Shown: positions 1 through 64,000 of the stretch, piece after piece
Layout: each line of letters starts with the position of its first letter
How positions within the stretch are numbered: the first letter of the stretch is position 1
From: Bacteroidota bacterium
Lineage (GTDB): Bacteria > Bacteroidota > Bacteroidia > 2-12-FULL-35-15
Length of the DNA stretch: 64,000 nt
Reading direction: 5' to 3'
NCBI GenBank assembly: GCA_017303895.1
Contig: JAFLBF010000006.1
Span: 78,618 to 142,617, forward strand
Notes under the pieces: model-generated
The model's database searches: none
Told to the model about the DNA's origin: nothing
What the model saw: the letters and a program-made list of their open reading frames with translations, nothing else
Made by a program: the position numbers and the translations under genes

Positions 1-939
1 GGTATAACTCACGTTGAGTAATTCCATGCGTGCATTGGTGTAATAGTAAACATCAGGACCTTTTGCGATGACGTATTGATAGGCCTTGATAGCGATGTCA
101 TACGCTTCGTTTTGAGCAAACAGTTGAGCTAAAGCCATTACCCGGTTTCCTTCTTCTTTCTTTCTTTTGTCGAGTGCTTTTCCTTGTACAAATGCTCCCT
201 CCCAATCTTTTAATTGTATCTGCATCCAGATCAATAACTCTGAAAGAATGGTTTTGTCCGGACTTTTGGAAATACGTTTAAGCAATTCTGTTTTTAGAAG
301 TTCATTTTGCTTGGCATCAGCATCATTTCCAAAACTAGTTTGTAAGGCATTTTGTACACTTTGAATATATGATTCGTTTATTTCAAGTGCATCCAGCAAT
401 TCATTGATCATAGCCATCCTGTCACCTTTTATTTTATATACTTCAGCCAGTTCGAAACTGTAAGGATAGTTTGTTTGAGAGATCTTTCTGCCACGCATGT
501 AGGTGGCAACCGTATGATCATATTGGCGTATGGAGTTAAAAGAGTTGGCCAATGTAAACACCTGATCATCTGTTTTGATCATTTTTACTGCTTGATCCCA
601 TGTACTCTTCGCTTTGTCAGGATCCTCATTTTTAGCATAAACAGTACCAAGATCCACCTGAAAATTGAGTTGTTCCGGATTTTGTTTGATGTGTTTCTTA
701 ACGATCTTTTCTGCCTTTTTGAAGTCTTTAGTTTCCAGTAGACAATTCAAATAGGGTGTATAAAAAAGCTGAGGAGATTTTCTATTATAAAGCTTTTCAT
801 AATAATCCAATGCTTTATCAAATTCTTTGTTTTGATAGAACTGTAAAGCTAGTTGTTCATCTGTGCTTGGTTGTGCAAAACTAATTGCGCTGCTAAGAAC
901 AAATGAACAAATGAAAAGTATGTGTTTGATGTATTTCAA
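1..939 (-). CDS. TPR-repeat protein with an N-terminal signal peptide. The C-terminus lies outside the window, and the start is a TTG at 937-939 that overlaps the stop of the downstream ORF (TTGA).
   Basis: The minus-strand frame is open for more than 310 codons to the window edge. The translation begins LKYIKHILFICSFVLSSAISFAQ (signal peptide) and continues with TPR-like helices (EQLALQFYQNKEFDKALDYYEKLY...). It is absent from the ORF track only because it runs off the edge. Confidence 0.55.
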   Translation of the reverse strand, partial: MKYIKHILFICSFVLSSAISFAQPSTDEQLALQFYQNKEFDKALDYYEKLYNRKSPQLFYTPYLNCLLETKDFKKAEKIVKKHIKQNPEQLNFQVDLGTVYAKNEDPDKAKSTWDQAVKMIKTDDQVFTLANSFNSIRQYDHTVATYMRGRKISQTNYPYSFELAEVYKIKGDRMAMINELLDALEINESYIQSVQNALQTSFGNDADAKQNELLKTELLKRISKSPDKTILSELLIWMQIQLKDWEGAFVQGKALDKRKKEEGNRVMALAQLFAQNEAYDIAIKAYQYVIAKGPDVYYYTNARMELLNVSYT

Positions 940-1235
940 TAGCCTATTATTTCAAGGACAACTGCTTTTGCTTCAATGTCCAATCCGTTACGTAAAGTTA
1001 ATAAACTTCCTGTAACTAAATGCTCCCCATATCCATGTGGTGCATATAAAACGGCAGTCATTACCTCTGATTTGCCAGGTTCAATAGGCTTTTTGAAGAG
1101 TTCTATCTGGCATTCGGTACAGTATTTTTCCGCTCCCTGAAGATAGGCTTGAGGTCGATAAATACCCATCAACTCGTATTTCGCCAAATTTTCGATCAGC
1201 AACTTTACTTTGAGGTATTTTTTGTGATAGAACAT
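936..1235 (-). CDS. Hypothetical 99-aa protein
   Basis: ORF on the same strand as kmo and 66 nt downstream of it. It has one CxxC (CTEC) and an HGYGEH motif. I do not recognise a family. Confidence 0.4.
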   Translation of the reverse strand: MFYHKKYLKVKLLIENLAKYELMGIYRPQAYLQGAEKYCTECQIELFKKPIEPGKSEVMTAVLYAPHGYGEHLVTGSLLTLRNGLDIEAKAVVLEIIGY

Positions 1236-1301
1236 TTATGGTGTATCAAGTATTAGGTATCAAGTACTATGAATTTAAATCCTTGTACTTAATACATTGT
1301 A

Positions 1302-2645
1302 CTAAATACTTTTCAAAATTTCCTTTTCAACTTCTTCGCTATCCCATACTTTTTCAATATCCGGAAATTTAGCCATTACCGCTTTCATGATCTCATCTTG
1401 TCTGTTTCCTGCTTTAAAAGCATCGGAATAGCGGATGTGGCTGAAGGTAACCTGACTGTAAACCGGCATCCATTTGTCAGGGTGTTTTTCTGAAAAGCGG
1501 GCTTCTATTTTCTTTTGTAGTTGGAACATTGGGTCAGCAACATAGTCACGCATCACATGATAGTTTTGTAGTGAAAGGTCTTGAACTCCATCACCATCAG
1601 GTTTGCGAAGGATCTGATATTCTTCAAATACTTTCGGCCAGTCTTCCTTATGTTTTTGCATCAACTCCCACATGACAGTACAGTCTTCAAATCCACAATT
1701 CATTCCTTGCCCATAAAATGGAACAGTTGCATGAGCAGCATCACCCATCAATGCAGTTTTTCCATGTGTCCATGGATAACAGCGGATGATCGCTAATGCG
1801 GATAAAGGATGGTTTTCCCAGGCATCAGCAATATTAGGCATCATCTTATAAAAGTCAGGGAAGGTAGTTTGGAAGAATTCGTTTACATCAGCTTTTGTTT
1901 TTAATCTTTCAAACGATTTCTCTCCTTTCATTGGCATAAAGAGTGTGCAGGTAAATGAGCCATTCTCATTCGCAAGAGCTATTAACATGAATCTGCCACG
2001 TGGCCAAATGTGTAATGCATTTTTTTCCAATGGATAAGAGCCATCACTATTAGCAGGTAATAAGATCTCACGGTATCCGTCCTCAATGTATTTCTGGCTG
2101 TAATCAAATCTGTCAAGTGTTTGCATTGAATTGTAACGCACTGCAGAAAATGCTCCATCAGCAGCAAAAACAACATCAGAATGATATACTTTTTTCTCTT
2201 TTGTTTCGGAGTGTTCAGTATATACGATGCCTTTTTCAAGGTCAACACCTGTGCAACGTTCATTATAGAATATTTGTGCATTGCCAACTTGTTCGGCAAT
2301 GTCCATCATTTTCGCATTCAAGCCGCCACGTGATACGGAGAAGATGGCTTGTCCTTCTTTTCCATAGGGTTGGTAGGATAGATTTCCCTGAAGGTCATGC
2401 ATCATTCGTCCGTACATAGGGATCGCCATTTTACGGATCTCATCACCAACTCCCACTGTGTCCAGTGCTTTCCATCCTCGGGTTGACAATGCAAGATTGA
2501 TCGATTTGCCTGCTGATATATCTGCTTTGCGGATATCCGGTCTGCGTTCTACGATCGTTACTTTGTACCCTGCTTTAGAAAGATATACAGCCCAAAGCGA
2601 TCCTACTAATCCTGCTCCTACAATTGTTGCGGTTTTATTACTCAT
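1302..2645 (-). CDS. kmo: Kynurenine 3-monooxygenase (FAD-dependent)
   Basis: 447 aa. N-terminal FAD-binding GxGxxG (IVGAGLVGSL), a DG motif (FAADGAFS) and a C-terminal GD motif (LMGDAAHATVPFYGQGMN). The overall layout is typical of bacterial KMO, and the gene is adjacent to kynureninase. Confidence 0.9.
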   Translation of the reverse strand: MSNKTATIVGAGLVGSLWAVYLSKAGYKVTIVERRPDIRKADISAGKSINLALSTRGWKALDTVGVGDEIRKMAIPMYGRMMHDLQGNLSYQPYGKEGQAIFSVSRGGLNAKMMDIAEQVGNAQIFYNERCTGVDLEKGIVYTEHSETKEKKVYHSDVVFAADGAFSAVRYNSMQTLDRFDYSQKYIEDGYREILLPANSDGSYPLEKNALHIWPRGRFMLIALANENGSFTCTLFMPMKGEKSFERLKTKADVNEFFQTTFPDFYKMMPNIADAWENHPLSALAIIRCYPWTHGKTALMGDAAHATVPFYGQGMNCGFEDCTVMWELMQKHKEDWPKVFEEYQILRKPDGDGVQDLSLQNYHVMRDYVADPMFQLQKKIEARFSEKHPDKWMPVYSQVTFSHIRYSDAFKAGNRQDEIMKAVMAKFPDIEKVWDSEEVEKEILKSI

Positions 2646-2699
2646 AATGTTTTTTATTTCAAATAAAGTTGAATATTCAAAAATACGAAATGATAAGCA

Positions 2700-3317
2700 T
2701 CATTTCTTTATATATTTATCGTTTAGTCCTTGCTTTTGAATGATCTTTTCTATTGCCTGATTCATTCGTTTAATTTTTGTGCTTTCCTGTTTTGCGCCAA
2801 CTATCCACTGCACATAATCTTTTCTACGTGAATAACTCATCGCTTCAAAATTTTTGAGGGCTTTATGTTTGACCAATAATTTTTTAAAATCAGAAGGTAT
2901 GGTTACCGTTTTGTCTTTTGCCTCTGTGATCTTTAAACCTTTTTCATTATTGATGACCGCTTCCGTGATATATTCGATTAACAACTTTTCATTAATTTGG
3001 TTTACGTCAGTGAACTTTAAATGTCTATTATGCAGATTCCCTTCATTTTTTAATAGAATTTTCTTTTTGTCTTTTAGCAATGCTCCCTGATAAAAAATAA
3101 AAGTGCAATGCTTTTTAAAGTACCAAAAACCACATACCATTCCGTCTTTATAATAATTCGGCCCCCATTTCCAGTCTTCAATAATTCCGGGTTCGGCTTT
3201 AAATATGATGGAACGTAATTTTTTACAAATGGCTTGAGCAAAAGGCTCTGCGTTCGCAATACCTTCATCTATCAGTCGCGATGCATCAGGATTATGTTTA
3301 ACCTTTTTTGAAGCCAT
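2700..3317 (-). CDS. DUF1801 / YdeI-OmpD-associated family protein
   Basis: 205 aa with no signal peptide. Composition and motifs (WKWGPNYY, ...FEAMSYSRRKDYVQWI) resemble the DUF1801 plus YdeI bacteriocin-protection family. It sits between kynU and kmo. Confidence 0.55.
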   Translation of the reverse strand: MASKKVKHNPDASRLIDEGIANAEPFAQAICKKLRSIIFKAEPGIIEDWKWGPNYYKDGMVCGFWYFKKHCTFIFYQGALLKDKKKILLKNEGNLHNRHLKFTDVNQINEKLLIEYITEAVINNEKGLKITEAKDKTVTIPSDFKKLLVKHKALKNFEAMSYSRRKDYVQWIVGAKQESTKIKRMNQAIEKIIQKQGLNDKYIKK

Positions 3318-3324
3318 TGGTTGT

Positions 3325-4593
3325 TTATAATGCGTTTTTTAGAATTTCTCCAAATCGGTATGCATCTTCAAATGAATTATACAATGGAACAGGAGCACAA
3401 CGGATCACATTGGGTTCGCGCCAATCGCTGATCACTCCTGCATCTGTAAGTTTGTTGAATAATTCTTTTCCTCTGCCATGAGCTACAATTGAAAGCTGAC
3501 AGCCTCTTTGTTTTTTATCACGTGGAGTAATGATCTCTAATTTTTTATCTAGGGTTTTATTGATATCATCAATGATGAATTCTAAATAACCGGTTAGTTT
3601 TTCAGCTTTAGCAACCAATGCATCCATTCCCACTTCGTCAAAAATATCCACGGATGCTTTGTGCGCTGCCATCGACAAAACAGGGGCATTGCTCATCTGC
3701 CAGGCTTCTGCTGTTGGCATAGGAACAAAGCCTTTATCCATTTTAAAACGGGTGTTCTTATCATGTCCCCACCATCCTGCAAAGCGAGGAATTTCAGGTT
3801 TGTTTAAATGACGCTCATTGATAAATACTCCGGAAACACCTCCAGGACCCGAGTTTAAGTATTTATAACTGCACCAGCATGCAAAATCAACATTCCAGTT
3901 ATGCAGTTCTAATTTCAAATTTCCTGCAGCATGTGCCAGATCAAACCCAACGAGTGCTCCAATTTTATGCCCCGCCTCTGTAATGGCTTTCATGTCAAAC
4001 ACCTGACCGTTATAATAGTTTACTCCACCGATCATGATCGTTGCGATCGAGTCTTTGTTCTTTTCAATGGCAGCGATGATGTCTTCGTGACGAATACAAA
4101 CCTCTCCTTCACGGGGTGATACTTCAATGATCGCATCATTAGGGTCATATCCATGATATCGAACCTGTGATTCAAGTGCATATTGATCGGATGGAAAGGC
4201 TTTTGCTTCACATAGAATTTTATAACGTTTCTCAGTTGGACGATAGAAGCTTACTAGAAGCAAGTGTAGGTTCACGGTTAGCTGGTTCATCACCACTACT
4301 TCTTCCGGTTTGGCACCTACAATTTTTGCTACCGGTTCCGCGAATTGCTCATGGTATGGCATCCAGGGCTTACGAGCATGAAAGTGGCCTTCCACACCAA
4401 ATGTAGCCCAATCTTCCAATTCATTTAAAATGTAGTCTTGTGTTGCTTTTGGTTGTAAGCCAAGAGAATTTCCGGTAAAATATATTGTTTCGCGACCGTG
4501 CATCATCGGAAAATAAAATTTTTCACGGTAACTTCTTAATGGGTCGATCGCATCTTGTTGTTTCGCAAAATCTAATGTGTTTTCGTAATTCAT
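3325..4593 (-). CDS. kynU: Kynureninase (PLP-dependent)
   Basis: 422 aa. [10 protein letters not shown] near the N-terminus, a class-V aminotransferase fold, and a lysine region ([11 protein letters not shown]) typical of kynureninase. Confidence 0.9.
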
Positions 4594-4643
4594 AGCTCTT
4601 TATTTTCTTCAGTATTGGAAGCGTTTATTAACACTCAAAGATA

Positions 4644-4651
4644 TATATTTG
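4644..4651 (+). promoter_or_regulatory. Bacteroidota-type -7 promoter element (TAnnTTTG) upstream of hemL
   Basis: TATATTTG ends 19 nt before the hemL ATG at 4671. Confidence 0.3.
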
Positions 4652-4670
4652 CATGAAATAATTTCGAGTT

Positions 4671-5963
4671 ATGAAAAGAGAAAAATCAGAAGCATTATTT
4701 GAGAAGGCAAAAACCTATTTCCCTGGTGGTGTAAACAGTCCGGTGAGGGCGTTTCGATCGGTTGGAGGAACACCACTTTTTATTCAGAAGGGAAAAGGAG
4801 CACATATTTGGGATGCAGATGGAAATGAGTTTATTGATTATTGTGGTTCCTGGGGACCATTGATCCTTGGGCATGCTAATCCAAAAGTAGTGGATGCGAT
4901 AAAAAAAACAGTTGAAAATGGAAGTTCATTTGGTGCCCCAACAGCATTAGAGAATGAATTAGCAGAATTGATCCTTGCCAATAATAAGTACATTGAAAAA
5001 TTACGTTTTGTGAGCTCCGGAACGGAGGCGGTAATGAGTGCGATCCGTTTGGCAAGAGGATACACAAAGCGAAATAAGATCCTGAAATTTGAAGGTTGTT
5101 ATCATGGGCATAGTGATTCTCTATTGGTAAAGGCAGGATCAGGATTGGTAACATTTGGAAATACATCTTCAGCAGGTGTGCCTGAAGGGGTTGTGAATGA
5201 CACGATTGTGGTTTCATTAAATAATGAAGAGGCCGTAAAACAAGCATTTGCTGAATTTAAAGATCAGATAGCCTGTGTGATCATTGAACCTGTTCCGGCA
5301 AACAACGGTTTGTTATTACAACGTAAGGAATACTTACAATTTCTACGCGATATTTGTACAGAGAATAAAACACTATTGATCTTTGATGAAGTGATCAACG
5401 GATTCAGGATTGGTTTTGATGGTGCTGCAGGCTATTACAAGATCCAGCCGGATATCATTACCTATGGTAAGATCATAGGAGGCGGATTGCCAGTAGGAAT
5501 GTATGGTGCAAGCGCTGAGATCATGGGGCATATTTCACCGGAAGGAGGCGTTTATCAAGCAGGAACACTAAGTGGTAATCCAGTAGCGATGGCAGCTGGA
5601 ATTGCTCAATTAACAGAATGCTTGAAGCCAAATTTTTATCAGGATTTGGAGAAGAAAACAAGTTTCTTGATCGATTCCATTTTCAAGAACCTTTCCACTC
5701 CAATTGCAAATTTTAAAATTTTTCAAATTGGTTCGATCTTCTGGATTGCTTTTACCGACAAAGAATTTGTTCGTTCTGCCGAAGAGATCGATGGCGATTC
5801 AATGAAATATTTTAGAATTTTACACAAAGAATTACTGGAACGAGGCGTTTATTTAGGACCATCAGGATATGAAGTTGGATTTGTTTGTGAAGCACACACC
5901 ATGGATGATCTTGAAAGAACAGCAAAAGCATTTGCTGAAGCATTGGCTGTTGCGATGAAATAG
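4671..5963 (+). CDS. hemL: Glutamate-1-semialdehyde 2,1-aminomutase
   Basis: 430 aa. GGVNSPVRAFRSVGG motif and a class-III aminotransferase with the PLP lysine region (ITYGKIIGGG). Confidence 0.92.
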   Translation: MKREKSEALFEKAKTYFPGGVNSPVRAFRSVGGTPLFIQKGKGAHIWDADGNEFIDYCGSWGPLILGHANPKVVDAIKKTVENGSSFGAPTALENELAELILANNKYIEKLRFVSSGTEAVMSAIRLARGYTKRNKILKFEGCYHGHSDSLLVKAGSGLVTFGNTSSAGVPEGVVNDTIVVSLNNEEAVKQAFAEFKDQIACVIIEPVPANNGLLLQRKEYLQFLRDICTENKTLLIFDEVINGFRIGFDGAAGYYKIQPDIITYGKIIGGGLPVGMYGASAEIMGHISPEGGVYQAGTLSGNPVAMAAGIAQLTECLKPNFYQDLEKKTSFLIDSIFKNLSTPIANFKIFQIGSIFWIAFTDKEFVRSAEEIDGDSMKYFRILHKELLERGVYLGPSGYEVGFVCEAHTMDDLERTAKAFAEALAVAMK

Positions 5964-5984
5964 GAGCATAGTAAACATAAATAA

Positions 5985-6022
5985 AAAGAGCCCGGCTAAA
6001 ATTTTAGCCGGGCTCTTTGTTG
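5985..6022. terminator. Bidirectional rho-independent terminator between hemL (+) and the PiT gene (-)
   Basis: Perfect palindrome AGAGCCCGGCTAAAATTTTAGCCGGGCTCT flanked by A/T runs on both sides. Confidence 0.7.
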
Positions 6023-6033
6023 TTTGTTAATTA

Positions 6034-7689
6034 TTAAAGCGCAATTAAGTTATAGATCCAGAATACTAATCCGCCTAACAAGGCACTGATCGGAATCGTT
6101 AATACCCAAGCCCATAATAAACTTACGGTAACTCCCCAACGAACAGCTGATAGACGTTTTGTAACACCAACACCAATGATCGCACCGGTGATGGTATGTG
6201 TTGTACTCACAGGGATACCCATCTGTTCTGTTAAGAATAATGTAGTGGCACCTGCAGTTTCTGCTGAAACTCCTTCCAATGGAGTTACTTTGGTGATCTT
6301 TGTTCCCATTGTTTTTACGATCTTCCATCCACCACTTAAGGTACCAATACCTATTGCTAAATAGCAGGATAATGGAACCCAATCAGGCATCGCTTTTATA
6401 TCAACAATATCTCCATGAGCGATCAATGCTGCTGCAATGATACCCATTACTTTTTGAGCATCGTTACCTCCATGACCAATACTGAAGGCAGCAGATGAAA
6501 GCAATTGTAATTTCTTGAACATGTTACCTGTTCTAGTCGCAGTCGGTTCTTTGATCTTTTCATTGTAAATGAAAATTAAGCAGAATAATAAAAGTGCTCC
6601 GATCAAACCCCAACGCACGACCTTGTTGTCTGCTTTATCCAATTCTTTGGCAAGATCAGCCTTTGCATCAACAGTTACTGCTTTTTTGAACTCTTTCAAA
6701 TTGTCAGCTCCTACAGGATACTTCGCATTCATTTCTGCTACCATTGAGTCTAATCCAATGTCAAAGAATTTTTTCGCAATTGGTTTTAAACTGTCTACAT
6801 GCTCCTGGGCGACTTCATAATCATGTTTGAATGTAGGGTCAACTTTAGATTTGTTTTTTAACTGGTCTAATTTGTAATACTTTTTTAGACCATCTTCGAT
6901 TTTGCTAATGGTAACTTCTTTCAAGCTTACATTTTTAGCAATTTCTTCTGCAACAGCTTTTGCTCCATTTGATTCATAGCTGGAAAGGTAAGGTGCACAT
7001 AATTTTGCATTTTCTTTAGCTTTCTCTAATTTTTTGATCTTCGATTCATCGTGTTTTACTTCTACCTCATACGTGTATTTGTCAACACGGAAGAATTTTT
7101 TCGCACTCTCGTTTAATTTATCTTCCTGAAAATCGATGAATAAGAACCAAAGCGCTACAGAAGTCGCTAATAGGATCCCTACTTTTAACCATGTTTTATT
7201 TTGAATGAAGATCAATGTAAAGAACATGGAGATGATCATACCGACTACGGGAGCAAGGAAAATAAATGCAACCGTTTTCCCGATCTTTCCGCCATCAATG
7301 ATCTCATTGATAGGCATCATTCCTTTGCTGATAAAGGCATAAGCAAGAGCCGATCCTGCGAAACCACCGATAAGCGTGTGTGAAGAGGAGGATGGGATTC
7401 CGTACCACCATGTTAATAAATTCCAAATGATAGCAGCGATCAATCCGCTGAAGATCACAGGTAAAGTAATAAAGTCGGAATACACCGTTTTCCCAATTGT
7501 ATTGGCAACAGCATGATCCTTGAAAATTAAGAATGCAACGAAGTTGAAGAACGCAGCCCAAAGAACAGCTTGGAATGGTGTTAAAACTTTTGTTGATACG
7601 ATAGTTGCAATAGAGTTGGCTGCATCATGAAATCCGTTAATAAAATCGAAGATCAGCGCTAACGCTATTACTATAATTAATAATGTCAT
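6034..7689 (-). CDS. pit: Inorganic phosphate transporter of the PiT family, carrying a large K/E-rich central hydrophilic loop
   Basis: 551 aa. N-terminal FINGFHDAANSIAT and C-terminal GHGGNDAQKVMGII PiT signature repeats. Hydrophobic TM blocks flank a hydrophilic insert of roughly 180-200 aa. Confidence 0.85.
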   Translation of the reverse strand: MTLLIIVIALALIFDFINGFHDAANSIATIVSTKVLTPFQAVLWAAFFNFVAFLIFKDHAVANTIGKTVYSDFITLPVIFSGLIAAIIWNLLTWWYGIPSSSSHTLIGGFAGSALAYAFISKGMMPINEIIDGGKIGKTVAFIFLAPVVGMIISMFFTLIFIQNKTWLKVGILLATSVALWFLFIDFQEDKLNESAKKFFRVDKYTYEVEVKHDESKIKKLEKAKENAKLCAPYLSSYESNGAKAVAEEIAKNVSLKEVTISKIEDGLKKYYKLDQLKNKSKVDPTFKHDYEVAQEHVDSLKPIAKKFFDIGLDSMVAEMNAKYPVGADNLKEFKKAVTVDAKADLAKELDKADNKVVRWGLIGALLLFCLIFIYNEKIKEPTATRTGNMFKKLQLLSSAAFSIGHGGNDAQKVMGIIAAALIAHGDIVDIKAMPDWVPLSCYLAIGIGTLSGGWKIVKTMGTKITKVTPLEGVSAETAGATTLFLTEQMGIPVSTTHTITGAIIGVGVTKRLSAVRWGVTVSLLWAWVLTIPISALLGGLVFWIYNLIAL

Positions 7690-7731
7690 TGAATAGTAAT
7701 TAAATGGTTGTACTTGTTATGAGTTGATCTA

Positions 7732-8376
7732 CTAGGAATGTTTTACTAGTATAGAACCAATAACGTTTGCTGCATCTTCACATTTATCAGTAGCCGTTTC
7801 AAGCGCTGATAACACATCTTTCATTTTGATTACCTCTACTGCATTTTTTTCTGTTTCAAATAAATTGGCAATAGCCGTATCAAATACATCATCTGCATGA
7901 TTTTCGATGCTGTTGATTCTCACCGTTGCTTCTTTGATCTTAGAGATATTTTTCAAATTCTTTAATTCAACAACTGCAGTATGTAATTCTTCTGAAGATT
8001 TTTGGATCAATTCAGCCAATTTGATAATTGGTGGTGTCATTTGATCTACTTTGTATAGTTCCATTCTTTTTACAGAACCATGGATGTAATCTACAACATC
8101 ATCTACTGATGATACCAAAGCGTGAATGTCTTCACGGTCGAATGGAGTGATAAAGTTGGCACTTAATTCATGAAATGTCTCGTGCGTAATGCTATCTCCA
8201 ACATGCTCAAGGCGTTCTATCTCTTTGTATAGTTCACGTTTTTTTTCCGGGCTACTGGTATTTACTAATTCAACCAACACTTTGGATGTTTGAACTAAGT
8301 TAGAAGATGCTCTTTCAAACAGTGGGAAGAACTTTTTGTCTTTTGGCTGAAAGTATTGAAAAATGTTTAAGCTCAT
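7732..8376 (-). CDS. PhoU-like phosphate transport regulator (DUF47 / PhoU_div family)
   Basis: 214 aa all-helical protein lying 42 nt upstream of pit. The canonical pit–DUF47 pairing supports the call. Confidence 0.8.
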   Translation of the reverse strand: MSLNIFQYFQPKDKKFFPLFERASSNLVQTSKVLVELVNTSSPEKKRELYKEIERLEHVGDSITHETFHELSANFITPFDREDIHALVSSVDDVVDYIHGSVKRMELYKVDQMTPPIIKLAELIQKSSEELHTAVVELKNLKNISKIKEATVRINSIENHADDVFDTAIANLFETEKNAVEVIKMKDVLSALETATDKCEDAANVIGSILVKHS

Positions 8377-8409
8377 TTTGATTGTTTTATGATAATTATG
8401 GTAACAAAA

Positions 8410-8449
8410 GTAACCCTGAAGCCTTTATTAAACGTTTTTGCAGGGTTAC
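8410..8449 (-). terminator. Stem-loop (9-bp stem, 22-nt loop) followed by a U-tract on the minus strand, between the porin and PhoU-like genes. Putative terminator or attenuator.
   Basis: GTAACCCTG ... CAGGGTTAC. On the minus strand it is followed by TTTTGTTACC. Confidence 0.35.
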
Positions 8450-8485
8450 TCTTGTATTAATTTAATGTTAAGGGAATGTTAAGAG

Positions 8486-9730
8486 CTAGAAGTTGAACTG
8501 TGCTTGAAGACGTAAGAGGTTGCCTTTCTGTTTGTTATCTTTTAGCACAGCATCCTCAAATCTTCTTTCTGACATGGTATACATAGCTACAAACTCAAAG
8601 TTTTTGATCGGTTGCCATTCAATTCCCATCTCTAATTCATTTACGGTATAGCTTCTGGCGTCCAACTCATGCTTTTTGCCACCATCATACATTTGATATT
8701 TTACAAAAGGGAAAATAACTTGCTTCTTGATTTTTAGCATATAGTTGATCATGGCATAGCCACCCATTAGGTCTTGTTGCATAACCATATTGCTGTCCAC
8801 ATTGTATTCGGGACCTGTTCCAATGTTGTATTCTGCCTGAAAACCAAATGGTTGTGGGTATAGAATGATGCTTGCGGCAGCACGTTGATCTAAGAATTCA
8901 GCTTTTTCCATAGGAACATTTTTAGACAGGGTAGTAACTACATAATTCCCTGTATAACCTTGGATACCGGCCTCTAAAATTTGACCATTTTTGAACATAA
9001 ACGGATACGTTAGTCTGGCAACCATGTGCTGATTATCATTTGCTTCCGGCTTGTTGGCGGTTTGACCATTGTAAATTCCGAATGCGAAGACACCATAGTC
9101 GCCCGACCCTTTTAATCCATCATTTACAAGATCTGAGAAGCGTTTGCGAATCTTTTTTGGAGCCCAATAAAAGAATACACCTAAGTCACGTTCATTAGCT
9201 ACTGCACTATTGAGCGCATCGTTACGGTCTAATGTTAAACGGTTCTGGCTGGATTGCATATTCTCAAATCCAAAAGGAATTTTACTTTGCCCGAATCGAA
9301 GTCTGAATTCTTTATTTTTATCTAAGGAAAGATCCATATACGCATCTCTTAGCTGTCCAAAGTGCAAGCCGGTTGTAGAAGCAGAGGAAGCAAAGTCGGG
9401 TTGAATGTAAATATAAACACGTTCATGAACATTTCCGTATAGAATTACACGCATACGTCTTAGGAACAAGCCTCCCCCTTTTCCCCATGACTTATCACAT
9501 TGTTCACAATTAAGGTCTGGATTGGTTTCTAAAAAGCGGTTGTAACGGACTTGTGCATACCCTCTTATAGAGATGTTTTCATACCAGTGCTTTTTTGCCT
9601 CTGCCGGTTTGCTCTGTTCTACTGGTTTTGTAGTGATTTCATTTTTGGTAGAATCGGTTTGAGCCTGTGTAGTCAGTAGTCCCGAAAGGACGATTGAGAT
9701 TGTTAAAAAAAGGTGTCCGCTTGTTTTCAT
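8486..9730 (-). CDS. Outer-membrane porin, probably of the phosphate-selective porin O/P family
   Basis: 414 aa with a signal peptide and a beta-rich sequence ending in a C-terminal aromatic residue (…QAQFNF). It sits in a phosphate-gene context. Confidence 0.5.
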   Translation of the reverse strand: MKTSGHLFLTISIVLSGLLTTQAQTDSTKNEITTKPVEQSKPAEAKKHWYENISIRGYAQVRYNRFLETNPDLNCEQCDKSWGKGGGLFLRRMRVILYGNVHERVYIYIQPDFASSASTTGLHFGQLRDAYMDLSLDKNKEFRLRFGQSKIPFGFENMQSSQNRLTLDRNDALNSAVANERDLGVFFYWAPKKIRKRFSDLVNDGLKGSGDYGVFAFGIYNGQTANKPEANDNQHMVARLTYPFMFKNGQILEAGIQGYTGNYVVTTLSKNVPMEKAEFLDQRAAASIILYPQPFGFQAEYNIGTGPEYNVDSNMVMQQDLMGGYAMINYMLKIKKQVIFPFVKYQMYDGGKKHELDARSYTVNELEMGIEWQPIKNFEFVAMYTMSERRFEDAVLKDNKQKGNLLRLQAQFNF

Positions 9731-9830
9731 TATAGTTAACTGTAGGTTAAATAAATATTATACAGCGGCAAAAGTATTTTAACAATTAATTTACAGTGTT
9801 ATGGCAATGTTAAGTAATGGTAAATTTTAG

Positions 9831-9862
9831 GTAATAAAAAAGGCGGAGCAATTGCTCCGCCT
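9831..9862 (-). terminator. Rho-independent terminator downstream of the T9SS cargo gene
   Basis: AGGCGGAGC aatt GCTCCGCCT hairpin. A TTTTTTATTAC run follows on the minus strand. Confidence 0.65.
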
Positions 9863-9886
9863 TGTAAACTCTTATTGATGATATTT

Positions 9887-11539
9887 TTATTTTGCTACAA
9901 CAAATTTTACTGTTTTGCTGGTACCATCTACTTGGATAGTTGCGAAATATAATCCTGCTGATATAGTTGATGCATCGAACTTAACGATTGATCTACCTGA
10001 GTTCATGTTTTCATTTAAAGGTTGTGCGATCAATTTTCCTGTAATATCGTAAATGTTTACGATAACATCAGAAGAATGATTCAGATTGATCGCTATTGAA
10101 ATAGACTCTTTAGCCGGATTTGGGAATAATGATACATTGCTTAATGCAGCTTCATTTTCTTCCACTCCAATTAATTGTCCATTGAATTTTGGATCAGTAA
10201 ATGATGCTCCTGTTGCAGCAGTTGATCCTGCTTGTAAACGGTAGTCAGGTGTGCTGTTCAAATTTGACGGGAATGCATTTACCCATGCAACTTGTGCTAC
10301 TGTATTTGTTGAATCATTATTATCTCCTGTAAAGATTGTTGAATAGAATGACAATGAGTTATTTGCATCCAATGTTATTACTCTAGGTGACATATCTGCT
10401 AAAAGTAAGTTGTTTGCAAATACGGCAGAATCATTAGTAGTAAAATTATCTACAGTTCCGGCATCTTTAATATAGATACCTTTTTCCCATGATGTATGGA
10501 TAGAATTGAAGATAGATACCGCAGAATTTCTTCTTAAATAAATAGCACGTTCAAATTTTTCTCCGGCAGGTAATGTTACTGTTCCGTTTCTTTTTGGTCC
10601 AATGTTCGTAACGTTTGAGAATATTGGTTGTGTTCTTGGAAATGCAGCAGAACCTGTCGCATCGTTATCACACTCAAAACCATTTGAATCTCCGGCAGCA
10701 TCAGAAAGATCAGAATCTCTAATGATCAAACCAAATTGTACACGACCTCTCCATCCAAAATCGCAGTCGAAATCATCATCAAGATTTCTGAAGGAGATCA
10801 AATATTTTGCATCTACTTTCCCACCAAACCACTCAAATCCATCATCTCCACCGAAGGAAACTTGTAAGTGATTTAAAACTGTTTTAGAGCCAACCGATCC
10901 GAATGTGATACCATTTGTTTCTTTATTTGGTTGTAAGGCGATCCCTGAAAATTCAACTCTGCAATAGGATAATACACCTGAACTGTCTGCATCGTCTGTT
11001 CCACCATATTCTGTATCTGAAGAAACCGCTAATCCTTCAATATTAGCAACACCACCAGGTTGATTGTTTTGACCTTTACCTAATATTACTAATCCACCCC
11101 AGTCACCTTCTGCTCTTACACCTGCTGCTTCTCCTGAAGTAAATACGATCGGATTGCTTGATGTTCCTTGTGCAACAATTTTTGCTCCTTTTGTGATGAT
11201 CAAGGTTCCTTGTGTTGCTTTATCACCTCGAACTATTACTCCCGGCTGAATTGTTAATACGGCATTATTCTTAACATAAACTTTGTTTTGTAAGTTTACG
11301 ATGGTTCCAGTTGTCCATGTTGTGTTAGTCGTAATGTCGGAACTAACTGTAGTTGTAGGATTGCCATAATTTGTATTTTCAGGATCCCAGTTTGCCCAAC
11401 CGCTTGTCCAATCGGTTGCAGCTGTATTATCAGTAACAGGGAAAGCTCCTTTATAAGTTGTCGGAGTCCAGAACGCTGTTTGCGCATTTAAACTACCAGC
11501 AACAATACTTGCGATAGCTAATGAGTAAATTTTTTTCAT
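9887..11539 (-). CDS. Secreted protein with a T9SS C-terminal sorting domain and unknown core function. The start is probably the internal MKKIYSL; the ORF track extends it to 11569.
   Basis: Signal peptide MKKIYSLAIASIVAGSLNAQ and a Gly/Asp-rich beta-solenoid-like core. The C-terminal ~80 aa (LFPNPAKESISI…GLYFATIQVDGTSKTVKFVVAK) is a typical Por/T9SS CTD. Confidence 0.6.
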   Translation of the reverse strand: MKKIYSLAIASIVAGSLNAQTAFWTPTTYKGAFPVTDNTAATDWTSGWANWDPENTNYGNPTTTVSSDITTNTTWTTGTIVNLQNKVYVKNNAVLTIQPGVIVRGDKATQGTLIITKGAKIVAQGTSSNPIVFTSGEAAGVRAEGDWGGLVILGKGQNNQPGGVANIEGLAVSSDTEYGGTDDADSSGVLSYCRVEFSGIALQPNKETNGITFGSVGSKTVLNHLQVSFGGDDGFEWFGGKVDAKYLISFRNLDDDFDCDFGWRGRVQFGLIIRDSDLSDAAGDSNGFECDNDATGSAAFPRTQPIFSNVTNIGPKRNGTVTLPAGEKFERAIYLRRNSAVSIFNSIHTSWEKGIYIKDAGTVDNFTTNDSAVFANNLLLADMSPRVITLDANNSLSFYSTIFTGDNNDSTNTVAQVAWVNAFPSNLNSTPDYRLQAGSTAATGASFTDPKFNGQLIGVEENEAALSNVSLFPNPAKESISIAINLNHSSDVIVNIYDITGKLIAQPLNENMNSGRSIVKFDASTISAGLYFATIQVDGTSKTVKFVVAK

Positions 11540-11659
11540 TTTTTTAGTATTTAAATTTATTTGATACAAAATTAGATGTGTGTTATTGTGCTAAGATTAT
11601 GGTCGGGTTATGCGTTTTTTATATGTATATTAATAGAACATTATGTTGTTAACTTAAAA

Positions 11660-11690
11660 TAAAAAGAGCCGCATTTGCGGCTCTTTTTAT
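11660..11690 (-). terminator. Rho-independent terminator immediately downstream of the TonB-dependent receptor gene
   Basis: AAAGAGCCGCATTTGCGGCTCTTT hairpin with T-runs on both strands. Confidence 0.7.
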
Positions 11691-11693
11691 TTA

Positions 11694-14549
11694 TCAAAAT
11701 TTGTAGGATAGTGAGATCGATATGGTTTGTCCATTTTTCGTATCCACCATCGTGTTGTCTTTTTCTTTATCATACTTTTTGTTTTTATCAATATCCTGAT
11801 AAAGAATGGCGTTTTGTGCCAATACATCTTTAATGTTCAATTTTACCTCAAATTTTTCTTTGAAACGTTTAGAGAATTGTAAGTCTAATAAGTGTCTTGG
11901 ATTTTCCCAATAATCAGGTTCACTAGTACTTCCTATCAGATATAGTCTTCTGCCAACATAGTTGTAAGACACTGCTGCACTAAATCCATTGCTTGGATGT
12001 GAGTAGAAAAGTCCTGCATTTACAAGAAGTGGCGACTGCCCTTGCAATGGACGCTCCTCTGCAGTTGATCCATTGATCTTGCTTACATCTACCTTCGAAA
12101 TGATATACGCAAAATTACTGAAGAAAGTAATTGAATTTAACACTTCATTTGAATCAGCTTTGAATAAGGATGATAATTTTACTCTGTATTCAAGTTCGAA
12201 TCCAACATTGGTAGCATTCGGTGCGTTGATGTAATATTGTTCGCGTAATACATCCGGTCGGTTAGCCATTTCAATTGGATTGCTGAAATTTTTGTAAAAT
12301 GCCGAAACGGAGAATAATTGTCCTACTCCAGGATACCACTCATATCTTAGATCATAGTTATCAACGATCGTTCTCTGCAGGTTTAAATTTCCTGAAACAG
12401 CAAAGTCTGTTAAGAAATCGAAAAAGATGAAAGGTGCTAATTCCCTGAACTCCGGACGAGCTACCGTTCTGTAGTAACTCGCTCTTAAATTCATTTTGTC
12501 GTTTAAGGAATAAACAATGTTTAATGATGGTAAAATGTCATTTACAGTAGTATCCACCACAATAGGTTCACTTGTTCCATCTTTGATCGTTTCAATGCGT
12601 TGATTATATGATTCAAGTCTTGCTCCATAGATAAAACGTAATTTTTCAAGTGCTTTCGTGTCGAACATCAAAAAACCAGCATTAAGCATGGAGGAAGCCT
12701 GGTAGCTATCGCTTGTTTTTGTTGCTTCATCCAGTTTGAATCCACCATTATATGGTCCGGCTTGATCCGTTAAGCCCATATTCTCAGCAGAGAATATTTG
12801 ATCTTCCGGCAAATAAAGTAGTTCACTGTCAAATTTAACGGCACTACCTCTTCTGTATTTAGAAAAGCCTAAGCTTCTAGAGCTGAATTCACGATCTCTA
12901 AATTGGTGAAATCCACCGATCTTAATATCTGTTTTTGTCTTCTTGATCTCTACCGGCAATGTGGCATCGTATTTTAAACTAAGGATGTTTTCTTTGGTAT
13001 TGGAGAAAAACATATTTCCAGCAGCGTTAGGGATAGTTCCTTCATTTTGTACAACAGCAGCATATTGTGCACTTGGATCGGCTTCGGTTGCTGATACTTT
13101 TTGATATACCATTCTTCGCATATTAGGAACATCTCTACTGATATTACTTAATCCTCCTATCCAATTGATCTTGATCTTGCTTTTAGGAAGCAAGTGTGTT
13201 CCAATCAATTGTGAGCTTAATAAGTTGTTTTGGGTATACCATCTTAAGGATGCTTTTTCCCAATATTTTTCGGGTTGATCATATTCTCTAGCGCCACCTC
13301 TGATCGCTACTTTATCATCGGTATTGATACTATAAATGTTTTTTAAACTTAATTGATTGTTGTCGTTTAACTTAAGAGATAAATTCCACATGGCGCTAGC
13401 TAATATGCTCTGAGTGAAAAGTGTATCTTGAAGTTCCATTCTTTTTACAACACCAGTTGTTTGTTCTTCATATTCTCTTCTGGTGATCTCATTTCTTGAA
13501 AAATTATTGTTATAAGTGATTGCAAATAAACTCCCCGCTTCTCTCTTAAATACCTTTCCTACATTGGCCATGCTATATTGTAATGAAAGGTTTGGAAGTG
13601 CAGTAGTATTATTGATCTTCCAAGAGCCTGTCATTTTTTTCCCATATTCTGCTTTTTCATCTATGGTCGCATGTTCGTAATCAGCAGTTGACGGTATTCC
13701 GCCTGGAATAGAGCGTGATCCATCATCTACTCCTAAAAAATCTGTTTTGCCACCTTCGTAAGTTTTGAAATTTTTAAAGGTGGTAACAGTGTTAAATCCT
13801 GTTCCAATAGAGATCGTTTGTTCATTTTTTTCGGGAATACTCTTCGTGTTTATTTGAATGATACCACCGGCAAATTCTCCTGGAAGATCAGGCGTTGCGG
13901 TTTTAATAATGATCAAATTGTCCAACATGTTTGATGGAAAAATGTCAAATGCAAATGCTTTTCTATCCGATTCAGAACTTGGAAGTGGTGCCCCATTAAT
14001 ATAAGCTGAATTATATCTGTCGTTTAATCCACGGATAATTGCAAACTTATTATCCTGAATACTTGCTCCACTAACACGTTTTAATACATCGCTTGTGCTT
14101 CGGTCGGGTGTTCTTCTTATTGATTCGGAAGAGATTCCGTCAGAGACAGAAGCATTGTTCTTCTGCATTACAAATAGAGCATTGTTTGTTTCCTTGCTCA
14201 TGGTAGCTGTTACTTCCACTACCCCAAGATCAGTAGAAGCGCTGCCTAAACTAATAGTAACAATTGTGGGTTCTCCTGCCTTTACAATAACATCAGTAAG
14301 ATTTTTTGTGTTGTAGGAAATTAATTTGCAAACTAGATTATATGTTCCTGGTGCAACATTGTTAATAGAGAAATTTCCATCGAAGTCCGTGTTGCCTCCT
14401 GTGGTTGTTCCATTGATCATAACAACTGCTCCGGGAAGTGTTTCTCCTGTTTTTTCATCTATCACTTTCCCCTTTATACTGGAGTTTTGAGAAATTGCTA
14501 CCTTTGTAACTATAATTATTGCTAGCGTAAAAAATAATCTGAAATTCAT
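11694..14549 (-). CDS. TonB-dependent outer-membrane receptor with an N-terminal CarbopepD_reg-like domain
   Basis: 951 aa. Signal peptide, a KGKVIDEKTGETLPGAVVMI CarbopepD_reg domain, plug and barrel regions, and a C-terminal …SISLSYKF. No SusD-like partner gene is present. Confidence 0.85.
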   Translation of the reverse strand: MNFRLFFTLAIIIVTKVAISQNSSIKGKVIDEKTGETLPGAVVMINGTTTGGNTDFDGNFSINNVAPGTYNLVCKLISYNTKNLTDVIVKAGEPTIVTISLGSASTDLGVVEVTATMSKETNNALFVMQKNNASVSDGISSESIRRTPDRSTSDVLKRVSGASIQDNKFAIIRGLNDRYNSAYINGAPLPSSESDRKAFAFDIFPSNMLDNLIIIKTATPDLPGEFAGGIIQINTKSIPEKNEQTISIGTGFNTVTTFKNFKTYEGGKTDFLGVDDGSRSIPGGIPSTADYEHATIDEKAEYGKKMTGSWKINNTTALPNLSLQYSMANVGKVFKREAGSLFAITYNNNFSRNEITRREYEEQTTGVVKRMELQDTLFTQSILASAMWNLSLKLNDNNQLSLKNIYSINTDDKVAIRGGAREYDQPEKYWEKASLRWYTQNNLLSSQLIGTHLLPKSKIKINWIGGLSNISRDVPNMRRMVYQKVSATEADPSAQYAAVVQNEGTIPNAAGNMFFSNTKENILSLKYDATLPVEIKKTKTDIKIGGFHQFRDREFSSRSLGFSKYRRGSAVKFDSELLYLPEDQIFSAENMGLTDQAGPYNGGFKLDEATKTSDSYQASSMLNAGFLMFDTKALEKLRFIYGARLESYNQRIETIKDGTSEPIVVDTTVNDILPSLNIVYSLNDKMNLRASYYRTVARPEFRELAPFIFFDFLTDFAVSGNLNLQRTIVDNYDLRYEWYPGVGQLFSVSAFYKNFSNPIEMANRPDVLREQYYINAPNATNVGFELEYRVKLSSLFKADSNEVLNSITFFSNFAYIISKVDVSKINGSTAEERPLQGQSPLLVNAGLFYSHPSNGFSAAVSYNYVGRRLYLIGSTSEPDYWENPRHLLDLQFSKRFKEKFEVKLNIKDVLAQNAILYQDIDKNKKYDKEKDNTMVDTKNGQTISISLSYKF

Positions 14550-14602
14550 TCTAATTCTGTTTAATTTAATACTGCAAAGTAAGTTCAGCTATTGAAATGC
14601 GG

Positions 14603-14685
14603 TGTTAATCAAAAATTAAACTAGTGTTAATTAAAATGGATTGTTGAGAAGGTTTGTTAATGTTATGTTAATTGCAAATTAACAT
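14603..14685. promoter_or_regulatory. Four TGTTAAT direct repeats at roughly 11/22/30-bp phasing plus a 21-bp perfect palindrome (ATGTTAATTGCAAATTAACAT). They lie in the divergent TBDR/response-regulator intergenic region and are a candidate Pho-box-like operator.
   Basis: TGTTAAT begins at 14603, 14625, 14655 and 14666. The palindrome spans 14665-14685. TGTTA(A/T) pairs at 11-bp spacing also occur at 8466/8477 and 9797/9808. Confidence 0.4.
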
Positions 14686-14734
14686 TGCGGTTAAGTCTAA
14701 TAACGAACTTTACCGTAAATAAAAAAAGAAAAAA

Positions 14735-15424
14735 ATGAGTAACAATAGTGATTACAGAATATTATTGGTTGATGACGAACCGGATATTATTGAATTTTTA
14801 AGTTATAACTTAAAAAAAGAAGGATTTAATGTGTATACAGCTAACAATGGGAAAGAAGCTATTGCAGTGGCGAAGAGAGAGAATCCGCATGTTATTATTC
14901 TGGATGTGATGATGCCTGATATGGATGGTATAGAAACCTGCAGAGAGATAAGAGAGATCCCCGGCTTGAAAGATGTGATGATCGCATTCTTAACAGCTAG
15001 AAATGAAGATTATTCTCAGATAGCCGGATTTGAAGTGGGTGCAGATGATTATATTAACAAGCCCATCAAACCAAGAGTATTGATCAGTAGGATCAAAGCC
15101 TTATTGAGAAGGGGAGGAAGTGTTGAGACAACTGCTAACGAAAAGGTGGATATGGGTGGAATTAAGATTGACAGAGAACGTTACCTTGTTGTGCAGAATG
15201 AAAAAGAGATCAATTTGCCTAAAAAAGAATTTGAATTACTTGCTTTGTTGGCTTCTAAGCCCGGGAAAGTATTTACCAGAGAAACAATATTGGATAAAGT
15301 TTGGGGTGGGGAAGTAGTAGTTGGTGACAGAACAATAGATGTACATGTTCGTAAATTAAGAGAGAAATTGGGTGAAGATTATATCAAAACGGTAAAAGGT
15401 ATTGGTTACAAGTTTGAATTTTAG
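14735..15424 (+). CDS. OmpR/PhoB-family response regulator (receiver plus winged-helix domain)
   Basis: 229 aa. LLVDDEP acidic pocket, phospho-acceptor Asp (ILDVMMPDMDG), a conserved Lys (LTAR…), and a C-terminal trans_reg_C domain (…DVHVRKLREKLG…GYKF). Confidence 0.85.
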   Translation: MSNNSDYRILLVDDEPDIIEFLSYNLKKEGFNVYTANNGKEAIAVAKRENPHVIILDVMMPDMDGIETCREIREIPGLKDVMIAFLTARNEDYSQIAGFEVGADDYINKPIKPRVLISRIKALLRRGGSVETTANEKVDMGGIKIDRERYLVVQNEKEINLPKKEFELLALLASKPGKVFTRETILDKVWGGEVVVGDRTIDVHVRKLREKLGEDYIKTVKGIGYKFEF

Positions 15425-15439
15425 TATTTTCGTTATTAG

Positions 15440-16471
15440 ATGAAAGATACTTCTCCAAAGATCACCTTGATCATTATTTCGATTATGCTTGCTGTTTTAA
15501 TTGCAGCGGGCATTTTTATTTTTAATGAAGAACATTCCTATTATTACGCAATAGAAGCATTTGTTATTTCTATTCTTTCCTCCTTTGTTCTGTTGTATTT
15601 TGTGAATGCAATTTTGGTGTCAAAGATCAGGTCTCTTTCAAATACAGTTAAAACTTTTCGTGCGCAGAGTGATGATAAGCAAATTGCAAAAGTTGATAAT
15701 AGCCTTAATGAGGTAACGGCACTAAACAATGAGATCATGGCCTGGGCAGAAGACAGGAAGAATGAGATCGAACGATTAAAAAAATTAGAAGTTTATCGCA
15801 AGGAGTTTCTTGGGAATGTGTCTCATGAACTAAAAACTCCCATTTTTAATATTCAGGGTTATGTGCTTACACTATTAGATGGAGGTCTGGAAGATGAAAC
15901 GATCAATCGCGATTATTTGCAGCGGGCTGAACGGAGTATAGATAGAATGATCACCATTATTGATGACCTGGAAGCGATCTCTCAATTGGAAACAGGGGAA
16001 CTGCAAATTGAGCCGGAACGATTCGATATTGTTGCTTTGGCAAAAGATGTAGCAGAAGCGCAAGAGTTAAAAGCTAAAAGCAAAGGAATTTTGTTGAATG
16101 TACAAAATGACGATAAATCCATCTTCGTATATGCGGATAGATTTAGAATTCGTCAAGTGATCGTTAATTTGATCGTCAATTCAATCAAATATGGCAAACA
16201 AAATGGCGAAACAAAGATCCGAATCTACGATATGGGTGAAAATGTTTCCATTGAAGTAGCTGATAATGGATTGGGAATTGCTGCAGAGCATCTACCTCGT
16301 TTGTTTGAACGTTTTTACCGTGTGGATAAAAGCCGTTCAAGGGAGCAGGGAGGAACCGGTTTGGGATTAGCCATTGTAAAACATATTATAGAAGCGCATA
16401 ATCAAACCATTAATGTAATGAGTACTGTCGGTGCCGGAACAGTTTTTTCATTTACTCTGAAGAAAGGATAA
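15440..16471 (+). CDS. PhoR-like sensor histidine kinase (2 TM, HisKA, HATPase_c)
   Basis: 343 aa. H-box NVSHELKTPIFNI, N-box (LIVNSIKYG), G1 (DNGLGI) and G2 (GTGLGLAIV). Confidence 0.8.
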   Translation: MKDTSPKITLIIISIMLAVLIAAGIFIFNEEHSYYYAIEAFVISILSSFVLLYFVNAILVSKIRSLSNTVKTFRAQSDDKQIAKVDNSLNEVTALNNEIMAWAEDRKNEIERLKKLEVYRKEFLGNVSHELKTPIFNIQGYVLTLLDGGLEDETINRDYLQRAERSIDRMITIIDDLEAISQLETGELQIEPERFDIVALAKDVAEAQELKAKSKGILLNVQNDDKSIFVYADRFRIRQVIVNLIVNSIKYGKQNGETKIRIYDMGENVSIEVADNGLGIAAEHLPRLFERFYRVDKSRSREQGGTGLGLAIVKHIIEAHNQTINVMSTVGAGTVFSFTLKKG

Positions 16472-17522
16472 GATCAACTCTTTCTTCTAATAAATTCTTC
16501 ATGTCTTGTCTAGGAAATCCTTTGAATTTTGCAGATTCAGCTATTGATTTTTGTAGATCAAATTCAGATTGCTTTTGATAATAGGCAATATTCTTCTTGA
16601 AAAGTTCTTTGGCTAAATACTCTTGTTCTGTTTGTCCCGGTGTAGGAATAAATATTGCTTTCTTTTGAAGGGCTGAAAGGTCCATAATGGTTGAATATCC
16701 ACTTCTTGAGATGATCAAATTTGATCGGTCGATCATCTGTTCCATGTCATCCGAACTCAAATGAGAGATCATCGTAACATTTCCTTTTTGCTCTATTTTT
16801 TTTGTCCTTTCCGGTAACCCGAACACGACCAGTGACCTTAATCCACTTTTAAATAATTGTTCGGATACAATTCTTTCAAATAGCGTTCGTTGAGGTTCCG
16901 GTCCGGATATGATTGCCATTACATCATATTCTATTTGATGTTGATCCCGGTCAGGTTTAAAGCGTGTTAATGGTCCAATAAAAAAAGTTTTTTCAGTTAA
17001 GGGGTATTTGTGTGAAAGATCGCCAGATAGATTGGGTTCTTTTTCATGATCGGGCACCCAGCACTCATCAAATTGATCAATGTATTTTGAAACGATTCGG
17101 TGAAGTGTATTTTCTCCAAATGGAGACTTGATCATCAGTTGATGGGTAATGAAAATGTTCTTTGTGTTTGCATTCCAGCAGCCGTAACGGTTATCGGAAA
17201 TAACGACATTGATCTGGTGCTTTTTAATGATCTCACTTAAGTCTTCGTTTTCAGCCTTTATTCCTTTAATAATTTTTGGAATAGAGCGAAGCATCGCAAA
17301 GATCATTGATCCCTTTTTAGGATATTGGATCTCGTATCCTTTAAGAAGAATGTGTTTCAAATGTGGAAACTCCTTTTTGAGCAGTTCGGCAGGACGTTTA
17401 TCGGCAGCAATGATCACTTCAGCTCCCTTTTGCTGTAACAGCCGGATAATGGGGATGCACCTGGTGGCATGGCCTAATCCCCAATCGAGCGGACAAATTA
17501 ATATACGTTTACCTTTAGCCAT
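16452..17522 (-). CDS. Glycosyltransferase (GT28 / MGT-like fold). The likely start is MAKGKRIL.
   Basis: N-terminal ILICPLDWGLGHATRC glycosyltransferase motif and a C-terminal GxSGxST-like nucleotide-sugar-binding region (ISRSGYSTIMDL). The gene converges on the HK gene with a 20-nt overlap. Confidence 0.6.
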   Translation of the reverse strand: MAKGKRILICPLDWGLGHATRCIPIIRLLQQKGAEVIIAADKRPAELLKKEFPHLKHILLKGYEIQYPKKGSMIFAMLRSIPKIIKGIKAENEDLSEIIKKHQINVVISDNRYGCWNANTKNIFITHQLMIKSPFGENTLHRIVSKYIDQFDECWVPDHEKEPNLSGDLSHKYPLTEKTFFIGPLTRFKPDRDQHQIEYDVMAIISGPEPQRTLFERIVSEQLFKSGLRSLVVFGLPERTKKIEQKGNVTMISHLSSDDMEQMIDRSNLIISRSGYSTIMDLSALQKKAIFIPTPGQTEQEYLAKELFKKNIAYYQKQSEFDLQKSIAESAKFKGFPRQDMKNLLEERVDLILSSE

Positions 17523-17528
17523 TATTCT

Positions 17529-17536
17529 TAACTTTG
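17529..17536 (+). promoter_or_regulatory. TAnnTTTG -7 promoter element upstream of trmB
   Basis: TAACTTTG lies 39 nt upstream of the trmB ATG. Confidence 0.3.
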
Positions 17537-17574
17537 CAAAGTTAATCAATAAAAGTATTAAGGAGTAGCAGGAT

Positions 17575-18246
17575 ATGGCTAAGCGTAAATTAAAAAAGTT
17601 TGCAGAGGTATCATCTTTTCATAATTGTTTTTTCTTATCGTTTGAACAATCAAAAGGGGAAGGGTTGCCTTTAAAAGGAAAATGGAATAAGGAATTTTTT
17701 AAGAATGATCATCCAATTGTTTTAGAGTTGGGGTGTGGTAAAGGGGAATACACAGTAGGTTTGGCTAAACGCTATCCTGATAAAAATTTTATAGGTGTAG
17801 ATATTAAAGGAAATCGTATTTGGACAGGAGCCAAAGAAGCTGTTGTTAATACCATGAATAATGTTGCTTTTGTGAGAACACGAATAGATTTTATTGAAGC
17901 ATGTTTCGATAAGAATGAAATTAGTGAGATATGGATCACTTTTCCTGATCCTCAGCCTCAAAAGACAAGAGAGCGTAAGCGTCTAACAAATATGATGTTT
18001 ATCAACAGATACCGTAATATATTAAAATCATCGGGTACTGTTAATCTGAAGACGGATAATGAACCTTTTTATGATTATACCCGTGAAGTGATCAAGGAGA
18101 ATAATTTGGTTGAATTGGACGCTACTAACGATCTCTATGCAAACGTTGGTTTGCGTGATGAAGCATTGACAAATATTAAAACGTATTACGAGAAATTATT
18201 TTCTGAAAAAGGATTTAAGATCTGTTATCTCAAATTCAAAATTTGA
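17575..18246 (+). CDS. trmB: tRNA (guanine46-N7)-methyltransferase
   Basis: 223 aa. SAM-binding motif VLELGCGKGEYT and the TrmB-family layout. Confidence 0.85.
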   Translation: MAKRKLKKFAEVSSFHNCFFLSFEQSKGEGLPLKGKWNKEFFKNDHPIVLELGCGKGEYTVGLAKRYPDKNFIGVDIKGNRIWTGAKEAVVNTMNNVAFVRTRIDFIEACFDKNEISEIWITFPDPQPQKTRERKRLTNMMFINRYRNILKSSGTVNLKTDNEPFYDYTREVIKENNLVELDATNDLYANVGLRDEALTNIKTYYEKLFSEKGFKICYLKFKI

Positions 18247-18587
18247 TCATGAAACAGCACGAAGATTTTTTTCAGATGGTGTTTGACGTTGTTCGCCTCA
18301 TTCCTAAAGGCCGAGTTACGAATTATGGTGCTATTGCAAAATATCTGGGTGCTGCACGTTCCTCAAGGATGGTTGGATGGGCAATGAATGCATCACATGC
18401 TCAAAAAAAGAAAGTGCCTGCACATCGTGTTGTAAATAGAAATGGCGAACTTACCGGGAAACATCATTTTGCTACCCCTTTCCTGATGCAGGAGCTTTTA
18501 GAAAAAGAAGGTGTTGTAGTTAAGAACGATAAAATCAAAGATTTCAATAAATACTTCTGGGATCCTACAAAGGAATTGGAACTTTAA
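18243..18587 (+). CDS. MGMT-family DNA-binding protein lacking the catalytic cysteine (alkyltransferase-like, ATL)
   Basis: 114 aa. HTH of the methylated-DNA-protein-cysteine methyltransferase DNA-binding domain (NYGAIAKYLG). The active-site motif is PAHRVV instead of PCHRV. The start overlaps the trmB stop (ATGA). Confidence 0.7.
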   Translation: MIMKQHEDFFQMVFDVVRLIPKGRVTNYGAIAKYLGAARSSRMVGWAMNASHAQKKKVPAHRVVNRNGELTGKHHFATPFLMQELLEKEGVVVKNDKIKDFNKYFWDPTKELEL

Positions 18588-18784
18588 TTTATAGGGGAAT
18601 CCCTCTATTTTTAATGTTTTAATCTATTCAACTTTGCATTGAAATAGATTTTGCAATGACACGCTTATTTAAAAAACGAATTGTTTATAAGATCAAAGAG
18701 GTACCACAACTCCATGAGTTTATGTTTTGGATATCGTTAACCGGATTTTTAACAGATTTACTAGTGATCTTGATCAATACTGAT

Positions 18785-20140
18785 CTATACAATAGAGCTG
18801 AATATTTGTGATTGTGGAAGATTTCTCCATAGTCGGGCATCGAAAGCCATGCAGATATTTCTTACGAATGGTCGTGCAGACTTTTTTACTTTTAAATGAA
18901 ATGGATTTAATTCGATTAAATTATCTTTTTCTATTTCTTCCAATTTCTCAACAGCATTATAAACGGCTTCGCACTGCACTTCTTTTTGTTCCCAACTTGT
19001 TTCGAATTTGCACATGATATTGAGAATGTGTTTTCGAACAATCAGATCCTCTTCATTTAGAAGATGCCCTTTAAAAATGGGTAACTGTCCTTTGTTGATC
19101 AATTCATAATACTCTTCTACTTTCTTTACATTTTGTGCGTAAGCATACCATGTATCGCCAATCGAACTCACACCTAATCCGATCATAAGTTGCGTGTAAG
19201 AATGAGTGTAGCCCATAAAATTTCTATGCAATTTCCCTTTTTCAGCTGCTTTGTATAATGTGTCAGATTTTAAAGAGAAGTGATCCATTCCTATTTCTAC
19301 ATAATCATTTTCAGAAAAATTTTCTTTCCCGATCTCATAAAGTGCTCTTTTTTCCTCGTCAATAGGCAGATCTGCTTCAGTAAACTTTCTTTGGCCGGGT
19401 TTTACCCATGGAATATGAGCATAACTGTAAAATGCGATGCGATCGGGCTTAAGAATATTTACTTTGTTGATGGTATCAATTACACTTTTTCTTGTTTGAA
19501 GAGGTAGTCCGTAAATGAGATCAAAATTAATAGATTCATATCCGATCTCTCTAGCGGCATTCACTACTTTTTCGACACTTTCGAATGGTTGAATGCGATT
19601 AACGATCTCTTGCACTTTGGGATCAAAATCCTGTATGCCTAAACTCAATCTTCTAAATCCTACACTATACAATGCTTTTAGATGTTCCTTCGTTGTGTTG
19701 TTCGGATGTGCTTCAAAGCTAAATTCGGATTCTTCGCAAACCTCTGAATTCTCAAGGATACCGTTTATGAGTTTCTTTAAATTATCCGGAGAGAAAAAGG
19801 TTGGAGTGCCTCCTCCCAGGTGGATCTCTTTTATTCTGGGTTTTGTACCAAAAATAGTTTGATACATTTTCCATTCTTTTAGAACAGCATCTATATATGG
19901 ATTTTCAACGTTATGATTAATAGTAATTCTAGTGTTGCAACCGCAATAGGTACAAAGACTTTCACAAAAAGGTAAATGTATATAGAGGGCAATTCCATCT
20001 TTCTGATTGGTTTCCTCGAACGATCGTTTTACGCTGCTTGTCCATTGTTCTATTGATGGAGGTGTTGTATCCCAATATGGAACAGTTGGATAGCTTGTAT
20101 AACGTGGACCGGCTACATTGTATTTTTTGATCAAATTCAT
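18785..20140 (-). CDS. hemN: Oxygen-independent coproporphyrinogen III oxidase (radical SAM). The start is chosen at MNLIKKYN; the ORF track extends it 38 codons upstream into queD.
   Basis: CxxxCxxC radical-SAM motif (FCESLCTYCGC), the LIKKYNVAGPRYTSYPT N-terminal signature, and a HemN_C domain. With this start it ends 1 nt before the queD stop. Confidence 0.85.
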   Translation of the reverse strand: MNLIKKYNVAGPRYTSYPTVPYWDTTPPSIEQWTSSVKRSFEETNQKDGIALYIHLPFCESLCTYCGCNTRITINHNVENPYIDAVLKEWKMYQTIFGTKPRIKEIHLGGGTPTFFSPDNLKKLINGILENSEVCEESEFSFEAHPNNTTKEHLKALYSVGFRRLSLGIQDFDPKVQEIVNRIQPFESVEKVVNAAREIGYESINFDLIYGLPLQTRKSVIDTINKVNILKPDRIAFYSYAHIPWVKPGQRKFTEADLPIDEEKRALYEIGKENFSENDYVEIGMDHFSLKSDTLYKAAEKGKLHRNFMGYTHSYTQLMIGLGVSSIGDTWYAYAQNVKKVEEYYELINKGQLPIFKGHLLNEEDLIVRKHILNIMCKFETSWEQKEVQCEAVYNAVEKLEEIEKDNLIELNPFHLKVKKSARPFVRNICMAFDARLWRNLPQSQIFSSIV

Positions 20141-20141
20141 T

Positions 20142-20612
20142 TTAGAGCGTATTGTCTTCTGCATACCATTCAGCATATGACGTAGGAGTCTCCTGCAATA
20201 ATAGATGATGAAGTTGAATATGAGAAGGGAGTTGTGCTTTAATTCGTCCTGCAATGTCGATTAGCATGTTTTCACATGTGGGTTGATAATCAACAAGAAC
20301 CAATTTTTGGAATAACAAATTTTCTTGTGCTAATGCCTTATGTGGTGATGTTCCGTTAAGTATGGTGGAATGATCCAACTCTTCAACAATTGGTTTCACG
20401 ATGGCTTTAAGATCGGTAAAATCCATGATCATCCCATGTTTTGGATTGCTTGAATCTTTTATTGGTTGACCTTTAACTGTCACTTCCAAATGATAGGAAT
20501 GGCCATGAACATTTTTACATGCCCCATCGTACCCGTAAAGTGCATGTGCCATTTCAAAATTAAATTTCTTTGTAATTCGAATATTATTCATTGGATCTGC
20601 TTTAGACAGCAA
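20142..20612 (-). CDS. queD: 6-carboxy-5,6,7,8-tetrahydropterin synthase (QueD / 6-pyruvoyl-tetrahydropterin synthase family). The start may instead be the internal MNNIRI.
   Basis: 156 aa. CxxxHGH motif (CKNVHGHSYHLEV), catalytic Glu/His, and typical size. Confidence 0.8.
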   Translation of the reverse strand: MLSKADPMNNIRITKKFNFEMAHALYGYDGACKNVHGHSYHLEVTVKGQPIKDSSNPKHGMIMDFTDLKAIVKPIVEELDHSTILNGTSPHKALAQENLLFQKLVLVDYQPTCENMLIDIAGRIKAQLPSHIQLHHLLLQETPTSYAEWYAEDNTL

Positions 20613-20655
20613 AAATAACTAAATCATTTCATTGTGAGGAATACTTTTGAGGTAT

Positions 20656-21366
20656 TCATTTGTGGCAGCATTTGCTGCATTCCGGTTTGCTAGCCGACAT
20701 TTCCGGACTGATATAAGGGATGCCAAGGTTCATTCCTCTTAAGATAAGGAGTAAAGCCATAGCAACCACAAATACAGGAATGGCTTTATTGATCTTGTTT
20801 CTGAAGTTAATGCTGATCGAATTTCCAAGCATTCCCAATACGAACATTGCAGGTAAGGTGCCAAGGCCGAACATTGCCATAAACAATGCTCCCTCTAAAC
20901 TACTGCCTGTAGCAATTGCTCCTGTAATTCCTAAATAAACCAATCCGCATGGTAAGAGTCCATTCAATGTGCCGATAAAGAAAAGAGAAGAATAGCTTCT
21001 TTTTTGAAACAACACCCCTAATTTTTGTTTTAGCTTACCTATATACGAATAGATAAATGCAGTTATTTTAAATCGCCCATACGCGCTACTTGGTAATAAA
21101 ACCATGATCAAAATAATTACTCCCAAAGTAATGGATAATGCTTGCTGATAGCCAGCTATTACAACACTTTGTCCTAATAATCCAAATAAGCTTCCAAATA
21201 AGGCATAGGTGAACATTCTTCCGAAGTTATACAATAGAGCACCTGCTATTTTTGAAGTGATTGAATTATGATTTAATGGCAGGGCTAGTGCAATAGGTCC
21301 GCACATTCCTACACAGTGAAAACTTCCTAAAAATCCTAATGTTATGGCAGCCCAAATAAATGTCAT
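20656..21366 (-). CDS. DsbD_2 / TauE-SafE-like membrane protein associated with cbb3 oxidase biogenesis
   Basis: 236 aa polytopic membrane protein with an HCVGMCGP motif, immediately downstream of ccoH. Confidence 0.6.
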   Translation of the reverse strand: MTFIWAAITLGFLGSFHCVGMCGPIALALPLNHNSITSKIAGALLYNFGRMFTYALFGSLFGLLGQSVVIAGYQQALSITLGVIILIMVLLPSSAYGRFKITAFIYSYIGKLKQKLGVLFQKRSYSSLFFIGTLNGLLPCGLVYLGITGAIATGSSLEGALFMAMFGLGTLPAMFVLGMLGNSISINFRNKINKAIPVFVVAMALLLILRGMNLGIPYISPEMSASKPECSKCCHK

Positions 21367-21368
21367 GA

Positions 21369-21815
21369 TTACGGCAATACGATGATCGATTCGTTAAAAT
21401 AATTTTTCCCCTCAACTGTCCAAGAAATTTGCATCTTGTACATTCCACTGCTTAATACAGATTTTGAAATGGTCTGTTTCAGATCAGCATTTAGTTGAAC
21501 CGGTGTTTTATAATCTTTCGATGCGTCAGAAGGTTTGAAGAATAGGATCTCACCGGCAATTTTTTTGTTTTTAAAGTCAATAGGGAATTGGATTTCTAAT
21601 TGATTTGCACCAATGGTATGTTTGATCTGATCGGATAATGCATTAGCATTATTCATCTCATTGATCTTGTCCTGATATTTTAGCTCTTTAGCATAATAAT
21701 CACTGCTTACCAATTCAATTTTTTGATTCATGCTAAATGTTACCATTACAATTACCAGTCCTACAAAACTGATATAAAGTGCAGCGATCTTTGTTCCCCA
21801 GCTAATTTGTGTCAT
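21369..21815 (-). CDS. ccoH: FixH/CcoH cbb3 oxidase assembly protein
   Basis: 148 aa with a single N-terminal TM segment and the FixH-family layout. It sits between ccoG and the DsbD_2 gene. Confidence 0.75.
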   Translation of the reverse strand: MTQISWGTKIAALYISFVGLVIVMVTFSMNQKIELVSSDYYAKELKYQDKINEMNNANALSDQIKHTIGANQLEIQFPIDFKNKKIAGEILFFKPSDASKDYKTPVQLNADLKQTISKSVLSSGMYKMQISWTVEGKNYFNESIIVLP

Positions 21816-21830
21816 GATATTTTGTTTTTT

Positions 21831-23246
21831 TTATTTTGGATTAATTTTAAATGGCCCTAAAAAGCTAGCATCAATACTTTCCAGTTTTTTGCCATTTGCG
21901 TATACACCAATTGTAATTTCCGTTTTTCTTTCTTTTACATCTTTTTTATCTAACTCTACAAAAAAGATGGCACCTCCCAAGCTTTGATCTTCAATCTTAA
22001 TACTGTCATCGCCTACTAATCGAATACTGCCTTGGTGTGATTCAAGAACAAGATCGATGTTTAGTTTTTCATGTGTTTTATTTACCAATTTAACATTGTA
22101 TAAGTTAGTGATCTTATTGTTAGGTTGATCCTGAAACAACATGCCGGGTGTTCTTAAAATGGTGGTCTCCACATCCGTTCTGCTTACAAGTAATGTCACC
22201 AATATGCCCAGTAAAACTAATAATACAACTGAATAGGCCACCATTCTTCCTGTGATCGAAAGTTTTTGTTTTTCAGCAATGCCTTTTTCAGAATCGTATC
22301 TGATCAAACCTTTAGGTAAACCAACACTATCCATCATGTGGTCGCAAGCATCAATACAAGCAGTGCAATTAACACATTCTAATTGGGTGCCATTTCTGAT
22401 ATCAATTCCGGTTGGACAAACCTTAACACATTGTGCACAATCAATACAGTCGCCTTTCTCTCTGGTTTCATTTTTTTTGTATTTAGCTCTTGGTTCTCCT
22501 CGTACATAATCATATGCTACAACAATAGAGTTTTTATCTAAGAGTACCCCTTGTAATCGCCCGTATGGACAAACAACAATACATGCCTGTTCACGAAACC
22601 ATAAGTAAACAAAAAAGAAAACAGTAGTAAAGATCAAAAGTGAAATGAATGTTCCAATATTTTTTGCCAGTCCTTCATGATACATTTTGAACAACTCATC
22701 CACACTGATGATATAAGCTAAAAATGTATTTGCTATTATGAATGAAACTATGAAAAAGGTAAAGGTTTTTCCTCCTCTTCTCATTATCTTATCAGCATCC
22801 CACTTCTTCTTGTTTAATGCTTTTTGGTGACTGGCATCACCTTCAAACCAATATTCGATCTTCCTGAAAACCATTTCCATGAAAATGGTTTGAGGGCATG
22901 CCCAACCACAAAATACCCTTCCGAATACCACCGTAAATAAAACAACAAATACAATGAACGTTAACATTCCTAATACAAATAGGAACAGATCCTGTGGCCA
23001 AAAGATAGCACCAAAAAGAATGAATTTTCTTTCGGGAATATTGATCAGAAAAAGAGGCTCCCCATCGTACTCTATAAATGGTAGTGTAAAAAACACTACC
23101 AGATATAGAATGCTTAGAATTGTTCGTTTGTTATATAATGCACCTTTGGGCTTTTGTGCAAAGATCCAATTTCTCTTCCCGTCTTTTATTGTTGCAATGG
23201 AGTCTCTAAATGATTCTTCTTCCTGCAACTTACTATCAGATTCCAT
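21831..23246 (-). CDS. ccoG: CcoG/FixG 4Fe-4S ferredoxin-type cbb3 oxidase accessory protein
   Basis: 471 aa. CGWACPQT motif and two 4Fe-4S CxxCxxCxxxCP clusters (CIDCAQCVKVCP; CVNCTACIDACD), followed by a C-terminal Ig-like domain. Confidence 0.85.
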   Translation of the reverse strand: MESDSKLQEEESFRDSIATIKDGKRNWIFAQKPKGALYNKRTILSILYLVVFFTLPFIEYDGEPLFLINIPERKFILFGAIFWPQDLFLFVLGMLTFIVFVVLFTVVFGRVFCGWACPQTIFMEMVFRKIEYWFEGDASHQKALNKKKWDADKIMRRGGKTFTFFIVSFIIANTFLAYIISVDELFKMYHEGLAKNIGTFISLLIFTTVFFFVYLWFREQACIVVCPYGRLQGVLLDKNSIVVAYDYVRGEPRAKYKKNETREKGDCIDCAQCVKVCPTGIDIRNGTQLECVNCTACIDACDHMMDSVGLPKGLIRYDSEKGIAEKQKLSITGRMVAYSVVLLVLLGILVTLLVSRTDVETTILRTPGMLFQDQPNNKITNLYNVKLVNKTHEKLNIDLVLESHQGSIRLVGDDSIKIEDQSLGGAIFFVELDKKDVKERKTEITIGVYANGKKLESIDASFLGPFKINPK

Positions 23247-23249
23247 AAT

Positions 23250-24458
23250 TTATTTTTTTACTTCTACTTTCGCGCTATCTACTACTGCTGCAACTGCTGT
23301 ACTATCAGTTGCTGTAGAATCAGCAACTGGGGCAACACCTTCTTCTACATAGAGGTCACCTTGTTTTTCTTTTCCGTTTGGAGGGTTTGTGCCTCTTATA
23401 CTTTTAACATAGGATGCTAGCATTTGTATTTCTGCTGGCGAGTATTGTGCTTGCCAAGACTGCATCCCCTTATCCGGGTATCCGTATTTAATTGTTTTAA
23501 AGATGTCTTTTATGCTTCCTCCATGTAACCAATAATCATCCGTTAAGTTTGGTCCAATCTGATTTCCTTCACCTAAACTGCCATGACAAGGAGCACATGT
23601 TGATTTGAAAATGTTCTCTCCTTCAGCAATTTTAGCTTTGTCTTCCAACATTGTAACAGATGTTTCATCCACATTGTTAGCACTAAGTTTTGCATATTCT
23701 TCTTTTGCAATTTTTGCCGCTTCAATTGACTTGTTATATTCTGTTGCTTGAAGATCTCCGGTTGCTGTTACGTGATAATGAACTAAATAAATAAAAGCAA
23801 AGATGATGGTAACATAGAATCCATATTTCCACCATGGTGGTAGATCGTTATCCAATTCTTTAATGCCATCATAATTGTGATCCATTAGAATGTCCGCTTC
23901 TTTTTCAAGTGAAACGGAAGCGTTTAATTTTTCCAATAAACTTGGTTCTGCTGCTATCACTTTTGCAGCGATCATTTCTTCAATTTCAGGTTTTACCATT
24001 AGCTGGATGCTATTAACCAAAACAAAAATGATCAGAATCTCAAATGCGATCACCGCTAAAAGACTATAGAATAATCCGCTGCTCAGTCCCATGTATCCAC
24101 TAACTGCCACAGCTGAAGTAGCTTCTTGAGCCATTACAGACTTAGCAGAGGACATAAGTGCGATCAGTGCAACAATACTAAGGATCTTTTTTCCATTATT
24201 GTTTTTCTCTTTTGTTGCATATGCAACGTTTTTCAAAACTCCTGCTAATACAGAAATAACGATCATTAGCAAAACAATAATGCTGAATAGACCAATGAAT
24301 AAAGGATTAGAGAATGCAGCAAACGTATCCTCTTCAGCTTTAGTCGCTGCATTTTGTGCATACACACTTAGTCCAAAGAACATGGATAACATCGTTAGCA
24401 AATACTTGCTGCCTGGAGCAAGTTTTTTGAATAGATTATTGATGGTTGAATATTTCAT
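23250..24458 (-). CDS. ccoP: cbb3 oxidase subunit III (CcoP/FixP) with a single c-type haem site
   Basis: 402 aa. FixP_N signature (DHNYDGIKELDNDLPPWW), one CxxCH (CAPCHG), and N-terminal TM segments. Confidence 0.7.
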   Translation of the reverse strand: MKYSTINNLFKKLAPGSKYLLTMLSMFFGLSVYAQNAATKAEEDTFAAFSNPLFIGLFSIIVLLMIVISVLAGVLKNVAYATKEKNNNGKKILSIVALIALMSSAKSVMAQEATSAVAVSGYMGLSSGLFYSLLAVIAFEILIIFVLVNSIQLMVKPEIEEMIAAKVIAAEPSLLEKLNASVSLEKEADILMDHNYDGIKELDNDLPPWWKYGFYVTIIFAFIYLVHYHVTATGDLQATEYNKSIEAAKIAKEEYAKLSANNVDETSVTMLEDKAKIAEGENIFKSTCAPCHGSLGEGNQIGPNLTDDYWLHGGSIKDIFKTIKYGYPDKGMQSWQAQYSPAEIQMLASYVKSIRGTNPPNGKEKQGDLYVEEGVAPVADSTATDSTAVAAVVDSAKVEVKK

Positions 24459-24469
24459 AATGATAGAGA

Positions 24470-24652
24470 TTAAAAATTGTTTTTATCATTTTTATCATCG
24501 AATGGCAAATTCTCTAATTCAATGATATGTTGCTTATTTACTTTTGCTACATAGATCAACAGTCCAATAAAGAATGCGAAAAATATAGTTAGTGATATCA
24601 TTGGGAAGATGCTTACTCCCGCAATTGATTCTAAATAGTTTATAAATTTCAT
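24470..24652 (-). CDS. ccoQ: CcoQ/FixQ-like small membrane subunit
   Basis: 60 aa single-TM protein between ccoNO and ccoP. Confidence 0.55.
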   Translation of the reverse strand: MKFINYLESIAGVSIFPMISLTIFFAFFIGLLIYVAKVNKQHIIELENLPFDDKNDKNNF

Positions 24653-24660
24653 GTGCTTTC

Positions 24661-26790
24661 TTATTTAGTTGTTACTACTTCGCTTGCTTTGATGTCTTTT
24701 CCTAATCTTTGTAGGTATGCGATCAATGCAATGATCTCTCTATCATTTGGTGTTTCAATTTTGTCTTTTTTCAAGCTCTCCGTAATTTCATCTGCTTGTT
24801 TGATCAAGTCGATATTCGCAATTTTATCATACCCATCAGGATAAGGAACGCCTAATTTTTGCATTGCTCTTATCTTTGCAGGAGTGGATGCTGTATCTAA
24901 AGCATCTTCTAACAACCAAGGGTATTGAGGCATGATAGAGTGCTCTGACACTGATGTAGGTGAATACATATGGTTGTAATGCCATGTGTTAGATCTTAAT
25001 CCTCCTTCACGAGCTAAATCCGGACCGGTACGTTTTGATCCCCATTGGAATGGATGGTCGTAAACAAATTCGCCAGCCTTTGAATATTCCCCGTAACGTT
25101 CAGTTTCGAAACGTAATGGACGGATCATTTGTGAATGACAGGTGTAACATCCCTCTCTGATATATATATCACGACCTTGAAGTTCAAGTGGAGTGTACGG
25201 TTTTACACTTGAGATCGTTGGAATGTTTGATTTTACTAAGAATGTAGGGATCATTTCTGCAATACCACCGATCAAGATAACCACTAAACTTACGATAAGC
25301 ATTTGGATAGGCTTGCGTTCGATCCATCTGTGCCAGTGTTCGCCTGCATGTGAACCATCGTGTGCTTTATCCAATGCAGGTGCTTCTGCTTCTTCATTGG
25401 CTAAGAACGATCCCGCTTTAACAGTTTTGATAATGTTGTAAGCCATCATTACGAAACCAACTAGGTACATCGTTCCACCGAGTGAACGCATGATGTACAT
25501 TGGGCGTAATTGAGTTACTGTTTCAAGGAAGTTAGTGTATTGTAAGAATCCGTTTGGTTTGAATTCTTGCCACATTAGATATTGCGTAAATCCAGCCCAA
25601 TACATTGGAATAGCATAGAATAAGATACCCAATGACCCTAACCAGAAATGCCAGTTAGCTAATTTAGTTGACCATAAATTGGTGCGGAACATTTTAGGTA
25701 CTAACCAATATAAGATACCAAAAGTTAAGAACCCATTCCAACCCAAGGCTCCAACGTGAACGTGAGCAATGATCCAGTCTGTAAAGTGTGCAATTGAATT
25801 TACTTTTTTCAATGATAACATTGGCCCTTCAAATGTTGCCATACCATAGGCAGTAACTGCCACCACCATGAATTTTAGCACAACGCTTTCACGCACTTTA
25901 TCCCAAGCACCACGTAATGTTAATAATCCATTGATCATTCCTCCCCATGATGGGGCGATCAACATAACAGAGAATACAACACCAAGTGATTGAGCCCAAT
26001 CAGGAAGTGCAGTGTATAATAAGTGGTGAGGACCAGCCCAAATATATAAGAAGATCAAAGCCCAAAAGTGGATGATCGATAAGCGATAAGAGTACACCGG
26101 ACGTTCAGCAGCTTTAGGAATAAAGTAATACATTAAACCTAAATACGGTGTAGTTAAGAAGAATGCTACTGCATTGTGTCCATACCACCATTGTACTAAG
26201 GCATCTTGTACACCTGCATACCAAGAATAACTTTTTAAGAAAGATACAGGCATCTCAAAAGAGTTCACAATGTGTAATACGGCAACAGTTACAAATGTGG
26301 CGATATAGAACCATATACCTACATATAAGTGGCGCTCTCTTCTTTTGATGATCGTTCCGAACATATTCCAACCGAACACCACCCAAATTAATGCAATCGC
26401 GATGTCAATTGGCCACTCTAATTCTGCATATTCTTTACCAGTTGTAATACCGAAAGGAATGGTTAGTGCAGCAGCAACAATGATCATCTGCCATCCCCAG
26501 AAATGGACCTTGCTTAAGGCATCACTGAACATACGCGCTTTACATAAACGTTGTAAAGAGTAATACACTCCCATAAAGATACCATTCCCCACAAAAGCGA
26601 AAATAACTGCATTTGTGTGCAGTGGTCTTAATCTACCAAATGTGGTGTACGACATCACATTCAGTTCCGGGAAAATAAATTGCAAGGCTACCCATAAGCC
26701 TACCAGCATACCCACAAACCCCCATAATATGGTGGCATAGGCAAATTGCTTTACAATTTTGTTGTCATAGGAAAATTTTTCTACTTCCAT
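24661..26790 (-). CDS. ccoNO: cbb3-type cytochrome c oxidase subunits I and II, fused (CcoN-CcoO)
   Basis: 709 aa. A haem-copper oxidase subunit I core with 12 TM segments and His ligands (…WAGPHHL…HFWLGS…HVHVG…). The C-terminal monohaem CcoO domain carries CYTCHS and RTGPDL. Confidence 0.92.
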   Translation of the reverse strand: MEVEKFSYDNKIVKQFAYATILWGFVGMLVGLWVALQFIFPELNVMSYTTFGRLRPLHTNAVIFAFVGNGIFMGVYYSLQRLCKARMFSDALSKVHFWGWQMIIVAAALTIPFGITTGKEYAELEWPIDIAIALIWVVFGWNMFGTIIKRRERHLYVGIWFYIATFVTVAVLHIVNSFEMPVSFLKSYSWYAGVQDALVQWWYGHNAVAFFLTTPYLGLMYYFIPKAAERPVYSYRLSIIHFWALIFLYIWAGPHHLLYTALPDWAQSLGVVFSVMLIAPSWGGMINGLLTLRGAWDKVRESVVLKFMVVAVTAYGMATFEGPMLSLKKVNSIAHFTDWIIAHVHVGALGWNGFLTFGILYWLVPKMFRTNLWSTKLANWHFWLGSLGILFYAIPMYWAGFTQYLMWQEFKPNGFLQYTNFLETVTQLRPMYIMRSLGGTMYLVGFVMMAYNIIKTVKAGSFLANEEAEAPALDKAHDGSHAGEHWHRWIERKPIQMLIVSLVVILIGGIAEMIPTFLVKSNIPTISSVKPYTPLELQGRDIYIREGCYTCHSQMIRPLRFETERYGEYSKAGEFVYDHPFQWGSKRTGPDLAREGGLRSNTWHYNHMYSPTSVSEHSIMPQYPWLLEDALDTASTPAKIRAMQKLGVPYPDGYDKIANIDLIKQADEITESLKKDKIETPNDREIIALIAYLQRLGKDIKASEVVTTK

Positions 26791-26794
26791 AATT

Positions 26795-27001
26795 TTAATT
26801 GTTATTGGTTAATTTTTCTTTTGTTGATATTGTTTTGTTTGATTCTTTTGAAGAAGGAGTAATTGTATCGTCAAAAAGCATACGTAGAGAAGGGGTGTAG
26901 TCATCGTCATATTGTCCATTCTTAACACTCCAGATGAACGCTAATAAAAAGCCAGCCGCCACCACAATGCTTACTGCTATTAAAATGATCAAAACGCTCA
27001 T
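26795..27001 (-). CDS. ccoS: CcoS/FixS cbb3 oxidase maturation protein
   Basis: 68 aa, single TM (LIILIAVSIVVAAGFLLAFIW) and then GQYDD. It lies 4 nt upstream of ccoNO. Confidence 0.7.
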   Translation of the reverse strand: MSVLIILIAVSIVVAAGFLLAFIWSVKNGQYDDDYTPSLRMLFDDTITPSSKESNKTISTKEKLTNNN

Positions 27002-27093
27002 GTGAAAATGCTTTTATTTATGCGTCAAAATTATTTTTTCGCGAATAGAGGAATTATGATAGCGGTCAGAAAAAAACATGATTAAAATCACAT

Positions 27094-27165
27094 TGCTATA
27101 AATAGCACAAAATCAATGATTTGCAATTGTTTTTCGTAAAGATTGCTAAAAATGATTTTTATCAT
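27094..27165. promoter_or_regulatory. Two palindromes in the ccoS upstream and divergent intergenic region: TGCTATAAATAGCA (27094-27107) and the Fnr/FixK-box-like ATGATTTTTATCAT (27152-27165, 5-4-5 spacing)
   Basis: Seen directly in the sequence. The second matches TTGAT-N4-ATCAA at 4 of 5 positions per half-site. Confidence 0.3.
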
Positions 27166-27239
27166 GGAAGTGGCTTGATAATGCTCATTTTAAATGAAAG
27201 TGAACGAGTCTACTTTTGCCCAAGATAAAACATAGTTAT

Positions 27240-27563
27240 ATGAAAAAACTGATAATAAGTATTGGGTTTATAATAGAAGCAGTTGCTGGGCTTGCTCAGA
27301 ATGGCATAGCTGTTAAAGTAGATGATTTAACGGTTGCTCAACATAAGGTTCTGCAAAGTGAATTGAGAGATTCCAAGATTTTGTATTCTTGTATTCCAGC
27401 CGGAATAATTGTGTTTCAAGAAAGTAGCAATCTGCCTGAATTGAAAAAGCAGGTTAACTCAGCTCTCAAAAAAGCAGAAATACTTGTCGAGCCTAAATTT
27501 ATCGAGAATTACTCGATAGCCTCAGCGGAGCAAGAATGCGCCACTTATAGAAAAATAGATTAA
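27240..27563 (+). CDS. Small secreted hypothetical protein, starting at the internal MKKLIISIGF. The ORF track begins at a TTG at 27216.
   Basis: Signal peptide followed by ~85 aa of mixed sequence. No family recognised. Confidence 0.4.
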   Translation: MKKLIISIGFIIEAVAGLAQNGIAVKVDDLTVAQHKVLQSELRDSKILYSCIPAGIIVFQESSNLPELKKQVNSALKKAEILVEPKFIENYSIASAEQECATYRKID

Positions 27564-27585
27564 TCACTCCTCAAAAAAATATTTT

Positions 27586-28059
27586 ATGAAACGTATTTAT
27601 GTTCTCGTTTTGCTTTTTATTTCATCGGTATTGATAAGCAATAAATTGTCTGCTCAGTTATTGGTAGATAATAGTTTAACGGCTCAACAATTGGCGCAAT
27701 TGATTTCAGGACAGGGAGTTCAAATCTTAAATCCTCAAGTTCATTGTGCCGCTACGGGGTACGGTAAGTATAATGCTACAAACAGTAATCTGAATATTAC
27801 GGAAGGACTGTTGCTTACCACCGGAACTATTAATAATGCTATAGGTCCAAATAATGTAGGAAACAAAACCACTTATTTTGGAGCACAGAATACTCCGAGT
27901 ACGTATCCACTTTTGAACAGTTATACTGGTCGTACAACATGGGAGTATTGTGAATTTGAATTTGATATTGTTCCACAAGGTGACACCATCAAATTTGATT
28001 TTGTGTTTGCATCTGAAGAATATGAAGAGTGGGTTGACTCACAATATGTAATTCAGTGA
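27586..28059 (+). CDS. N-terminal fragment (signal peptide plus choice-of-anchor-like domain ending FDFVFASEEYEEWV) that is out of frame with the following OmpA-family ORF. Probably a frameshifted 5' part of one gene.
   Basis: The 157-aa ORF stops at TGA 28057-59. The next ORF opens in the -1 frame from 28038 and has no signal peptide of its own. Confidence 0.5.
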   Translation: MKRIYVLVLLFISSVLISNKLSAQLLVDNSLTAQQLAQLISGQGVQILNPQVHCAATGYGKYNATNSNLNITEGLLLTTGTINNAIGPNNVGNKTTYFGAQNTPSTYPLLNSYTGRTTWEYCEFEFDIVPQGDTIKFDFVFASEEYEEWVDSQYVIQ

Positions 28060-29561
28060 ATCAATTTATGCGCGATACTACTTTGTATACATTAGAACAA
28101 ATTAATTTTTCAGAGTTTGAATCGGCATTTGGTCAAGTGCCCTACAAAGATGGAATGGTGTTTACTGCTGATAAAAAAGTGAAGATGGATGTTAAACAGG
28201 ATGAATGGACAGGTAAATCCTATTATGATCTATATTTTGCAGAGAAAGATAAAGATGGACATTGGTTAAGTCCTCAGTTATTAAAAGGTGAAATAAATGG
28301 TCGTTATCACGAGGGACCTGCTACTTTTAACAAAACAGGTGATGTAGCTTATTTTACACGTAGTAACTATTTCAAATATAATTTGCGAAAGAGTTCGAAA
28401 GATGAAAATAATTTAAAATTATTTAAAGCAAAGCTGGTTGATGGGAAATGGAAAGAATTAGAAGAGTTGCCATTTAATAGTGATGAGTATTCGGTGGGTC
28501 ATCCTAGTTTGTCGGTGGATGAAAAAACACTTTATTTTATTTCTGATATGCCCGGTGGACTTGGTGGGACTGATATTTACCGTTCTACTTTTGATGGAGT
28601 TGTTTGGTCAAAGCCAGAGAATTTAGGGAGCGTGATCAATACGCCTGGAAATGAAATGTTCCCTCACATGAGCGATGATGGAACCCTGTATTTTTCATCG
28701 GATGCGCATAACAATATGGGAGGAATGGATGTCTTTGCGAGTTCATATGATTTGAAAAATAAAAAATGGTTGCAGGTGGAAAATTTAAATTACCCCTTGA
28801 ATTCTACAAAAGATGATTTTGCATTTGTGCTGAATGCTGATAACAAAACAGGTTTTGTATCCTCTAATAGGAGCCAAAAAGACAAAGTATTCGAAATTCA
28901 AAAACATGATCCTACCTTTTGGTTGACGGGAACAGTAACTATTAAAGGCAAAAATTTACCATTCGAAGATGTGACAATTACATTAATTGATGAAACCAAT
29001 GATTCAAAGAATGCTAAAGTCTCTGTTCAAACGGATAAAAATGGTAAATATAGAATTAAGCTAAAGCCTAATTCTGATTATATTGTATATGGTTCTAAAG
29101 AAAATTATTTTACACAGAGTGTTGATTTGTCAACGAAAGGGAAAAAGTTTTCTGAAGACTATACAGTGAATTTTCAATTGGATGAGATCATTATCGAAAA
29201 GCCTATTGTGCTCGAAAATATTTATTACGATCTAGATAAATCAGAAATTCGTCCTGATGCCGCTGTTGAATTGGATAAATTGGTGAAATTATTAAACGAT
29301 AATCCCAAAGTAAATATTGAAATGGGGTCACATACAGATGCTCGTGCAGGCGACCACTATAATTTAGTTCTATCCGATAAACGTGCTAAGTCTACCGTTG
29401 ATTATTTGGTTTTCAAAGGAATTGATGTTAAGCGCTTAAAGTACAAGGGTTATGGTGAAACAAAATTAATTAATCGTTGTAAAAACGATGTTGAATGTAC
29501 AGAAGAGGAACATCAGCAAAATAGAAGAACAGAGTTTAAAGTTACAAAGGTGATCAAATAA
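28056..29561 (+). CDS. OmpA-family protein with TolB-like PD40 beta-propeller repeats and a C-terminal OmpA peptidoglycan-binding domain
   Basis: PD40-like repeats (…GHPSLSVDEKTLYFISDMPGGLGGTDIY…MFPHMSDDGTLYFSSD…). The OmpA_C domain carries NRRTEF and VLSDKRAKSTVDYL. Confidence 0.8.
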   Translation: MNQFMRDTTLYTLEQINFSEFESAFGQVPYKDGMVFTADKKVKMDVKQDEWTGKSYYDLYFAEKDKDGHWLSPQLLKGEINGRYHEGPATFNKTGDVAYFTRSNYFKYNLRKSSKDENNLKLFKAKLVDGKWKELEELPFNSDEYSVGHPSLSVDEKTLYFISDMPGGLGGTDIYRSTFDGVVWSKPENLGSVINTPGNEMFPHMSDDGTLYFSSDAHNNMGGMDVFASSYDLKNKKWLQVENLNYPLNSTKDDFAFVLNADNKTGFVSSNRSQKDKVFEIQKHDPTFWLTGTVTIKGKNLPFEDVTITLIDETNDSKNAKVSVQTDKNGKYRIKLKPNSDYIVYGSKENYFTQSVDLSTKGKKFSEDYTVNFQLDEIIIEKPIVLENIYYDLDKSEIRPDAAVELDKLVKLLNDNPKVNIEMGSHTDARAGDHYNLVLSDKRAKSTVDYLVFKGIDVKRLKYKGYGETKLINRCKNDVECTEEEHQQNRRTEFKVTKVIK

Positions 29562-29612
29562 TAAAATGAGGGGGTGATTGGTTTACTCCCTTTTTTTTTC
29601 TATCTTAATATA

Positions 29613-30311
29613 ATGGAAAATCTTAAAGATCGAATCTTACATCTGTTTTTGCCACTTCTATTCTTATCAAGTTGTGCACCCATCTACACACCAAATGTTG
29701 TTCATGCGCCATTGTTCTCTGAGAAGCATGATGCTGATTTACAATTCAGTATGGGAACCGCTGGATACGATGTGCAGGCAGCCTATGCACCCACTAATTA
29801 TTTGGGTGTAATGGTTAATTCATCCTACCAGTTTAAAGATGTAGCTGACACCAATAGTTTTCATAAGCACAATTTTGTGGAGGCCGGGATTGGTTACTAT
29901 GGAAAAATAGAAGAAGCGGGGAGATATGAATGTTTTGTGGGCTTTGGAAGTGGAGAGGCTAAAAGTTATAGTCGTGATTTTTGGGGTTATGTGACAGGAA
30001 ACTATAATCGTTTTTATATTCAGCCTTCTATTGGCGCTAAGATGGATGTGTTTGAAGGGGCTTTTTCTTGTAGAGTTGCTTATGTTGACATGTATCAATT
30101 CTCCGGAACAACTGATTATCGGAGATCGGAAATGAATACCTTTTATTTTGAACCGGTGCTAACAGCAAAAGCGGGATACAAATTTGTTAAATTTTTTGTC
30201 CAAGGCGGCTTGTCACTTCCAATCGAAAGTAATTTAAAATATACCGATCAGCCTTTTATTTTGAATTTCGGGTTAAACTTTAGTTTCTCAAAATCATATT
30301 TAAAAGAATAG
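29613..30311 (+). CDS. Putative lipoprotein or outer-membrane protein, starting at MENLKDRIL
   Basis: Lipobox-like LFLSSC, then a ~210-aa beta-rich sequence ending in aromatic residues. Confidence 0.5.
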   Translation: MENLKDRILHLFLPLLFLSSCAPIYTPNVVHAPLFSEKHDADLQFSMGTAGYDVQAAYAPTNYLGVMVNSSYQFKDVADTNSFHKHNFVEAGIGYYGKIEEAGRYECFVGFGSGEAKSYSRDFWGYVTGNYNRFYIQPSIGAKMDVFEGAFSCRVAYVDMYQFSGTTDYRRSEMNTFYFEPVLTAKAGYKFVKFFVQGGLSLPIESNLKYTDQPFILNFGLNFSFSKSYLKE

Positions 30312-30492
30312 TTAGGTCTCTCCTAACAATTGCCTGTAGGTACATATATTTTGAGCGTTTTTTTTCTGCCTTCTTTGTCTTTTTCTCTTGTTCTGATAAT
30401 CAGTTTGTTATGTCTTTTTGTATGACGAAAATCATTTTTTAGTAAAAATGGTGATTCTAATTTTACTAGAATTTTTCATAAAGACAATAACA

Positions 30493-31737
30493 ATGAGTAA
30501 ATTAGTCCCTAAACATACTATAAAGAAGACTAAATCTGTAAAGATGGATAGTAAAGAGGGGCTTCATGCATTATTTGCCTACGCTACAGAAGGCATTTTA
30601 ATAACCAATAGCAAGGGAGAGATCACAAAGATCAATCCGAGTGCAGAGCGTTTGTTTGGTTATGATGAAGGAGAGTTGGTAGGTAAAAAAATTGAATTGC
30701 TGGTCCCGCAAAAATACAGGGGAAATCATACTGATCACAGGGCAAAATATAATACGAATCCTCATCCCCGTTCAATGGGAAAAGGCATGACACTCTTTGG
30801 GGTGCGTAAAGATGGAAAAGAATTTCCGGTTGAGATCTCTTTAAGTAACTATACTACCAATGACGAGTTGTATGTGATCGCTTTTATCATTGATATTACA
30901 GAGCGCAAACAGGCGGAAGAAAAACTCAAATCATACTCTACAGAGTTAGAAAAGAGAGTGGAAGATAGAACATTGATGTTACGTGAAGCTATTGCTGAAC
31001 TCGAGAAGACAAAAGAAGAAATTCATGCGGCATTGGAAAAGGAAAAGGAACTGAATGATCTAAAGTCCCGGTTTGTTTCGATGGCATCTCACGAATTTAG
31101 AACTCCTTTGAGCACTATTTTGTCTTCGGTCTCACTAATTTCTAAATATAATTCACCGGATACTGAAGATAAAAAGCAAAAACATATTTCACGTGTGAAG
31201 TCATCTGTTAGCCATTTGACCGACCTGTTGAACGACTTTTTATCTCTGGGGAAATTGGAAGAGGGCGTAATAAAGGCTGCTCCTCAGCTTTTTAATATTG
31301 TTGAATTTTCAAAAGACGTTATTGTTGAATTGCAAGTAGTTGCTAAAGAAGGACAACAGATCAAATATGAACATACAGGAAGTATTCAGGAAGTTTATTT
31401 AGACAATAAACTCCTAAGAAATATTTATATAAACCTGTTATCCAATGCTATAAAATTTTCTCCAGAAAATGGACTGATCCTAATAAATACGGAGGTTGAT
31501 GAAAGGTTTATGCGCATAGAGGTAATTGATAGTGGAATCGGTATTTCAAAAGAAGATCAGGTGCATTTATTTGAACGTTTTTTTAGAGCTCAAAATGCTA
31601 CTAATATTCAAGGAACCGGTTTAGGATTAAACATTGTTGCAAAATATGTGGAGTTGATGGGTGGCGAGATCACTTTCACAAGCGAGCTAAATAAAGGAAC
31701 TACATTTTCTATAAAATTTCCTCTTGAGTTAAATTAA
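30493..31737 (+). CDS. PAS-domain sensor histidine kinase (cytoplasmic, FixL-like layout). The start is chosen at MSKLVP; the ORF track starts at 30418.
   Basis: PAS domain with an RKDGKEFPVEISLS beta-strand and a His-rich F-helix region (YRGNHTDHRAKY). H-box MASHEFRTPLSTI; HATPase N, G1 (DSGIGI) and G2 (GTGLGLNIV). No TM segments. Confidence 0.8.
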   Translation: MSKLVPKHTIKKTKSVKMDSKEGLHALFAYATEGILITNSKGEITKINPSAERLFGYDEGELVGKKIELLVPQKYRGNHTDHRAKYNTNPHPRSMGKGMTLFGVRKDGKEFPVEISLSNYTTNDELYVIAFIIDITERKQAEEKLKSYSTELEKRVEDRTLMLREAIAELEKTKEEIHAALEKEKELNDLKSRFVSMASHEFRTPLSTILSSVSLISKYNSPDTEDKKQKHISRVKSSVSHLTDLLNDFLSLGKLEEGVIKAAPQLFNIVEFSKDVIVELQVVAKEGQQIKYEHTGSIQEVYLDNKLLRNIYINLLSNAIKFSPENGLILINTEVDERFMRIEVIDSGIGISKEDQVHLFERFFRAQNATNIQGTGLGLNIVAKYVELMGGEITFTSELNKGTTFSIKFPLELN

Positions 31738-31753
31738 TTTAAAAATAAAGAAC

Positions 31754-32812
31754 ATGAAAACAATTTTACTGATCGAAGATAATGACGAAATGCGTGAGAA
31801 TACGACTGAGATTTTAGAGTTGGATAATTATAAGGTTCTTGCTGCTCCTAATGGAAAAATAGGGGTGGAATTAGCACAAAAAAACAAAGTGGATCTGATC
31901 ATTTGTGATGTAATGATGCCGGTTTTGGATGGTTATGGTGTTCTTCATTTACTTAGTAAGAATCCGGAAACAGCAAGTATTCCCTTTATATTTTTAACGG
32001 CAAAGGCCGAGAGAAATGATTTTAGAAAAGGAATGGAAATGGGGGCTGATGATTATATCACTAAGCCATTTGATGACATTGAACTATTGAATGCTGTTCA
32101 AGGACGTTTGAAAAAAACAGAAATGTTGAAAATGGAATTTGCTAAGAATATAGAAGGACTTGATGAGTTTTTTAGTGAAATAAAAAATTTGGAAGACTTG
32201 GCAAAATTATCGAACGAACGCAAAACAAAAACATACAAGAAGAAAGAAACGATCTTTTCAGAAGATAGCTATCCGAATGGAATTTATTTCATCAACAAAG
32301 GGAAAGTCAAAACATTCAAGACCAATGCAGATGGTAAAGAATTTATTACTGGTTTGCATAAAGAAGGCGATTTTATTGGGTATCTAGCTCTCCTAGAGGA
32401 TAGTAAGTATAATGAATCAGCAGCTGCCTTGGAAGATGCAGAGATCTGTTTGATCTCCAAAGACGATTTTTTCACATTGATCTATAAGAATAGCGAAGTT
32501 TCAAAAAAATTCATCAGAATGCTTTCTGATAATCTTGCCGAAAAAGAAGAAGCATTGCTAAAATTAGCTTATAATTCAGTTCGTAAGCGCGTGGCAGAAG
32601 CATTGGTTACTTTGAAAAGCCGTTATCAAAAAGATGATTCAAAAAATTTCTCCATGTCTATTTCCCGTGAGGATCTGGCTAATATGGCCGGTACATCTCC
32701 GGAAACAGCAATTCGTACCTTAAGTGATTTTAAAGAAGAGAAACTGATCGAGATCCATGGCGGAAATATCACTTTACTAAACGCTGAGAAATTGGCAAAA
32801 ATGAAGAATTAA
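31754..32812 (+). CDS. Response-regulator receiver fused to a cNMP-binding Crp/Fnr-type domain and HTH (REC–Crp fusion)
   Basis: 352 aa. REC domain: LLIEDND, phospho-acceptor Asp in LIICDVMMP, and LTAK. A beta-roll cNMP-binding domain follows (ETIFSEDSYPNGIYFINKGKVK…GDFIGYLALLED), then a C-terminal Crp-type HTH (REDLANMAGTSPETAIRTL). Confidence 0.8.
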   Translation: MKTILLIEDNDEMRENTTEILELDNYKVLAAPNGKIGVELAQKNKVDLIICDVMMPVLDGYGVLHLLSKNPETASIPFIFLTAKAERNDFRKGMEMGADDYITKPFDDIELLNAVQGRLKKTEMLKMEFAKNIEGLDEFFSEIKNLEDLAKLSNERKTKTYKKKETIFSEDSYPNGIYFINKGKVKTFKTNADGKEFITGLHKEGDFIGYLALLEDSKYNESAAALEDAEICLISKDDFFTLIYKNSEVSKKFIRMLSDNLAEKEEALLKLAYNSVRKRVAEALVTLKSRYQKDDSKNFSMSISREDLANMAGTSPETAIRTLSDFKEEKLIEIHGGNITLLNAEKLAKMKN

Positions 32813-35220
32813 AGTCCTTTTCTTTTTGCAATTAAATTGCTTACTCCGGTTGTGAACAAAACAATCGTAATTGAGCTTAAAGGCATTAGGATGGCAGCCA
32901 TTACCGGAGATAAGGTGCCTTGTACCGCTAATCCTAGTCCAATTGAATTATAGATTAGTGATACTCCAAAGCTAGCAATAATGATCTTTTTCCCGGCTTT
33001 AGCAAATTGAATAAATGTTGTCAGATCATTGAATTTTGAACCGTCAATTATTGCATCACAAGCAGGAGAAAAATTATTTACATCATCTGATACTGCAATA
33101 CCAACATCACTCTGTTTTAGAGCTCCTGCATCATTTAATCCATCACCGATCATGATCACTTTGTGTTCATTTTCTTGCAGTTGTTTGATGTAATTTAATT
33201 TGTCAGCCGGACTTTGATTAAAATTCAGGTCGCTGTTCAATGGAAATAATTTTTCTAAAACCTTTTTCTCGGCATCATTATCACCTGATAGTAATGCCAG
33301 GCTGTAGTCACTTTCCAATGATCCAATGAGAGGAACTAATCCCTCACGATATTGATTTTTGATAGTGAATTTGCCATACACTTCTCCTTCGATCTCTAGA
33401 AAAACAGAACTTGCAGCATTGTTTACGGTCGATGATGTGCTGCTTTGTGTAATAAAACTCTCAGAACCTAATCTAACCTTATACCCATCAACAATAGCTT
33501 CGATCCCTTTTCCGGTGATCTCTCTATAATCTTTAGGTTCAATTATTTTAGAAAGTGGAAGGGATTCCAAAATACGCTTACTCAGAGGATGTGTAGATTG
33601 GATCACTAATGAGCGGATCAATTGCTGTTCAACTTCAGTTAAACGTTTCCCGGAGTATTCAACAAGAGCTTCTTTGTTTTGAGTGATGGTTCCTGTTTTA
33701 TCGAAAACAATAGTATCGGATTCCGCTATTTTTTCAATGATATCAGCATTCTTTAAATAGAATTTGTTTCGTCCTAATATTCTTAAAATGTTTCCATTCG
33801 TAAATGTGGATGATAATAGTAGTGCACACTGACAAGCAACGATCAAAACAGATGTAAATGCATTTAGTGCTCTGGAAAAATCCGATGGTAACCAATATAA
33901 AAAGCCTCCTGTTGCTAATATGAAAATTCCGTATGTAATATACTTTCCGGCTCTGTTTACAAATGTGTCGGTGTTTTCCTGCTCATTGGTAAATGCATCA
34001 TTGTTCCATAGTTGTGTCAAATAACTTTGTGAGGTTTCTTTGATCACCTCTAATTCAATAGCGCTTCCCACCTGTTTTCCTCCTGCATAAATGATCTCAC
34101 CTAATGTCTTTTGAACGGGAACAGATTCTCCGGTTACAAAGCTGTAATCAATACTCGCATTGCCTTTAAACAGAATTGCATCAGCAGGGATCAATTCTCC
34201 ATTTTTAATGATGATCCGGTCACCCACCTTGATGTTTGTAACAGGCATGGTGCTTTCTGCATCATTTTTTAAAACAGTAACTGCAATCGGGAAATAGGAT
34301 TTGTAATCTCTTTCAAAGGAAAGTGTATTATAGGTCTTATTTTGAAATAACCTTCCAAGTAGCATGAAGAATACGATGCCACTCATAGAATCAAAATATC
34401 CGGCACCGGTTCCACTTATGATCTCATATACACTTCTGCTGAATGTAACGAGAATCGCTAATGCAATAGGAGCATCAATATTCAGATATTTCTGTTGAAG
34501 ACTTTTCCAGGCGGAGACAAAAAAGTCAGATGCACTGTAAAAGAATACCGGCAGTGCTAAAAACAAATTTAGATAGCTGAATAAGGTTTTTAAGCTTTCT
34601 TCCTGAATGCTGCTGACTGCAAAATAGTCGGGCAAGCTTAACATCATGATGTTGCCAAAACAAAAGCCTGCTACTCCGATTTTAAATAGTTGTTTCCGGT
34701 TGTATTTGCTTGTTTTTGGTTTTTCAACATCATTTAAACTGATGTGTGGCTCATATCCTATAAAGGCTAATAATTCTACTGCTTTTCGTAAAGTGATCTC
34801 TTTTTCTTTGTAATAGATGCTAACTTCCTTCTTTAAAAAATTAACTTGTGATTTGATCACAGCAGGATTGATGCGATGTAGATTTTCTAATAGCCAAACA
34901 CAGGATGCACAATGTACTTGAGGAAGATAAAATGTAACATGTGTTTGTTCACCGTTGGTAAACGTGATCAGTTTTTGTTTGATCTTTTGATCATCTAAAT
35001 ACGTGTACTTTTCGGAATTAAATTTTCCTTTTGCAGTAATGCCCGGATTTTTCGATATGTCGTAATACTGGCAGAGATTATTTTCATTAATGATCTCGTA
35101 CACCAATTTACATCCATCACAACAGAATACTTTCTCTTCTATATGAAGATCGTGGGAAGTACAATCATTACCACAATGATAACATTTGGTTTCAGTTGTG
35201 TTATGTAATGATGTTTGCAT
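32809..35220 (-). CDS. ccoI: Copper-translocating P-type ATPase of the CcoI/FixI type
   Basis: 803 aa. N-terminal CYHCGNDC and CCDGC metal-binding motifs, TM CPC-type region (ACQCAL), DKTGT phosphorylation motif and GDGLND hinge. Confidence 0.85.
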   Translation of the reverse strand: MQTSLHNTTETKCYHCGNDCTSHDLHIEEKVFCCDGCKLVYEIINENNLCQYYDISKNPGITAKGKFNSEKYTYLDDQKIKQKLITFTNGEQTHVTFYLPQVHCASCVWLLENLHRINPAVIKSQVNFLKKEVSIYYKEKEITLRKAVELLAFIGYEPHISLNDVEKPKTSKYNRKQLFKIGVAGFCFGNIMMLSLPDYFAVSSIQEESLKTLFSYLNLFLALPVFFYSASDFFVSAWKSLQQKYLNIDAPIALAILVTFSRSVYEIISGTGAGYFDSMSGIVFFMLLGRLFQNKTYNTLSFERDYKSYFPIAVTVLKNDAESTMPVTNIKVGDRIIIKNGELIPADAILFKGNASIDYSFVTGESVPVQKTLGEIIYAGGKQVGSAIELEVIKETSQSYLTQLWNNDAFTNEQENTDTFVNRAGKYITYGIFILATGGFLYWLPSDFSRALNAFTSVLIVACQCALLLSSTFTNGNILRILGRNKFYLKNADIIEKIAESDTIVFDKTGTITQNKEALVEYSGKRLTEVEQQLIRSLVIQSTHPLSKRILESLPLSKIIEPKDYREITGKGIEAIVDGYKVRLGSESFITQSSTSSTVNNAASSVFLEIEGEVYGKFTIKNQYREGLVPLIGSLESDYSLALLSGDNDAEKKVLEKLFPLNSDLNFNQSPADKLNYIKQLQENEHKVIMIGDGLNDAGALKQSDVGIAVSDDVNNFSPACDAIIDGSKFNDLTTFIQFAKAGKKIIIASFGVSLIYNSIGLGLAVQGTLSPVMAAILMPLSSITIVLFTTGVSNLIAKRKGL

Positions 35221-35317
35221 AAGAAAAATTAAAAGCGGCAGCCGGTATTTCTCTAAACCCTAAATGCTATGAAACATTCTACGGATACCTGCCAGCCGCT
35301 TTTTTTATGGTTGGTAA

Positions 35318-35539
35318 TTAGTGTTTTTTTGCGTGAGCTTCTCCTTCTGTCATGGTGCTAAATACCGCATAAAGGATACCAGCCATTGAAATTAGGAAGT
35401 AAACAATATACTCAATACGTCCACCATCAATCAAGGTGTTGTTTACATTAACATTTGCAGGGTATTCCATAAACGCCCATCTGAAAGGGAATATAAATAC
35501 CAATAGAACAACGATGAATCCAATTACTTTCTTTTGCAT
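35318..35539 (-). CDS. Small two-TM membrane protein (hypothetical)
   Basis: 73 aa with two hydrophobic helices, 97 nt upstream of ccoI. Confidence 0.35.
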   Translation of the reverse strand: MQKKVIGFIVVLLVFIFPFRWAFMEYPANVNVNNTLIDGGRIEYIVYFLISMAGILYAVFSTMTEGEAHAKKH

Positions 35540-35632
35540 AGCTGTGAGTTTTTAGTTTGATACTTCAAAAGTATTTCTGTTTGTATTTTTAAAATATGAT
35601 AATGGTCAGTTTTCCTGCTGATTCCTGTCAGA

Positions 35633-36007
35633 TTAGTCTTCTACAGGCTTACTGAACTCCAATGCTTGTTCATTTTGTTTGGCTAGTGTCCAATCATCCG
35701 TGGAAGTTGTTTCTAACCAAACCTTCCCCGATTTTCTGAATACCTGAGCCGACAAGCCGAAATGCTCTTGCAGCATTTGTTCTAATTCTGATACTTTTTG
35801 TTTAGCACTGATCTTTAATGAACCGTTGCTATGAGTTTTTCTACACTCTCCTAAAGTTTTGGAATTGTTACGTATTAAACTTTTTGGCGAAGCCTCGCCT
35901 TTTCCATGTGATCTGGAAAAAAATTCGATTTTCAGGAAAGGGAATAATTTATTGAATTCGTCCTGAAGGTTTTTGATTGTTTTATTGTCTGAAATAAGTA
36001 GTTCCAT
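35633..36007 (-). CDS. Hypothetical protein (124 aa)
   Basis: ORF 7 nt downstream of the USP gene on the same strand. No recognisable family. Confidence 0.4.
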   Translation of the reverse strand: MELLISDNKTIKNLQDEFNKLFPFLKIEFFSRSHGKGEASPKSLIRNNSKTLGECRKTHSNGSLKISAKQKVSELEQMLQEHFGLSAQVFRKSGKVWLETTSTDDWTLAKQNEQALEFSKPVED

Positions 36008-36014
36008 TGTAATA

Positions 36015-36839
36015 TTAATCGTGTATTGTTAATAAAGGGATGTGTGTATGAAATGCCATTTTTTTTGTGTTGCTGGCATGAAAGAGGCTACTGATGATAT
36101 TGTGTTTGCGTGGGATCATGATCACCAGATCAATATTATGTTTTTCAACAAAATCATTGATTGCATAGGTGATATCATCATTCTCCGGGAAAAATAAACT
36201 GTGATTGATATTATCGAATATTGATTCAAGTTGAACTCCTGCAATTGCCTTTTCAAAATTCGGTTTTTCATCCGGTGCTACAATGTTCAGAATGTGTAAA
36301 TGGGCATTGAATGTTTTCGCCCACATTTTGATCTTTTCCATTGCAGCAGTATCTTTCACTTTTATTAGATCGCATGCAAACGCAATGTTAGAGATAGGTT
36401 TGAATATGCTGTCATTCGGAACCACTAAAACCGGACAATTGATGTTATGGATTGCAATGGTTGCATTGCTACCTATCAGGATCTCGGCCATTTTACCAAG
36501 TCCATTGATACCCATGATCACCAGATCAATATTGTTTTCCGAAATATATTCTTTCATTTCATCAATCAAAAATCCTGGCTTAACCACGCAGCTAGTTTGA
36601 CCTGTGAACCCGTGTGCTAGCTTTAAGTCATTTTCAAACTTTTGTAAAGCTCCCAAGCTATCGCTTTCTAGATTTTCATAGGTCGGCATCACAATTGCCG
36701 CTTCACTCGTGATCATTGGAATATGATACACGTGGAAAAAGGTGATCTTTGCATTGGCTATCTTAGCCAATGCAATGGCATAGGAAGCAGCAGCTTTAGA
36801 ACTATCCGAAAAATCAGTTGGTACCAGAATGTTTTTCAT
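36015..36839 (-). CDS. Tandem universal stress protein (UspA family)
   Basis: 274 aa with two Usp repeats (MKNILVPTDFSDSS… and a second domain with GSNA-type ATP-binding glycines, DLVIMG…G…GS). Confidence 0.8.
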   Translation of the reverse strand: MKNILVPTDFSDSSKAAASYAIALAKIANAKITFFHVYHIPMITSEAAIVMPTYENLESDSLGALQKFENDLKLAHGFTGQTSCVVKPGFLIDEMKEYISENNIDLVIMGINGLGKMAEILIGSNATIAIHNINCPVLVVPNDSIFKPISNIAFACDLIKVKDTAAMEKIKMWAKTFNAHLHILNIVAPDEKPNFEKAIAGVQLESIFDNINHSLFFPENDDITYAINDFVEKHNIDLVIMIPRKHNIISSLFHASNTKKMAFHTHIPLLTIHD

Positions 36840-37381
36840 TAGATGATGTTTTTAAGTTCGTTTAATTTAGGATACAGATAGTTTACCTCAATGAATGAAT
36901 ACACGAGGTAAACATGTTTGAGTTTACCTAATTGATGATATACACCTTTTAAGGTAGCTGAGCTATTGGCTTTTATTTCAAATCCCTTGGTAAGATCATC
37001 CAGCTGATCTAAATTTGATTTAATCCTTTTATGCTCATTTTCAATATTTTTGATCACTTTATCCAGGATCTCTAACTTCACCCCATTGATCCCTTTTTTA
37101 TTCAGAATATTTTTAATGAAAGGGAACATAATATGCTGCTCTTCTCCTTTGTGCTGTTCCAGAATATCTCTGAATTTTGCAAAGCTATTGTAGATCTCAG
37201 GCATATTAGTTACTTCCGGTTGATCTACTTTCACACATGCATGTAGCTGTGTGTCAATTACAGGGAGATTCTCTGAAAAATAATCATGAAATTCGCTGGT
37301 AATGAATTTCATTAATTTATTCAGATCAAGATCCGATACGTCCTCAGCAAAACTGATATTGATATTATTTACTAATTGCAT
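36839..37381 (-). CDS. Hemerythrin-like (HHE / RIC-type) domain protein, putative
   Basis: 180 aa helical protein with EFHDYFSEN and HKGEEQHIMFP motifs resembling the HxxxE … H-K-x-E-E-x-x-L-F-P motifs of hemerythrin/RIC domains. Its stop overlaps the USP start (TAATG). Confidence 0.45.
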   Translation of the reverse strand: MQLVNNINISFAEDVSDLDLNKLMKFITSEFHDYFSENLPVIDTQLHACVKVDQPEVTNMPEIYNSFAKFRDILEQHKGEEQHIMFPFIKNILNKKGINGVKLEILDKVIKNIENEHKRIKSNLDQLDDLTKGFEIKANSSATLKGVYHQLGKLKHVYLVYSFIEVNYLYPKLNELKNII

Positions 37382-37537
37382 GAAACAAAATTATTCCAAG
37401 CCCTATTTTTAAAGCATGATTTGAGTCAATTCAAAACATGATAATTATCATACAATTTTGCCCTTAAGCTCAAAAATATCTTGCCGACTCAGTGGATTTC
37501 TATTACTTTTGCCCTGATTTTTAAAAGGAAAAAGATT

Positions 37538-38194
37538 ATGATGAAAGTTTTAAAGTTTTACATTCTATACCGCTTGCCTATTATTGCGGTATTAGTGGCT
37601 TTGGGCGTGGTGGCGCATATATACGATGATCCTATCAGTGCCTGGATCTGCTATATTTTGGCATTTATCTCCATTTTACTATATTTTATGATGGGAACCA
37701 TGCGATTAGTGCAAGAGGCTGTTTCTGAGGGAGATGTGGATCAGGCCATGGTTTATTTAAAAATGATCAAATTTCCCCGTTTATTACTAAAACCCATCCG
37801 TGCAGGGTATTATATGCTTCAAAGTAACCTTTCTCTGGCTTCTAACGACCTTTCAACTGCCGAAGAGAGTATCCGTAAGAGTTTGAAGACCAAATCCTCT
37901 ATTGTGGGTGATGTAAAAGGAACCAATTTGATGCAATTAGGGTTTATTCAATTGAAAAAAGGCAATTCTAAAGAAGCCCGTGCTACTTTATTGGAGGCTG
38001 TAAAGGCCGGAATTCCTGATAACGACAGTTTAGCTGCTGTTTATTTGCAGTTATCTTCTTTAGAGATACAACGTAACCAGAACAGAGTGGGGAAGGAATA
38101 TTTCAGAAGAGCAAAAGCTTTAAAACCTAAGGCTGCTGAAATTGTGGATCAACTCAAACAAATGGAAAAACATATTGCCCGTATACCGGGATAA
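37538..38194 (+). CDS. Membrane protein with a TPR-like C-terminal region (hypothetical), starting at MMKVLKF
   Basis: Two N-terminal TM helices, then a soluble helical region with Sel1/TPR-like hairpins. Confidence 0.45.
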   Translation: MMKVLKFYILYRLPIIAVLVALGVVAHIYDDPISAWICYILAFISILLYFMMGTMRLVQEAVSEGDVDQAMVYLKMIKFPRLLLKPIRAGYYMLQSNLSLASNDLSTAEESIRKSLKTKSSIVGDVKGTNLMQLGFIQLKKGNSKEARATLLEAVKAGIPDNDSLAAVYLQLSSLEIQRNQNRVGKEYFRRAKALKPKAAEIVDQLKQMEKHIARIPG

Positions 38195-38215
38195 ATGTAT
38201 CTAGATTAATTCTTG

Positions 38216-38246
38216 AAGGCTTTGCATTAGCAAAGCCTTTTTTGTT
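38216..38246 (+). terminator. Rho-independent terminator after the membrane-TPR gene
   Basis: AAGGCTTTGC atta GCAAAGCCTT followed by TTTTTGTTT. Confidence 0.7.
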
Positions 38247-38444
38247 TACCCTATTCATAATCAGATTTTTATAGTCAGTTGCATATTGGCCAACCTTGTC
38301 CTTTGTTTGAAAAAAATATTAGGATAAATTTAAAAAAATAAAATTTTTATTTTTTTAAAAAAAGCAATTTTTTATTGTTTTCAACATCGAAATAATTCTT
38401 AAGAAAAATCTTCTACTTCGTTCGATAAATTTAAATTTTTTGCG

Positions 38445-41400
38445 ATGAAAAATATTGTGCTCATTTGTTTGGTTTTGATATCAAATATTCTTTTTGGTCA
38501 ATCTAATCCTAATGTCTTTGAAGATTGGCGGACAACAACAGGCGTTCAAGCCTTTTTTCATAAAAGTGTTACAAAGACAGATGTTAATAATAATGTTTAT
38601 GTTGCTGGTGCCACTTTAAACGGGAGTGGAAATTATGATGTTTTGGTTGCCAAGTACGATGTAAATGGTATTCAGCAATGGATTCATCAAATCAACGGAG
38701 CAGCAAATGATCAAGATTTTGCAACAGCATTAGCACTGGATAACAATTCAAATGTTTATATCACAGGTGCGATAACGGATTCAATAACAAATCTGTCAGA
38801 CATATTTACTATAAAATATAATTCAAATGGAGTGTTGCAGTGGATGAAACGGTATGATAGCGGTGATAATTTGTATGATTCAGGCACAGATTTAATTATT
38901 GATGATGGAGGAGTAGTTTATGTGACAGGCTCAGTACAAAATGCAAATGCGGATATGGATTTTGTTACTCTTGCTTATAAACCATCTGGGACTCTTATGT
39001 GGGCTAGCCAATATAATTCTATGTATGGATTAAATGATGCAGGGGTAAAGATTAATTTTGGAGAAAATCAAAATCAAGTATGTGTTGTTGGTGTTTGTCA
39101 AATTAACCCTACTAAATATATCGCGGCAGTTTTAAAGTACAAAAATAATGGAGACTTATTGGATTCAGTTTTTACAAATAGCAATTCAACTGAAATAAAC
39201 ATGATTCATGGTTTTACGAGAGATTCATTTGGGAATTTATATTTTGCAGGAATTTATGATGCCGTTGGAGAAGGGAAGAACATCGATGTTGTTAAGCTAG
39301 ATACCGCTTTGAATATTGAGTGGGAAATTACCGCTGATTATTCAACCTTAGATGACGAAGCTAAATCAATTGCCGTAGACTTGTTAGGTAATGTATATGT
39401 AGGGGGGTATTTTACAACTAATACGCAAGGAAAAGATGCATTTATAAGACAGTATGATAGTTATGGGAATATGAATTGGGAGAAAGTATATGATAGTGGA
39501 ATGAACTTAGATGATGAAATAAATGCTATAGTAGTTGACGGACAGAATAATGTTATCATTTCTGGCTATGTTACAAAACAAAATAATGTAGATTATTATA
39601 CTGCAAAGTACGATATTAATGGGAATAAAAAATGGGAAATATTTTCTGATGGTGGTTATAATTTAGAAGATAAAATTACAAACACAGCAATAGATGAATT
39701 AGGAGGTATAATTGTCACCGGAATGAGTAAAATAAATTCTAATAATTATAAATATACTACTATTAGATATATAGAAAATTTAAATCACCCATTACCATCT
39801 GAATTAGGTTTAACATATTATAATGGCCAGCCTTCTCACATAAAGTCAGCTGTTTTAGTTAGGTTTAATCCCGACTACTTGTATATGGACAAAATAGATA
39901 ATAGATATTTACATTGCTCATATGCTGCTACATTTATAAAAGATACAGTTATTTCTTTGTTGGCTGATAAATTATTTACGGGAACACCTGCCGAAAGGAT
40001 AAATAAAATGAAAAAAATAAAAGTGAAAAAAGTATTTCCTTTTATGGCTTCTGAAGATTCAATTAGCGTAACAAGGAGTGGTGAAAAAATAGGCGTGCCT
40101 ATATTTTGGGCAACATTACAATTGTTTTTTCCAGAAGGTACTAATGAATTATTGATTTGTGATAGTATAAATACTTTATACCCATATGTTTTTTATGTTC
40201 ATCCTAATTATGTTGGTCGTTTTGAGTCGGTTGTCAATGACTCTATGTATACCCAACAGGCCTCACTAGCACCAACGTCACAATATGCAAATGGTAATAT
40301 AAACATTGAGGAAGCATGGGATGTAGAAGTAGGAAAACCAAATGTTCGCGTTGGAATCTATGATACAGGTGTTGACTCTTTACATCAAGATTTGGAGGTA
40401 TATAAGAGAGTAGATATTGAAACATCAATTTTAGATGTATTATCAAGTCAGGGAGTTGGGGCACATGGAACTGCTGTAGCAGGCATAATAGCAGCTAAAC
40501 GAAATAATATGTTTGGTATTGCTGGTATTGCTGGAGGGAATGGGGTAGACACTTTAGGCTGTCGGATATATGACTTTGACACTGGTGATGATGTTGAGGG
40601 CTTACTTTTAGATGGGGCAGCAAGTGGTATTGTTGTCGGTGCAGCCCAGTGGTTTTATAATAATAGTAATTTTATTAATGATGTACCGGAAAGTAGTGGA
40701 CAAAGTTTAAATATTATTAATGCTAGTTGGGTTGCAAATATCTATCAAGACTTAATAGATGATAGTGTGGGAATTCCATGGCCTCCAGATCCATATGAAT
40801 GTAAATTGTGTCACGAAGCTGTTGAATTTGCTTTTAGAAATGAGTGTGTTTTGTCGGCTTCCAGAGGGAATTACCCCCATACAAATCCAACTAATTATAC
40901 GCCAGAGCGATATTTGTTCCCCGCCTGTGAGAAAGATGAATTTGTTATAAGTGTCGGTGCTAGCGGATTTGATGGGGAGCACAAGATTTGGGGTAATGGA
41001 CTCCAAATACCAAGTGACGGTTATGAGTCAATGTATGGAAAAGGTGTTGATATAATAGCTCCAGGAACAAAAGCAACAGTGTTTACTACAAAATCACAAA
41101 CAGAATCTCCGTCAAATATTGGTTATAAAAGTTTTAATGGGACTTCTGCCTCAGCTCCCCATGTTTCGGGTGTAGCAGCATTAATGTTAAGTCATGTAAA
41201 TACACCATGTCCTTCAAAGAAAAATTTGGCTCCAGAGGATGTTGAGTATATTTTGCAAAAAACAGCAGATGATAAAGAAACATTTGGCTATAATCAAAAG
41301 ACTGGATGGGGGCATTTGAATGCAGGTAAAGCATTAAAAGCTATTCAAGAGCCTAAATATCAAATTATTCATATTGATAATGTTCCTATTTCAGTTACAT

Positions 41401-42182
41401 CAGTATTATATGACACAGGAAGTGTGTATATTAGGAATCCTTATCAAGGAACAACAGGTCCTTATTCTAGTGCATTAGGAATTATTCCTGATGGACTATA
41501 TAATGTAGATATATATAAAACTACTGCTGTTATAGACCATTCCACAAATCTATCTCATTTGTCGAGTTCAAAACAGATTATTGATAGATGGGCAAGGAAT
41601 AGTTCTTCAATTGGTTGGGATCTGAATAAAAATTATATGTTGGGTCCATTTTGGATAAAAGACACTATAGATGTAACAACAAATGTTTTTATAGATTCAG
41701 CTTCCTTTAGTGAAACATCGGCTACTATTACTGCGTACAATTATTTCGTAAAAGGTACTGTTGACAGTACTGTGGTGGTAAATATGTGGTATCCAAGATC
41801 AAGTAGTGAAATGAGATTTGAGTATAGTATTTACGTATACGATTCTCTAGCAGTATCAGTTCCGTATTATCCTTGTGATAGCAGTGTTGACATCTCAGAA
41901 GCATCTTTTAATGATAATAATGTTTTAAATATTACTAATACTTATCCTAACCCTTTTGGAAATAGCTTAACAGTTGAATATTATTCCCCTTTTGGTGAAA
42001 ATTGCTATATTTATGTTACTGATTTATTAGGAAGGATTGTATTTCCTTTAGAACTTACTTCCACTAAAAAAGGGAATTATAAAGTTAATATAGATCTTTC
42101 AAAAATTTCAAATGGGGTCTATTTTCTTGTGCTATCCACAAAGGACAGTCGTGTATGTAAGAGAGTGCTAAAAGTATATTAA
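38445..42182 (+). CDS. Subtilisin-like S8 serine peptidase with an N-terminal SBBP beta-propeller repeat region and a T9SS C-terminal sorting domain
   Basis: 1245 aa. Signal peptide and ~8 SBBP-type repeats (…NNNVYVAGAT…YDVLVAKYDVNGIQQW…). S8 triad contexts: D (GIYDTGVD), H (HGTAVAGIIAA) and S (FNGTSASAPHVSGVAALM). The C-terminus is a Por/T9SS CTD (TYPNPFGNSLTVEY…GVYFLVLSTKD). Confidence 0.85.
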   Translation: MKNIVLICLVLISNILFGQSNPNVFEDWRTTTGVQAFFHKSVTKTDVNNNVYVAGATLNGSGNYDVLVAKYDVNGIQQWIHQINGAANDQDFATALALDNNSNVYITGAITDSITNLSDIFTIKYNSNGVLQWMKRYDSGDNLYDSGTDLIIDDGGVVYVTGSVQNANADMDFVTLAYKPSGTLMWASQYNSMYGLNDAGVKINFGENQNQVCVVGVCQINPTKYIAAVLKYKNNGDLLDSVFTNSNSTEINMIHGFTRDSFGNLYFAGIYDAVGEGKNIDVVKLDTALNIEWEITADYSTLDDEAKSIAVDLLGNVYVGGYFTTNTQGKDAFIRQYDSYGNMNWEKVYDSGMNLDDEINAIVVDGQNNVIISGYVTKQNNVDYYTAKYDINGNKKWEIFSDGGYNLEDKITNTAIDELGGIIVTGMSKINSNNYKYTTIRYIENLNHPLPSELGLTYYNGQPSHIKSAVLVRFNPDYLYMDKIDNRYLHCSYAATFIKDTVISLLADKLFTGTPAERINKMKKIKVKKVFPFMASEDSISVTRSGEKIGVPIFWATLQLFFPEGTNELLICDSINTLYPYVFYVHPNYVGRFESVVNDSMYTQQASLAPTSQYANGNINIEEAWDVEVGKPNVRVGIYDTGVDSLHQDLEVYKRVDIETSILDVLSSQGVGAHGTAVAGIIAAKRNNMFGIAGIAGGNGVDTLGCRIYDFDTGDDVEGLLLDGAASGIVVGAAQWFYNNSNFINDVPESSGQSLNIINASWVANIYQDLIDDSVGIPWPPDPYECKLCHEAVEFAFRNECVLSASRGNYPHTNPTNYTPERYLFPACEKDEFVISVGASGFDGEHKIWGNGLQIPSDGYESMYGKGVDIIAPGTKATVFTTKSQTESPSNIGYKSFNGTSASAPHVSGVAALMLSHVNTPCPSKKNLAPEDVEYILQKTADDKETFGYNQKTGWGHLNAGKALKAIQEPKYQIIHIDNVPISVTSVLYDTGSVYIRNPYQGTTGPYSSALGIIPDGLYNVDIYKTTAVIDHSTNLSHLSSSKQIIDRWARNSSSIGWDLNKNYMLGPFWIKDTIDVTTNVFIDSASFSETSATITAYNYFVKGTVDSTVVVNMWYPRSSSEMRFEYSIYVYDSLAVSVPYYPCDSSVDISEASFNDNNVLNITNTYPNPFGNSLTVEYYSPFGENCYIYVTDLLGRIVFPLELTSTKKGNYKVNIDLSKISNGVYFLVLSTKDSRVCKRVLKVY

Positions 42183-42184
42183 AG

Positions 42185-43426
42185 ATGAAAAAAAATATTT
42201 TTTTTTATTTGTTTATTGTATTTAAAACCTGTTTTTCACAAAACTGGCAAGTGTATTCAGTTGCCAACTCTCCCAATCCATATGATTCTTATAGTCATCT
42301 CACGATAGATACAAATAATGTCAAATGGTTTGTAAAAATTCAAGGGATTGGTGATAAAACAGTAGCTTATTCTGGAGTTTCGAATTGGGTGTCATATAAT
42401 AATGTTTACAATAGTACTCTTTTTAATTGTCGCCAGACAAATGCTGATTTGAGAAGTTTGTTATGGTTAATCTCACTTGACAATAAAATATATAGTTTAA
42501 AAGCTGGTGTTTGGTATAAATACGACCCTGTAACCACTGGAATTGCAAATCTACATGGGTTTTATGATGTTGCAATTGATAGTAAAAATAATAAATGGTT
42601 TTGTGGGGTGAATGGTTTAGCGAAGTATAATGATACGTTGTTTACATTACTTGATACAGTCAATTCCAATCTTCCCTTTCAGCCTATCTATAAAGTAATA
42701 ACTGATATAAATGATGATGTTTTGATAATTGGAGCCGGTGGTCTAGCAAAATTATCTAACAATATTTGGGAAGTGCATCCCGTTCCTTTTTCTGTAGCAA
42801 GTAATATTGTTTCCGACTACAGAATGGTTGTTGACTCAACAAATAATTTATGGGTGGCAAGAGGGAATTCTGGAGGAGGATTACTCATGTTTGATGGAGT
42901 CTCTTGGACTAATTTTATTAAAACAAATTCGGATATTGCAAGTGATTCAATTTACGGAGTAGATGTTGATCAACAAAACAAAATTTGGTGTTCTTTTTTA
43001 GGAAAAGGTATAATAAAATTTGATGGGACAACATGGACGACTTACGGTGTTTTAAATGGTTATCCCGTTTCTACTGGTTCAATAGAGATTTCTGTTGATG
43101 GTTTTGGTAATAAGTGGTTTATTACAGGTAATGGTGTTGTGGAATTTAATGAGAATGGTATTGTTGGCAGGGATGATCTTTTTATGAATGAAAATAACAT
43201 TTTGATTTTTCCCAACCCTAACAATGGAAAATTTGAATTGAGATCAAACATAAATGATCGGTTGCAAAGCCTTGAAATATATAATATTTTAGGAGATAGA
43301 ATTAGTGTAGTGAATGATATTTCTCCGCTAATGGTATTTGATATCAGCAATTGCCCATCAGGAATATACATTGTCAAAGTATATACTCATGAAGGTGTTG
43401 TTTGTAAAAAAATTATCAAGGAGTAA
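42185..43426 (+). CDS. T9SS-sorted beta-propeller protein (two-component-regulator-propeller / Y_Y_Y-like repeats), function unknown
   Basis: 413 aa with a signal peptide and repeated NxxW(F/V) blades (NKWFCGVNGLAKY; NLWVARGNSGGGLLMFDGVSWTNF; NKIWCSFLGKGIIKFDGTTWTTY). C-terminal CTD (IFPNPNNGKFELR…GIYIVKVY). It starts 2 nt after the S8 peptidase stop. Confidence 0.6.
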   Translation: MKKNIFFYLFIVFKTCFSQNWQVYSVANSPNPYDSYSHLTIDTNNVKWFVKIQGIGDKTVAYSGVSNWVSYNNVYNSTLFNCRQTNADLRSLLWLISLDNKIYSLKAGVWYKYDPVTTGIANLHGFYDVAIDSKNNKWFCGVNGLAKYNDTLFTLLDTVNSNLPFQPIYKVITDINDDVLIIGAGGLAKLSNNIWEVHPVPFSVASNIVSDYRMVVDSTNNLWVARGNSGGGLLMFDGVSWTNFIKTNSDIASDSIYGVDVDQQNKIWCSFLGKGIIKFDGTTWTTYGVLNGYPVSTGSIEISVDGFGNKWFITGNGVVEFNENGIVGRDDLFMNENNILIFPNPNNGKFELRSNINDRLQSLEIYNILGDRISVVNDISPLMVFDISNCPSGIYIVKVYTHEGVVCKKIIKE

Positions 43427-43427
43427 T

Positions 43428-44150
43428 TTACAAACTCATCATATCTTTTAGTTTAGCCGCTTGTCTGCGGGAGATCTCTACCTGTTCGCCTCCTTTTAAT
43501 TTTACCATTAACCCTCCATTGAACCAGTTTTCGATCGACTCTACCCATTTCAGATTGACAATGTGCTTACGGCTTGCTCGAAAGAATGTCTTATTATTTA
43601 AGCGTTCATCCAAATTGTTCAGAGAACGCAAGATCAATGGGCGGTTTTTATCAAAATGTACCCTCACATAATTTCCTTCCGACTCAAACAAACGGATATC
43701 ACTCAGTTTTACAAACCAGCATTTGTCACCATCTTTTACAAACACCTGATCATCATCATTCAACGCTTGTGTTTGTTCTTTGTTCTCTGACTTTTCGCTG
43801 CTGTCTTTGTTCAATAGCTTTTTTATTGTTTCGCCCAAGCGGTTGGGTTGTACCGGTTTTAACAGATAGTCCAGTGCATTTACTTCAAAAGCACGGATGG
43901 CATATTCATCGTAGGCCGTTACAAAAACAACCTCAGGAACACCACTGATCTCTTCCAATAGTTCGAACCCATTCTTGCCCGGCATTTGAATGTCCAAAAA
44001 GATGACATCGGGTTTTAATTGTTTGATCTGCTCAACTGCAGCTTCAGCATTATTTGCTTCGCCAACAATTTGGATCTCACTGTAAGCACTTAATAAATTT
44101 TTTAATTCCTGACGTGCTAAACGTTCGTCATCAATGATGATTGCTTTCAT
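43428..44150 (-). CDS. LytTR-family response regulator
   Basis: 240 aa. REC (IIDDERLAR…IFLDIQMPGKNG) plus a C-terminal LytTR DNA-binding domain. Confidence 0.85.
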   Translation of the reverse strand: MKAIIIDDERLARQELKNLLSAYSEIQIVGEANNAEAAVEQIKQLKPDVIFLDIQMPGKNGFELLEEISGVPEVVFVTAYDEYAIRAFEVNALDYLLKPVQPNRLGETIKKLLNKDSSEKSENKEQTQALNDDDQVFVKDGDKCWFVKLSDIRLFESEGNYVRVHFDKNRPLILRSLNNLDERLNNKTFFRASRKHIVNLKWVESIENWFNGGLMVKLKGGEQVEISRRQAAKLKDMMSL

Positions 44151-45189
44151 AGCTCAATACATTTTTAGGGATGATCAATTCGGTTAAAACAAATTCATTA
44201 TCTAAATTCCGGATACTCATATTGGCATCTTTGCCGTATAACAATTGCAAGCGTTGAAGTGTGTTCTTAATTCCGAAGCCGCTATCACTTTCGTTTGTGC
44301 TTTGCAACTGACCGCTATTTTTAATTTTGATGATCAATTGCTCTTTTTCTATTTTCGTTTGGATTTCAATGATTCCGCCTTTGGTGAGTTTAGAGATGCC
44401 ATGTTTAATGGCATTTTCAACCAGTGTTTGTATCATTAAAGGTGGGACCTGAAATTGTTTGCTATCGGGATGAATATCCAAGCTTACCTTTAGTCGCTCT
44501 TCATAACGGATAGATTCTAAAGCCAAATAATCATTAATGATACGCAGTTCTTCATCAAACGGAATGACTTTGTTCTTTCCCATTTGAAGCGTATTGCGAA
44601 GGATATTTGAAAGTTGTGTGATTGCTTCCTTTGATTTTCCGGGATTTTCATCTACCAATGCACGAATGCTGTTCATGGCATTGAACATAAAGTGTGGATT
44701 GAGTTGCGATTTTAGTTTGTTTAACTCTATCTCATTGATGGAAGCCGACCATTTTAAATTTTCTATTTCCGCTTTTTTATAATTTTCAATGTAATGAACA
44801 AGGAAGTAGATCAATGACCAAAAGAATAAAACGAATGAAAAGTTTAGGATACTGACAATCGTACTTACTATATTCTCATGTTTATTGCCTTCAATTTGTA
44901 GTTGTGATTCCACAAGATACTGTAGATATTCAATACAAGCTGCAAATACAACTGTTGAAACAACAACACGGGGAATGAGTGGTAGAATCTTTAATTTTAA
45001 CCATCCGGCTCTAACGATCAATGTGCGATACAGATGCGAAATGCTTATGCCAATTAAGAACATGGATAAATGTCCCAATGCGATCGTAGTATTGAATGCA
45101 TTGTTCAGTTGCAGAAACAAGCTATTCAGCAATACGAAGAATGCCCATCCACCGATCTGACAGATCCAATATAGATTTTTTTTGTTCAT
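44131..45189 (-). CDS. LytS/YehU-type sensor histidine kinase (His_kinase PF06580-like)
   Basis: 352 aa. N-terminal multi-TM region, a conserved LNPHFMFNAMNSI H-box typical of LytS-type kinases, and a C-terminal ATPase. It overlaps the RR gene by 20 nt. Confidence 0.8.
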   Translation of the reverse strand: MNKKNLYWICQIGGWAFFVLLNSLFLQLNNAFNTTIALGHLSMFLIGISISHLYRTLIVRAGWLKLKILPLIPRVVVSTVVFAACIEYLQYLVESQLQIEGNKHENIVSTIVSILNFSFVLFFWSLIYFLVHYIENYKKAEIENLKWSASINEIELNKLKSQLNPHFMFNAMNSIRALVDENPGKSKEAITQLSNILRNTLQMGKNKVIPFDEELRIINDYLALESIRYEERLKVSLDIHPDSKQFQVPPLMIQTLVENAIKHGISKLTKGGIIEIQTKIEKEQLIIKIKNSGQLQSTNESDSGFGIKNTLQRLQLLYGKDANMSIRNLDNEFVLTELIIPKNVLSYESNHH

Positions 45190-47034
45190 TTATTTTCCTA
45201 TCCAGCTGCTTCGTATCTGCATTTGTTGTTGACTCGCATTGTTAACAGGCGCCAGGTTAAACTTGTTAGGTTCTGTTACCATGAACACTTTCGTTTTCAA
45301 TTTTACTTTTTTCCCTTTAGGATGTTGATTCGACCTGCGCAGAACGCTTATTTTTAGAACATCACCTTCTTTGGCATTCATTAAATAATTACCCAATACA
45401 TCTTGAGCATTGTTAATGTTGATCTTTTTACCATTAAACTTTAATAATTCATCATATTCCTGATATCCGATCGCTTTCCCAAAATCATCCATGCCGGCAG
45501 TATTTACTACAAGCAAATGATTATTGGCCGCGTTTAAACCTACTTGTATTCCCCCAAAAGAAATTGATTTTTCAGTACTTGGTTTTCCAAATCCAATACC
45601 AGCCATTTCCAGATACTCTTTTAATGGCAATGGCTCTGACCCTTCCACATACCGTTTGAAAAATTCTCTGATCTCCGGAAAGCTTAATTTGCTGATCTCG
45701 TCAAAAAGTTCCTCATCCTTAAATGATGTTTCTTTACCATATTTTTTTGACAGATCGGTCATCATTTCCTGTACGCCATATTTGCCACCGGAGAGCGCTC
45801 GTAATTTGATGTCTAAACATAAACCGATCAGTGCTCCTTTTTGATAAACATTGGTGTATTCATCTTTGTATTTATCTAAACAGCCTTCACTCATTACAGT
45901 GAATGGCAAGGAATCGTTGTAATATTTTGCAGTTTTTATTTTTTCATCGATCACCTTTAAATATTCTTCCAAGGTCATGCTGCCATATTTTACTTGTACT
46001 AAGCCGGCTGCGTATTCAGTAATGCCTTCATACAGCCATAGGTGTTTCGACATTTTGGGATTGCTGTAATCAAAATTACCGATCTGTTCGGCATGAATAT
46101 TTAATGGTGTTACAATGTGAAAGAACTCATGTGCAGAAACATCACGCATGGTTTGTGCTAAATACTTTTCATCCATTTCAGGCATAAAATACATGGAAGA
46201 ATAAGAGTGTTCCAATGCTCCATTTGATCCCGACCCTCCGGTATTGGCTGTTAAATAGATCAGATAAGCATACTTTTTTATCGGTAAACTGCCACCTAAG
46301 TATTTTTGTTGTGCAATTAAAATGTCTTTAATATTTTCTCCAATGAATTTTGAACTGGACACCTTGTTCGGAGAATATACCGAGATCAAGATCTGTGCTC
46401 CCCCTACATTCAGTATAGTTGTGTCAGGGGCATTATACATGATCGGAGCATCCTGAAAATCATAATAGTTTTTGATCGTATAGGTGTCTGTATTATTTTG
46501 TGTTGTGACTTCTGTTAAGCTACTGGATCCGTAAAAGTTAGAAGGACGTGTAACATTTAATTTGTAGGTAGTATTCAGCATCCCTTCAAAAAAACCAAAC
46601 ATGCAATGAATGTTCAGTACAAAATTTTTGTCTTTTTCGAAATTACTTCCAGCAGGTTCAAACACAAAGGATTCCTTTTGTTTGGTGTCCCATGTGTCTT
46701 CTACTTTATAGGTGATCTTGTGCAATTTTTTGGCATCGCTAATTTTCCAACTGTTTGCATCTACTTTCTCTGTTGTTAAATTTTTCCCGGTGCTATCGGT
46801 AGCTTCAAACTCAGAAGCAAATCGTCCAAAGTTGTAGATCTCATAGGTGCCGGGAACCATTTTGGGCAACCTATAGAGAATCTCATCCGATTCTATTTTT
46901 GGGGCAATAAGTTCTACCGTTAAGAGGTCGTTCTCACATTTATTAAGATCAATAAAAAACTGATATTCACTTTGAGCAAAAATTGAAAAACTCAAGCAAA
47001 ATGTGAATGAAAGTAGGAGTATGTATTTTTTCAT
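45190..47034 (-). CDS. M61-family (glycyl aminopeptidase-like) zinc metallopeptidase with a C-terminal PDZ-like domain
   Basis: 614 aa. Signal peptide, HEFFH zinc motif and a C-terminal PDZ-like segment. It ends directly adjacent to the LytS kinase start (0-nt gap). Confidence 0.75.
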   Translation of the reverse strand: MKKYILLLSFTFCLSFSIFAQSEYQFFIDLNKCENDLLTVELIAPKIESDEILYRLPKMVPGTYEIYNFGRFASEFEATDSTGKNLTTEKVDANSWKISDAKKLHKITYKVEDTWDTKQKESFVFEPAGSNFEKDKNFVLNIHCMFGFFEGMLNTTYKLNVTRPSNFYGSSSLTEVTTQNNTDTYTIKNYYDFQDAPIMYNAPDTTILNVGGAQILISVYSPNKVSSSKFIGENIKDILIAQQKYLGGSLPIKKYAYLIYLTANTGGSGSNGALEHSYSSMYFMPEMDEKYLAQTMRDVSAHEFFHIVTPLNIHAEQIGNFDYSNPKMSKHLWLYEGITEYAAGLVQVKYGSMTLEEYLKVIDEKIKTAKYYNDSLPFTVMSEGCLDKYKDEYTNVYQKGALIGLCLDIKLRALSGGKYGVQEMMTDLSKKYGKETSFKDEELFDEISKLSFPEIREFFKRYVEGSEPLPLKEYLEMAGIGFGKPSTEKSISFGGIQVGLNAANNHLLVVNTAGMDDFGKAIGYQEYDELLKFNGKKININNAQDVLGNYLMNAKEGDVLKISVLRRSNQHPKGKKVKLKTKVFMVTEPNKFNLAPVNNASQQQMQIRSSWIGK

Positions 47035-47047
47035 GTTTTTAAATTAA

Positions 47048-47077
47048 TAAGGGAATGGTTGCTACATACCATTCCCT
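47048..47077 (-). terminator. Stem-loop (10-bp stem) about 130 nt downstream of the cyclophilin gene. Possible terminator.
   Basis: AAGGGAATGG ttgctacata CCATTCCCTT. There is no strong U-tract. Confidence 0.3.
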
Positions 47078-47204
47078 TTAAGAAAAGAACTTTACACGTC
47101 TAACCTTTGTGTATAAGTATGTTTTCGATACAAATTTACGCAGGTAACATTCGCTGGGTTGTATTTATTACACGAGTGGCAATAGAACACTACCAACGGA
47201 ATAC

Positions 47205-47645
47205 TTATGCATTTTCATTGATGGTGATCTTTACAATCTTGTCTCCTTGTCGGATCGTGTCAATGATATCAAGGCCTTCTACTACTTTACCAAAACAAGT
47301 ATGACGTCTATCAAGGTGGGCAGTTTGTGCGCGACTTAAAACAATGAAGAATTGTGAGCCACCTGTGTCTCTTCCTGCGTGAGCCATAGATAGAACACCT
47401 CTATCATGGAATTGGTTGCCACCATCTAATTCACATTTAATTTTGTAACCCGGACCACCTGTACCTGTTCCATTCGGACAACCTCCTTGAACAACAAATC
47501 CCGGGATCACACGATGAAATGTTAATCCATCATAAAATCCTTTCTTTGCTAGATCACAAAAATTTTTAACTGTTCCCGGAGCATCCTTATCATAAAACTC
47601 CACTTTCATTGTTCCCTTTTCGGTTACTATTTCTGCTGTTGACAT
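47205..47645 (-). CDS. ppiB: Cyclophilin-type peptidyl-prolyl cis-trans isomerase, starting at the internal MSTAEIV
   Basis: HRVIPGFVVQGGCP and SMAHAGRDTGGSQFFI cyclophilin signatures. Confidence 0.85.
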   Translation of the reverse strand: MSTAEIVTEKGTMKVEFYDKDAPGTVKNFCDLAKKGFYDGLTFHRVIPGFVVQGGCPNGTGTGGPGYKIKCELDGGNQFHDRGVLSMAHAGRDTGGSQFFIVLSRAQTAHLDRRHTCFGKVVEGLDIIDTIRQGDKIVKITINENA

Positions 47646-47740
47646 AAAATGTATTTTTAATTTATACAAATATAATGAATTCACTTATTTGTAATGAATA
47701 TAAATTGATTGAGAAGCAACTGAAATGTTTTTATTCCAAT

Positions 47741-47748
47741 TAATTTTG
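47741..47748 (+). promoter_or_regulatory. TAnnTTTG -7 promoter element upstream of the cytochrome c peroxidase gene
   Basis: TAATTTTG lies 20 nt before the ATG at 47769. Confidence 0.3.
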
Positions 47749-47768
47749 TTCCACTAAATTAGAATATC

Positions 47769-48740
47769 ATGAAACGTATTGCACTTATATTTTTGATCGT
47801 ATCCACTATAATCTTTGTGCGTTGCTCCGGATCGCAAGAGGAAGAGGCAACATTTGAACTTCCTGTAACAAAAGAAGAATTAGGTGGACGACTCTTTCTA
47901 GATCCCATTTTATCTAGTGATGGAAAGGTCAGCTGCGCTTCTTGCCATATTCCTGCTTACGCTTTTGCCGATACAGTTGCTTTGAGCAAAGGTGTGGGAG
48001 GGCAATTGGGTTCGCGAAATACACCGAGTGCAATGAACTTAAGTGCACACGATATCTTTTTTCATGATGGTAGAGCAGAGTCTTTGGAGCAGCAAGCAGC
48101 CGGTCCTATCGAAAATCCTGTTGAAATGAACTTGCCTATTTCAGAAGCGGTAAAGAAACTGAGTTCCAACAAAAATTATTTAGCAGCATTTAAGAAACTT
48201 TATAATGAAGCACCTAATAGAGATAATTTATTGGATGCATTGGCCAGTTTTGAGCGCACATTAGAAACTAGCAATACTCCTTTTGATAAATTCATGCATG
48301 ATGATACAACAGCTATCAGTGAATCAGCGAAGCGTGGACAAAAGATATTTAATATTAAAGGAAAATGTTTCGACTGTCATTTCGGTCCCGATTTTACTCG
48401 TGATGATTTCAAGAATATAGGTTTATATAATGGTAAAGATCTGAATGATGTAGGTAGATATGGAGTAACAAAAGATACCGCTGATATTGGAAAATTTAAA
48501 GTTCCCGGCCTAAGAAACGTTGCTGTAACGGCTCCTTATATGCATAATGGAATGTTTAAAACATTAACAGAGGTGATCGATTATTATAATGAACCTCAAA
48601 AATTTGTTAAGGGAAGTATCAATATGGATACAACCATGTTAACGCCATTAAATTTGACTGATCAAGATAAAACGGATTTGCTGGAATTTCTGAAAACCCT
48701 TACTGATGAGCAGTTCAAGGGTGTAGCAAAAAATAAATAA
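47769..48740 (+). CDS. Dihaem cytochrome c peroxidase (CCP/MauG family)
   Basis: 323 aa. Signal peptide and two CxxCH motifs (CASCHI; CFDCHF), plus a conserved PxLRN motif. Confidence 0.85.
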   Translation: MKRIALIFLIVSTIIFVRCSGSQEEEATFELPVTKEELGGRLFLDPILSSDGKVSCASCHIPAYAFADTVALSKGVGGQLGSRNTPSAMNLSAHDIFFHDGRAESLEQQAAGPIENPVEMNLPISEAVKKLSSNKNYLAAFKKLYNEAPNRDNLLDALASFERTLETSNTPFDKFMHDDTTAISESAKRGQKIFNIKGKCFDCHFGPDFTRDDFKNIGLYNGKDLNDVGRYGVTKDTADIGKFKVPGLRNVAVTAPYMHNGMFKTLTEVIDYYNEPQKFVKGSINMDTTMLTPLNLTDQDKTDLLEFLKTLTDEQFKGVAKNK

Positions 48741-48866
48741 GAATTCATTGTGAATAACTTGTTTTGATTAACAAATATTAACACTTGCTTTTTTTGAAAA
48801 AATGCACATATTTGCAAATCTTAAAAATTAAGATGGATCCTGATAATAGTGATAATTGTAAATTAA

Positions 48867-49805
48867 TTGATGAAAAGAACCTTTTCAATACTTCTTCTTT
48901 TTACACTTTTGCGTATAGCACTTGCTGCTAATACGGATTATCACTTTATTTCTACTGTATATTCTCAAGATACCAGCATTGTTGCCGACACGATTCCTTT
49001 TGTAATGGAAGATGAAGAGGACGAAGAAGGAGAGATGGATGCTGTGAGTGATTCATTGGTTTATTTGCCATCTTCGGATCTTTATTCCAGCTGGGATACT
49101 GCACATATTCATACTCCTAAATTTGATATTGCCAGCTTGAAAGATGATGAAAAAGAACTCTTGCTATTTGCTGAAGGCAGTTGCGGATATTATCATCCTT
49201 TCAATGGTAAAGTAACCAGTGCATTTGGTCCAAGAAGAAAACGCTATCACTATGGTGTTGATATTGATTTGGAAACGGGCGATGGTGTTTCTGCCGCTTT
49301 TGATGGCAAGGTTCGTATCGCTAAAAAAAGTAAGAGTTATGGAAATGTGATCGTGATTCGTCATAACAATGGCTTAGAAACCTATTATGCACATCTTTCA
49401 AAGATCAGCGTTGAGATCGGTCAGGATGTTTTTGCCGGTGATATTATTGGCTTGGGCGGAAATACAGGACGTTCAAGAGGAAGCCATCTTCATTTTGAAG
49501 TGAGATATCTCGGTCAACCGATCGATCCAAGCGAGATCATTTCATTTGACAATCAACAGTTACTTTCTGAAACCTATTGTTTAAGTAAAAAAACATTTGA
49601 TTATGTTGCAGCTGCAAAGAAGGCTGCTGCGAAAAATATTGCATCATCCAAGAATAAAAAGGGTGCTCGTGTGCATGTAGTTAGAAAAGGTGATACGCTT
49701 TCCGCAATAGCACGAAAATATGGTACTACTACAAAAGTTCTTTGTAAAAAGAATGGTATCAAATCGACAAGTATTCTTCGTTTAGGTCAGAAAATTAAGA
49801 TCTAA
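48867..49805 (+). CDS. M23-family peptidase with a C-terminal LysM domain
   Basis: HYGVDID…YAHLS…GSHLHFEV M23 motifs and a LysM domain (HVVRKGDTLSAIARKYGTT…). Confidence 0.8.
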   Translation: MMKRTFSILLLFTLLRIALAANTDYHFISTVYSQDTSIVADTIPFVMEDEEDEEGEMDAVSDSLVYLPSSDLYSSWDTAHIHTPKFDIASLKDDEKELLLFAEGSCGYYHPFNGKVTSAFGPRRKRYHYGVDIDLETGDGVSAAFDGKVRIAKKSKSYGNVIVIRHNNGLETYYAHLSKISVEIGQDVFAGDIIGLGGNTGRSRGSHLHFEVRYLGQPIDPSEIISFDNQQLLSETYCLSKKTFDYVAAAKKAAAKNIASSKNKKGARVHVVRKGDTLSAIARKYGTTTKVLCKKNGIKSTSILRLGQKIKI

Positions 49806-51371
49806 TTAATTCTTTATTACACTCCCGTTTGACGTTTTTCCATTTGAGGTAACATGAATAATGTAGGTGCCTTTCTTTTCAGCACTTATATTTATTTCAG
49901 TAGTTGCTGAATTTGGTCGTTCTGTCCGGAGCAGTTTCCCCTGTATATCATAAATTTTTATTTCTTCTATTCTGGAGTTGCTTTTTGATTCAACTTTGAA
50001 GACACCATTTGTTGGATTTGGAAAAAGAAGAATTTCATTTTTTGAACTTTCAACAAGCGACATCTGAGTTACTGTTGCTGTAGGAGCATGCATTCTAACA
50101 TACCACACATCCAATGAGCCATCGCGTGTATTCGCCCATGTTGCGCTCAATGTATCGTTTGCAATTGCTACCGACATAAAATCATTACCGTCTTGTGCTA
50201 ATATATTATGATAGGCAACCAGTGAATCGGAGATCATGAAATTAGGAGCAAAGCTTGCGGAATCCTTATCGCGATAGGCAGCATAAAATTCAGATGCCGT
50301 TATAAATCCACTTCCACTTGCATTTCTACGGTCTCTCCAGGAAACAATGATGTCACCATCATTATCAAAATCTGCCCACAGCATATCTTGCATTTTTCCA
50401 TTGGCTGTCGGGTCATCATTGATCCTTACAGGTGAAGTCCACGTGCTTCCATCATTATAACTTTCGATCATCATAATGTCAATATCACCAAAAATATTTT
50501 GTGGAAAGAAAAGAACTAAGTGATTGCTGTTTGTTGGATCCGCTATTAATTGGTATGCTAATTTTGCACTATCATTATTGGCAAATGAATTACTTGCATA
50601 CACATTTTTATAAGACATACTTGTTCCATTATTTGTGCTGGACGCCAATATAAATTGAGGTAAGATATTTTGAGATGGAACATAGCTTGGATACACGGTG
50701 TGAAATTTATTATTGGAAGCAACAGTAGGGGTTGAGAATGGCGCTGCGATCAATGATCCCACTAAATATCCTGTACTATCAACGTATCTCCAGGGCTGCC
50801 AGGTAGTTCCTCCATTTGTTGAACATACAAAATAGGGGCGATTCGGAGCGGGGACCCATGGAGCCGGTTTGGTTGTAATATAAATTTTAGAACCATCGCT
50901 CGATACAGAAATGAAAGGTCTGTCAACAGGCAATTTTGTTCCATCAGCGTGCGCATCGATCGCTTTAACAGGAGTACTCCAATTTAATCCTCCATTGATA
51001 GATTTTGTAACATACACACCTCCGGAGTCAGGGCTTTCGCGGTGATCGATATAACTTAGGAATAAGTTTCCATTACTATCGAATGCCATAGATGGGTCAG
51101 CCGATTTATAACTGCTTTGTATGTGAGGCATATTTACCGCACTGCTCCAGGTTTGTCCACCATTAAATGAGCTTTTTACTTTAATGGTTAAACCCGTTCC
51201 ACTGCCAAAAACATAACCCTGCCAGGCAATTACTATATTTTGAGAGTTTGTAGGATTAATAGCAATGAAGGGTTCTCCGTCAAAAACATTCCCGTTTGAT
51301 ATGTTTACATTCTGTGCATGTAAAGTAAAACTCAAGAATATCGAAATTGTAAATAGATAGATGTATTTCAT
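49806..51371 (-). CDS. BNR (sialidase-like) repeat protein with a T9SS C-terminal sorting domain, starting at MKYIYLF
   Basis: At least five S-x-(D/N)-x-G-x-(T/S)-W BNR motifs (SSFNGGQTWS, SINGGLNWS, STNGGTTWQ, STNNGTSMS, SYNDGSTWT) and a CTD (LFPNPTNGVFKVE…GTYIIHVTSNGK). Confidence 0.7.
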   Translation of the reverse strand: MKYIYLFTISIFLSFTLHAQNVNISNGNVFDGEPFIAINPTNSQNIVIAWQGYVFGSGTGLTIKVKSSFNGGQTWSSAVNMPHIQSSYKSADPSMAFDSNGNLFLSYIDHRESPDSGGVYVTKSINGGLNWSTPVKAIDAHADGTKLPVDRPFISVSSDGSKIYITTKPAPWVPAPNRPYFVCSTNGGTTWQPWRYVDSTGYLVGSLIAAPFSTPTVASNNKFHTVYPSYVPSQNILPQFILASSTNNGTSMSYKNVYASNSFANNDSAKLAYQLIADPTNSNHLVLFFPQNIFGDIDIMMIESYNDGSTWTSPVRINDDPTANGKMQDMLWADFDNDGDIIVSWRDRRNASGSGFITASEFYAAYRDKDSASFAPNFMISDSLVAYHNILAQDGNDFMSVAIANDTLSATWANTRDGSLDVWYVRMHAPTATVTQMSLVESSKNEILLFPNPTNGVFKVESKSNSRIEEIKIYDIQGKLLRTERPNSATTEINISAEKKGTYIIHVTSNGKTSNGSVIKN

Positions 51372-51427
51372 AGTAGTTTTTTGTATTATAAAATTAATCT
51401 TTTTTTTGATAGTTATAAAAAACAAAA

Positions 51428-51450
51428 AAGTCCCGCATGTTGCAGGACTT
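51428..51450 (-). terminator. Rho-independent terminator downstream of the endonuclease-I gene
   Basis: AAGTCCCGCA tgt TGCAGGACTT with T/A runs on both sides. Confidence 0.65.
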
Positions 51451-51473
51451 TTTTGTTCTAAATAAACCTAAAA

Positions 51474-53726
51474 TTAATCAATTATCAACTTCTCTGATTT
51501 TCTACCACTGTCTGTAACTATCTCAATGCTGTAAAGGCCTTTGCTTAAACCTTCTAAGTTCATCTCAATAGTATTGTTCCCATTGGAAACAGTTGTTTGC
51601 TTACGAGCAACCACTCTTCCAAAAATATCATATACGTTTACATTCAAATTTTGATTGTTGGATGAATTAAACAATATTTTAAAGTTTCCTGTTGTTGGAT
51701 TTGGTGCGATCAAAAACTTGTCATTGCTTTTTTGATTATCAAAAATCCCAACGGTATTACAAGGAACGTTTGGTGTAGCAATTTTTGTCATCGTGCTGAA
51801 ATCAATATAGCAAACATAGTTTGCACTATCGATAAATGGATTTCTGTTTCCTTGTAATGAATCAACATAATCGTTACGTGCAATTTCCCAATTATCAGGA
51901 GGGTCTTGATAATGCCAAATCTTTAATACATTTTGATCTTGTGCGTAATTAATGGTACTGTTTATTGTTAGTGGCAATGACCAGCTTCCTCCGTATGTTG
52001 CATTTGTATTCGGTGCACCTGCATAAGTAACTCCGGTATAGCAAATTGTTTGGTACAACATACAACGTGCAGCATCACCTTTGTCAGAGTCTCTAGGTTC
52101 AAAAACCGTTTTTCCATTTGCATCCGGTCCAAGCTTACATCCTAAATAAGTGTAGGTTGGAGTGCCAACTACTTCTCCTAATGGATAGTTACTTCTAATC
52201 CCATTTACGTTATTTTGGTTGGCTTGAACGATCATGTGATAGTCGCTATACTCAGGTCGGCTTGTGAAATTAGCATCATTCACTGTTGGCATCCAGCTTT
52301 GACAAAAGGTATGTTCGCGTGCAAAATCGTTTGTTGTCCAGTCAAAAGGCTCCGAATATACTTTGTTCAATCCGCTATACGAGCAGGTGATCACTCGTTG
52401 ATCATTCACTGTATCACGTGCTAAAAATTTAGCAACCATGTACGGACCATAGTTACTATAGAATTGTGTGGTATGTGGATTGATCTTGTTGTGCAGGTCA
52501 GTTACAAATGAAGAAGATGAAGTTGAGACTGTATTGTAGTAATTGCTTGGCTGCATAGAACCGGAGCTCGTTACATTGCCTGTTAATGGAGCTGTTGTTA
52601 AATAATTTCTGAACGTACTTGTTCCATTGTATGCAAATACTGCAAAATGATATGTTGTGTTAGCAACAATATTATTAGGGAAAAATCCGGTCACATTACC
52701 AACTGCTACTACTTGCGATGATCCGATCAAATCCCCTCTTTTGTAAACTGTTCCATCAATAGGAACATCTGTTACTGCAGAACCTGTTTTACGAAGAATG
52801 ATATAACCATCAGGACTGCCCGATGCCGCAGTATATGAACCGGTGATATGATATGATTTTACGTTCGAAAAGGTAAGATTTGTAGCTTGAGCTGTTGGCT
52901 CTGTTGCTAGTGTTCCACCAATTCCATCTAAGTTGATGATGTATGGATTTGCATTGACATCATCATTCGCAATGGTTAAAATAGCATCACGTGTTCCTGA
53001 CGAAGAAGGTGTAAAATTAACAACCAATGAAGTATTACTTTGACCACTAACAGTAAATGGGGTAGCTGTAGCGACTGAATAATCAGCAGCTGCAGGTCCG
53101 CTGATTGAAGCGGAAGACACATTCAATATTGCCAATCCTAAATTATATACCGTGAATGTTACCGGTGTTAAAGTGCTAACAGGTGATGAAAAAGAATATG
53201 TTCCTCCGTTAACGATTGTAGTAGTTCCTTGTTTAATACTTATTTCTTGCGCAGCAGATACACCTGCTGTGATAGAAACATTATCCAATCCAATGTTTCC
53301 TGAAACCTTATTTTGATAGTAAAAACGTACATATCGACTTGCACTGTTCAATGTTTCAGTGTAAGGTGCATAAGATGCTCCGGGAGCAGTGATTGTTCGT
53401 AATGTATTCCATGTTGAACCATTTGCAGATTCCTGGATCAAAAATGTACCACCTGAAAAGCTGTTTCCGGTAAGATCATAAGTTAAGTTTCCGGGAGTAG
53501 AGGCAACATTCACCATCAAAATATCTCCAGTTGCATCCAGTTTATAAGCAGGAGCAGGATTTCCGGAGCCTGTATAGTAAGGTTGACTGGTTGTATTTAC
53601 ATTTGTTTCCGACCATCCAGTTGGTAGGGTAGTGGTTGCAAAATTCCAGGAAGTTGGTAATACTGCCTGTGCAAATGCCGATGCAGTAATTGTTACTGCG
53701 ATCAATAAAGAGTAGATCTTTTTCAT
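51474..53726 (-). CDS. T9SS-sorted extracellular nuclease with an Endonuclease-I (EndA/Vvn-type) domain
   Basis: 750 aa. Signal peptide and N-terminal beta-rich domains. The nuclease region carries AREHTFCQSW, DYHMIV and the highly characteristic LQGNRNPFID ending motif. C-terminal CTD (IAPNPTTGNFKIL…GLYSIEIVTD). Confidence 0.7.
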   Translation of the reverse strand: MKKIYSLLIAVTITASAFAQAVLPTSWNFATTTLPTGWSETNVNTTSQPYYTGSGNPAPAYKLDATGDILMVNVASTPGNLTYDLTGNSFSGGTFLIQESANGSTWNTLRTITAPGASYAPYTETLNSASRYVRFYYQNKVSGNIGLDNVSITAGVSAAQEISIKQGTTTIVNGGTYSFSSPVSTLTPVTFTVYNLGLAILNVSSASISGPAAADYSVATATPFTVSGQSNTSLVVNFTPSSSGTRDAILTIANDDVNANPYIINLDGIGGTLATEPTAQATNLTFSNVKSYHITGSYTAASGSPDGYIILRKTGSAVTDVPIDGTVYKRGDLIGSSQVVAVGNVTGFFPNNIVANTTYHFAVFAYNGTSTFRNYLTTAPLTGNVTSSGSMQPSNYYNTVSTSSSSFVTDLHNKINPHTTQFYSNYGPYMVAKFLARDTVNDQRVITCSYSGLNKVYSEPFDWTTNDFAREHTFCQSWMPTVNDANFTSRPEYSDYHMIVQANQNNVNGIRSNYPLGEVVGTPTYTYLGCKLGPDANGKTVFEPRDSDKGDAARCMLYQTICYTGVTYAGAPNTNATYGGSWSLPLTINSTINYAQDQNVLKIWHYQDPPDNWEIARNDYVDSLQGNRNPFIDSANYVCYIDFSTMTKIATPNVPCNTVGIFDNQKSNDKFLIAPNPTTGNFKILFNSSNNQNLNVNVYDIFGRVVARKQTTVSNGNNTIEMNLEGLSKGLYSIEIVTDSGRKSEKLIID

Positions 53727-53745
53727 TTGTTGTTTTATTTAATTA

Positions 53746-56598
53746 TTAAAATCCTATTCGTAATGACACATTCATTCTTCTGCCCATGCCCATATACACC
53801 AATGCTGATGTAGCATTAAATTTTGTTCCATTCTGAGCATCGGATATATAAACAGTATCTAACAGATTGTTTACACCTGCAGTAACTGTAAATTTCATTT
53901 TCCAATATTTAAAATCATAACCTGCATATAGATCCAATAATCCATAATTCGGCATTTGCCATGATTCACGATCCTTATTGTTATTTACTAATGTTGTTGG
54001 ATCAAAATTGGCATAGTTCTTTGCAAAGTAAGTGTAACGTGGCTTTATATAAAGTCCTTTGATGATCTCGTAGCGGACACTTCCTGCGTATTGAATTTGC
54101 GCTGCATCACCTACATGAACATTCTTAGCGCTGAAATCTACCGTTGCTATTTTTGTTCCGTTTTCATCTGTTACATCAGCTGTAGTGCCCGATGTTGTTT
54201 TCCAGTCGCCAATAGATGCCAATCCTTCTACTTCCAAATTTTTCAAGATCTTGTAAATAAAATCGATCTCGATACCTTTGTGCAATGCATCCAATCCATT
54301 GATGTTATAATAGATCGTTCCATCAGGTCCGGGTACCGATGGTAAACTTGACGGTGGTTTGTTTTCCCATGATGTATAATATAAATTCAGATTCGCTGCA
54401 TATTTTTGATCATGTAGTCCATATCCTGCTTCGATGGCATATACTTTTTGATTTTTACTATCCAAAATTTCACGGTTGTTGTTATCAAAAACAACGTTCA
54501 TTCTTGGAGCCATACTTAAATGTCCGATATTCACGAACACATTATGATGATCATTAATGTTATAGTTAGCACCGCCTTTTAGCGTGTAACCTAAATACCA
54601 TTTTTGCTTGGTAGTTGCATGTCTAGCTTCGGAAGATTGATTTGTATAGGAAGTGGCATTCAAGATGTATTGCTGATTAACTCCGGTTCCAACAAAAGTA
54701 GTGTCGCCACTGTATGAAACATTGTTTGTTGTTGCAATTAAATAGCTTGTTCCGTTGTAGAAAAATTGATCTCCAGTACCCACTACTTGTTCAAATGTAT
54801 TGCCATCAATAACAAGGTCTTTCTTTTTATAATAATCAATTCTCTTATATCCTGTTTCTGAAATAGATGCTGTAAAGAATGTACTCCATTTATCCTTTTT
54901 ATATTCGATCTGTCCAAATGCTCCACCCCACATTACTTTGGCATCATTGTAATAACTTATTTTATCGCCAACTTTTCTCACTGCATTCTGAAAATTTGGA
55001 TCGCCCAAATAGGCACCATTGATCTGATTTTCATCTGAACTATTGTCTAATGCATAATCTGCACCCATTAGATCATAGATTGATTGATAGTGTGTGCCTT
55101 TATAATATCGTGCATCCACCCCAAATAGTGTTGAGACCTTGTCGTTTACTTTGTAATTCCAGGAAGAAAGAATTCCATACCATAGATGATCGTTGTTGCT
55201 GGCGCGTAAATAATTCGTAGCCGGACGCTCAGTCGGACTATAAAGAATAGAAGGATTAGCGTTTAGGTTAGCATCATAAACAGATTGAATGTTCAATTGC
55301 CCGGTTACTTTATCTCTTGCAACTGCATTCTTCAGACCGGTTCCGCCTCCTTTGCCAAGTGACAGGTATGCTATGGTTGATACAGATAATTTATCATTTG
55401 GTGTCCAGAAATGTGAAAGATTGAATTGTGGTTTGTGATAATAGTTTACACGATCATTAAACTGATCTTCATTGCCAATTGGAGGGATAGGATTGCCTCT
55501 GTAATTTACATCATAACTGGTTGTTCCCCAATTCGGATTGTATGCAGTTCCTCTTTCGATCTGATTCCAGGAATTTAATATAGAATCGGAGTTGATGCCT
55601 AGAGCATCTGACATTTTTTTGCTGTATATAGCCAGCGGTAAACGGTCTAATCGCTGTCCATGCTTTTGCGGTGCACCATTGGCACTGATACTGAATAAGT
55701 GTTTATTGAAACGTTTTTGAATCTTCACAAAGTATGACCATGCATCCGTGAATGTTGCATCGGCCCAATTGGTTCCCCATTTGCGTGAACCGGCAAGTGT
55801 TACTCCCCAACCGCCTTTCAATTGTCCTGAATTATAACCGAATGATGTTTTGTATAATCCGTAATTATTGATCTCTTGCTTAATGTTTGCTCCTGCTTTT
55901 TGATCGATCCCTTTCGTTAAGATATTGATCGTTCCCCCAACGGAAGCGATGGCAAGTTTGGACGCTCCCAAACCTCTTTGTACTTGCATTGTTCGAGTTA
56001 TATCACTCAATCCATCCCAATTACTCCAATACACTTGTCCATTTTCCATGTCATTCACAGGAACTCCATCTACCATTACAGCTACATTCCGTTGGTCAAA
56101 TCCTCGAATAGTAACCCGTGCATCACCGCTACCGCCACCTTGTTCTGTGGCGTAAGCACCTGGGGTGCTGTTCAATACCATCGGAAGATCACGTGTTCCA
56201 AGTTCTTCCTGGATCTGTTTTACGGTAATATTGGAAAATGCAATAGGCGTTTCACGGGTTTTCGCTACATCGGCTACTACTTCCACCTCTTCCAGCATTT
56301 TTGTTTTTAATGAAAAATTAACTGAGACAGGTTTGTTGCCTACTTTTACTTTTACTTTTACTTTCTGGGTTTCATAGCCAACAAAAGAAACGGTGACGGT
56401 ATATGTTCCGGAATCAGCTTTAATGGAATAATTACCATTTATATCTGTTACCACGCCCTTTCCTTCAGCGATCATAACAGTAGCACCAATTACTGTTTCA
56501 CCGGTAGCTTCGTCCTTAATGACTCCTTTGATCTCGCCATTTTGGGAAAATACAGCGGTAGAAAAAATAATAAGGAGTAGCGTAAAAAAATGTTTCAT
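53746..56598 (-). CDS. TonB-dependent receptor with an N-terminal CarbopepD_reg-like domain
   Basis: 950 aa. Signal peptide, IKGVIKDEATGETVIGATVMI, plug and 22-strand barrel regions, and a C-terminal …SLRIGF. Confidence 0.85.
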   Translation of the reverse strand: MKHFFTLLLIIFSTAVFSQNGEIKGVIKDEATGETVIGATVMIAEGKGVVTDINGNYSIKADSGTYTVTVSFVGYETQKVKVKVKVGNKPVSVNFSLKTKMLEEVEVVADVAKTRETPIAFSNITVKQIQEELGTRDLPMVLNSTPGAYATEQGGGSGDARVTIRGFDQRNVAVMVDGVPVNDMENGQVYWSNWDGLSDITRTMQVQRGLGASKLAIASVGGTINILTKGIDQKAGANIKQEINNYGLYKTSFGYNSGQLKGGWGVTLAGSRKWGTNWADATFTDAWSYFVKIQKRFNKHLFSISANGAPQKHGQRLDRLPLAIYSKKMSDALGINSDSILNSWNQIERGTAYNPNWGTTSYDVNYRGNPIPPIGNEDQFNDRVNYYHKPQFNLSHFWTPNDKLSVSTIAYLSLGKGGGTGLKNAVARDKVTGQLNIQSVYDANLNANPSILYSPTERPATNYLRASNNDHLWYGILSSWNYKVNDKVSTLFGVDARYYKGTHYQSIYDLMGADYALDNSSDENQINGAYLGDPNFQNAVRKVGDKISYYNDAKVMWGGAFGQIEYKKDKWSTFFTASISETGYKRIDYYKKKDLVIDGNTFEQVVGTGDQFFYNGTSYLIATTNNVSYSGDTTFVGTGVNQQYILNATSYTNQSSEARHATTKQKWYLGYTLKGGANYNINDHHNVFVNIGHLSMAPRMNVVFDNNNREILDSKNQKVYAIEAGYGLHDQKYAANLNLYYTSWENKPPSSLPSVPGPDGTIYYNINGLDALHKGIEIDFIYKILKNLEVEGLASIGDWKTTSGTTADVTDENGTKIATVDFSAKNVHVGDAAQIQYAGSVRYEIIKGLYIKPRYTYFAKNYANFDPTTLVNNNKDRESWQMPNYGLLDLYAGYDFKYWKMKFTVTAGVNNLLDTVYISDAQNGTKFNATSALVYMGMGRRMNVSLRIGF

Positions 56599-56609
56599 TG
56601 GAATTTAAA

Positions 56610-56641
56610 CAAAAAAAGATCGTCCCATTACAGGACGATCT
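56610..56641 (-). terminator. Rho-independent terminator between the lamin-tail-domain gene and the TBDR gene
   Basis: AGATCGTCC cattaca GGACGATCT. A TTTTTTTGTTT run follows on the minus strand. Confidence 0.7.
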
Positions 56642-56653
56642 TTGGGGTTTAGT

Positions 56654-57628
56654 TTATTGTACGGAGAGTTTTACAACAGTGCTTTTATTGTTTTCGAATG
56701 AAACCTTTACAAAATATACTCCACTAGTTAATTTTAGTGTTTCTAATCTTAATTTCTTGTCGTTGTTATTCCCTTTTTCAGAGATCACTTTTTGTCCCAT
56801 TACATTGTAAACTTCAACTGTCTCGATCACTTCTGTTGCAGTTACATTGAATGTTCCAGAGTTAGTAGGGTTAGGGAACACCTTCACTGATACTTGATTA
56901 TCAATATCATTTACCGAAGCTGTCGGGCAGTTGCAAGTATGTGATCCTAATCCGGAATAGGTATTTACTGGTAATGAATCCCATTCTGTAGTAACGATGA
57001 AATAAGGTGTAGGATTAGATGTAACGCCTGACATAACGGTTGGTTTACGAACTAATGTTTGATTGACAGTCCACCATGCACCTGCTGATCCATCGTATGG
57101 GAAAGCATCACTCCAAGCAGTTCCAGATACCATGGCAGGATCACCGATCATTCCAAAGATATCTACATATTGCCAAGAGGTTCCACCATTGCTGGTTTTT
57201 TGCAAAGAAACAGCATCGTTTCCGTTGAAATACATTGCGTAACTGATGTTGTAGTCAGGGCACAGGAATACATCTGCTTTTGCTTGAAGGGCAGAATCTA
57301 CTGCACATTCGTTGCCTGGACAAGGCTGGTTAGCATCACGTTTATCGATCACAATAACGTATGTTTGTCCTGATTGAATGGTTGGATTTCCTAAATTAAC
57401 CATTGCTTGTGCGTTAGCTTCACCGGCAGCGGCACCTGTTCCGTTATTGTAACGTACCAAACGGTAATTATTATTTAATGAAATAGCATTTGGAGTAGGG
57501 TTAAAAATCTCTAATGCTTTATTGTTACTTGTTCCTTCTACATACTCAGAAATGATCAAGTCAGTACACTGTGCATTTGCGATAATAGCAGACGCGAAAG
57601 CAAAAACTGAAAGTAATAGTTTTTTCAT
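56654..57628 (-). CDS. Lamin-tail-domain (LTD) protein with a T9SS C-terminal sorting domain
   Basis: 324 aa. Signal peptide and LTD signature (LIISEYVEGTSNNKALEIFNPT…YRLVRYNNG). CTD (VFPNPTNSGTFNV…GVYFVKVSFEN). Confidence 0.7.
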   Translation of the reverse strand: MKKLLLSVFAFASAIIANAQCTDLIISEYVEGTSNNKALEIFNPTPNAISLNNNYRLVRYNNGTGAAAGEANAQAMVNLGNPTIQSGQTYVIVIDKRDANQPCPGNECAVDSALQAKADVFLCPDYNISYAMYFNGNDAVSLQKTSNGGTSWQYVDIFGMIGDPAMVSGTAWSDAFPYDGSAGAWWTVNQTLVRKPTVMSGVTSNPTPYFIVTTEWDSLPVNTYSGLGSHTCNCPTASVNDIDNQVSVKVFPNPTNSGTFNVTATEVIETVEVYNVMGQKVISEKGNNNDKKLRLETLKLTSGVYFVKVSFENNKSTVVKLSVQ

Positions 57629-57829
57629 GTTTATTATTATTAAAATGGTTACAATTTGTTGTCGAAGTGGTTTCGGATTAACCTCCTTGTAGATAGGGAG
57701 GTCTCTTGTAGGATGATCACTTCTTTTAAAAGACGATACAAATGTACCACTTTTTTCCGTAAGTCAACAGGCAGTTATTAATAGTAATTAACAGATAATG
57801 AAATGGTAACGAAAAAATAATAGCGATGC

Positions 57830-60800
57830 TTAGAAGTATGCTCTAACCTGCGCGCCTCCTGTATGGATGGTTTTGCTCTTTTCAGAAGAACGTCCATCAT
57901 AGGTCAAACTCAGCTGTAAATTATTTGATAAATTACGTTGATAGGAGAGTCCCCAGGTAATATTCTGACCCACTTTAAGTGCATCCAACATCTCAAAAGC
58001 AAGTGAAGTGTTTTGTAGGCCATTAAACTGTATCTGAATATAATCCACCTTCGCATTCAAACTGCCTTTGTTCAAAACATTATATTTGATCTCAGCACCA
58101 TAATCCTGTAGGGTGGCTCTTTGTGCACCCAGTTCGGCTTTGTTCTGTTTATCTGTATATCTAAACGAAACACTTGCCCTGAAAGAGGTGTTGGGCTGGT
58201 AATTGATCTTAGGCTCTAACTCGTAAAAAGTGATCTCATAATCTCTGGAACTGAAAAATTGTGAACTGCTGGCTTTAATACCCGACTTACCGGATGCATT
58301 CAGGCTAAATTTTTGAGAAATATTCCATCGTAAGCGACCTTCATAATATTGGTTTTTTCGTGCCTCAAATCCATTTACGAGTAAAGATTTGTTCCTAACA
58401 TCCTGAAAAGTGATATCCAAACCAAATACGGGACTAAGTTGATTGATGAACAGGGTGTTTCTGAATAATGAATTGAGCGTCATTAATGTGCTATCATTTG
58501 TTTCAGCTAAAAAAGGATTATATGCTTTGCTGATATCATCCTCATTTGATTTTCTGTCGATTCGATAGGAAGTTTGATTGGAAAATCTTGAAATGAATTT
58601 TTTAAATCCTTTTTTATTGGCCCATATCACTCCCGGTTTGATGGTAAGCGTCTGGCTGAATTGATTCGTGTACGTCTTTACATATTCATTCGTGGGAGTA
58701 TACACTTTTATGTATGTTGCCTGATCGGGGAAGGCTGATATTTCAAACTCATTTAATTCTTTTATTCCGTTCTCATTATAGTCGATCCAGGTATAAATAC
58801 CTTGTCCGGGTGCTACCTCCAGGTAGGAAAATTCCTTTTTGATCTCTAAACCCGATCCAATTTCATAAAATGTATTTGAATAAATAACTCCCTTTAAAAG
58901 TCGAACATTGTATTCAATTCTTCCAACCAATGAATTATCCTGCTTTTGAGAAGTGATCGTAGAATCAATGATCTGCAGTCGTCTGTATGCTGCATTGATC
59001 TTTAATTGATTGTTTGGGTTTTTGATCAATTCAAAAAAGCCGCCATAGCTTTCTGCAAAAGCTGCACGCGAAAGCGTAGAGTTGGTAGCTGAATTTTTTA
59101 CGGCATGATCGGTGCGCTGTTTGTAGTTGATGCCATATCTGTTTTGGGTGGTATCGCTGTTTTGTGCAAACGCTTGCCATTCCCAGAATTGATAGCTGTT
59201 AACGAGTAATGAATCTTTTTTTGTTAGTGAGAATAAGTTTTGTTCAAATTCATCTTTTGCTCCGATTGTGATCCATTTTATTTTTTGTGAAACAAAACTT
59301 TTATGTCTGTAAAAAGTGGTGTTTTGATTGCTTGCAGAACTTAATAAGCTTCCATCATAGCGGATATTTAACCCTTTGTTCGAGTAGTTAAGGTTGGCCA
59401 TGTGTTTGTTGGCGCTGTAATTCGTTTCTTCTAAAAAGGCATTGAATTTATAACCAATGGCTCCCATTCCTTTTTGAACCAAACCAATTCCTGCTCCGAT
59501 AATATGCTGGTCTTTATTCGCAGCAGCGAGTGTTACCCTGTTCCAATCCCTTTCAAATTCAATGCTTCTAAAACGTTCTATTGGAGAAAAATATTTTTGT
59601 ACAAACTCGTAATTTACATTACTAACCAAATTCAGTTCATGTGATGTAGAATCAGCTGATTTTGTTTTTTGCAAAAGTAATGCATTGTCAAAATTTACTT
59701 TCAAACCATACCCAATATCATCGTTACTATTGTAGGAAGAGAAGGTGTTGATGTCATTATTCGTAAGAGCAGCTTCAATATTTAGTTTACTTTTTTTAGA
59801 AAAATCATAATCGATCCCGGCAGTTACCATTTGTTTTTTCTTAGGTGTGATCAGCTGTACAACAGGTTCGAAATTTCCTTGTGGTGTATTGGTGATGGTG
59901 TCGGGCATTACCCACTTAAATACTTTTCCGTTGGCACTTGAATTTATTTGAATATAATTTCCCCTGTTACTGCCAACATTACTAAACGTTACCCTGTAAC
60001 GAGCACTGTCGGCATTGGTGTTGTAAAAGAACACATTTTGAAATGTACGTGTGCCGATCGTGGTGTCAGTTTTAAAATATAACACTTCGCTATTTGTAAA
60101 TGCAACACTGTCAAAGCTTGGTGTTACTGCAAGCGATAAGGTGTCTCCGATATTTCCAAGTAAGGCTTTTTGCTCAGGAGTTAGATCCTGTTGCAAAGGT
60201 TGGTTTTTACTATCCTGTTCGGAATAAATATGTAGATGTAATTTTAATTTTCCTTGTTCATAGTCATTTCCAAAATGTACGAGTGAACGAGCATAGTTTT
60301 TGTCGGAGTATTGAAACTCCACTACGATCCTTTTGTCTTTGGTGATGAGTTGTTTTGCTGTAAATGTGATCTCAGCAGTGTTGTAATTTATGATGTAATC
60401 ATTTTCTTGTCCTCTATCCAATAGACGACCATCGATATACACTTTTTCTGTTCCGGATAAAACGATAATAAACAATTCATTTTCTGCTCCTCTTAAGCGG
60501 TATGGGCCTTGGTTGCTTTCAATTCCCTGTATTTGATTTCGTGCAAATTTACCTCTCGAAACTGCTGCACTTAAGCTCGTTGAATAAGTTCCCTGCTTTT
60601 CTTTTTTATTTTCATTGGTAGTGAGTGTTGTTGAGAAATTTAATCCCTGTGCTTTTTTATAGAAATTCATAAAATAGCTTTTAGGGCGGGTCATTTGGAA
60701 GTCGCCAGCAATCAATTTTGTTTTGTTTTTGGATAATTGGATAAATACTTTATCAAATTCCTGAAGTTGTTGGGTATTCCCATCGGGTTGAATAGGGATG

Positions 60801-61399
60801 TTGTTATCTGTTGCTGCCAATAAGATCTCAATATCGTTGTTTAGTTTTCCGGATAATTGTAAGTTCAAATTCGAATTAACAACCATATCCTGATTGCTAC
60901 CGATGGTAATTCCCCTTGAAATACTTCCGGTTTTATTTAAACCATCCATTTTAAAGATATCATCATTTTTATTGTCGATCGTATATGCGAAAGGGTTTAT
61001 AAATCCTTTGTTGTCGGGACGTATATTCTTAATGTCTTTGTGTTTTGTTTCCTGTGTAAATAAATGCGGGAATGTTTTGTATTCTGTATTGATCGAATCC
61101 AACACAAGGTTCTCCTTCGCTATTTTTTTTCTATTCAGTATGAGTTTTCCGTTAGCATAGTCAATATGAAACAAGCTGGTGTCGATCATTGTCCCATCGC
61201 TTTTTTTAATAGTTATACTACCTGGAATTAGGCTTAATGTATCCAATTGGATGGTGTCGGAATTGATCTTGATCGTTTTGGAATGCACATTCCCGTTTGC
61301 CTGTGAAAAACACAGGCCACTCAAGGAAAGGAAAAGAAATAACAATATAGATCTATGTGCAGTCACAAAATTAAAAGTACTAAATATGTTCAATAACAA
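57830..61399 (-). CDS. Large (1189 aa) outer-membrane beta-barrel-type protein of unknown function
   Basis: Signal peptide, alternating amphipathic beta-strand character throughout, and a C-terminal …GGAQVRAYF (aromatic terminal residue typical of OMPs). No recognisable catalytic motifs. Confidence 0.5.
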   Translation of the reverse strand: MLLNIFSTFNFVTAHRSILLFLFLSLSGLCFSQANGNVHSKTIKINSDTIQLDTLSLIPGSITIKKSDGTMIDTSLFHIDYANGKLILNRKKIAKENLVLDSINTEYKTFPHLFTQETKHKDIKNIRPDNKGFINPFAYTIDNKNDDIFKMDGLNKTGSISRGITIGSNQDMVVNSNLNLQLSGKLNNDIEILLAATDNNIPIQPDGNTQQLQEFDKVFIQLSKNKTKLIAGDFQMTRPKSYFMNFYKKAQGLNFSTTLTTNENKKEKQGTYSTSLSAAVSRGKFARNQIQGIESNQGPYRLRGAENELFIIVLSGTEKVYIDGRLLDRGQENDYIINYNTAEITFTAKQLITKDKRIVVEFQYSDKNYARSLVHFGNDYEQGKLKLHLHIYSEQDSKNQPLQQDLTPEQKALLGNIGDTLSLAVTPSFDSVAFTNSEVLYFKTDTTIGTRTFQNVFFYNTNADSARYRVTFSNVGSNRGNYIQINSSANGKVFKWVMPDTITNTPQGNFEPVVQLITPKKKQMVTAGIDYDFSKKSKLNIEAALTNNDINTFSSYNSNDDIGYGLKVNFDNALLLQKTKSADSTSHELNLVSNVNYEFVQKYFSPIERFRSIEFERDWNRVTLAAANKDQHIIGAGIGLVQKGMGAIGYKFNAFLEETNYSANKHMANLNYSNKGLNIRYDGSLLSSASNQNTTFYRHKSFVSQKIKWITIGAKDEFEQNLFSLTKKDSLLVNSYQFWEWQAFAQNSDTTQNRYGINYKQRTDHAVKNSATNSTLSRAAFAESYGGFFELIKNPNNQLKINAAYRRLQIIDSTITSQKQDNSLVGRIEYNVRLLKGVIYSNTFYEIGSGLEIKKEFSYLEVAPGQGIYTWIDYNENGIKELNEFEISAFPDQATYIKVYTPTNEYVKTYTNQFSQTLTIKPGVIWANKKGFKKFISRFSNQTSYRIDRKSNEDDISKAYNPFLAETNDSTLMTLNSLFRNTLFINQLSPVFGLDITFQDVRNKSLLVNGFEARKNQYYEGRLRWNISQKFSLNASGKSGIKASSSQFFSSRDYEITFYELEPKINYQPNTSFRASVSFRYTDKQNKAELGAQRATLQDYGAEIKYNVLNKGSLNAKVDYIQIQFNGLQNTSLAFEMLDALKVGQNITWGLSYQRNLSNNLQLSLTYDGRSSEKSKTIHTGGAQVRAYF

Positions 61400-61441
61400 A
61401 GCATTTTATACATTTGTTATCCTATCATAATACGTTTAAAA

Positions 61442-62209
61442 ATGACAAAAATTATAACTTATAATGTAAATGGCATCCGTTCGGCCATGAGTAAAGGATT
61501 TATGGATTGGATGAAGGCTGCAAATCCGGATATTGTTTGTTTGCAGGAAATAAAAGCAGAACCCGGGCAGATCGATGTGAGTATCTTTGAAAATGCGGGC
61601 TACCATCATTATTGGTATCCGGCTCAAAAAAAAGGATATAGTGGCGTAGCTATATTTACAAAGAAAAAACCCGATTATATTGAGTATGGCTGTGGGATAA
61701 AGGAATACGACCTGGAGGGCAGGGTGTTGAGGGCTGACTATGGCGATGTTTCGGTTATGAGTGTTTATCATCCCAGCGGTAGCAGTGGAGAAGATCGCCA
61801 GGCATTTAAAATGAAGTGGTTGGCTGATTTTCAGAAATATATTGATCAGCTGAAGAAAGAACGTCCAAAATTGATCATTTGCGGAGATTACAACATTTGC
61901 CATCAGCCGATCGATATTCATAATCCGAAAAGTAATGCCAATAGTAGTGGTTTTTTGCCCGAAGAGAGGGAGTGGATCGATAATTTCATGAAATCGGGAT
62001 TTGTTGATAGCTTCCGACATTTTAACAAAGAGCCTCATAATTACAGTTGGTGGAGCTTCAGAGCCAATGCCAGAGCTAAAAACCTGGGTTGGCGGATCGA
62101 TTATAACCTGGTCAGTAAAAACCTGGAGTCAAAAATGAAAAGAGCGGCAATTTTACCGGAGGCAAAGCATTCCGATCATTGTCCGGTGCTTTTGGAAATT
62201 GATTTTTAA
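61442..62209 (+). CDS. xth: Exodeoxyribonuclease III (AP endonuclease, EEP family)
   Basis: 255 aa. NVNGIRS, CLQE, and the catalytic Asp/His near the C-terminus (SDHCPV). Classic Xth layout. Confidence 0.9.
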   Translation: MTKIITYNVNGIRSAMSKGFMDWMKAANPDIVCLQEIKAEPGQIDVSIFENAGYHHYWYPAQKKGYSGVAIFTKKKPDYIEYGCGIKEYDLEGRVLRADYGDVSVMSVYHPSGSSGEDRQAFKMKWLADFQKYIDQLKKERPKLIICGDYNICHQPIDIHNPKSNANSSGFLPEEREWIDNFMKSGFVDSFRHFNKEPHNYSWWSFRANARAKNLGWRIDYNLVSKNLESKMKRAAILPEAKHSDHCPVLLEIDF

Positions 62210-62270
62210 TCATTCATCGTTAAAAAATCAGAAATTGTACGAAAACTGTATGATTTTTACAGATATTCTA

Positions 62271-62278
62271 TATATTTG
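62271..62278 (+). promoter_or_regulatory. TAnnTTTG -7 promoter element upstream of the substrate-binding-protein gene
   Basis: TATATTTG lies 33 nt before the ATG at 62312. Confidence 0.3.
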
Positions 62279-62311
62279 TGGTTCATGAAATTAAACTCAT
62301 AAACTATTAGT

Positions 62312-64000
62312 ATGAAAAAAGTAATTTATTTGTTATTTGCTGCCGGTTTGTTGGCATCTTGTGGAGGTGATAATAGTACTTCCGGAGAAGCTCGTAAAGC
62401 CAATGGTGGCGTATATTATGGTGGTGTATTTAGAACGAACGAGGTAGAAGATTTTAGAAATTTGTACCCACTAAACATTACAGAGGTAACTTCTCATCGT
62501 ATTGCCAATCAGGTGTATGAAGGGTTGGTGAAGTTAAATCAAGCCGATCTTACTGTTGTTCCTGCTTTAGCAGAAAAATGGGAAAAAAATGCAGATGCAT
62601 CTCAATGGACATTCCATTTAAGAAAAGGTGTTAAGTTTCATGATGATCCTTGCTTTGCTGACGGAAAAGGTCGTGAAGTAACTGCAAAAGATTTCAAATA
62701 CTGCTTTGATCTATTGTGTACAGCTAGTCCTGAGAACCAACAGTTCAACAACTCTTTCAAAGACAGAGTAGTAGGAGCAAATGAGTACTATCAGTCAACC
62801 GTTGATAAAAAGCCTATCACAGGTGGCGTTTCGGGAGTAAAAGTGATCGATGATTATACATTACAGATCAATTTGTCGACACCAAATGCCGGTTTCTTGA
62901 ATATCTTATCTACTCCTGGTGGATGGTTGTATCCTCAAGAAGCATATGAAAAATACGGTGTAGATATGCGTGTTAAATGCGTTGGTACAGGTCCTTTCCA
63001 AATGAAGAGTGTAAAAGAAGGAGAAGCTGTTATTTTGGAACGTAATCCTAACTACTGGAACGTAGATGAGCATGGTAATCAGTTGCCATACTTAGATGCC
63101 GTGAAGTATTCTTTTATCAAAGAAAAGAAATCGGAGTTAATGGAATTTAAACGTGGTAATTTGGATATGATCTTCCGTTTACCAATTGAAATGATCCCTG
63201 ATATTTTAGGTGAATTAGACAATGCAAAGCAAGGTAACCAACCGTTCGATATGCAAGTGGTTCCAGCGATGAGCGTTTTCTATTATGGTTTCCAGCATCA
63301 AAGTGATGTATTCAATAAGAAAGAAGTTCGTTTGGCATTTAACCATGCGATCGATCGTGAGAAGATCGTGAACTATACATTGCAAGGTGAAGGTATCCCG
63401 GGTAACTACGGTATCGTTCCTCCTTCTTTCAAGAACTACGATTCAAAATCTTTGAAAGGATATTCATTTGATGTTGATAAAGCTAGAAAGTATATGGCTC
63501 AGGCAGGTTTCCCTGATGGTAAAGGATTCCCTAAATTAACATTGCAGATCAATTCGGGTGGTGGAGACAGAAACGTTCAAACTGCCGAAGTGATCCAAAA
63601 AATGTTGAAGGAAAATTTGAATATTGATATTGATATCAATGTAATGCCATTTGCAGAACAGTTAGAAAGTGTTGAAACAGGAAAAGCATTATTTTGGAGA
63701 GCAGGATGGGTAGCAGATTACCCGGATCCGGAGATCTTCTTAACATTGTTCTACAGTAAACATATCCCTGCAAAATTAAGTGATAAGTCTTATTTGAATA
63801 CCACTCGTTATGTGAGTCCTAAATTCGATTCATTGTTTGTAGCTGCTCAAAAAGAAGTGGATGAAGCAAAACGTATGGCATTGTATTTACAAGCAGAACA
63901 AGTTTCTATTGATGATGCGGCTATCATGCCAATATTCTATGATGAGAACTACCGCTTAGTTCAAACGAACGTTAAAAATTTCCCTGCAAATGCAATGGAG
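62312..64000 (+). CDS. ABC transporter substrate-binding lipoprotein, family 5 (oligopeptide/dipeptide type). The 3' end lies beyond the window.
   Basis: Lipobox LLASCGG and SBP_bac_5-like sequence (…VPALAEKWE…GTGPFQ…). The frame is open to the window edge. Confidence 0.8.
   Translation, partial: MKKVIYLLFAAGLLASCGGDNSTSGEARKANGGVYYGGVFRTNEVEDFRNLYPLNITEVTSHRIANQVYEGLVKLNQADLTVVPALAEKWEKNADASQWTFHLRKGVKFHDDPCFADGKGREVTAKDFKYCFDLLCTASPENQQFNNSFKDRVVGANEYYQSTVDKKPITGGVSGVKVIDDYTLQINLSTPNAGFLNILSTPGGWLYPQEAYEKYGVDMRVKCVGTGPFQMKSVKEGEAVILERNPNYWNVDEHGNQLPYLDAVKYSFIKEKKSELMEFKRGNLDMIFRLPIEMIPDILGELDNAKQGNQPFDMQVVPAMSVFYYGFQHQSDVFNKKEVRLAFNHAIDREKIVNYTLQGEGIPGNYGIVPPSFKNYDSKSLKGYSFDVDKARKYMAQAGFPDGKGFPKLTLQINSGGGDRNVQTAEVIQKMLKENLNIDIDINVMPFAEQLESVETGKALFWRAGWVADYPDPEIFLTLFYSKHIPAKLSDKSYLNTTRYVSPKFDSLFVAAQKEVDEAKRMALYLQAEQVSIDDAAIMPIFYDENYRLVQTNVKNFPANAME

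What the first reader, a model, noticed from the sequence alone, without database searches (positions are those of the whole stretch)
14603..14685. Candidate Pho-box: four TGTTAAT direct repeats phased about 11 bp apart plus a 21-bp perfect palindrome, between the divergent TBDR and RR genes
TGTTAAT starts at 14603, 14625, 14655 and 14666, giving spacings of 22, 30 and 11 bp, which is the same helical face. The last repeat lies inside the perfect palindrome ATGTTAATTGCAAATTAACAT (14665-14685). OmpR/PhoB-family regulators bind 7-bp direct repeats at 11-bp periodicity (E. coli Pho box CTGTCAT-N4-CTGTCAT). TGTTAAT is a close analogue. The position between a TBDR gene and the RR gene fits autoregulation and Pho control.
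Basis: seen in the sequence. Interest (0 to 1): 0.6.

Follow-up and report, generated by a model that had tools for sequence, protein, structure and literature searches.

The report
Two Pho-box arrays between divergent promoters
The repeats are real and are most likely the docking sites of the neighbouring phosphate-starvation regulator, arranged as two three-unit arrays that switch on an outer-membrane transporter operon and the regulator's own operon. This is an ordinary kind of switch, seen here in a bacterial phylum where its sequence rules are barely described.

Summary
The "21-bp perfect palindrome" is really 9-bp arms around a 3-nt spacer. The 30-bp gap is out of phase.

The region holds two separate arrays, each with three units of 11 bp and a TTAA core.
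- 14603-14635 faces the TonB-dependent receptor (TBDR) gene.
- 14655-14684 faces the phoB-like regulator gene.

In both, the promoter-proximal unit ATTAACA ends exactly 20 nt before a Bacteroidetes -7 box. That places it at about -39 to -33, where the -33 element would sit.

Related arrays precede the OprP porin gene and the PhoU_div/Pit operon in the same cluster. Triple TTAA at 11-bp spacing occurs 3 times in the window's intergenic DNA, against 0.02 expected.

The same array and the same spacing to the -7 box recur upstream of phoB, TBDR and partner genes in other Bacteroidota. A blind metagenome scan recovered OprP, PhoX and TBDR genes downstream.

Published DAP-seq/EMSA for Riemerella PhoP gives the core TTTAACA. 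The F. johnsoniae gene cluster with the same gene families is induced by phosphate depletion.

Verdict: the Pho-box reading is supported by computation only. It is a new member of a known kind. By sequence it is closest to cyanobacterial SphR boxes and E. coli ArcA repeats, not to CTGTCAT.

The parts
14603..14635 (-). Array A, the Pho box of the TBDR promoter. It has three 11-bp units, read on the - strand as ATTAACActag / TTTAATTtttg / ATTAACAccgc. On the + strand these are TGTTAAT 14625-14631, AATTAAA 14614-14620 and TGTTAAT 14603-14609.
   Evidence: Sequence. It is a TTAA triple at 11-bp spacing. It is conserved in L001-L003. A PWM trained on non-window sites scores 22.7 bits on the - strand against 15.2 on the + strand.
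14575..14582 (-). -7 box of the TBDR promoter, TTACTTTG on the - strand. It lies exactly 20 nt downstream of the proximal unit. The predicted start of transcription is near 14570.
   Evidence: CAAAGTAA is conserved in the window, L001 and L002, and reads CAAAGAAA in L003. The sigma-A box TAnnTTTG spans -12 to -5 (PMC9723704). The fixed register appears in the alignment of 24 sites.
14655..14684 (+). Array B, the Pho box of the phoB-phoR promoter. Units are TGTTAATgtta / TGTTAATtgca / AATTAACA, with TTAA cores at 14657, 14668 and 14679. The proximal 7-mer ATTAACA is 14678-14684.
   Evidence: Sequence. It is a TTAA triple. It is conserved in L001, L003 and L004, and partly in L002. The PWM scores 21.0 bits on + against 17.6 on -.
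14665..14685 (.). Inverted repeat ATGTTAATT-GCA-AATTAACAT formed by units B2 and B3. It is a by-product of two adjacent near-palindromic units and not a separate element.
   Evidence: The arms are 9 nt, 100% complementary, with 3 nt between them. In relatives only GTTAA-N7-TTAAC is kept, and L002 lacks it. It lies upstream of both predicted transcription starts. No Rfam match.
14705..14712 (+). -7 box of the phoB promoter, GAACTTTA (imperfect). It lies 20 nt downstream of ATTAACA. The predicted start of transcription is near 14717, leaving an A-rich 18-nt leader.
   Evidence: CTTTAC is invariant in all five close relatives. The spacing is identical to that of the TBDR promoter.
14689..14695 (+). 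Possible fourth unit GGTTAAG. It sits 12 bp after B3, inside the spacer between the -33 and -7 positions. Its role is unknown.
   Evidence: Sequence. A comparable GGTTAAG or AGATTAA occurs at the same place in L005 and L002.
14735..15424 (+). phoB-like response regulator of 229 aa, with a receiver domain and an OmpR/PhoB winged-helix domain. It is the presumed binder of the arrays.
   Evidence: Pfam Response_reg and Trans_reg_C. The best NCBIfam hits are PhoB TIGR02154 (228 bits, cut-off 296) and Bacteroidetes PhoB NF053854 (220 bits, cut-off 270). The best solved relative is RegX3.
15440..16471 (+). phoR-like histidine kinase of 343 aa. It has two N-terminal membrane helices joined by an 8-residue loop and no periplasmic sensor domain.
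   Evidence: Pfam HisKA and HATPase_c. The best NCBIfam hits are PnpS and PhoR, both below cut-off. Translation.
11694..14549 (-). TonB-dependent receptor gene, the first gene of the operon driven by array A.
   Evidence: Pfam Plug, TonB_dep_Rec_b-barrel and CarboxypepD_reg. Homologues lie next to phoB in many Bacteroidota loci.
9797..9814 (-). Two-unit Pho-box-like site of the OprP porin promoter: CTTAACAttgcCATAACA. It is followed by 20 nt and then the -7 box TACTTTTG (9776-9769).
   Evidence: Sequence. Pattern hits. An intrinsic terminator at 9863-9840 separates it from the upstream gene.
8455..8483 (-). Three-unit array CTTAACAttcc / CTTAACAttaa / ATTAATA upstream of the PhoU_div (7732-8376) and PHO4/Pit (6034-7689) genes. 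It lies 42 nt (20+22) from the -7 box TACTTTTG (8412-8405).
   Evidence: Sequence. It is a TTAA triple and the top PWM hit in the window at 23.4 bits. Pfam PhoU_div and PHO4.

Best explanation
The 185-bp region between the TBDR gene and the phoB-like gene holds two back-to-back promoters that depend on an activator. Each has its own Pho box. A box is three head-to-tail 11-bp units with a TTAA core; the best units read (A/C)TTAACA in the direction of transcription.

In each promoter the proximal unit occupies about -39 to -33, exactly 20 nt upstream of the Bacteroidetes -7 box (TAnnTTTG). It therefore stands where the -33 element would be.

Inferred mechanism. When phosphate is scarce, the PhoR-like kinase phosphorylates the PhoB-like regulator. 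The regulator oligomerises on the phased units on one face of the helix and recruits RNA polymerase. This induces the TBDR / T9SS-protein operon from array A and, by positive autoregulation, phoB-phoR from array B. Related sites do the same for oprP and for the PhoU_div-Pit operon in this cluster.

Shown here: the sequence architecture, its statistics, its conservation and its association with phosphate genes. Inferred: the identity of the binding protein, activation rather than repression, and the response to phosphate.
For: 1. Anatomy. ATTAACA-N20-TTACTTTG on the - strand (14609 to 14575) and ATTAACA-N20-GAACTTTA on the + strand (14678 to 14712) are mirror-image promoters. The -7 box spans -12 to -5 (PMC9723704).

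2. Statistics. There are 3 TTAA triples at 11-bp phasing in the window, against 0.06 expected from whole-window shuffles and 0.021 from intergenic-only shuffles. All 5 TTAACA-N6-TAA matches and all 3 GTTAA-N6-GTTAA matches fall in four intergenic regions of this one phosphate cluster.

3. Conservation. The five-genome alignment shows the units and the -7 boxes conserved and the spacers variable. In intergenic regions next to phoB or TBDR in 50 Bacteroidota loci, TTAA-TTAA spacing peaks sharply at 11 bp (43 pairs) and 22 bp (22 pairs), against roughly 2-10 at most other spacings. Intergenic DNA of these loci plus the window holds 22 triples against 0.24 expected.

4. Independent register. An alignment anchored only on the TTAA triples reveals a tAcTTTGc box at a fixed distance. 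TTTG or TTTA starts 26 nt after the last TTAA in 16 of 24 sites, at 37 nt in 3 and at 48 nt in 1. All these are in phase with 11 bp.

5. Regulon. The sites precede phoB, TBDR, the T9SS-protein gene, oprP and PhoU_div/Pit. A capped blind metagenome scan gave Porin_O_P twice, PhoX once and TBDR twice among 47 downstream ORFs.

6. Regulator. Its best family matches are PhoB. The kinase has a PhoR-like topology. The best solved relative is the phosphate regulator RegX3.

7. Literature.
- The F. johnsoniae cluster with the same gene families responds to phosphate depletion: TBDT rises by log2 8 and PhoB by log2 3 (PMC8115612).
- Riemerella PhoP, whose operon is upregulated on phosphate starvation, binds a motif with the core TTTAACA and binds its own promoter (PMC9603813).
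- SphR boxes are three tandem CTTAACCT units with 3-bp linkers (PMC1906773).
Against: - No experiment exists on this locus or organism.
- The regulator and the kinase score below NCBIfam's PhoB and PhoR cut-offs.
- TTAA-phased arrays are not exclusive to PhoB. In the metagenome hits, the adjacent regulators of L120 and L126 are CopR/CusR-like, so the loose pattern alone does not identify the binder.
- Units B1 and B2 read GTTAAT, the opposite flanking asymmetry to ATTAAC. The polarity of array B is therefore only weakly defined, by 3.4 bits.
- Two Flavobacteriaceae loci (L035, L050) show no perfect triple upstream of phoB.
- In F. johnsoniae, OprP was not induced.
Confidence: 0.8

Rival explanations
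1. The arrays are operators for a different OmpR-family regulator, such as an ArcA-like redox regulator or a CopR-like metal regulator, and not for the adjacent PhoB-like protein. In that case the control is not by phosphate.
For: TGTTAAT matches the E. coli ArcA repeat ATGTTAAAAA, which has 11-bp centre-to-centre spacing and 2-5 repeats (PMC4173790). The Riemerella authors also noted the likeness of their PhoP motif to the ArcA motif. Similar TTAA-phased arrays flank CopR-like two-component systems in L120 and L126.
Against: The adjacent regulator scores 228 bits for PhoB and 136 bits for ArcA, whose cut-off is 334. The kinase has no ArcB-like hybrid architecture. Every array in the window precedes a phosphate-related gene or phoB itself. 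The L120 units are TTTAAT(c/t), not TTAACA. The orthologous-looking F. johnsoniae cluster responds to phosphate.
Confidence: 0.1
2. The functional element is the inverted repeat at 14665-14685. It would be an operator for a symmetric dimeric repressor or a DNA/RNA hairpin, and the other TGTTAAT copies would be incidental.
For: The arms are 9 bp and perfectly complementary. GTTAA-N7-TTAAC is kept in 4 of 5 close relatives.
Against: The outer arm bases are not conserved, and L002 lacks the repeat. TTAA is self-complementary, so neighbouring units of opposite flank asymmetry produce a palindrome automatically. The TBDR, oprP and PhoU_div arrays have no palindrome yet share the unit, the phasing and the -7 register. 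The element lies upstream of both predicted transcription starts. No Rfam match.
Confidence: 0.04
3. The repeats are non-specific AT-rich upstream promoter DNA, such as a curved or UP-like element, or a chance cluster in AT-rich intergenic sequence. No dedicated regulator would be involved.
For: The intergenic DNA is about 29% GC. TTAA is common there, at 0.017 per nucleotide. The heptamer is only weakly enriched window-wide.
Against: Composition-matched shuffles of intergenic DNA alone expect 0.021 triples and 3 are seen. None of the roughly 20 other intergenic regions of the window has one. The arrays are tied to particular gene families across genomes. The G/C flanks of the core (TTAAC) are conserved.
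Confidence: 0.05

Closest known systems
PhoP binding motif of Riemerella anatipestifer (Flavobacteriales), from DAP-seq and EMSA (PMC9603813)
   Same: Same phylum. The regulator belongs to a two-component system that is upregulated on phosphate starvation. [quoted passage not shown] It binds upstream of its own operon and of TonB-dependent receptor genes.
   Different: That study did not call the motif a Pho box. It reported no three-unit 11-bp arrays and no register to the -7 box, and it stressed virulence and aerotolerance targets. The spacing I read from the EMSA probe sequences is irregular, about 10-11 bp in the moxR probe. I could not test whether that regulator is the orthologue of the one here.
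Cyanobacterial SphR Pho box: three tandem CTTAACCT units with 3-bp linkers (PMC1906773)
   Same: Three tandem units at 11-bp periodicity with a (C/T)TTAA(C/T) core, upstream of pst, phoA and sphX genes. One example is CTTAATTCtatCTTAATTTcgaCTTAATCA. This is the closest match in both architecture and sequence.
   Different: The phylum and the promoter type differ. The cyanobacterial unit ends in CCT, whereas here it ends in CA(t/c)t. Here the array is locked to the Bacteroidetes -7 box TAnnTTTG.
E. coli ArcA-P operator: direct repeats ATGTTAAAAA at 11-bp centre-to-centre spacing, 2-5 repeats (PMC4173790)
   Same: The 11-bp or 22-bp phasing and the frequent three-repeat sites also match. ArcA is likewise an OmpR/PhoB-family regulator.
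   Different: ArcA is mainly a repressor of respiratory genes, and its sites overlap promoters. Here the sites sit at about -62 to -33 of phosphate genes. The cognate proteins are PhoB/PhoR-like, not ArcA/ArcB-like.
E. coli Pho box: CTGTCAT-N4-CTGTCAT, two 11-bp direct-repeat units (PMC4415409)
   Same: Both have 7 conserved plus 4 variable bases per unit and a head-to-tail arrangement. Both replace the upstream promoter hexamer, are autoregulated through phoBR, and control porin and transporter genes.
   Different: The sequence differs: TTAACAT matches CTGTCAT at 4 of 7 positions. Here there are three units rather than two. The promoter partner is a -7 box, not a -10 hexamer.
Bacillus subtilis PhoP box: TT(A/T/C)ACA repeats at about 11-bp periodicity
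   Same: The half-site TTAACA is identical to the best units here when read in the direction of transcription. Multiple phased repeats lie on the coding strand upstream of the -10 region.
   Different: That system is Gram-positive with sigma-A -10/-35 promoters and usually four repeats (two dimers). This comparison rests on memory only.

Membership tests
Pho box (operator of PhoB/PhoP/SphR-type phosphate regulators) | Two or more direct-repeat units of 11 bp, each with about 7 conserved and 4 variable bases | tested here: met
   There are three consecutive 11-bp units in each array. TTAA spacing peaks at 11 and 22 bp in 50 related loci.
Pho box (operator of PhoB/PhoP/SphR-type phosphate regulators) | Fixed position next to or replacing the upstream promoter element, at a constant distance from the -10-type element | tested here: met
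   The proximal 7-mer ends 20 nt before the -7 box at the TBDR, phoB and oprP promoters. The register is in phase in 20 of 24 sites across genomes. No -33 TTTG is conserved in that interval. Transcription starts are predicted, not mapped.
Pho box (operator of PhoB/PhoP/SphR-type phosphate regulators) | Found upstream of phosphate-acquisition genes and of the regulator's own operon | tested here: met
   In the window: TBDR operon, phoB-phoR, oprP and PhoU_div-PHO4. In metagenomes: Porin_O_P twice, PhoX once, TBDR twice among 47 ORFs.
Pho box (operator of PhoB/PhoP/SphR-type phosphate regulators) | A cognate PhoB-family regulator and PhoR-type kinase are encoded in the genome | tested here: inconclusive
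   The best NCBIfam hits are PhoB (228 bits against 296; 220 against 270) and PnpS/PhoR, all below the curated cut-offs. The gene neighbourhood matches the F. johnsoniae PhoBR cluster. The kinase topology is PhoR-like.
Pho box (operator of PhoB/PhoP/SphR-type phosphate regulators) | Bound by the phosphorylated regulator | not testable with these tools
   The only support is indirect: Riemerella PhoP binds a TTTAACA motif in DAP-seq and EMSA (PMC9603813).
Pho box (operator of PhoB/PhoP/SphR-type phosphate regulators) | Downstream genes are induced by phosphate limitation in a phoB-dependent way | not testable with these tools
   The only support is indirect: the F. johnsoniae cluster with the same gene families is induced on phosphate depletion (PMC8115612).
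Pho box (operator of PhoB/PhoP/SphR-type phosphate regulators) | Conserved in orthologous promoters (phylogenetic footprint) | tested here: met
   In the alignment of the window with L001-L004, the units and -7 boxes are conserved and the spacers vary.
E. coli-type Pho box consensus (CTGTCAT) | Units match CTGTCAT | tested here: not met
   The units are (A/C)TTAACA or TGTTAAT. The best alignment to CTGTCAT gives 4 of 7 matches.
ArcA operator | Direct repeats TGTTA at 11-bp spacing | tested here: met
   TGTTAAT occurs four times, with 11-bp and 22-bp spacings. The ArcA repeat is defined in PMC4173790.
ArcA operator | A cognate ArcA/ArcB pair and respiratory or redox target genes | tested here: not met
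   The ArcA model scores 136 bits against a cut-off of 334. The kinase has 343 aa with no receiver or HPt domains. The target genes are phosphate transport genes.

The most novel reading that the evidence does not exclude
The locus reveals a phylum-wide Bacteroidota 'Pho-box grammar' that has not been written down.
- Arrays have three units, sometimes two to five, of TTAACA type.
- The arrays are locked in 11-bp register to the phylum-specific -7 box and stand in place of the -33 element.
- In sequence they are closer to cyanobacterial SphR boxes and ArcA repeats than to the proteobacterial Pho box.

If this holds, the grammar could be used to read Pho regulons directly from uncultured Bacteroidota genomes. 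It would mark the TBDR plus unknown T9SS-secreted protein pair, OprP and PhoU_div-Pit as a conserved core.
Probability: 0.55. Interest if true: 0.45.

Novelty: new member of a known kind. Interest (0 to 1): 0.35.

Why it matters
Bacteroidota are major recyclers of organic phosphorus in soil, freshwater and the gut. Their phosphate-starvation regulon includes unusual outer-membrane TonB-dependent systems and abundant secreted proteins of unknown function (PMC8115612).

I found no published operator consensus tied to phosphate control for the phylum. The B. fragilis work stopped at a 512-bp EMSA fragment. The Riemerella work gave a motif but did not connect it to Pho boxes or to promoter geometry.

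A defined unit (TTAACA), the 11-bp phasing and the fixed 20-nt distance to the -7 box together give a practical rule. It can predict Pho-regulated genes in metagenome-assembled genomes and guide the design of phosphate-responsive promoters. As biology it is expected rather than surprising.

Tried and rejected
1. The sigma-70 promoter and terminator scan of the region gave nothing above shuffles. This organism uses -7/-33 promoters, so I read the promoters by eye and by alignment.

2. The Rfam scan of 8000-18000 gave no credible RNA family at the site.

3. I first took 'all 24 triples are intergenic' as evidence. I then realised that three TTAA at 11-bp spacing put stop codons in all six frames. 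I replaced the argument with intergenic-only shuffles.

4. A coding-region check in the metagenome script was uninformative for the same reason.

5. Whole-locus hexamer enrichment was confounded by AT-rich intergenic DNA. Repeated against an intergenic background, GTTAAT/ATTAAC were still 2.8-fold enriched.

6. The promoters of the GT28 gene (about 17522-17560) and the T9SS-protein gene (11570-11693) have good -7 boxes but no phased array. They are not claimed as targets.

The motif was therefore not tested against experimentally phosphate-induced promoters.

8. Literature searches for a Bacteroidetes Pho box returned no consensus. The Riemerella paper surfaced only through the string TTAACA.

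9. The pair of ATTAACA at 48767-48783 has 10-bp spacing and lies 23 nt from a -7-like box. It is out of register and is not claimed.

10. I did not pursue a structure prediction of the 560-aa T9SS protein. It is peripheral, and the homologues held in the loci are not accepted by that tool.
Full report
**The observation**

The four TGTTAAT heptamers are at 14603, 14625, 14655 and 14666 as stated. A fifth copy lies on the - strand at 14678-14684. Across the whole window the heptamer is barely enriched (32 found, 24.5 expected), but five copies fall within 82 bp.

- The '21-bp perfect palindrome' is an inverted repeat with 9-bp arms (14665-14673 and 14677-14685) around the spacer GCA.
- The 30-bp gap is not in phase with the 11-bp and 22-bp gaps.

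Reading the sequence in 11-bp steps shows why. There are two separate arrays, each of three consecutive units with an invariant TTAA core.
- Array A: TGTTAATcaaa / AATTAAActag / TGTTAATtaaa (14603-14635).
- Array B: TGTTAATgtta / TGTTAATtgca / AATTAACA (14655-14684).

Their registers differ by 52 bp, and by 50 bp in L003, so they are independent.

**The neighbourhood**

The region lies inside a phosphate gene cluster. On the - strand are:
- a TonB-dependent receptor (TBDR, 11694-14549);
- a 560-aa protein with only a T9SS sorting tail (9887-11569);
- an OprP-type phosphate porin (8486-9730);
- a PhoU_div/DUF47 protein (7732-8376);
- a PHO4/Pit phosphate transporter (6034-7689).

On the + strand are an OmpR/PhoB-type regulator (14735-15424) and a histidine kinase (15440-16471). 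A GT28 glycosyltransferase gene converges on the kinase gene.

The regulator's two best NCBIfam matches are PhoB models, though below their cut-offs (228 bits against 296; 220 against 270). The kinase's best matches are PnpS and PhoR. The kinase has two membrane helices joined by eight residues and no periplasmic domain, as PhoR does. The closest solved relative of the regulator is RegX3, the mycobacterial phosphate regulator.

Lidbury et al. describe a phosphate-sensitive 'PhoBR operon' in F. johnsoniae with the same families: glycosyltransferase pf04101, OprP pf07396, PhoR, PhoB, a TBDT and lipoproteins. On phosphate depletion the TBDT rises by log2 8.0 and PhoB by log2 3.1. That paper contains no promoter or motif analysis (PMC8115612).

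**Promoter geometry**

On the - strand, the proximal unit of array A, ATTAACA (14609-14603), is followed by exactly 20 nt and then TTACTTTG (14582-14575). On the + strand, the proximal unit of array B, ATTAACA (14678-14684), is followed by exactly 20 nt and then GAACTTTA (14705-14712). These 8-mers match the Bacteroidetes sigma-A -7 box TAnnTTTG, which spans -12 to -5 (PMC9723704).

The proximal units therefore lie at about -39 to -33 and the arrays reach to about -62. Predicted transcription starts are near 14570 and 14717. The arrays stand where the -33 element would be, and no TTTG is conserved there. An E. coli Pho box replaces the -35 hexamer in the same way (PMC1906773; PMC4415409).

**Other sites in the window**

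TTAA-N7-TTAA-N7-TTAA occurs three times in 64 kb: the two arrays above and 8457-8482. The third site lies immediately upstream of the PhoU_div-Pit genes. On the - strand it reads CTTAACAttcc / CTTAACAttaa / ATTAATA.

The oprP promoter has CTTAACAttgcCATAACA, then 20 nt, then a perfect TACTTTTG. It sits behind a clean intrinsic terminator.

All five TTAACA-N6-TAA matches and all three GTTAA-N6-GTTAA matches in the window fall in these four intergenic regions.

**Statistics and a caveat**

Whole-window shuffles expect 0.06 triples. Three TTAA at 11-bp spacing place TAA in all six reading frames, so such arrays cannot lie inside genes, and being intergenic is not evidence in itself. I therefore shuffled the intergenic DNA alone.
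- Window (3.3 kb of intergenic DNA): 3 observed, 0.021 expected, and 0 of 1000 shuffles reached 3.
- Window plus 50 Bacteroidota loci (53.8 kb of intergenic DNA): 22 observed, 0.24 expected.

**Conservation**

A genome scan with the regulator protein gave 50 Bacteroidota loci. In many of them TBDR and T9SS-protein homologues sit next to phoB.

The closest relatives (L001-L004, 79-94% identical regulator) were aligned with the window. Both arrays and both -7 boxes are conserved, while the stretches between them drift.

In intergenic regions touching phoB or TBDR starts, TTAA-TTAA distances peak at 11 bp (43 pairs) and 22 bp (22 pairs), against roughly 2-10 at most other spacings. The hexamers GTTAAT/ATTAAC are among the most enriched relative to other intergenic DNA.

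I collected the 24 perfect triples in these loci and aligned them only on the TTAA cores. A tAcTTTGc box then appears by itself at a fixed distance. TTTG or TTTA starts 26 nt after the last core in 16 sites, at 37 nt in three and at 48 nt in one. Every one of these is in phase with 11 bp.

This holds for TBDR promoters in Crocinitomicaceae-like genomes (L022, L023, L028), where the TBDR gene is not divergent from phoB. In those genomes the T9SS-protein gene has its own four-unit array.

A PWM built without the window's sites ranks the window's three arrays first. It prefers each in the orientation of its downstream gene: A, 22.7 against 15.2 bits; B, 21.0 against 17.6; PhoU_div, 23.4 against 14.7.

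Twenty-nine non-Bacteroidota regulator loci (334 kb, higher GC) hold one triple.

**Regulon test**

I scanned the metagenome collection for the triple plus TTTG at the observed distance.

Among the 47 downstream ORFs of at least 90 aa, the only recurring Pfam families were the Porin_O_P family (2 ORFs), the domains of TonB-dependent receptors (2 ORFs) and those of OmpR-type regulators (2 ORFs). There was also one PhoX alkaline phosphatase with a T9SS tail. Phosphate porins and PhoX are rare genes, so this is real support, although there was no matched control pattern.

One result narrows the claim. At least one of the two regulators recovered, L126, is CopR/CusR-like. So is the regulator on contig L120, which carries four arrays of TTTAAT units around that system. 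TTAA-phased arrays in register with the -7 box thus look like a general format for OmpR-family activators in this phylum. The Pho sites are distinguished by TTAAC(A) units and by their gene context.

**Literature**

I found no Bacteroidetes Pho-box consensus. In B. fragilis, PhoB was shown to bind a 512-bp pst fragment and no site was defined (PMC3547664).

One directly relevant paper surfaced. [quoted passage not shown] The two-component system is upregulated on phosphate starvation. The authors noted the resemblance to the E. coli ArcA motif (PMC9603813).

TTTAACA is the unit found here. The ArcA operator is indeed ATGTTAAAAA repeats at 11-bp spacing, often three of them (PMC4173790). The cyanobacterial SphR box is three tandem CTTAACCT units with 3-bp linkers, for example CTTAATTCtatCTTAATTTcgaCTTAATCA (PMC1906773). 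From memory, the B. subtilis PhoP half-site is TT(A/T/C)ACA.

It belongs with the TTAAC-type boxes of SphR, PhoP and ArcA.

**Mechanism and rivals**

Most likely (0.8), phosphorylated PhoB-like regulator binds the phased units head to tail on one face of the DNA. With the proximal protomer at the -33 position it recruits RNA polymerase. This induces the TBDR operon and, by positive feedback, phoB-phoR. oprP and PhoU_div-Pit would be controlled by related sites.

Shown: architecture, statistics, conservation and gene association. Inferred: the binder, the sign of regulation and the signal.

Rivals:
- A different OmpR-family regulator binds (0.1). This is disfavoured by the family scores, the kinase architecture and the target genes.
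- The palindrome is the real operator (0.04). This is disfavoured because only GTTAA-N7-TTAAC is conserved, L002 lacks it, and the other arrays have none.
- Non-specific AT-rich DNA or chance (0.05). This is disfavoured by the composition-matched shuffles and the gene specificity.

**Verdict**

It is a new member of a known kind of element. Its modest added value is a usable description of Pho-box architecture in Bacteroidota. Interest 0.35.

Noticed in passing
window 8400-8486: The PhoU_div/Pit array starts 3 nt after the oprP stop codon. It lies 42 nt (20+22, still in phase) from its -7 box. Between them is a strong stem-loop: a 15-bp stem, -20.4 kcal/mol, z = -5.0. The 3' arm of the stem contains the -7 box TACTTTTG. 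It could be the oprP terminator or a regulatory structure.
   Followed up: partly
window 9887-11569 (and L001-L003, L006-L008, L020, L022, L023, L028, L046): A protein of about 560 aa has no Pfam domain except a T9SS sorting tail. It is conserved directly downstream of the phoB-linked TBDR in many Bacteroidota. In L022, L023 and L028 it has its own four-unit array. Its function is unknown. It may correspond to the highly phosphate-induced 'FII' proteins of F. johnsoniae.
   Followed up: no
window 11566-11573 and 17520-17549: Two start codons from the mechanical ORF list look wrong. The TTG at 11569 lies inside a perfect -7 box, TAATTTTG. The GT28 gene more likely starts at the ATG near 17522, downstream of a -7 box TAACTTTG, than at the TTG at 17549.
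   Followed up: partly
window 9735-9750: TTAACC-taca-GTTAAC (- strand), two TTAA cores 11 bp apart, sits in the predicted oprP leader just before the ATG. It is downstream of the promoter, so it could be a repressing site or chance.
   Followed up: no
window 48767-48814: Two ATTAACA units at 10-bp spacing lie 23 nt upstream of a -7-like CATATTTG. They sit between a MauG-like di-haem peroxidase gene (47769-48740) and an M23/LysM peptidase gene. A MauG-like gene is strongly phosphate-induced in F. johnsoniae. This site is out of register with the others.
   Followed up: partly
L120 1546-6441: A 7-kb metagenome contig carries four arrays of TTTAAT(c/t) units in -7 register. They surround a CopR/CusR-like two-component system, an OmpA-family gene and a 713-aa protein with no Pfam match. 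This suggests that other OmpR-family regulators in Bacteroidota use the same array format.
   Followed up: partly
window 16452-16471: The kinase gene and the convergent GT28 gene overlap by 20 nt at their 3' ends.
   Followed up: no
any TTAA-N7-TTAA-N7-TTAA site: Three TTAA at 11-bp spacing place a TAA stop in all three frames on both strands. Arrays of this kind are therefore excluded from coding sequence by construction. This is a useful caveat for any enrichment statistic on this motif.
   Followed up: yes

What the first reader, a model, noticed from the sequence alone, without database searches (positions are those of the whole stretch)
20656..35220. cbb3 oxidase cluster split in two: ccoS–ccoNO–ccoQ–ccoP–ccoG–ccoH–DsbD_2 separated from the Cu-ATPase ccoI by a 5.8-kb opposite-strand block
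Usually ccoI lies immediately adjacent to ccoS (ccoGHIS or ccoI–ccoS–ccoN). Here a plus-strand block between 27216 and 32812 intervenes. It encodes a small secreted protein, a split OmpA-family gene, a lipoprotein, a PAS histidine kinase and a REC–Crp regulator. No integrase, transposase or flanking repeats are visible, so this may be a native regulatory insertion rather than a mobile element. The DsbD_2/TauE-like protein with HCVGMCGP downstream of ccoH is a conserved but functionally uncharacterised member of such clusters.
Basis: partly seen in the sequence, partly recalled or inferred. Interest (0 to 1): 0.55.

Follow-up and report, generated by a model that had tools for sequence, protein, structure and literature searches.

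The report
cbb3 oxidase cluster with embedded oxygen regulator
The gap in this Bacteroidota cbb3 oxidase cluster holds the cluster's own conserved FixL-like sensor kinase and receiver-Fnr regulator plus the wreck of an unrelated adhesin operon, so the split is ordinary rearrangement, although the regulator pair is a good uncharacterised candidate for the phylum's low-oxygen switch.

Summary
ccoS-ccoNO-ccoQ-ccoP-ccoG-ccoH-DsbD_2 (20656-27001, minus) and ccoI (32809-35220, minus) are separated by a 5.8-kb plus-strand block. In 60 of 72 related loci ccoI sits directly before ccoS.

The block has two unrelated parts.

1. 30419-32812 is a soluble PAS histidine kinase plus a REC-cNMP-HTH_Crp response regulator.
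- The PAS domain aligns without gaps to the FixL heme domain, and the proximal His is invariant.
- The pair is a conserved neighbour of cco genes across Bacteroidota. It usually lies upstream of ccoI; in the nearest relatives it lies between ccoI and ccoS.
- Tandem TGAT-N4-ATCA boxes exactly 22 bp apart, at class-II-like distance from the -7 element, precede ccoS, the 73-aa ORF-ccoI unit, the hemerythrin-Usp unit and the kinase gene.

2. 27170-30420 is a decayed type IX secretion adhesin operon inserted into the ccoS/kinase promoter region.
- The "split OmpA gene" is really a deletion joint at about 28046. It fuses the first 157 codons of a choice-of-anchor-L adhesin gene to a PorE-like OmpA gene that lacks its first ~146 codons.
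- The relative L001 keeps the intact adhesin, PorP/SprF and OmpA genes.

There are no mobile-element genes, flanking repeats or compositional anomaly. The split itself is ordinary. The regulator pair and its box regulon are inferred, not shown.

The parts
20656..21366 (-). DsbD_2-family membrane protein with the HCVGMCGP motif; last gene of the cco operon
   Evidence: Pfam PF13386, E 4e-50. Follows ccoH in all 52 loci where both are seen.
21369..21815 (-). ccoH (FixH)
   Evidence: Pfam PF05751, E 2e-17.
21831..23246 (-). ccoG (FixG-type 4Fe-4S protein)
   Evidence: Pfam Fer4_18 and FixG_C.
23250..24458 (-). ccoP. It has a single CxxCH motif and a ~185-aa N-terminal extension.
   Evidence: Pfam FixP_N and one Cytochrome_CBB3 domain; sequence.
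24470..24652 (-). 60-aa membrane ORF in the ccoQ position
   Evidence: No Pfam hit. Conserved at this position in 57 loci at 42-93% identity.
24661..26790 (-). Fused ccoN-ccoO
   Evidence: Pfam COX1, E 2e-120, and FixO, E 1e-98, in one 709-aa protein.
26795..27001 (-). ccoS (FixS); first gene of the operon
   Evidence: Pfam PF03597, E 3e-21.
27053..27094 (.). Tandem Fnr-like boxes (TGAT-N4-ATCA cores) 22 bp apart in the ccoS promoter; the proximal box centre lies about 29.5 bp before the TAATTTTG -7 element
   Evidence: PWM scores 11.0 and 16.4. Columns conserved in L006, L007 and L082. Same geometry across loci.
27149..27191 (.). Second tandem box pair (23 bp apart), now facing the small ORF at 27240; it sits at the left edge of the insertion
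   Evidence: PWM scores 16.3 and 12.3. The first box aligns with a box in L007.
27240..27563 (+). Small secreted protein (107 aa) that travels with choice-of-anchor-L adhesin genes
   Evidence: Homologous ORFs precede adhesin N-termini in unrelated contexts L089 (tblastn E 6e-9) and L090. No Pfam or NCBIfam hit.
27586..28059 (+). 5' fragment (157 codons) of a giant choice-of-anchor-L adhesin gene; pseudogene remnant
   Evidence: NCBIfam NF038133 matched only over model positions 1-117 of 219. The homologue in L090 is longer than 2,500 aa.
28044..28048 (.). Deletion joint. The adhesin frame ends in ...SQY and then reads four out-of-frame codons to a stop; homology to the L001 OmpA gene starts at 28046.
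   Evidence: blastn breakpoint; sequences. The joint is present in an identical Logan contig, L081.
28056..29561 (+). 5'-truncated PorE/CHU_0125-family OmpA gene lacking its signal/lipobox and TPR region
   Evidence: NCBIfam NF053607 matched at model positions 147-638 of 639. The intact 650-aa homologue is in L001. dN/dS 0.055 and dS 2.6 against L001.
29613..30311 (+). Lipoprotein of unknown family (232 aa); part of the inserted segment
   Evidence: Present in L001 (93% identity). Absent from L006, L007 and L082. No Pfam or NCBIfam hit.
30419..30438 (.). Fnr-like box about 75 bp upstream of the kinase start; candidate autoregulation site
   Evidence: PWM score 15.0. TATGAYGAAAATCAT is conserved in L001, L006, L007 and L082.
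30493..31737 (+). Soluble FixL-like PAS histidine kinase
   Evidence: Pfam PAS, HisKA and HATPase_c. Ungapped alignment to the B. japonicum FixL heme domain, E 1e-18. H104 (= FixL H200) is invariant in 41 sequences.
31754..32812 (+). Response regulator: REC domain fused to an Fnr/FixK-type cNMP-like domain and HTH_Crp
   Evidence: Pfam. D52 >=90% conserved; T82 and K104 invariant; E317-x-x-I320-R321 invariant. Alignment to CRP and FNR. At least 8,000 clusters share the architecture.
32809..35220 (-). ccoI (FixI-type Cu P1B-ATPase); its 3' end overlaps the regulator gene's 3' end by 4 bp
   Evidence: Pfam E1-E2_ATPase, Hydrolase, ATPase-cat_bd.
35318..35539 (-). 73-aa membrane ORF upstream of ccoI
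   Evidence: Conserved in the nearest relatives. All 8 homologues have a box pair upstream.
35593..35634 (.). Tandem boxes 22 bp apart upstream of the 73-aa ORF and ccoI
   Evidence: PWM scores 16.7 and 11.0.
35633..37381 (-). Hemerythrin (36839-37381), tandem-Usp protein (36015-36839) and a conserved 124-aa protein of unknown function (35633-36007)
   Evidence: Pfam. Homologues cluster with the kinase-regulator pair in about 30 loci.
37413..37454 (.). Tandem boxes 22 bp apart upstream of the hemerythrin gene
   Evidence: PWM scores 14.1 and 16.9. 7 of 7 hemerythrin homologues have a site upstream.

Best explanation
This is a normal Bacteroidota cbb3 oxidase locus: the ccoS-ccoNO-ccoQ-ccoP-ccoG-ccoH-DsbD_2 operon plus ccoI. 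Its dedicated two-component regulator lies between ccoS and ccoI, and a decayed, unrelated operon lies beside that regulator.

Shown:
1. The kinase-regulator pair is a conserved neighbour of cco genes. In this clade it sits divergent from ccoS and convergent with ccoI.
2. In the lineage of the window and L001, a type IX secretion cargo operon entered the ccoS/kinase intergenic region. That operon comprises a small secreted protein, a choice-of-anchor-L adhesin with a type-B C-terminal domain, PorP/SprF, a PorE-like OmpA and a lipoprotein.
3. In the window, an internal deletion of at least 5 kb then removed most of the adhesin gene, PorP/SprF and the first ~146 codons of the OmpA gene. This left an out-of-frame joint at about 28046.

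Inferred:
- The kinase binds heme in its FixL-like PAS domain and is active when O2 is low.
- It phosphorylates the REC domain of the regulator.
- The regulator's Fnr/FixK-like module then binds tandem TGAT-N4-ATCA boxes, centred at about -41.5 and -63.5, and activates the cco operon, the 73-aa ORF-ccoI unit, the hemerythrin-Usp unit and its own operon.
- In effect, the rhizobial FixL-FixJ-FixK cascade is compressed into one phosphotransfer step.
For: Synteny:
- 80 loci were recovered with ccoI as query and mapped by tblastn.
- The kinase-regulator pair lies within 10 kb upstream of ccoI in 33 of 60 loci with enough sequence, and downstream in 7.
- L006 and L007 have only the pair between ccoI and ccoS.
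- L082 has ccoS divergent from the pair with no ccoI nearby.
- L083 has the pair next to hemN.
- L003 has the pair next to a caa3 oxidase operon.

Insertion and deletion:
- Homology to L007 is interrupted only at 27170-30420.
- L001 carries an intact 650-aa OmpA, PorP/SprF and an adhesin of more than 1,109 aa.
- Both window fragments match truncated parts of their family models.
- Homologues of the 107-aa ORF accompany adhesin genes elsewhere.
- The joint is present in a 100% identical Logan contig.

Kinase:
- The best PAS matches in the PDB are all heme-PAS domains: FixL at 1e-18 to 8e-20, and EcDOS/DosP.
- The proximal His is invariant. Basic residues align with the FixL residues R206 (-> K110) and H214 (-> R118, invariant) that I recall as the heme-propionate contacts.

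Regulator:
- The phospho-acceptor residues D52, T82 and K104 are conserved.
- The recognition helix is Fnr-like, E-x-x-x-R without CRP's preceding Arg.
- The cAMP-phosphate Arg of CRP is replaced.

Boxes:
- 59 of 63 ccoS upstream regions have a box with at most one mismatch, against 14 in shuffles. 27 have a perfect core, against 0.8.
- The spacing is exactly 22 bp in 31 of 34 loci, and the distance to the TAnnTTTG element is fixed.
- Sites not used to train the matrix occur upstream of ccoI (39/79), hemerythrin (7/7), the 73-aa ORF (8/8) and Usp (16/34). None occurs upstream of about 375 operon-internal gene starts.
- The window holds 4 tandem pairs, against 0 in 300 shuffles.

Background: in Flavobacterium psychrophilum the cbb3 operon and hemN are strongly induced by O2 limitation, and no regulator is named (PMC9723704).
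Against: - No experiment links the regulator to the boxes or the kinase to O2.
- The FixL distal Arg220 is not conserved (Met124 here, variable elsewhere). An invariant Met120 sits in the FG loop instead, so ligand chemistry may differ from FixL.
- Bacteroidota encode many stand-alone Crp/Fnr proteins that could bind TGA-N6-TCA boxes.
- 39 of 80 loci show no kinase-regulator pair within reach, although many of those contigs are short.
- Only 7 of 41 kinase genes have a strong box upstream.
- I could not see the part of the L001 contig that should hold the adhesin N-terminus, the small ORF and ccoS. The L001-like ancestral arrangement is therefore inferred.
- dS between the window's OmpA fragment and the L001 gene is saturated (2.6). 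They are divergent alleles, not simple orthologues.
- The identical Logan contig probably comes from the same sample as the source assembly, so it is not fully independent.
Confidence: 0.7

Rival explanations
1. The kinase-regulator pair is only a bystander of the cco genes. The TGAT-N4-ATCA boxes are bound by a stand-alone Crp/Fnr protein encoded elsewhere, and the two-component system senses something other than O2 (redox state, NO, CO, or a non-heme PAS ligand).
For: - The FixL distal Arg is not conserved.
- Only 17% of kinase genes have a strong box upstream.
- The pair is not seen in 39 of 80 loci.
- TGA-N6-TCA is a generic Crp/Fnr-family target (established knowledge).
Against: - The linkage persists through several independent rearrangements: upstream of ccoI, between ccoI and ccoS, next to ccoS without ccoI, next to hemN, and next to a caa3 operon.
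- No stand-alone Crp/Fnr gene is consistently linked; only one weak extra hit, in L029.
- The recognition-helix residues are invariant.
- A conserved box lies upstream of the pair in this clade.
- The best PAS relatives are all heme sensors.
Confidence: 0.22
2. The 5.8-kb block is a horizontally acquired island or mobile-element remnant that split the cluster.
For: - The 3.25-kb part (27170-30420) is lineage-specific, being absent from L006, L007 and L082.
- Synonymous divergence from L001 rises steeply towards it.
- A second type IX cargo gene nearby is also an indel.
Against: - No integrase, transposase or recombinase domains.
- No flanking direct or inverted repeats beyond the regulatory boxes.
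- GC is 0.349 against 0.364 for the window, and tetranucleotide distance is at the 50th-87th percentile.
- The kinase-regulator half is ancestral at this position.
Confidence: 0.05
3. 27586-28059 and 28056-29561 are one OmpA-family gene split by a frameshift or a sequencing/assembly error.
For: The two ORFs overlap by 4 bp in different frames, as a frameshifted gene would.
Against: - The upstream ORF is the first half of a choice-of-anchor-L domain, not an OmpA/PorE N-terminus.
- The downstream ORF starts at model position 147 of 639. The intact L001 protein has a lipoprotein signal and TPR region there instead.
- An identical joint is present in a separate Logan assembly.
Confidence: 0.03

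Closest known systems
Rhizobial FixL-FixJ-FixK cascade controlling fixNOQP/fixGHIS
   Same: - A PAS kinase homologous to the FixL heme domain, with the proximal His conserved.
- A phospho-accepting REC domain.
- An Fnr/FixK-type DNA-binding module.
- Palindromic TGAT-N4-ATCA boxes in front of cbb3 oxidase and assembly genes, at class-II-like position.
   Different: - REC and the FixK-like module are one polypeptide. There is no LuxR-type FixJ and no separate fixK gene, so there is one regulatory step instead of two.
- The FixL distal Arg220 is missing.
- The boxes occur as pairs exactly 22 bp apart.
- The organisms are Bacteroidota, not Alphaproteobacteria.
- Nothing has been tested experimentally.
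E. coli FNR and class II FNR-dependent promoters
   Same: - A cNMP-like beta-roll plus HTH_Crp.
- The E-x-x-x-R recognition helix.
- The core of the target resembles TTGAT-N4-ATCAA.
- The proximal site is centred about 41.5 bp upstream of the inferred transcription start.
   Different: - No N-terminal Cys cluster for a [4Fe-4S] centre; a receiver domain occupies the N-terminus instead, so O2 would be sensed by a partner kinase.
- The residue before the recognition-helix Arg is Ile, not Ser.
Canonical Bacteroidota cco locus (ccoI-ccoS-ccoNO-ccoQ-ccoP-ccoG-ccoH-DsbD_2), for example F. psychrophilum fp1153/fp1154
   Same: Same genes, same order and same fused ccoNO. The DsbD_2 gene comes last and hemN lies nearby.
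   Different: ccoI is convergent with the regulator pair and lies 5.8 kb from ccoS, instead of about 100 bp upstream of it.
Type IX secretion type-B cargo operons (adhesin, PorP/SprF and PorE-like OmpA, as at sprB/sprF in Flavobacterium johnsoniae; from my own knowledge)
   Same: L001 has the full set in this order. The window keeps the 5' end of the adhesin gene and the 3' three-quarters of the OmpA gene.
   Different: In the window the operon is broken: there is no type-B C-terminal domain, no PorP/SprF and no export signal on the OmpA fragment.

Membership tests
cbb3 oxidase structural and assembly cluster (ccoNOQP + ccoGHIS) | CcoN heme-copper subunit and CcoO monoheme subunit | tested here: met
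   COX1, E 2e-120, and FixO, E 1e-98, fused in one 709-aa protein.
cbb3 oxidase structural and assembly cluster (ccoNOQP + ccoGHIS) | CcoP c-type cytochrome subunit | tested here: met
   FixP_N plus one Cytochrome_CBB3 domain. There is only one CxxCH motif, so it is monoheme rather than the usual diheme form.
cbb3 oxidase structural and assembly cluster (ccoNOQP + ccoGHIS) | CcoQ small subunit | tested here: inconclusive
   A 60-aa single-TM ORF lies in the right position and is conserved in 57 loci. It has no Pfam match at E <= 0.001.
cbb3 oxidase structural and assembly cluster (ccoNOQP + ccoGHIS) | CcoG, CcoH, CcoI and CcoS assembly genes | tested here: met
   Fer4_18 + FixG_C, FixH, P1B-ATPase with ATPase-cat_bd, and FixS.
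FixL-type heme-PAS oxygen sensor kinase | PAS domain homologous to the FixL heme domain, followed by HisKA and HATPase_c | tested here: met
   Ungapped 116-residue alignment to 1dp6, E 1e-18. The top PAS hits are all heme-PAS domains. Domain content from Pfam.
FixL-type heme-PAS oxygen sensor kinase | Proximal heme-ligating His (B. japonicum FixL H200) | tested here: met
   H104 aligns with H200 and is invariant in 41 sequences.
FixL-type heme-PAS oxygen sensor kinase | Distal Arg (R220) that contacts bound O2 | tested here: not met
   The aligned residue is Met124 and the column is not conserved. An invariant Met120 lies four residues earlier.
FixL-type heme-PAS oxygen sensor kinase | Heme binding and O2-inhibited autophosphorylation | not testable with these tools
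   Needs purified protein.
FixL-type heme-PAS oxygen sensor kinase | Cognate FixJ (REC + LuxR-type HTH) partner | tested here: not met
   The adjacent regulator is REC-cNMP_binding-HTH_Crp.
Crp/Fnr family, Fnr/FixK branch | cNMP-like beta-roll plus C-terminal HTH_Crp | tested here: met
   PF00027, E 8e-22, and PF13545, E 2e-18. NCBIfam Fnr and FixK models are matched below their cut-offs.
Crp/Fnr family, Fnr/FixK branch | Recognition helix E-x-x-S-R | tested here: inconclusive
   The window has E317-T-A-I320-R321. The Glu and Arg are invariant, but Ile replaces Ser.
Crp/Fnr family, Fnr/FixK branch | N-terminal Cys cluster binding [4Fe-4S] (FNR proper) | tested here: not met
   The N-terminus is a receiver domain.
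Crp/Fnr family, Fnr/FixK branch | Binds TTGAT-N4-ATCAA-like boxes at target promoters | not testable with these tools
   Boxes of this type are present, conserved and correctly placed. Binding by this protein is inferred only.
Mobile element or genomic island | Integrase, transposase or recombinase gene | tested here: not met
   None among the six ORFs.
Mobile element or genomic island | Flanking direct or inverted repeats, or a tRNA target | tested here: not met
   Only chance-level short repeats and the regulatory boxes. A tRNA search was not run.
Mobile element or genomic island | Deviant base composition | tested here: not met
Type IX secretion type-B cargo operon | Cargo gene with a type-B C-terminal sorting domain, followed by PorP/SprF | tested here: not met
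   Both are absent from the window. They are present in L001 (TIGR04131 and TIGR03519). The window keeps only the first 157 codons of the cargo gene.
Type IX secretion type-B cargo operon | Full-length PorE/CHU_0125-family OmpA lipoprotein | tested here: not met
   The window ORF covers model positions 147-638 of 639 and scores 405 bits against a cut-off of 620. Even the intact L001 protein scores below the cut-off (479 bits), so it is a relative of the family rather than an equivalog.

The most novel reading that the evidence does not exclude
The PAS kinase plus REC-Fnr regulator is the hitherto unnamed microoxia switch of aerobic Bacteroidota. It would be a one-step version of FixL-FixJ-FixK in which a heme-PAS kinase directly phosphorylates an Fnr-type activator. 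That activator would bind as two dimers on boxes 22 bp apart and switch on cbb3 oxidase, ccoI, hemerythrin and Usp genes. The invariant Met in the FG loop (in place of the FixL distal Arg) would give the sensor a His/Met-type heme chemistry closer to EcDOS than to FixL.
Probability: 0.45. Interest if true: 0.6.

Novelty: new variant of a known kind. Interest (0 to 1): 0.38.

Why it matters
The split of the cluster itself carries no functional message. It records an operon insertion and a later deletion in a variable, recombining region.

The useful by-product is a concrete, testable candidate for how Bacteroidota switch on their high-affinity oxidase.
- The phylum is abundant in soils, waters, wastewater and fish pathogens.
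- cbb3 induction by O2 limitation has been observed there (PMC9723704).
- I could find no named regulator in the literature.

The candidate consists of a widespread kinase-regulator pair (at least 8,000 protein clusters), a defined binding motif, a fixed promoter geometry and a small predicted regulon.

It would also be an example of a receiver domain replacing the iron-sulfur sensor of an Fnr-type activator.

Tried and rejected
- **Reaching the rest of the L001 contig, which should hold the adhesin N-terminus, the small ORF and ccoS.** Exact-sequence look-ups with ccoS, the ccoQ-like ORF and the 107-aa ORF returned only short contigs identical to the window.
- **Homology search with the 157-aa fragment.** It gave only 14 hits, mostly cut at contig ends. 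Two were still useful for context.
- **Literature searches for a described REC-Crp regulator or a FixL-like kinase in Bacteroidota, and for the DsbD_2 gene.** Nothing relevant was found. Galperin's 2006 response-regulator classification is not held, so I could not check whether the architecture is listed there.
- **Count of the exact TGATNNNNATCA core in the window.** It is only weakly enriched (8 against 3.35 expected). The signal lies in position, pairing and cross-locus conservation, not in raw count.
- **dN/dS as a test for pseudogene decay of the OmpA fragment.** I expected an elevated value. It is low (0.055) with saturated dS. This shows the deletion is recent relative to a deep allelic divergence, and says little about decay.
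- **hemN as a regulon member.** Rejected on present evidence: 1 of 30 homologues has a site upstream.
- **Structure prediction.** Not run, because the sequence alignment to solved FixL domains was already ungapped and significant.

Full report
**1. Observation**

Minus strand:
- DsbD_2: 20656-21366
- FixH: 21369-21815
- FixG-type ferredoxin: 21831-23246
- FixP: 23250-24458
- A 60-aa ORF in the ccoQ position: 24470-24652
- Fused COX1+FixO: 24661-26790
- FixS: 26795-27001
- A FixI-type P1B-ATPase: 32809-35220

Six plus-strand ORFs lie between 27216 and 32812. GC content is flat across the region. Tetranucleotide composition of the block falls at the 50th to 87th percentile of same-size windows. 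There are no flanking repeats beyond short chance matches and the regulatory boxes described below, and no recombinase domains.

**2. How unusual is the split?**

A scan of one genome per GTDB species with ccoI as query returned 80 Bacteroidota loci, all from metagenome-assembled genomes. I mapped the window's proteins onto them by tblastn. Of 72 loci with enough downstream sequence:
- 60 have ccoI followed by ccoS within 800 bp, typically about 100 bp.
- 2 (L006, L007) have only the kinase and regulator genes between ccoI and ccoS.
- 2 have other gaps.
- 8 show no ccoS within 3-10 kb.

**3. The kinase-regulator half is native**

- The PAS kinase and the REC-cNMP-HTH_Crp regulator occur as an adjacent pair within 10 kb upstream of ccoI in 33 of 60 loci, and downstream of ccoI in 7.
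- The downstream cases are the window's nearest relatives: L001, L002, L003, L006, L007 and L048, with ccoI identity of 64-98%.
- Further relatives found through the regulator show the pair in three more contexts. It lies divergent from ccoS with no ccoI nearby (L082). It lies next to hemN and a PTPS gene (L083). It lies divergent from a caa3-type oxidase operon (L003).
- The pair has thus stayed with respiratory or low-oxygen genes through several independent rearrangements.
- The regulator family is very large: at least 8,000 clusters at E <= 1e-30, all with the same three domains. It carries only generic names.

**4. The other half is a broken adhesin operon**

- DNA comparison with L007 shows homology on both sides, interrupted only at window 27170-30420. 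Alignments of the intergenic regions confirm this.
- Comparison with L001 (ccoI 98% identical) shows colinearity from 38195 back to 28046 and no further.
- At that point L001 has an intact 650-aa PorE/CHU_0125-like OmpA lipoprotein. It is preceded by a PorP/SprF gene and by an adhesin of more than 1,109 aa with a type-B sorting domain.
- In the window, ORF 28056-29561 matches only model positions 147-638 of 639 of that OmpA family.
- ORF 27586-28059 matches only positions 1-117 of 219 of the choice-of-anchor-L domain.
- Read directly, the adhesin frame runs to ...EEWVDSQY. It then reads four codons of out-of-frame OmpA sequence to a stop. The OmpA frame resumes at ...CNSVNQFMRDTT, exactly as in L001.
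- This is a deletion joint between two different genes, not a split gene.
- A homologous adhesin in L090 exceeds 2,500 aa, so the loss was at least 5 kb and probably more.
- The 107-aa ORF (27240-27563) has homologues immediately upstream of adhesin N-termini in unrelated contexts, in L089 (next to methylmalonyl-CoA mutase) and in L090. It therefore belongs to the adhesin operon.
- The lipoprotein ORF (29613-30311) is shared with L001 only.
- A 3,155-bp Logan contig from SRR13786856 is 100% identical across the joint. This argues against a single-assembler artefact, although it is probably the same sample.

**5. Divergence pattern**

Pairwise dS against L001 rises towards the remnant:

| Gene | dS |
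|---|---|
| 73-aa and 124-aa ORFs | 0.23-0.28 |
| ccoI, Usp, hemerythrin | 0.42-0.53 |
| Regulator | 0.63 |
| Kinase | 0.76 |
| Lipoprotein | 0.86 |
| OmpA fragment | 2.6 (dN/dS 0.055) |

The OmpA fragment is therefore a deeply divergent allele that was under purifying selection for most of its history. The deletion is recent, and the adhesin region looks like a recombining, variable locus. A second type IX cargo gene is also an indel relative to L001: the S8 peptidase at 38445-42182.

**6. What the kinase looks like**

- The conserved start is ATG 30493 (MSKLV...). The protein has no membrane segment.
- Its PAS domain aligns without gaps over 116 residues to the Bradyrhizobium FixL heme domain (E 1e-18). 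All the best PAS matches in the PDB are heme sensors: FixL, EcDOS and DosP.
- FixL H200 corresponds to H104, which is invariant in 41 sequences.
- R206 corresponds to K110, and H214 to the invariant R118.
- The hydrophobic pocket positions are conservatively replaced.
- The distal R220 corresponds to a non-conserved Met124, and Met120 is invariant.
- I infer a heme-PAS sensor with a distal pocket different from FixL. Heme binding is not shown.

**7. What the regulator looks like**

- The REC domain has D52, T82 and K104 conserved.
- The C-terminal half aligns with CRP and FNR. CRP's cAMP-phosphate Arg82 is replaced by Glu.
- The recognition helix reads P-E-T-A-I-R, with E317, I320 and R321 invariant. 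This is the FNR pattern (V-E-T-I-S-R) rather than the CRP pattern (R-E-T-V-G-R).
- The receiver domain sits where FNR carries its Cys cluster.

**8. The boxes**

- An unbiased count of palindromes in 63 ccoS upstream regions put ATGAT-N4-ATCAT first.
- With at most one mismatch to TGAT-N4-ATCA, 59 of 63 regions have a box (shuffles: 14). 27 have a perfect core (shuffles: 0.8).
- Two boxes are exactly 22 bp apart in 31 of 34 loci.
- The box centre lies 29.5 bp (or 29.5 + 22 bp) before a TAnnTTTG -7 element in 33 of 37 loci. This places the sites near -41.5 and -63.5 of the inferred transcription start, the classical class II geometry. That last step rests on my own knowledge of Bacteroidota promoters.
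- A matrix built from these sites finds, in the window, four tandem pairs: 27053/27075, 27149/27172, 35593/35615 and 37413/37435. It also finds a single site at 30419.
- All are intergenic and all lie between 27.0 and 37.5 kb. No pair appeared in 300 shuffles.
- Across loci, sites not used for training precede ccoI (39/79), the 73-aa ORF (8/8), hemerythrin (7/7), Usp (16/34) and the kinase (7/41). None precedes about 375 operon-internal gene starts. The background rate is 0.24 sites per kb.
- The box before the kinase gene is conserved in the window's clade, which suggests autoregulation.

**9. Mechanism proposed**

- Shown: the gene content, the insertion and the deletion, the conserved linkage, and the box architecture.
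- Inferred: low O2 activates the heme-PAS kinase. The kinase phosphorylates the regulator. The regulator binds the box pairs and activates the cco operon, ccoI, the hemerythrin-Usp unit and its own operon.
- Published transcriptomics show strong O2-limitation induction of the cbb3 operon and hemN in Flavobacterium psychrophilum, without naming a regulator (PMC9723704).
- Eight literature searches found no description of this pair. Subscription literature is largely outside the library, so prior description cannot be excluded.

**10. Verdict**

It is partly wrong: that half is not an insertion, the other half is a decayed adhesin operon, and there is no split OmpA gene.

The split is an ordinary product of insertion and deletion in a variable region. 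The lasting value is the candidate microoxia regulon. It is a new variant of the FixLJ-FixK and FNR themes and is directly testable.

Noticed in passing
window 38195-42164 (ORF 38445-42182, +): A 1,245-aa S8 peptidase with SBBP repeats and a type IX secretion C-terminal domain is absent from the close relative L001. It is also a tetranucleotide outlier (97.5th percentile). This is a second secreted-cargo indel close to the cco locus.
   Followed up: partly
window 28056-37381 compared with L001: Synonymous divergence from L001 climbs steadily from 0.23 near the 73-aa and 124-aa ORFs (35318-36007) to 2.6 in the OmpA fragment. This suggests recombination with divergent alleles around the adhesin operon.
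   Followed up: partly
window 35633-36007 (-): A 124-aa protein with no Pfam match is conserved next to Usp genes and the kinase-regulator pair in about 30 loci. It is a possible further member of the low-oxygen regulon.
   Followed up: no
window 23250-24458 (-): The ccoP homologue has only one CxxCH motif, so it is monoheme rather than diheme. It also has a ~185-aa N-terminal extension with a signal-like start and extra hydrophobic segments.
   Followed up: no
L003 15180-21842: In this relative the kinase-regulator pair is divergent from a caa3-type cytochrome oxidase operon (COX2-cytochrome c, COX1, CyoE, two COX3, COX4, SCO1) instead of the cbb3 operon.
   Followed up: partly
window 2687-2706: A high-scoring single box (14.7) lies just upstream of a FAD_binding_3 monooxygenase-like gene (1302-2645, minus). 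It is far from the cco locus.
   Followed up: no
L082 11061-16346: In this relative (regulator 89% identical) ccoI is not next to the cluster at all. The pair is followed by proC-like and 2-oxoglutarate dehydrogenase genes.
   Followed up: no
window 18785-20612 (-): A HemN-like radical SAM gene and a PTPS (QueD-like) gene follow the DsbD_2 gene, as in many related loci. Only 1 of 30 hemN homologues has a box upstream.
   Followed up: partly
window 43428-45189 (-): A LytTR response regulator and a His_kinase (LytS-type) gene form a second two-component pair, next to type IX cargo genes.
   Followed up: no

What the first reader, a model, noticed from the sequence alone, without database searches (positions are those of the whole stretch)
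30493..32812. FixL/FixJ–FixK-like module fused into two genes: a cytoplasmic PAS histidine kinase plus a receiver–Crp/Fnr-domain fusion regulator, embedded in the cco locus
In rhizobia, FixL (a haem-PAS kinase) phosphorylates FixJ, which induces FixK (a Crp/Fnr regulator), which in turn activates fixNOQP. Here a soluble PAS kinase is followed 17 nt later by a protein whose REC domain is fused directly to a cNMP-binding beta-roll and a Crp-type HTH. That would collapse FixJ and FixK into one polypeptide. The genes sit between ccoI and ccoS. The PAS F-helix region (YRGNHTDHRAKY) aligns with the FixL haem-binding region (YRHEHDGYLQRY), including histidines at the proximal-ligand position. The regulator has no Fnr-type Cys cluster. 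Any oxygen signal would therefore have to enter via phosphorylation. A REC–Crp fusion controlling a high-affinity oxidase would be an unusual signalling architecture.
Basis: partly seen in the sequence, partly recalled or inferred. Interest (0 to 1): 0.75.

Follow-up and report, generated by a model that had tools for sequence, protein, structure and literature searches.

The report
Bacteroidota oxygen-sensing kinase–Crp regulator pair
This is a two-gene signalling module, widespread in Bacteroidota but apparently unstudied, in which a soluble FixL-like (probably haem-binding) sensor kinase most likely phosphorylates a receiver–Fnr-type fusion regulator that switches on the high-affinity cbb3 oxidase and a set of stress genes when oxygen runs low.

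Summary
Window 30493-31737 encodes a cytoplasmic PAS–HisKA–HATPase kinase. Sixteen nt downstream, 31754-32812 encodes a REC–cNMP-like–HTH_Crp regulator, flanked by ccoI and lying 3.5 kb from ccoS-ccoNO.

The architecture is not rare. At least 530 species genomes hold a relative of the regulator, and about 1,900 protein clusters (50% identity) match it at E<=1e-30, the best of them full-length fusions. I found no paper describing it.

The PAS domain belongs specifically to the FixL/DosP haem-PAS clade, and the proximal His is kept in 65 of 68 orthologues. FixL's O2-binding Arg is not conserved. The kinase core and receiver are not FixL/FixJ-type, so this is a functional analogue of FixLJ-FixK, not a fusion of those genes.

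New evidence: a palindrome, [A/C]TGAT-N4-ATCA[T/G], sits exactly 51 or 29 nt upstream of the Bacteroidota -7 promoter box. That places it at -63.5 or -41.5, which are activator positions. It occurs before ccoS, ccoI, usp, Hsp20, DoxX, hemerythrin, an unknown 124-aa gene and the kinase operon itself. All five transcription units around the module in this window carry it.

Verdict: an uncharacterised but very probably genuine hypoxia regulator. Haem binding, phosphotransfer and DNA binding remain untested.

The parts
30493..31737 (+). Soluble sensor histidine kinase (414 aa): FixL/DosP-clade PAS (about residues 24-140, nt 30562-30912), HisKA with phospho-acceptor His200 (codon 31090-31092), HATPase_c
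   Evidence: Pfam. PDB phmmer: FixL 1e-18, DosP 1e-10, non-haem PAS >=1e-3. No TM segment. H-box SHEFRTP.
30727..30729 (+). Codon of His79, the predicted proximal haem ligand (aligned to BjFixL His200 and DosP His77)
   Evidence: Gapless alignments. His in 65 of 68 orthologous kinases. The F-alpha His is the published primary determinant of haem binding in this PAS cluster (PMC10468136).
31754..32812 (+). Response regulator (352 aa): REC (1-123, Asp52 codon 31907-31909), about 30-aa linker, cNMP-like beta-roll (157-243), dimerisation helix, Crp-type HTH (278-349; recognition helix E317-x-x-I320-R321, nt 32702-32716)
   Evidence: Pfam. E8, D9, D52, Y101, K104 invariant in 81/81, T82 in 80/81, E317 in 81/81, I320 in 80/81; R321 invariant in alignments A1 and A2. 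AF2 domain folds confident, linker 124-156 disordered.
30423..30465 (+). Putative autoregulatory promoter of the HK-RR operon: weak operator TGACGAAAATCA (30423-30434) and near-consensus -7 box TAATTTTA (30458-30465) at the 29-nt (class II, -41.5) spacing; ATG 30493 follows
   Evidence: PWM score 10.1. Spacing. Operators occur upstream of HK in 31 of 89 regions, 10 of them phased. One mismatch in each element, so lower confidence.
27076..27093 (-). Operator 1 (ACATGATTAAAATCACAT on the + strand), centre 51 nt upstream of the -7 box TAATTTTG (27033-27026, - strand); drives ccoS-ccoNO-ccoP-ccoG-ccoH...
   Evidence: PWM 17.7. d=51. The same spacing in 13 of the 15 ccoS promoters that carry a core site.
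27150..27167 (+). Operator 2 (AAATGATTTTTATCATGG), 52 nt upstream of the -7 box TACTTTTG (27211-27218); drives the + strand genes starting at ATG 27241 (orf115, choice-of-anchor L, PorE/OmpA-like, orf245) that lead towards the HK
   Evidence: PWM 17.6. d=52.
18785..27001 (-). Predicted main target: ccoS 26795-27001, fused ccoNO 24661-26790, ccoP 23250-24458, ccoG 21831-23246, FixH 21369-21815, DsbD_2 20656-21366, hemN 18785-20254
   Evidence: Pfam/NCBIfam. HemN passes the TIGR00538 cut-off (447 vs 325 bits). Whether all are one transcript was not tested.
37436..37453 (-). Operator 3 (ACATGATAATTATCATAC on the + strand), 51 nt upstream of the -7 box TAATTTTG (37393-37386, - strand); drives orf180-usp-orf124
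   Evidence: PWM 17.9, the best in the window. d=51.
35633..37381 (-). Predicted target operon: hemerythrin/RIC-like orf180 (36839-37381), tandem Usp (36015-36839), unknown orf124 (35633-36007)
   Evidence: Pfam/NCBIfam. Usp and orf124 families flank the pair in 30 and 42 of 81 loci and lie behind phased operators elsewhere.
35566..35608 (-). Promoter of orf73-ccoI: weak operator TGACCATTATCA (35597-35608) and perfect -7 box TACTTTTG (35573-35566) at the 29-nt spacing; orf73 ATG at 35539
   Evidence: PWM 10.9. Spacing. ccoI lies behind phased operators in other loci.
32809..35539 (-). orf73 (35318-35539, small protein with two hydrophobic stretches in its translation) and ccoI/FixI-type Cu P1B-ATPase (32809-35220), convergent with the RR
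   Evidence: Pfam E1-E2_ATPase, ATPase-cat_bd, HMA. Translation of orf73.

Best explanation
The two genes form a cognate two-component system that acts as the low-oxygen switch of aerobic Bacteroidota.

Inferred: the cytoplasmic kinase carries a b-type haem on His79 of a FixL/DosP-clade PAS domain. It changes its autophosphorylation (His200) according to whether a gas ligand is bound or according to the redox state of the iron, most likely being active when O2 is scarce.

Inferred: it transfers the phosphoryl group to Asp52 of the regulator. The regulator's receiver domain occupies the N-terminal position that the [4Fe-4S] Cys cluster occupies in Fnr. Phosphorylation-driven receiver dimerisation is proposed to do what cluster acquisition does in Fnr, namely produce the DNA-binding dimer.

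Shown in silico: an operator [A/C]TGAT-N4-ATCA[T/G] is centred at -63.5 or -41.5 relative to sigma-A promoters. It precedes the cbb3 oxidase operon (via ccoS), the ccoI copper pump, usp, Hsp20, DoxX, hemerythrin, orf124 and the kinase operon itself. Inferred: the regulator's E-x-x-I-R recognition helix binds this operator and activates these genes.

The beta-roll lacks the cAMP-contact residues and probably serves as a scaffold. The module performs the job of FixL -> FixJ -> FixK with two proteins, but it was assembled independently from different kinase and receiver lineages.
For: Architecture and intact catalytic residues.

Cognate pairing: an HK lies upstream in 68 of 77 loci; the gap is <=30 nt or an overlap in 67 of 76 pairs.

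Haem-PAS affiliation:
- Single sequence: FixL 1e-18 and DosP 1e-10, against >=1e-3 for other PAS domains.
- Family profile: the top 14 PDB hits are DosP, FixL and entry 10jx (ligand not known to me) at 6e-20 to 2e-17; the next PAS scores 7e-7.
- His79 is kept in 65 of 68 orthologues. R93 is kept in 61 of 68 at the position of BjFixL H214 / RmFixL R208, the haem-propionate position by my recollection.
- Published criterion: the F-alpha His is the primary determinant of haem binding in this cluster (PMC10468136).
- In locus L061 the kinase paired with an orthologous RR, next to ccoS-ccoNO, carries a near-canonical FixL pocket including Ile-Ile and the distal Arg (E=1e-30 to BjFixL).

Operator:
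- 0.107 sites per kb overall against 3.0 per kb upstream of ccoS.
- Of 84 operator/-7-box pairs within 120 nt, 40 are at exactly 51 nt (29 loci) and 16 at exactly 29 nt. Four control palindromes show no peak; their largest bin is 2.
- The box spans -12 to -5 (PMC9723704), which gives centres at -63.5 and -41.5.
- 18 of 23 ccoS promoters are phased.
- Phased targets belong to non-homologous genes.
- All five transcription units around the module in this window carry a phased operator.
- No other Crp/Fnr homologue exists in the 64-kb window.

Physiology:
- In Flavobacterium psychrophilum, oxygen limitation strongly induces the cbb3 operon together with hemN, and a uspA is also up under that condition. 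No regulator is named in the passages retrieved.
- The M. xanthus O2-sensing NmpRSTU system controls almost the same gene set: USP, cbb3 with its P-type ATPase, and hemN-hemerythrin (PMC11841059).
Against: - No experiment was done: haem binding, the ligand, the direction of the switch, phosphotransfer and DNA binding are all inferred.
- FixL's O2-binding Arg220 is Met99 here and varies across the family (M29, L10, K9, R7...). DosP's Met95 and Arg97 also align to variable positions. The distal pocket is therefore unlike any characterised O2-sensing haem-PAS, and the signal could be redox state, NO or CO, or the domain may not bind haem at all.
- 40% of the published FixL/DosP PAS cluster lacks the His and presumably senses something else, so clade membership alone is not proof.
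- The assignment of operator to regulator rests on co-localisation, apparent autoregulation and the recognition helix. Whole genomes were not available to exclude a stand-alone Fnr-like paralogue with the same specificity.
- Only 54% of fully flanked loci have cco genes within 10 kb.
- The HK-promoter and orf73-promoter operators in this window each carry a core mismatch.
- The AF2 model gives no information on how REC controls the Crp body (pTM 0.39).
Confidence: 0.6

Rival explanations
1. The pair is a genuine two-component system with this regulon, but the PAS domain does not bind haem. It senses another cue (a small metabolite, redox or energy state through another cofactor, or a protein partner), which would make the module a general stress or stationary-phase switch rather than an oxygen sensor.
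For: The distal residues that define O2 sensing in FixL (Arg220) and DosP (Met95, Arg97) are not conserved. 40% of the FixL/DosP PAS cluster lacks the haem His and is thought to have other specificities. The regulon is rich in general stress genes: Usp, Hsp20, TerB-like, DoxX. A distant paralogue (L083) is paired with a different PAS kinase.
Against: His79 is kept in 65 of 68 orthologues. The gap of more than 10 orders of magnitude between the FixL/DosP-group hits and all other PAS domains holds for the family profile. One orthologous system (L061) uses a near-canonical FixL pocket. The core targets (cbb3, ccoI, hemN, hemerythrin) are oxygen-specific, and cbb3 and hemN are induced by O2 limitation in a flavobacterium.
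Confidence: 0.22
2. The phased [A/C]TGAT-N4-ATCA[T/G] operators are bound by a different, stand-alone Crp/Fnr-family protein encoded elsewhere in these genomes. The REC-Crp regulator recognises other, unidentified sites and is merely a neighbour or a member of that regulon.
For: Bacteroidota genomes usually encode several Crp/Fnr paralogues (own knowledge). Only +/-10 kb around each regulator and one 64-kb window were available. The TGAT-N4-ATCA core is shared with classical Fnr/FixK boxes.
Against: No other Crp/Fnr homologue is in the window, and no second Crp/Fnr family is among the 30 most recurrent gene families near the RR. Operators occur in front of the HK-RR operon itself, as expected for autoregulation. 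The outer operator base is A/C in 86% of half-sites and T in 7%; this fits the invariant Ile320 at the position where E. coli Fnr has Ser212, which by my recollection reads the outer T. Sites are about 28-fold enriched next to the regulator's neighbours.
Confidence: 0.12
3. The regulator takes two inputs: phosphorylation of REC and binding of a small ligand (or haem, as in CooA) in the cNMP-like beta-roll are both needed. Oxygen or a related signal could then enter at the regulator as well as at the kinase.
For: The beta-roll passes the Pfam cNMP_binding threshold. Other Crp/Fnr members use it for 2-oxoglutarate, haem or other ligands (own knowledge). Y210 is conserved in 75 of 81 at the CRP Glu72 position.
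Against: The beta-roll is the least conserved part of the protein, whereas REC is nearly invariant. The CRP cAMP contacts are replaced (Glu72 by Tyr, Arg82 by Glu/Asp/Ser). There is no conserved His or Cys pair for a metal cofactor; only C51 is invariant, and it lies in REC.
Confidence: 0.15

Closest known systems
FixL-FixJ-FixK cascade of rhizobia (and the hFixL-FxkR-FixK variant, PMC7888657)
   Same: A haem-PAS-clade sensor on a histidine kinase. The signal passes by phosphorylation to a regulator. The final DNA-binding step is by a Crp/Fnr-type protein without a Cys cluster, on a TGAT-N4-ATCA-core box. Targets are fixNOQP/ccoNOQP, fixGHIS/ccoGHIS and hemN.
   Different: Two proteins instead of three. 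The receiver is fused directly to the Crp/Fnr body, so there is no transcriptional relay step. The kinase core and receiver are not FixL/FixJ lineage (FixL equivalog 117/850 bits; no FixJ among the best REC matches). FixL's distal Arg is not conserved. The outer operator base is A/C, not T. The promoters are Bacteroidota -33/-7 type.
Fnr of E. coli and Aliivibrio fischeri (PDB 5cvr)
   Same: The same beta-roll, dimerisation helix and HTH body (5cvr covers RR 155-350, E=1e-18; NCBIfam Fnr is the best Crp-part match). A sensory module sits N-terminal to the beta-roll. Glu and Arg of the E--SR recognition motif are kept. Operator positions are activator-type (-41.5 and about -61.5).
   Different: The sensory module is a phosphorylatable receiver rather than a [4Fe-4S] Cys cluster, so oxygen is not sensed by the regulator itself. 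Ser212 is replaced by Ile. The score is below the Fnr family cut-off (95 vs 228 bits).
DosS/DosT-DosR (DevSR) of Mycobacterium tuberculosis
   Same: A haem-based kinase signals to a response regulator that induces a hypoxia/dormancy regulon rich in universal stress proteins and an alpha-crystallin/Hsp20 (own knowledge). A distant member's neighbourhood (L084) also holds nitroreductase, CBS and BON genes.
   Different: DosS/T bind haem in GAF domains, not PAS. DosR has a NarL/LuxR-type output. The DosR regulon does not centre on a cbb3 oxidase.
NmpRSTU of Myxococcus xanthus (PMC11841059)
   Same: An oxygen-sensing two-component pathway whose regulon is USP, cbb3 oxidase with its P-type ATPase, and hemN-hemerythrin. 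This is nearly the gene set found here.
   Different: The sensor is a globin-coupled kinase. It is a multi-step phosphorelay. The output is an NtrC-like sigma-54 activator.
MrpC of Myxococcus xanthus (bioRxiv 10.1101/737593)
   Same: A Crp/Fnr-family regulator whose activity depends on its N-terminal region (an amino-terminal Thr/Ser motif) rather than on a cyclic nucleotide (title and abstract only).
   Different: The control involves a Thr/Ser motif, reportedly Ser/Thr-kinase dependent (own knowledge), not an Asp-phosphorylated receiver domain fused to the protein.

Membership tests
Two-component response regulator (REC superfamily) | Receiver domain with the acidic pair, phospho-acceptor Asp, Thr/Ser and Lys switch residues | tested here: met
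   Pfam Response_reg 99.5 bits (cut-off 30.2). E8, D9, D52, K104 in 81/81 and T82 in 80/81 orthologues.
Two-component response regulator (REC superfamily) | Phosphotransfer from a cognate histidine kinase | not testable with these tools
   Genomic pairing only: an HK lies upstream in 68 of 77 loci, and the gap is <=30 nt in 67 of 76 pairs.
Crp/Fnr superfamily | cNMP-type beta-roll followed by a dimerisation helix and a C-terminal Crp-type HTH | tested here: met
   cNMP_binding 77.5 bits (cut-off 27.5) and HTH_Crp_2 66.6 bits (cut-off 27). PDB 2gau covers RR 144-349, E=5e-25. AF2 secondary structure agrees.
Fnr sensu stricto | N-terminal Cys cluster ligating a [4Fe-4S] centre | tested here: not met
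   Only C51 and C232 are present, and the N-terminus is a REC domain. NCBIfam Fnr 95.5 bits against a cut-off of 228.
Fnr sensu stricto | E--SR recognition helix reading TTGAT-N4-ATCAA | tested here: inconclusive
   The helix is E317-T-A-I320-R321: Glu and Arg are kept and Ser is replaced by Ile. The canonical box is not enriched in the window (14 hits vs 9.3 expected). The variant [A/C]TGAT-N4-ATCA[T/G] is strongly enriched and phased.
CRP (cAMP receptor protein) | cAMP-contacting Glu72, Arg82, Ser83 | tested here: not met
   The aligned residues are Tyr210 (75/81), Glu/Asp/Ser221 and Ser/Thr222 (the alignment to CRP numbering is by eye from own knowledge). NCBIfam CRP 84.9 bits against a cut-off of 266.
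FixK | Score above the curated family threshold | tested here: not met
   NF050806 (FixK, Caulobacter) 76.1 bits against a cut-off of 300.
FixJ | REC followed by a LuxR/GerE-type HTH output | tested here: not met
   The output is Crp-type. No FixJ model is among the 25 best NCBIfam matches.
FixL (equivalog) | Full-length score above the curated threshold | tested here: not met
   NF041777, 116.8 bits against a cut-off of 850; the best-matching stretch is the PAS region (HK 24-153 to FixL 125-254).
FixL (equivalog) | Distal Arg (BjFixL Arg220) that contacts bound O2 | tested here: not met
   Met99 in the window. The family has M29, L10, K9, R7, I5.... The role of Arg220 is from own knowledge.
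Haem-PAS cluster of FixL and DosP (cluster 3 of PMC10468136) | Specific sequence homology to the FixL/DosP PAS | tested here: met
   Single sequence: FixL 1e-18, DosP 1e-10, other PAS >=1e-3. Family profile: the top 14 hits are DosP, FixL and entry 10jx (6e-20 to 2e-17); the next PAS scores 7e-7.
Haem-PAS cluster of FixL and DosP (cluster 3 of PMC10468136) | His on the F-alpha helix at the proximal-ligand position | tested here: met
   His79 aligns with BjFixL His200 and DosP His77 in gapless alignments. It is conserved in 65 of 68 orthologues.
Haem-PAS cluster of FixL and DosP (cluster 3 of PMC10468136) | Actual binding of haem b and ligand-dependent signalling | not testable with these tools
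   Requires spectroscopy of the purified domain.

The most novel reading that the evidence does not exclude
REC-Crp regulators are the master hypoxia regulators of aerobic Bacteroidota. They would be the first Crp/Fnr-family transcription factors switched by aspartate phosphorylation of a fused receiver domain: the receiver takes the N-terminal place of Fnr's iron-sulfur cluster, and oxygen sensing is delegated to a haem-PAS kinase whose distal pocket differs from those of FixL and DosP. The family would define a phylum-wide, previously unrecognised oxygen regulon (cbb3 oxidase and its maturation genes, Usp, Hsp20, DoxX, hemerythrin, and an orphan-fold 124-aa protein), read out through two quantised activator positions on Bacteroidota sigma-A promoters.
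Probability: 0.5. Interest if true: 0.72.

Novelty: new variant of a known kind. Interest (0 to 1): 0.62.

Why it matters
How aerobic Bacteroidota (flavobacteria, Chitinophagaceae, Sphingobacteriia, Cytophagia) sense oxygen and induce their high-affinity cbb3 oxidase appears not to be known. The one transcriptome study I found shows strong induction by oxygen limitation, and no regulator is named in the passages retrieved.

This module is a concrete, phylum-wide candidate. The analysis supplies the operator sequence, its exact promoter geometry and a target list, so the hypothesis can be tested directly with a knockout, an EMSA and a UV-vis spectrum.

Mechanistically it would add a new activation mode to the Crp/Fnr superfamily (a fused receiver instead of a cofactor or nucleotide) and a new output class to well-studied response regulators. 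It would also provide a haem-PAS sensor with a non-FixL, non-DosP distal pocket.

Practical relevance includes fish pathogens, wastewater and rhizosphere Bacteroidota living at oxic-anoxic interfaces, and a compact two-gene, oxygen-responsive switch for synthetic biology in Bacteroidota.

Tried and rejected
- Canonical Fnr box TTGAT-N4-ATCAA with one mismatch allowed: 14 hits against 9.3 expected, and 7 of 100 shuffles did as well. Rejected as uninformative. The relaxed core plus cross-locus enrichment was what worked.
- Exact core in the window alone: 8 hits against 3.35 expected, with 3 of 100 shuffles reaching 8. Weak on its own.
- Inverted-repeat scan of the four intergenic regions gave mostly AT-rich noise.
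- AF2 model of the full regulator: domains are fine, but pTM is 0.39 and the linker is disordered, so nothing can be said about REC-Crp packing.
- Literature: seven searches for REC-Crp/Fnr fusions, FixL-like kinases or oxygen regulators in Bacteroidota found no description. Galperin's 2006 response-regulator classification is not held in the library, so I cannot exclude that the architecture is listed there. A search for a paper behind PDB 10jx/10jy (the same PAS subtype) found nothing.
- Idea that the module is a literal FixJ+FixK gene fusion: rejected on NCBIfam scores.
- Idea that a stand-alone Fnr sits nearby: none in the window, and none among the 30 most recurrent neighbour families.
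- Distant family members (about 40% identity) were sampled to see whether the partner kinase is universal. It is not: L083 has a different PAS kinase, and L081, L084 and L085 have none adjacent. The haem-PAS pairing therefore holds for the orthologous subfamily (>=60% identity) only.

Full report
THE OBSERVATION. The kinase runs from ATG 30493 to the stop at 31737 (414 aa). The regulator runs from ATG 31754 to the stop at 32812 (352 aa), after a 16-nt spacer. Pfam finds PAS (residues 26-137), HisKA (191-258) and HATPase_c (304-412) in the first. It finds Response_reg (4-116), cNMP_binding (159-243) and HTH_Crp_2 (278-349) in the second. All are above the gathering thresholds, with E-values from 1e-14 to 1e-28. 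The kinase has no hydrophobic segment of transmembrane grade, and neither do 68 orthologues. The regulator has two cysteines and no Fnr-type cluster. ccoI (32809-35220, - strand) converges on the regulator. ccoS-ccoNO-ccoP-ccoG-ccoH-DsbD_2-hemN (27001 down to 18785, - strand) lies 3.5 kb upstream of the kinase. Four + strand ORFs with no obvious link to respiration (27216-30311; two of unknown function, a choice-of-anchor L protein and a PorE/OmpA-like protein) lie in between.

HOW COMMON IT IS. The fused REC-Crp architecture is not a rarity. An exhaustive HMMER scan of 1.84 billion cluster representatives (50% identity) found 1,927 at E<=1e-30. Most of the best 150 are single-stretch, near full-length matches down to 39% identity; a minority are fragments. 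They span Chitinophagaceae, Sphingobacteriaceae, Flavobacteriales, Cytophagales and unclassified Bacteroidia. Sources call it only 'response regulator' or 'CRP-like cAMP-binding protein/CheY-like'. Seven full-text searches found no paper that describes it. The one classification paper that might list it is not in the held library.

THE PAIR IS COGNATE. Among the 80 loci fetched, a kinase homologous to the window's lies upstream of the regulator, on the same strand and within 400 nt, in 68 of 77 loci that have enough upstream sequence. In 67 of 76 pairs the genes overlap or lie within 30 nt. The receiver's catalytic residues are invariant: E8, D9, D52, Y101 and K104 in 81/81, and T82 in 80/81. 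The receiver is the most conserved part of the protein. The kinase has a standard H-box, SH(200)EFRTP.

THE SENSOR DOMAIN. phmmer of the PAS region against all PDB chains returns FixL haem domains first (E=1e-18, gapless over residues 31-146), then entry 10jx, then EcDOS/DosP (1e-10). The best PAS domain known to use another cofactor, YtvA, scores only 1e-3. A profile of 20 orthologous PAS domains sharpens this. The top 14 hits are DosP, FixL and 10jx (6e-20 to 2e-17), and the next PAS scores 7e-7. In the gapless alignments His79 matches BjFixL His200 and DosP His77, and it is His in 65 of 68 orthologues. A published survey of about 3 million PAS domains puts FixL and DosP in one cluster. [quoted passage not shown] R93 (61/68) aligns to BjFixL His214 and RmFixL Arg208, which by my recollection contact a haem propionate; that role is own knowledge.

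Against a simple FixL reading, FixL's O2-contacting Arg220 is Met99 here and is variable in the family (M29, L10, K9, R7...). DosP's Met95 and Arg97 also fall on variable positions. The family's own invariant residues (R83, R93, M95, G96) have no assigned role. Two observations support haem and oxygen all the same. Seven partner kinases do carry Arg at the Arg220 position. And in locus L061 the kinase paired with an orthologous regulator (62% identity, next to ccoS-ccoNO-ccoP) has a near-canonical FixL pocket, HDAYIHHY...IIGIGREV, matching BjFixL at E=2e-30. Evolution has therefore swapped a bona fide FixL-type sensor into the same signalling slot. PDB entry 10jx/10jy ('multi-sensor signal transduction histidine kinase') is clearly the window's PAS subtype, but I could not learn what it binds.

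NOT A FUSION OF FixJ AND FixK. The whole kinase scores 117 bits against the FixL equivalog (cut-off 850), and the best-matching stretch is the PAS region. The receiver's best family matches are PleD, VanR and PhoB types, not FixJ. The Crp part scores best with Fnr (95 bits, cut-off 228), then CRP (85/266) and FixK (76/300). The CRP cAMP contacts are replaced: Tyr210 for Glu72 and Glu/Asp/Ser221 for Arg82 (CRP numbering from own knowledge). The module is therefore an independent assembly that does the job of FixL-FixJ-FixK with two proteins. No solved structure covers REC and the Crp body in one chain. The AF2 model gives confident domains but an undefined mutual arrangement (pTM 0.39; linker 124-156 below pLDDT 50).

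THE OPERATOR. The canonical Fnr box is not enriched in the window. Counting palindromes upstream of the genes that recur next to the regulator singled out TGAT-N4-ATCA, which is present in 15 of 23 ccoS upstream regions. Its density is 0.107 per kb over 1.43 Mb of loci, against 3.0 per kb upstream of ccoS, 1.0 for orf124, 0.67 for usp and 0.53 for the kinase. In 58 sites the flanking base is A or C in 86% of half-sites and T in 7%. This differs from TTGAT. It fits the invariant Ile320 at the position where E. coli Fnr has Ser212, the residue that reads the outer T by my recollection. Glu317 and Arg321 are kept.

THE DECISIVE TEST. The test was promoter geometry, measured as the distance from the operator centre to the start of the Bacteroidota sigma-A -7 box, TAnnTTTG. 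That distance is exactly 51 nt in 13 of the 15 ccoS promoters that carry a core site. Over all loci and both orientations there are 84 operator/box pairs within 120 nt. Of these, 40 are at exactly 51 nt (from 29 loci), 16 at exactly 29 nt and 3 at 52 nt. The other bins hold 1 or 2 pairs, and four control palindromes of the same composition show no peak. The box spans -12 to -5 in mapped flavobacterial promoters (PMC9723704). The operators are therefore centred at -41.5, the classical class II position, and at -63.5, close to class I. With the weight matrix, 21 of 23 ccoS promoters have a site and 18 are phased. The genes behind the 61 phased sites are not homologous to each other: ccoS 11, orf124 family 10, DoxX 8, Usp 4, Hsp20 3, kinase 2, ccoI 2 and others (family identities). 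The spacing is therefore a functional constraint and not inherited promoter sequence.

IN THIS WINDOW. All five transcription units around the module carry a phased operator:
- 27079-27090 to box 27033-27026, d=51, driving the ccoS operon.
- 27153-27164 to box 27211-27218, d=52, driving the + strand genes from ATG 27241.
- 37439-37450 to box 37393-37386, d=51, driving hemerythrin-usp-orf124.
- A one-mismatch operator at 35597-35608 to a perfect box at 35573-35566, d=29, driving orf73-ccoI.
- A one-mismatch operator at 30423-30434 to TAATTTTA at 30458-30465, d=29, driving the kinase. This also argues for ATG 30493 as the true start rather than ATG 30448 or TTG 30418.
No other Crp/Fnr homologue is encoded in the 64 kb.

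PHYSIOLOGY. Among 46 loci with at least 8 kb on both sides, 25 have cco genes within 10 kb, and 41 have cco, usp or orf124. The unbiased census of neighbour families lists the kinase (76 loci), orf124 (42), tandem Usp (30, with 51 copies), ccoNO (28), ccoI (28), an unknown 127-aa family (27), ccoP, ccoG, DsbD_2, FixH, DoxX (19), TerB-like (9) and Hsp20 (6). In Flavobacterium psychrophilum, oxygen limitation strongly induces the cbb3 operon, co-expressed with hemN, and a uspA is also up under that condition. No regulator is named in the passages retrieved. The oxygen-sensing NmpRSTU system of Myxococcus xanthus controls a USP, cbb3 with its P-type ATPase, and hemN-hemerythrin (PMC11841059). The same gene set appears here under a different regulator type, which argues that the signal is oxygen availability.

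MECHANISM PROPOSED. Shown in silico: the domain composition, intact catalytic residues, cognate pairing, haem-PAS affiliation with a conserved proximal His, and an operator in fixed activator register in front of a coherent hypoxia gene set that includes the module's own operon. Inferred: haem binding; that low oxygen turns the kinase on (by analogy with FixL and from cbb3 induction under O2 limitation); phosphotransfer to Asp52; that receiver dimerisation produces the DNA-binding dimer, as cluster acquisition does for Fnr, given that the receiver sits at the same N-terminal position; and that this regulator, not a paralogue, reads the operator. My overall confidence that the whole chain is right is about 0.6.

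LIMITS. Distant family members (about 40% identity) keep the E-x-x-[IV]-R helix. One of them (L084) lies next to Usp, nitroreductase, BON, CBS and pyridoxamine-oxidase-like genes. The partner differs, however: L083, from an isolate genome (CP025096.1), has a different PAS kinase, and three short or differently arranged contigs show none adjacent. The haem-PAS pairing is therefore established only for the orthologous subfamily (>=60% identity).

VERDICT. Three corrections apply: the module is an analogue, not a fusion, of FixLJ-FixK; its distal haem pocket is not FixL-like; and the architecture is abundant rather than unusual. It is a new variant of known kinds (two-component systems, Crp/Fnr regulators, haem-PAS sensors). 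It appears uncharacterised, and it is now directly testable.

Noticed in passing
[not shown]
   Followed up: partly
L061:8823-9980 (kinase next to the RR at 10001-11053): In this MAG the partner kinase of an orthologous regulator carries a near-canonical FixL haem pocket (HDAYIHHY...IIGIGREV; E=2e-30 to BjFixL) on the same kinase core. The sensor domain has been exchanged within one signalling system.
   Followed up: yes
window 27216-30311 (+ strand): Four genes lie between ccoS and the kinase: orf115 (real start probably ATG 27241), a choice-of-anchor L protein, a PorE/CHU_0125-like OmpA protein and orf245. They sit behind a strong operator phased 52 nt from a -7 box. Outer-membrane or T9SS-related proteins under the putative hypoxia regulator were seen only in this genome (orf115 has no homologue in the other 80 loci).
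   Followed up: partly
window 35318-35539 (- strand): orf73 is a 73-aa protein with two hydrophobic stretches in its translation, directly upstream of ccoI, with its own class-II-spaced operator and a perfect -7 box. It has no family match and could be an unrecognised cbb3/CcoI accessory subunit.
   Followed up: no
window 2660-2705 (- strand), upstream of ORF 1302-2645: A strong operator (AAATGATAAGCATCATTT, PWM 16.6) lies 29 nt from a near-consensus -7 box (TTTATTTG), ahead of a 447-aa protein. By eye from its sequence it looks like an FAD-dependent, kynurenine 3-monooxygenase-like enzyme next to a kynureninase-like gene; I ran no domain search on either. It may be an additional, oxygen-consuming target.
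   Followed up: partly
window 27094-27107: A perfect palindrome, TGCTATAAATAGCA, lies between the two divergent operators of the ccoS/orf115 intergenic region.
   Followed up: no
window 31904-31906 (RR Cys51): The cysteine immediately before the phospho-acceptor Asp52 (IICDVMMP) is invariant in 81 of 81 orthologues. A redox-sensitive thiol next to the phosphorylation site is conceivable but entirely untested.
   Followed up: no
window 20283-20296: A one-mismatch Fnr-like box, TTGATAATCAACAA, lies about 30 nt upstream of the hemN start (20254, - strand). hemN may have an internal promoter in addition to read-through from the cco operon.
   Followed up: no
L018:8268-8648 (- strand) and homologues in 27 loci: A second unknown family of about 127 aa (no significant Pfam or NCBIfam hit) recurs near the regulator. 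It has no member within 10 kb of the regulator in this window.
   Followed up: no
window 14735-16471 (+ strand): A second, ordinary two-component system (OmpR-type regulator 14735-15424 and HisKA/HATPase kinase 15440-16471) lies about 2.3 kb beyond the hemN end of the cco cluster.
   Followed up: no
PDB entries 10jx/10jy: A solved 145-aa PAS domain of a 'multi-sensor signal transduction histidine kinase' has the same signature as the window's PAS (PERF..H..HR..Y...P..RTMG; profile E=5e-19). Its bound ligand, if any, would be very informative, but I could not find it in the held literature.
   Followed up: partly
L084:1-9787: A 40%-identical REC-Crp paralogue sits among Usp, nitroreductase, BON, CBS-peptidase, pyridoxamine-oxidase-like and baeRF genes. 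This set is reminiscent of the mycobacterial DosR dormancy regulon.
   Followed up: partly
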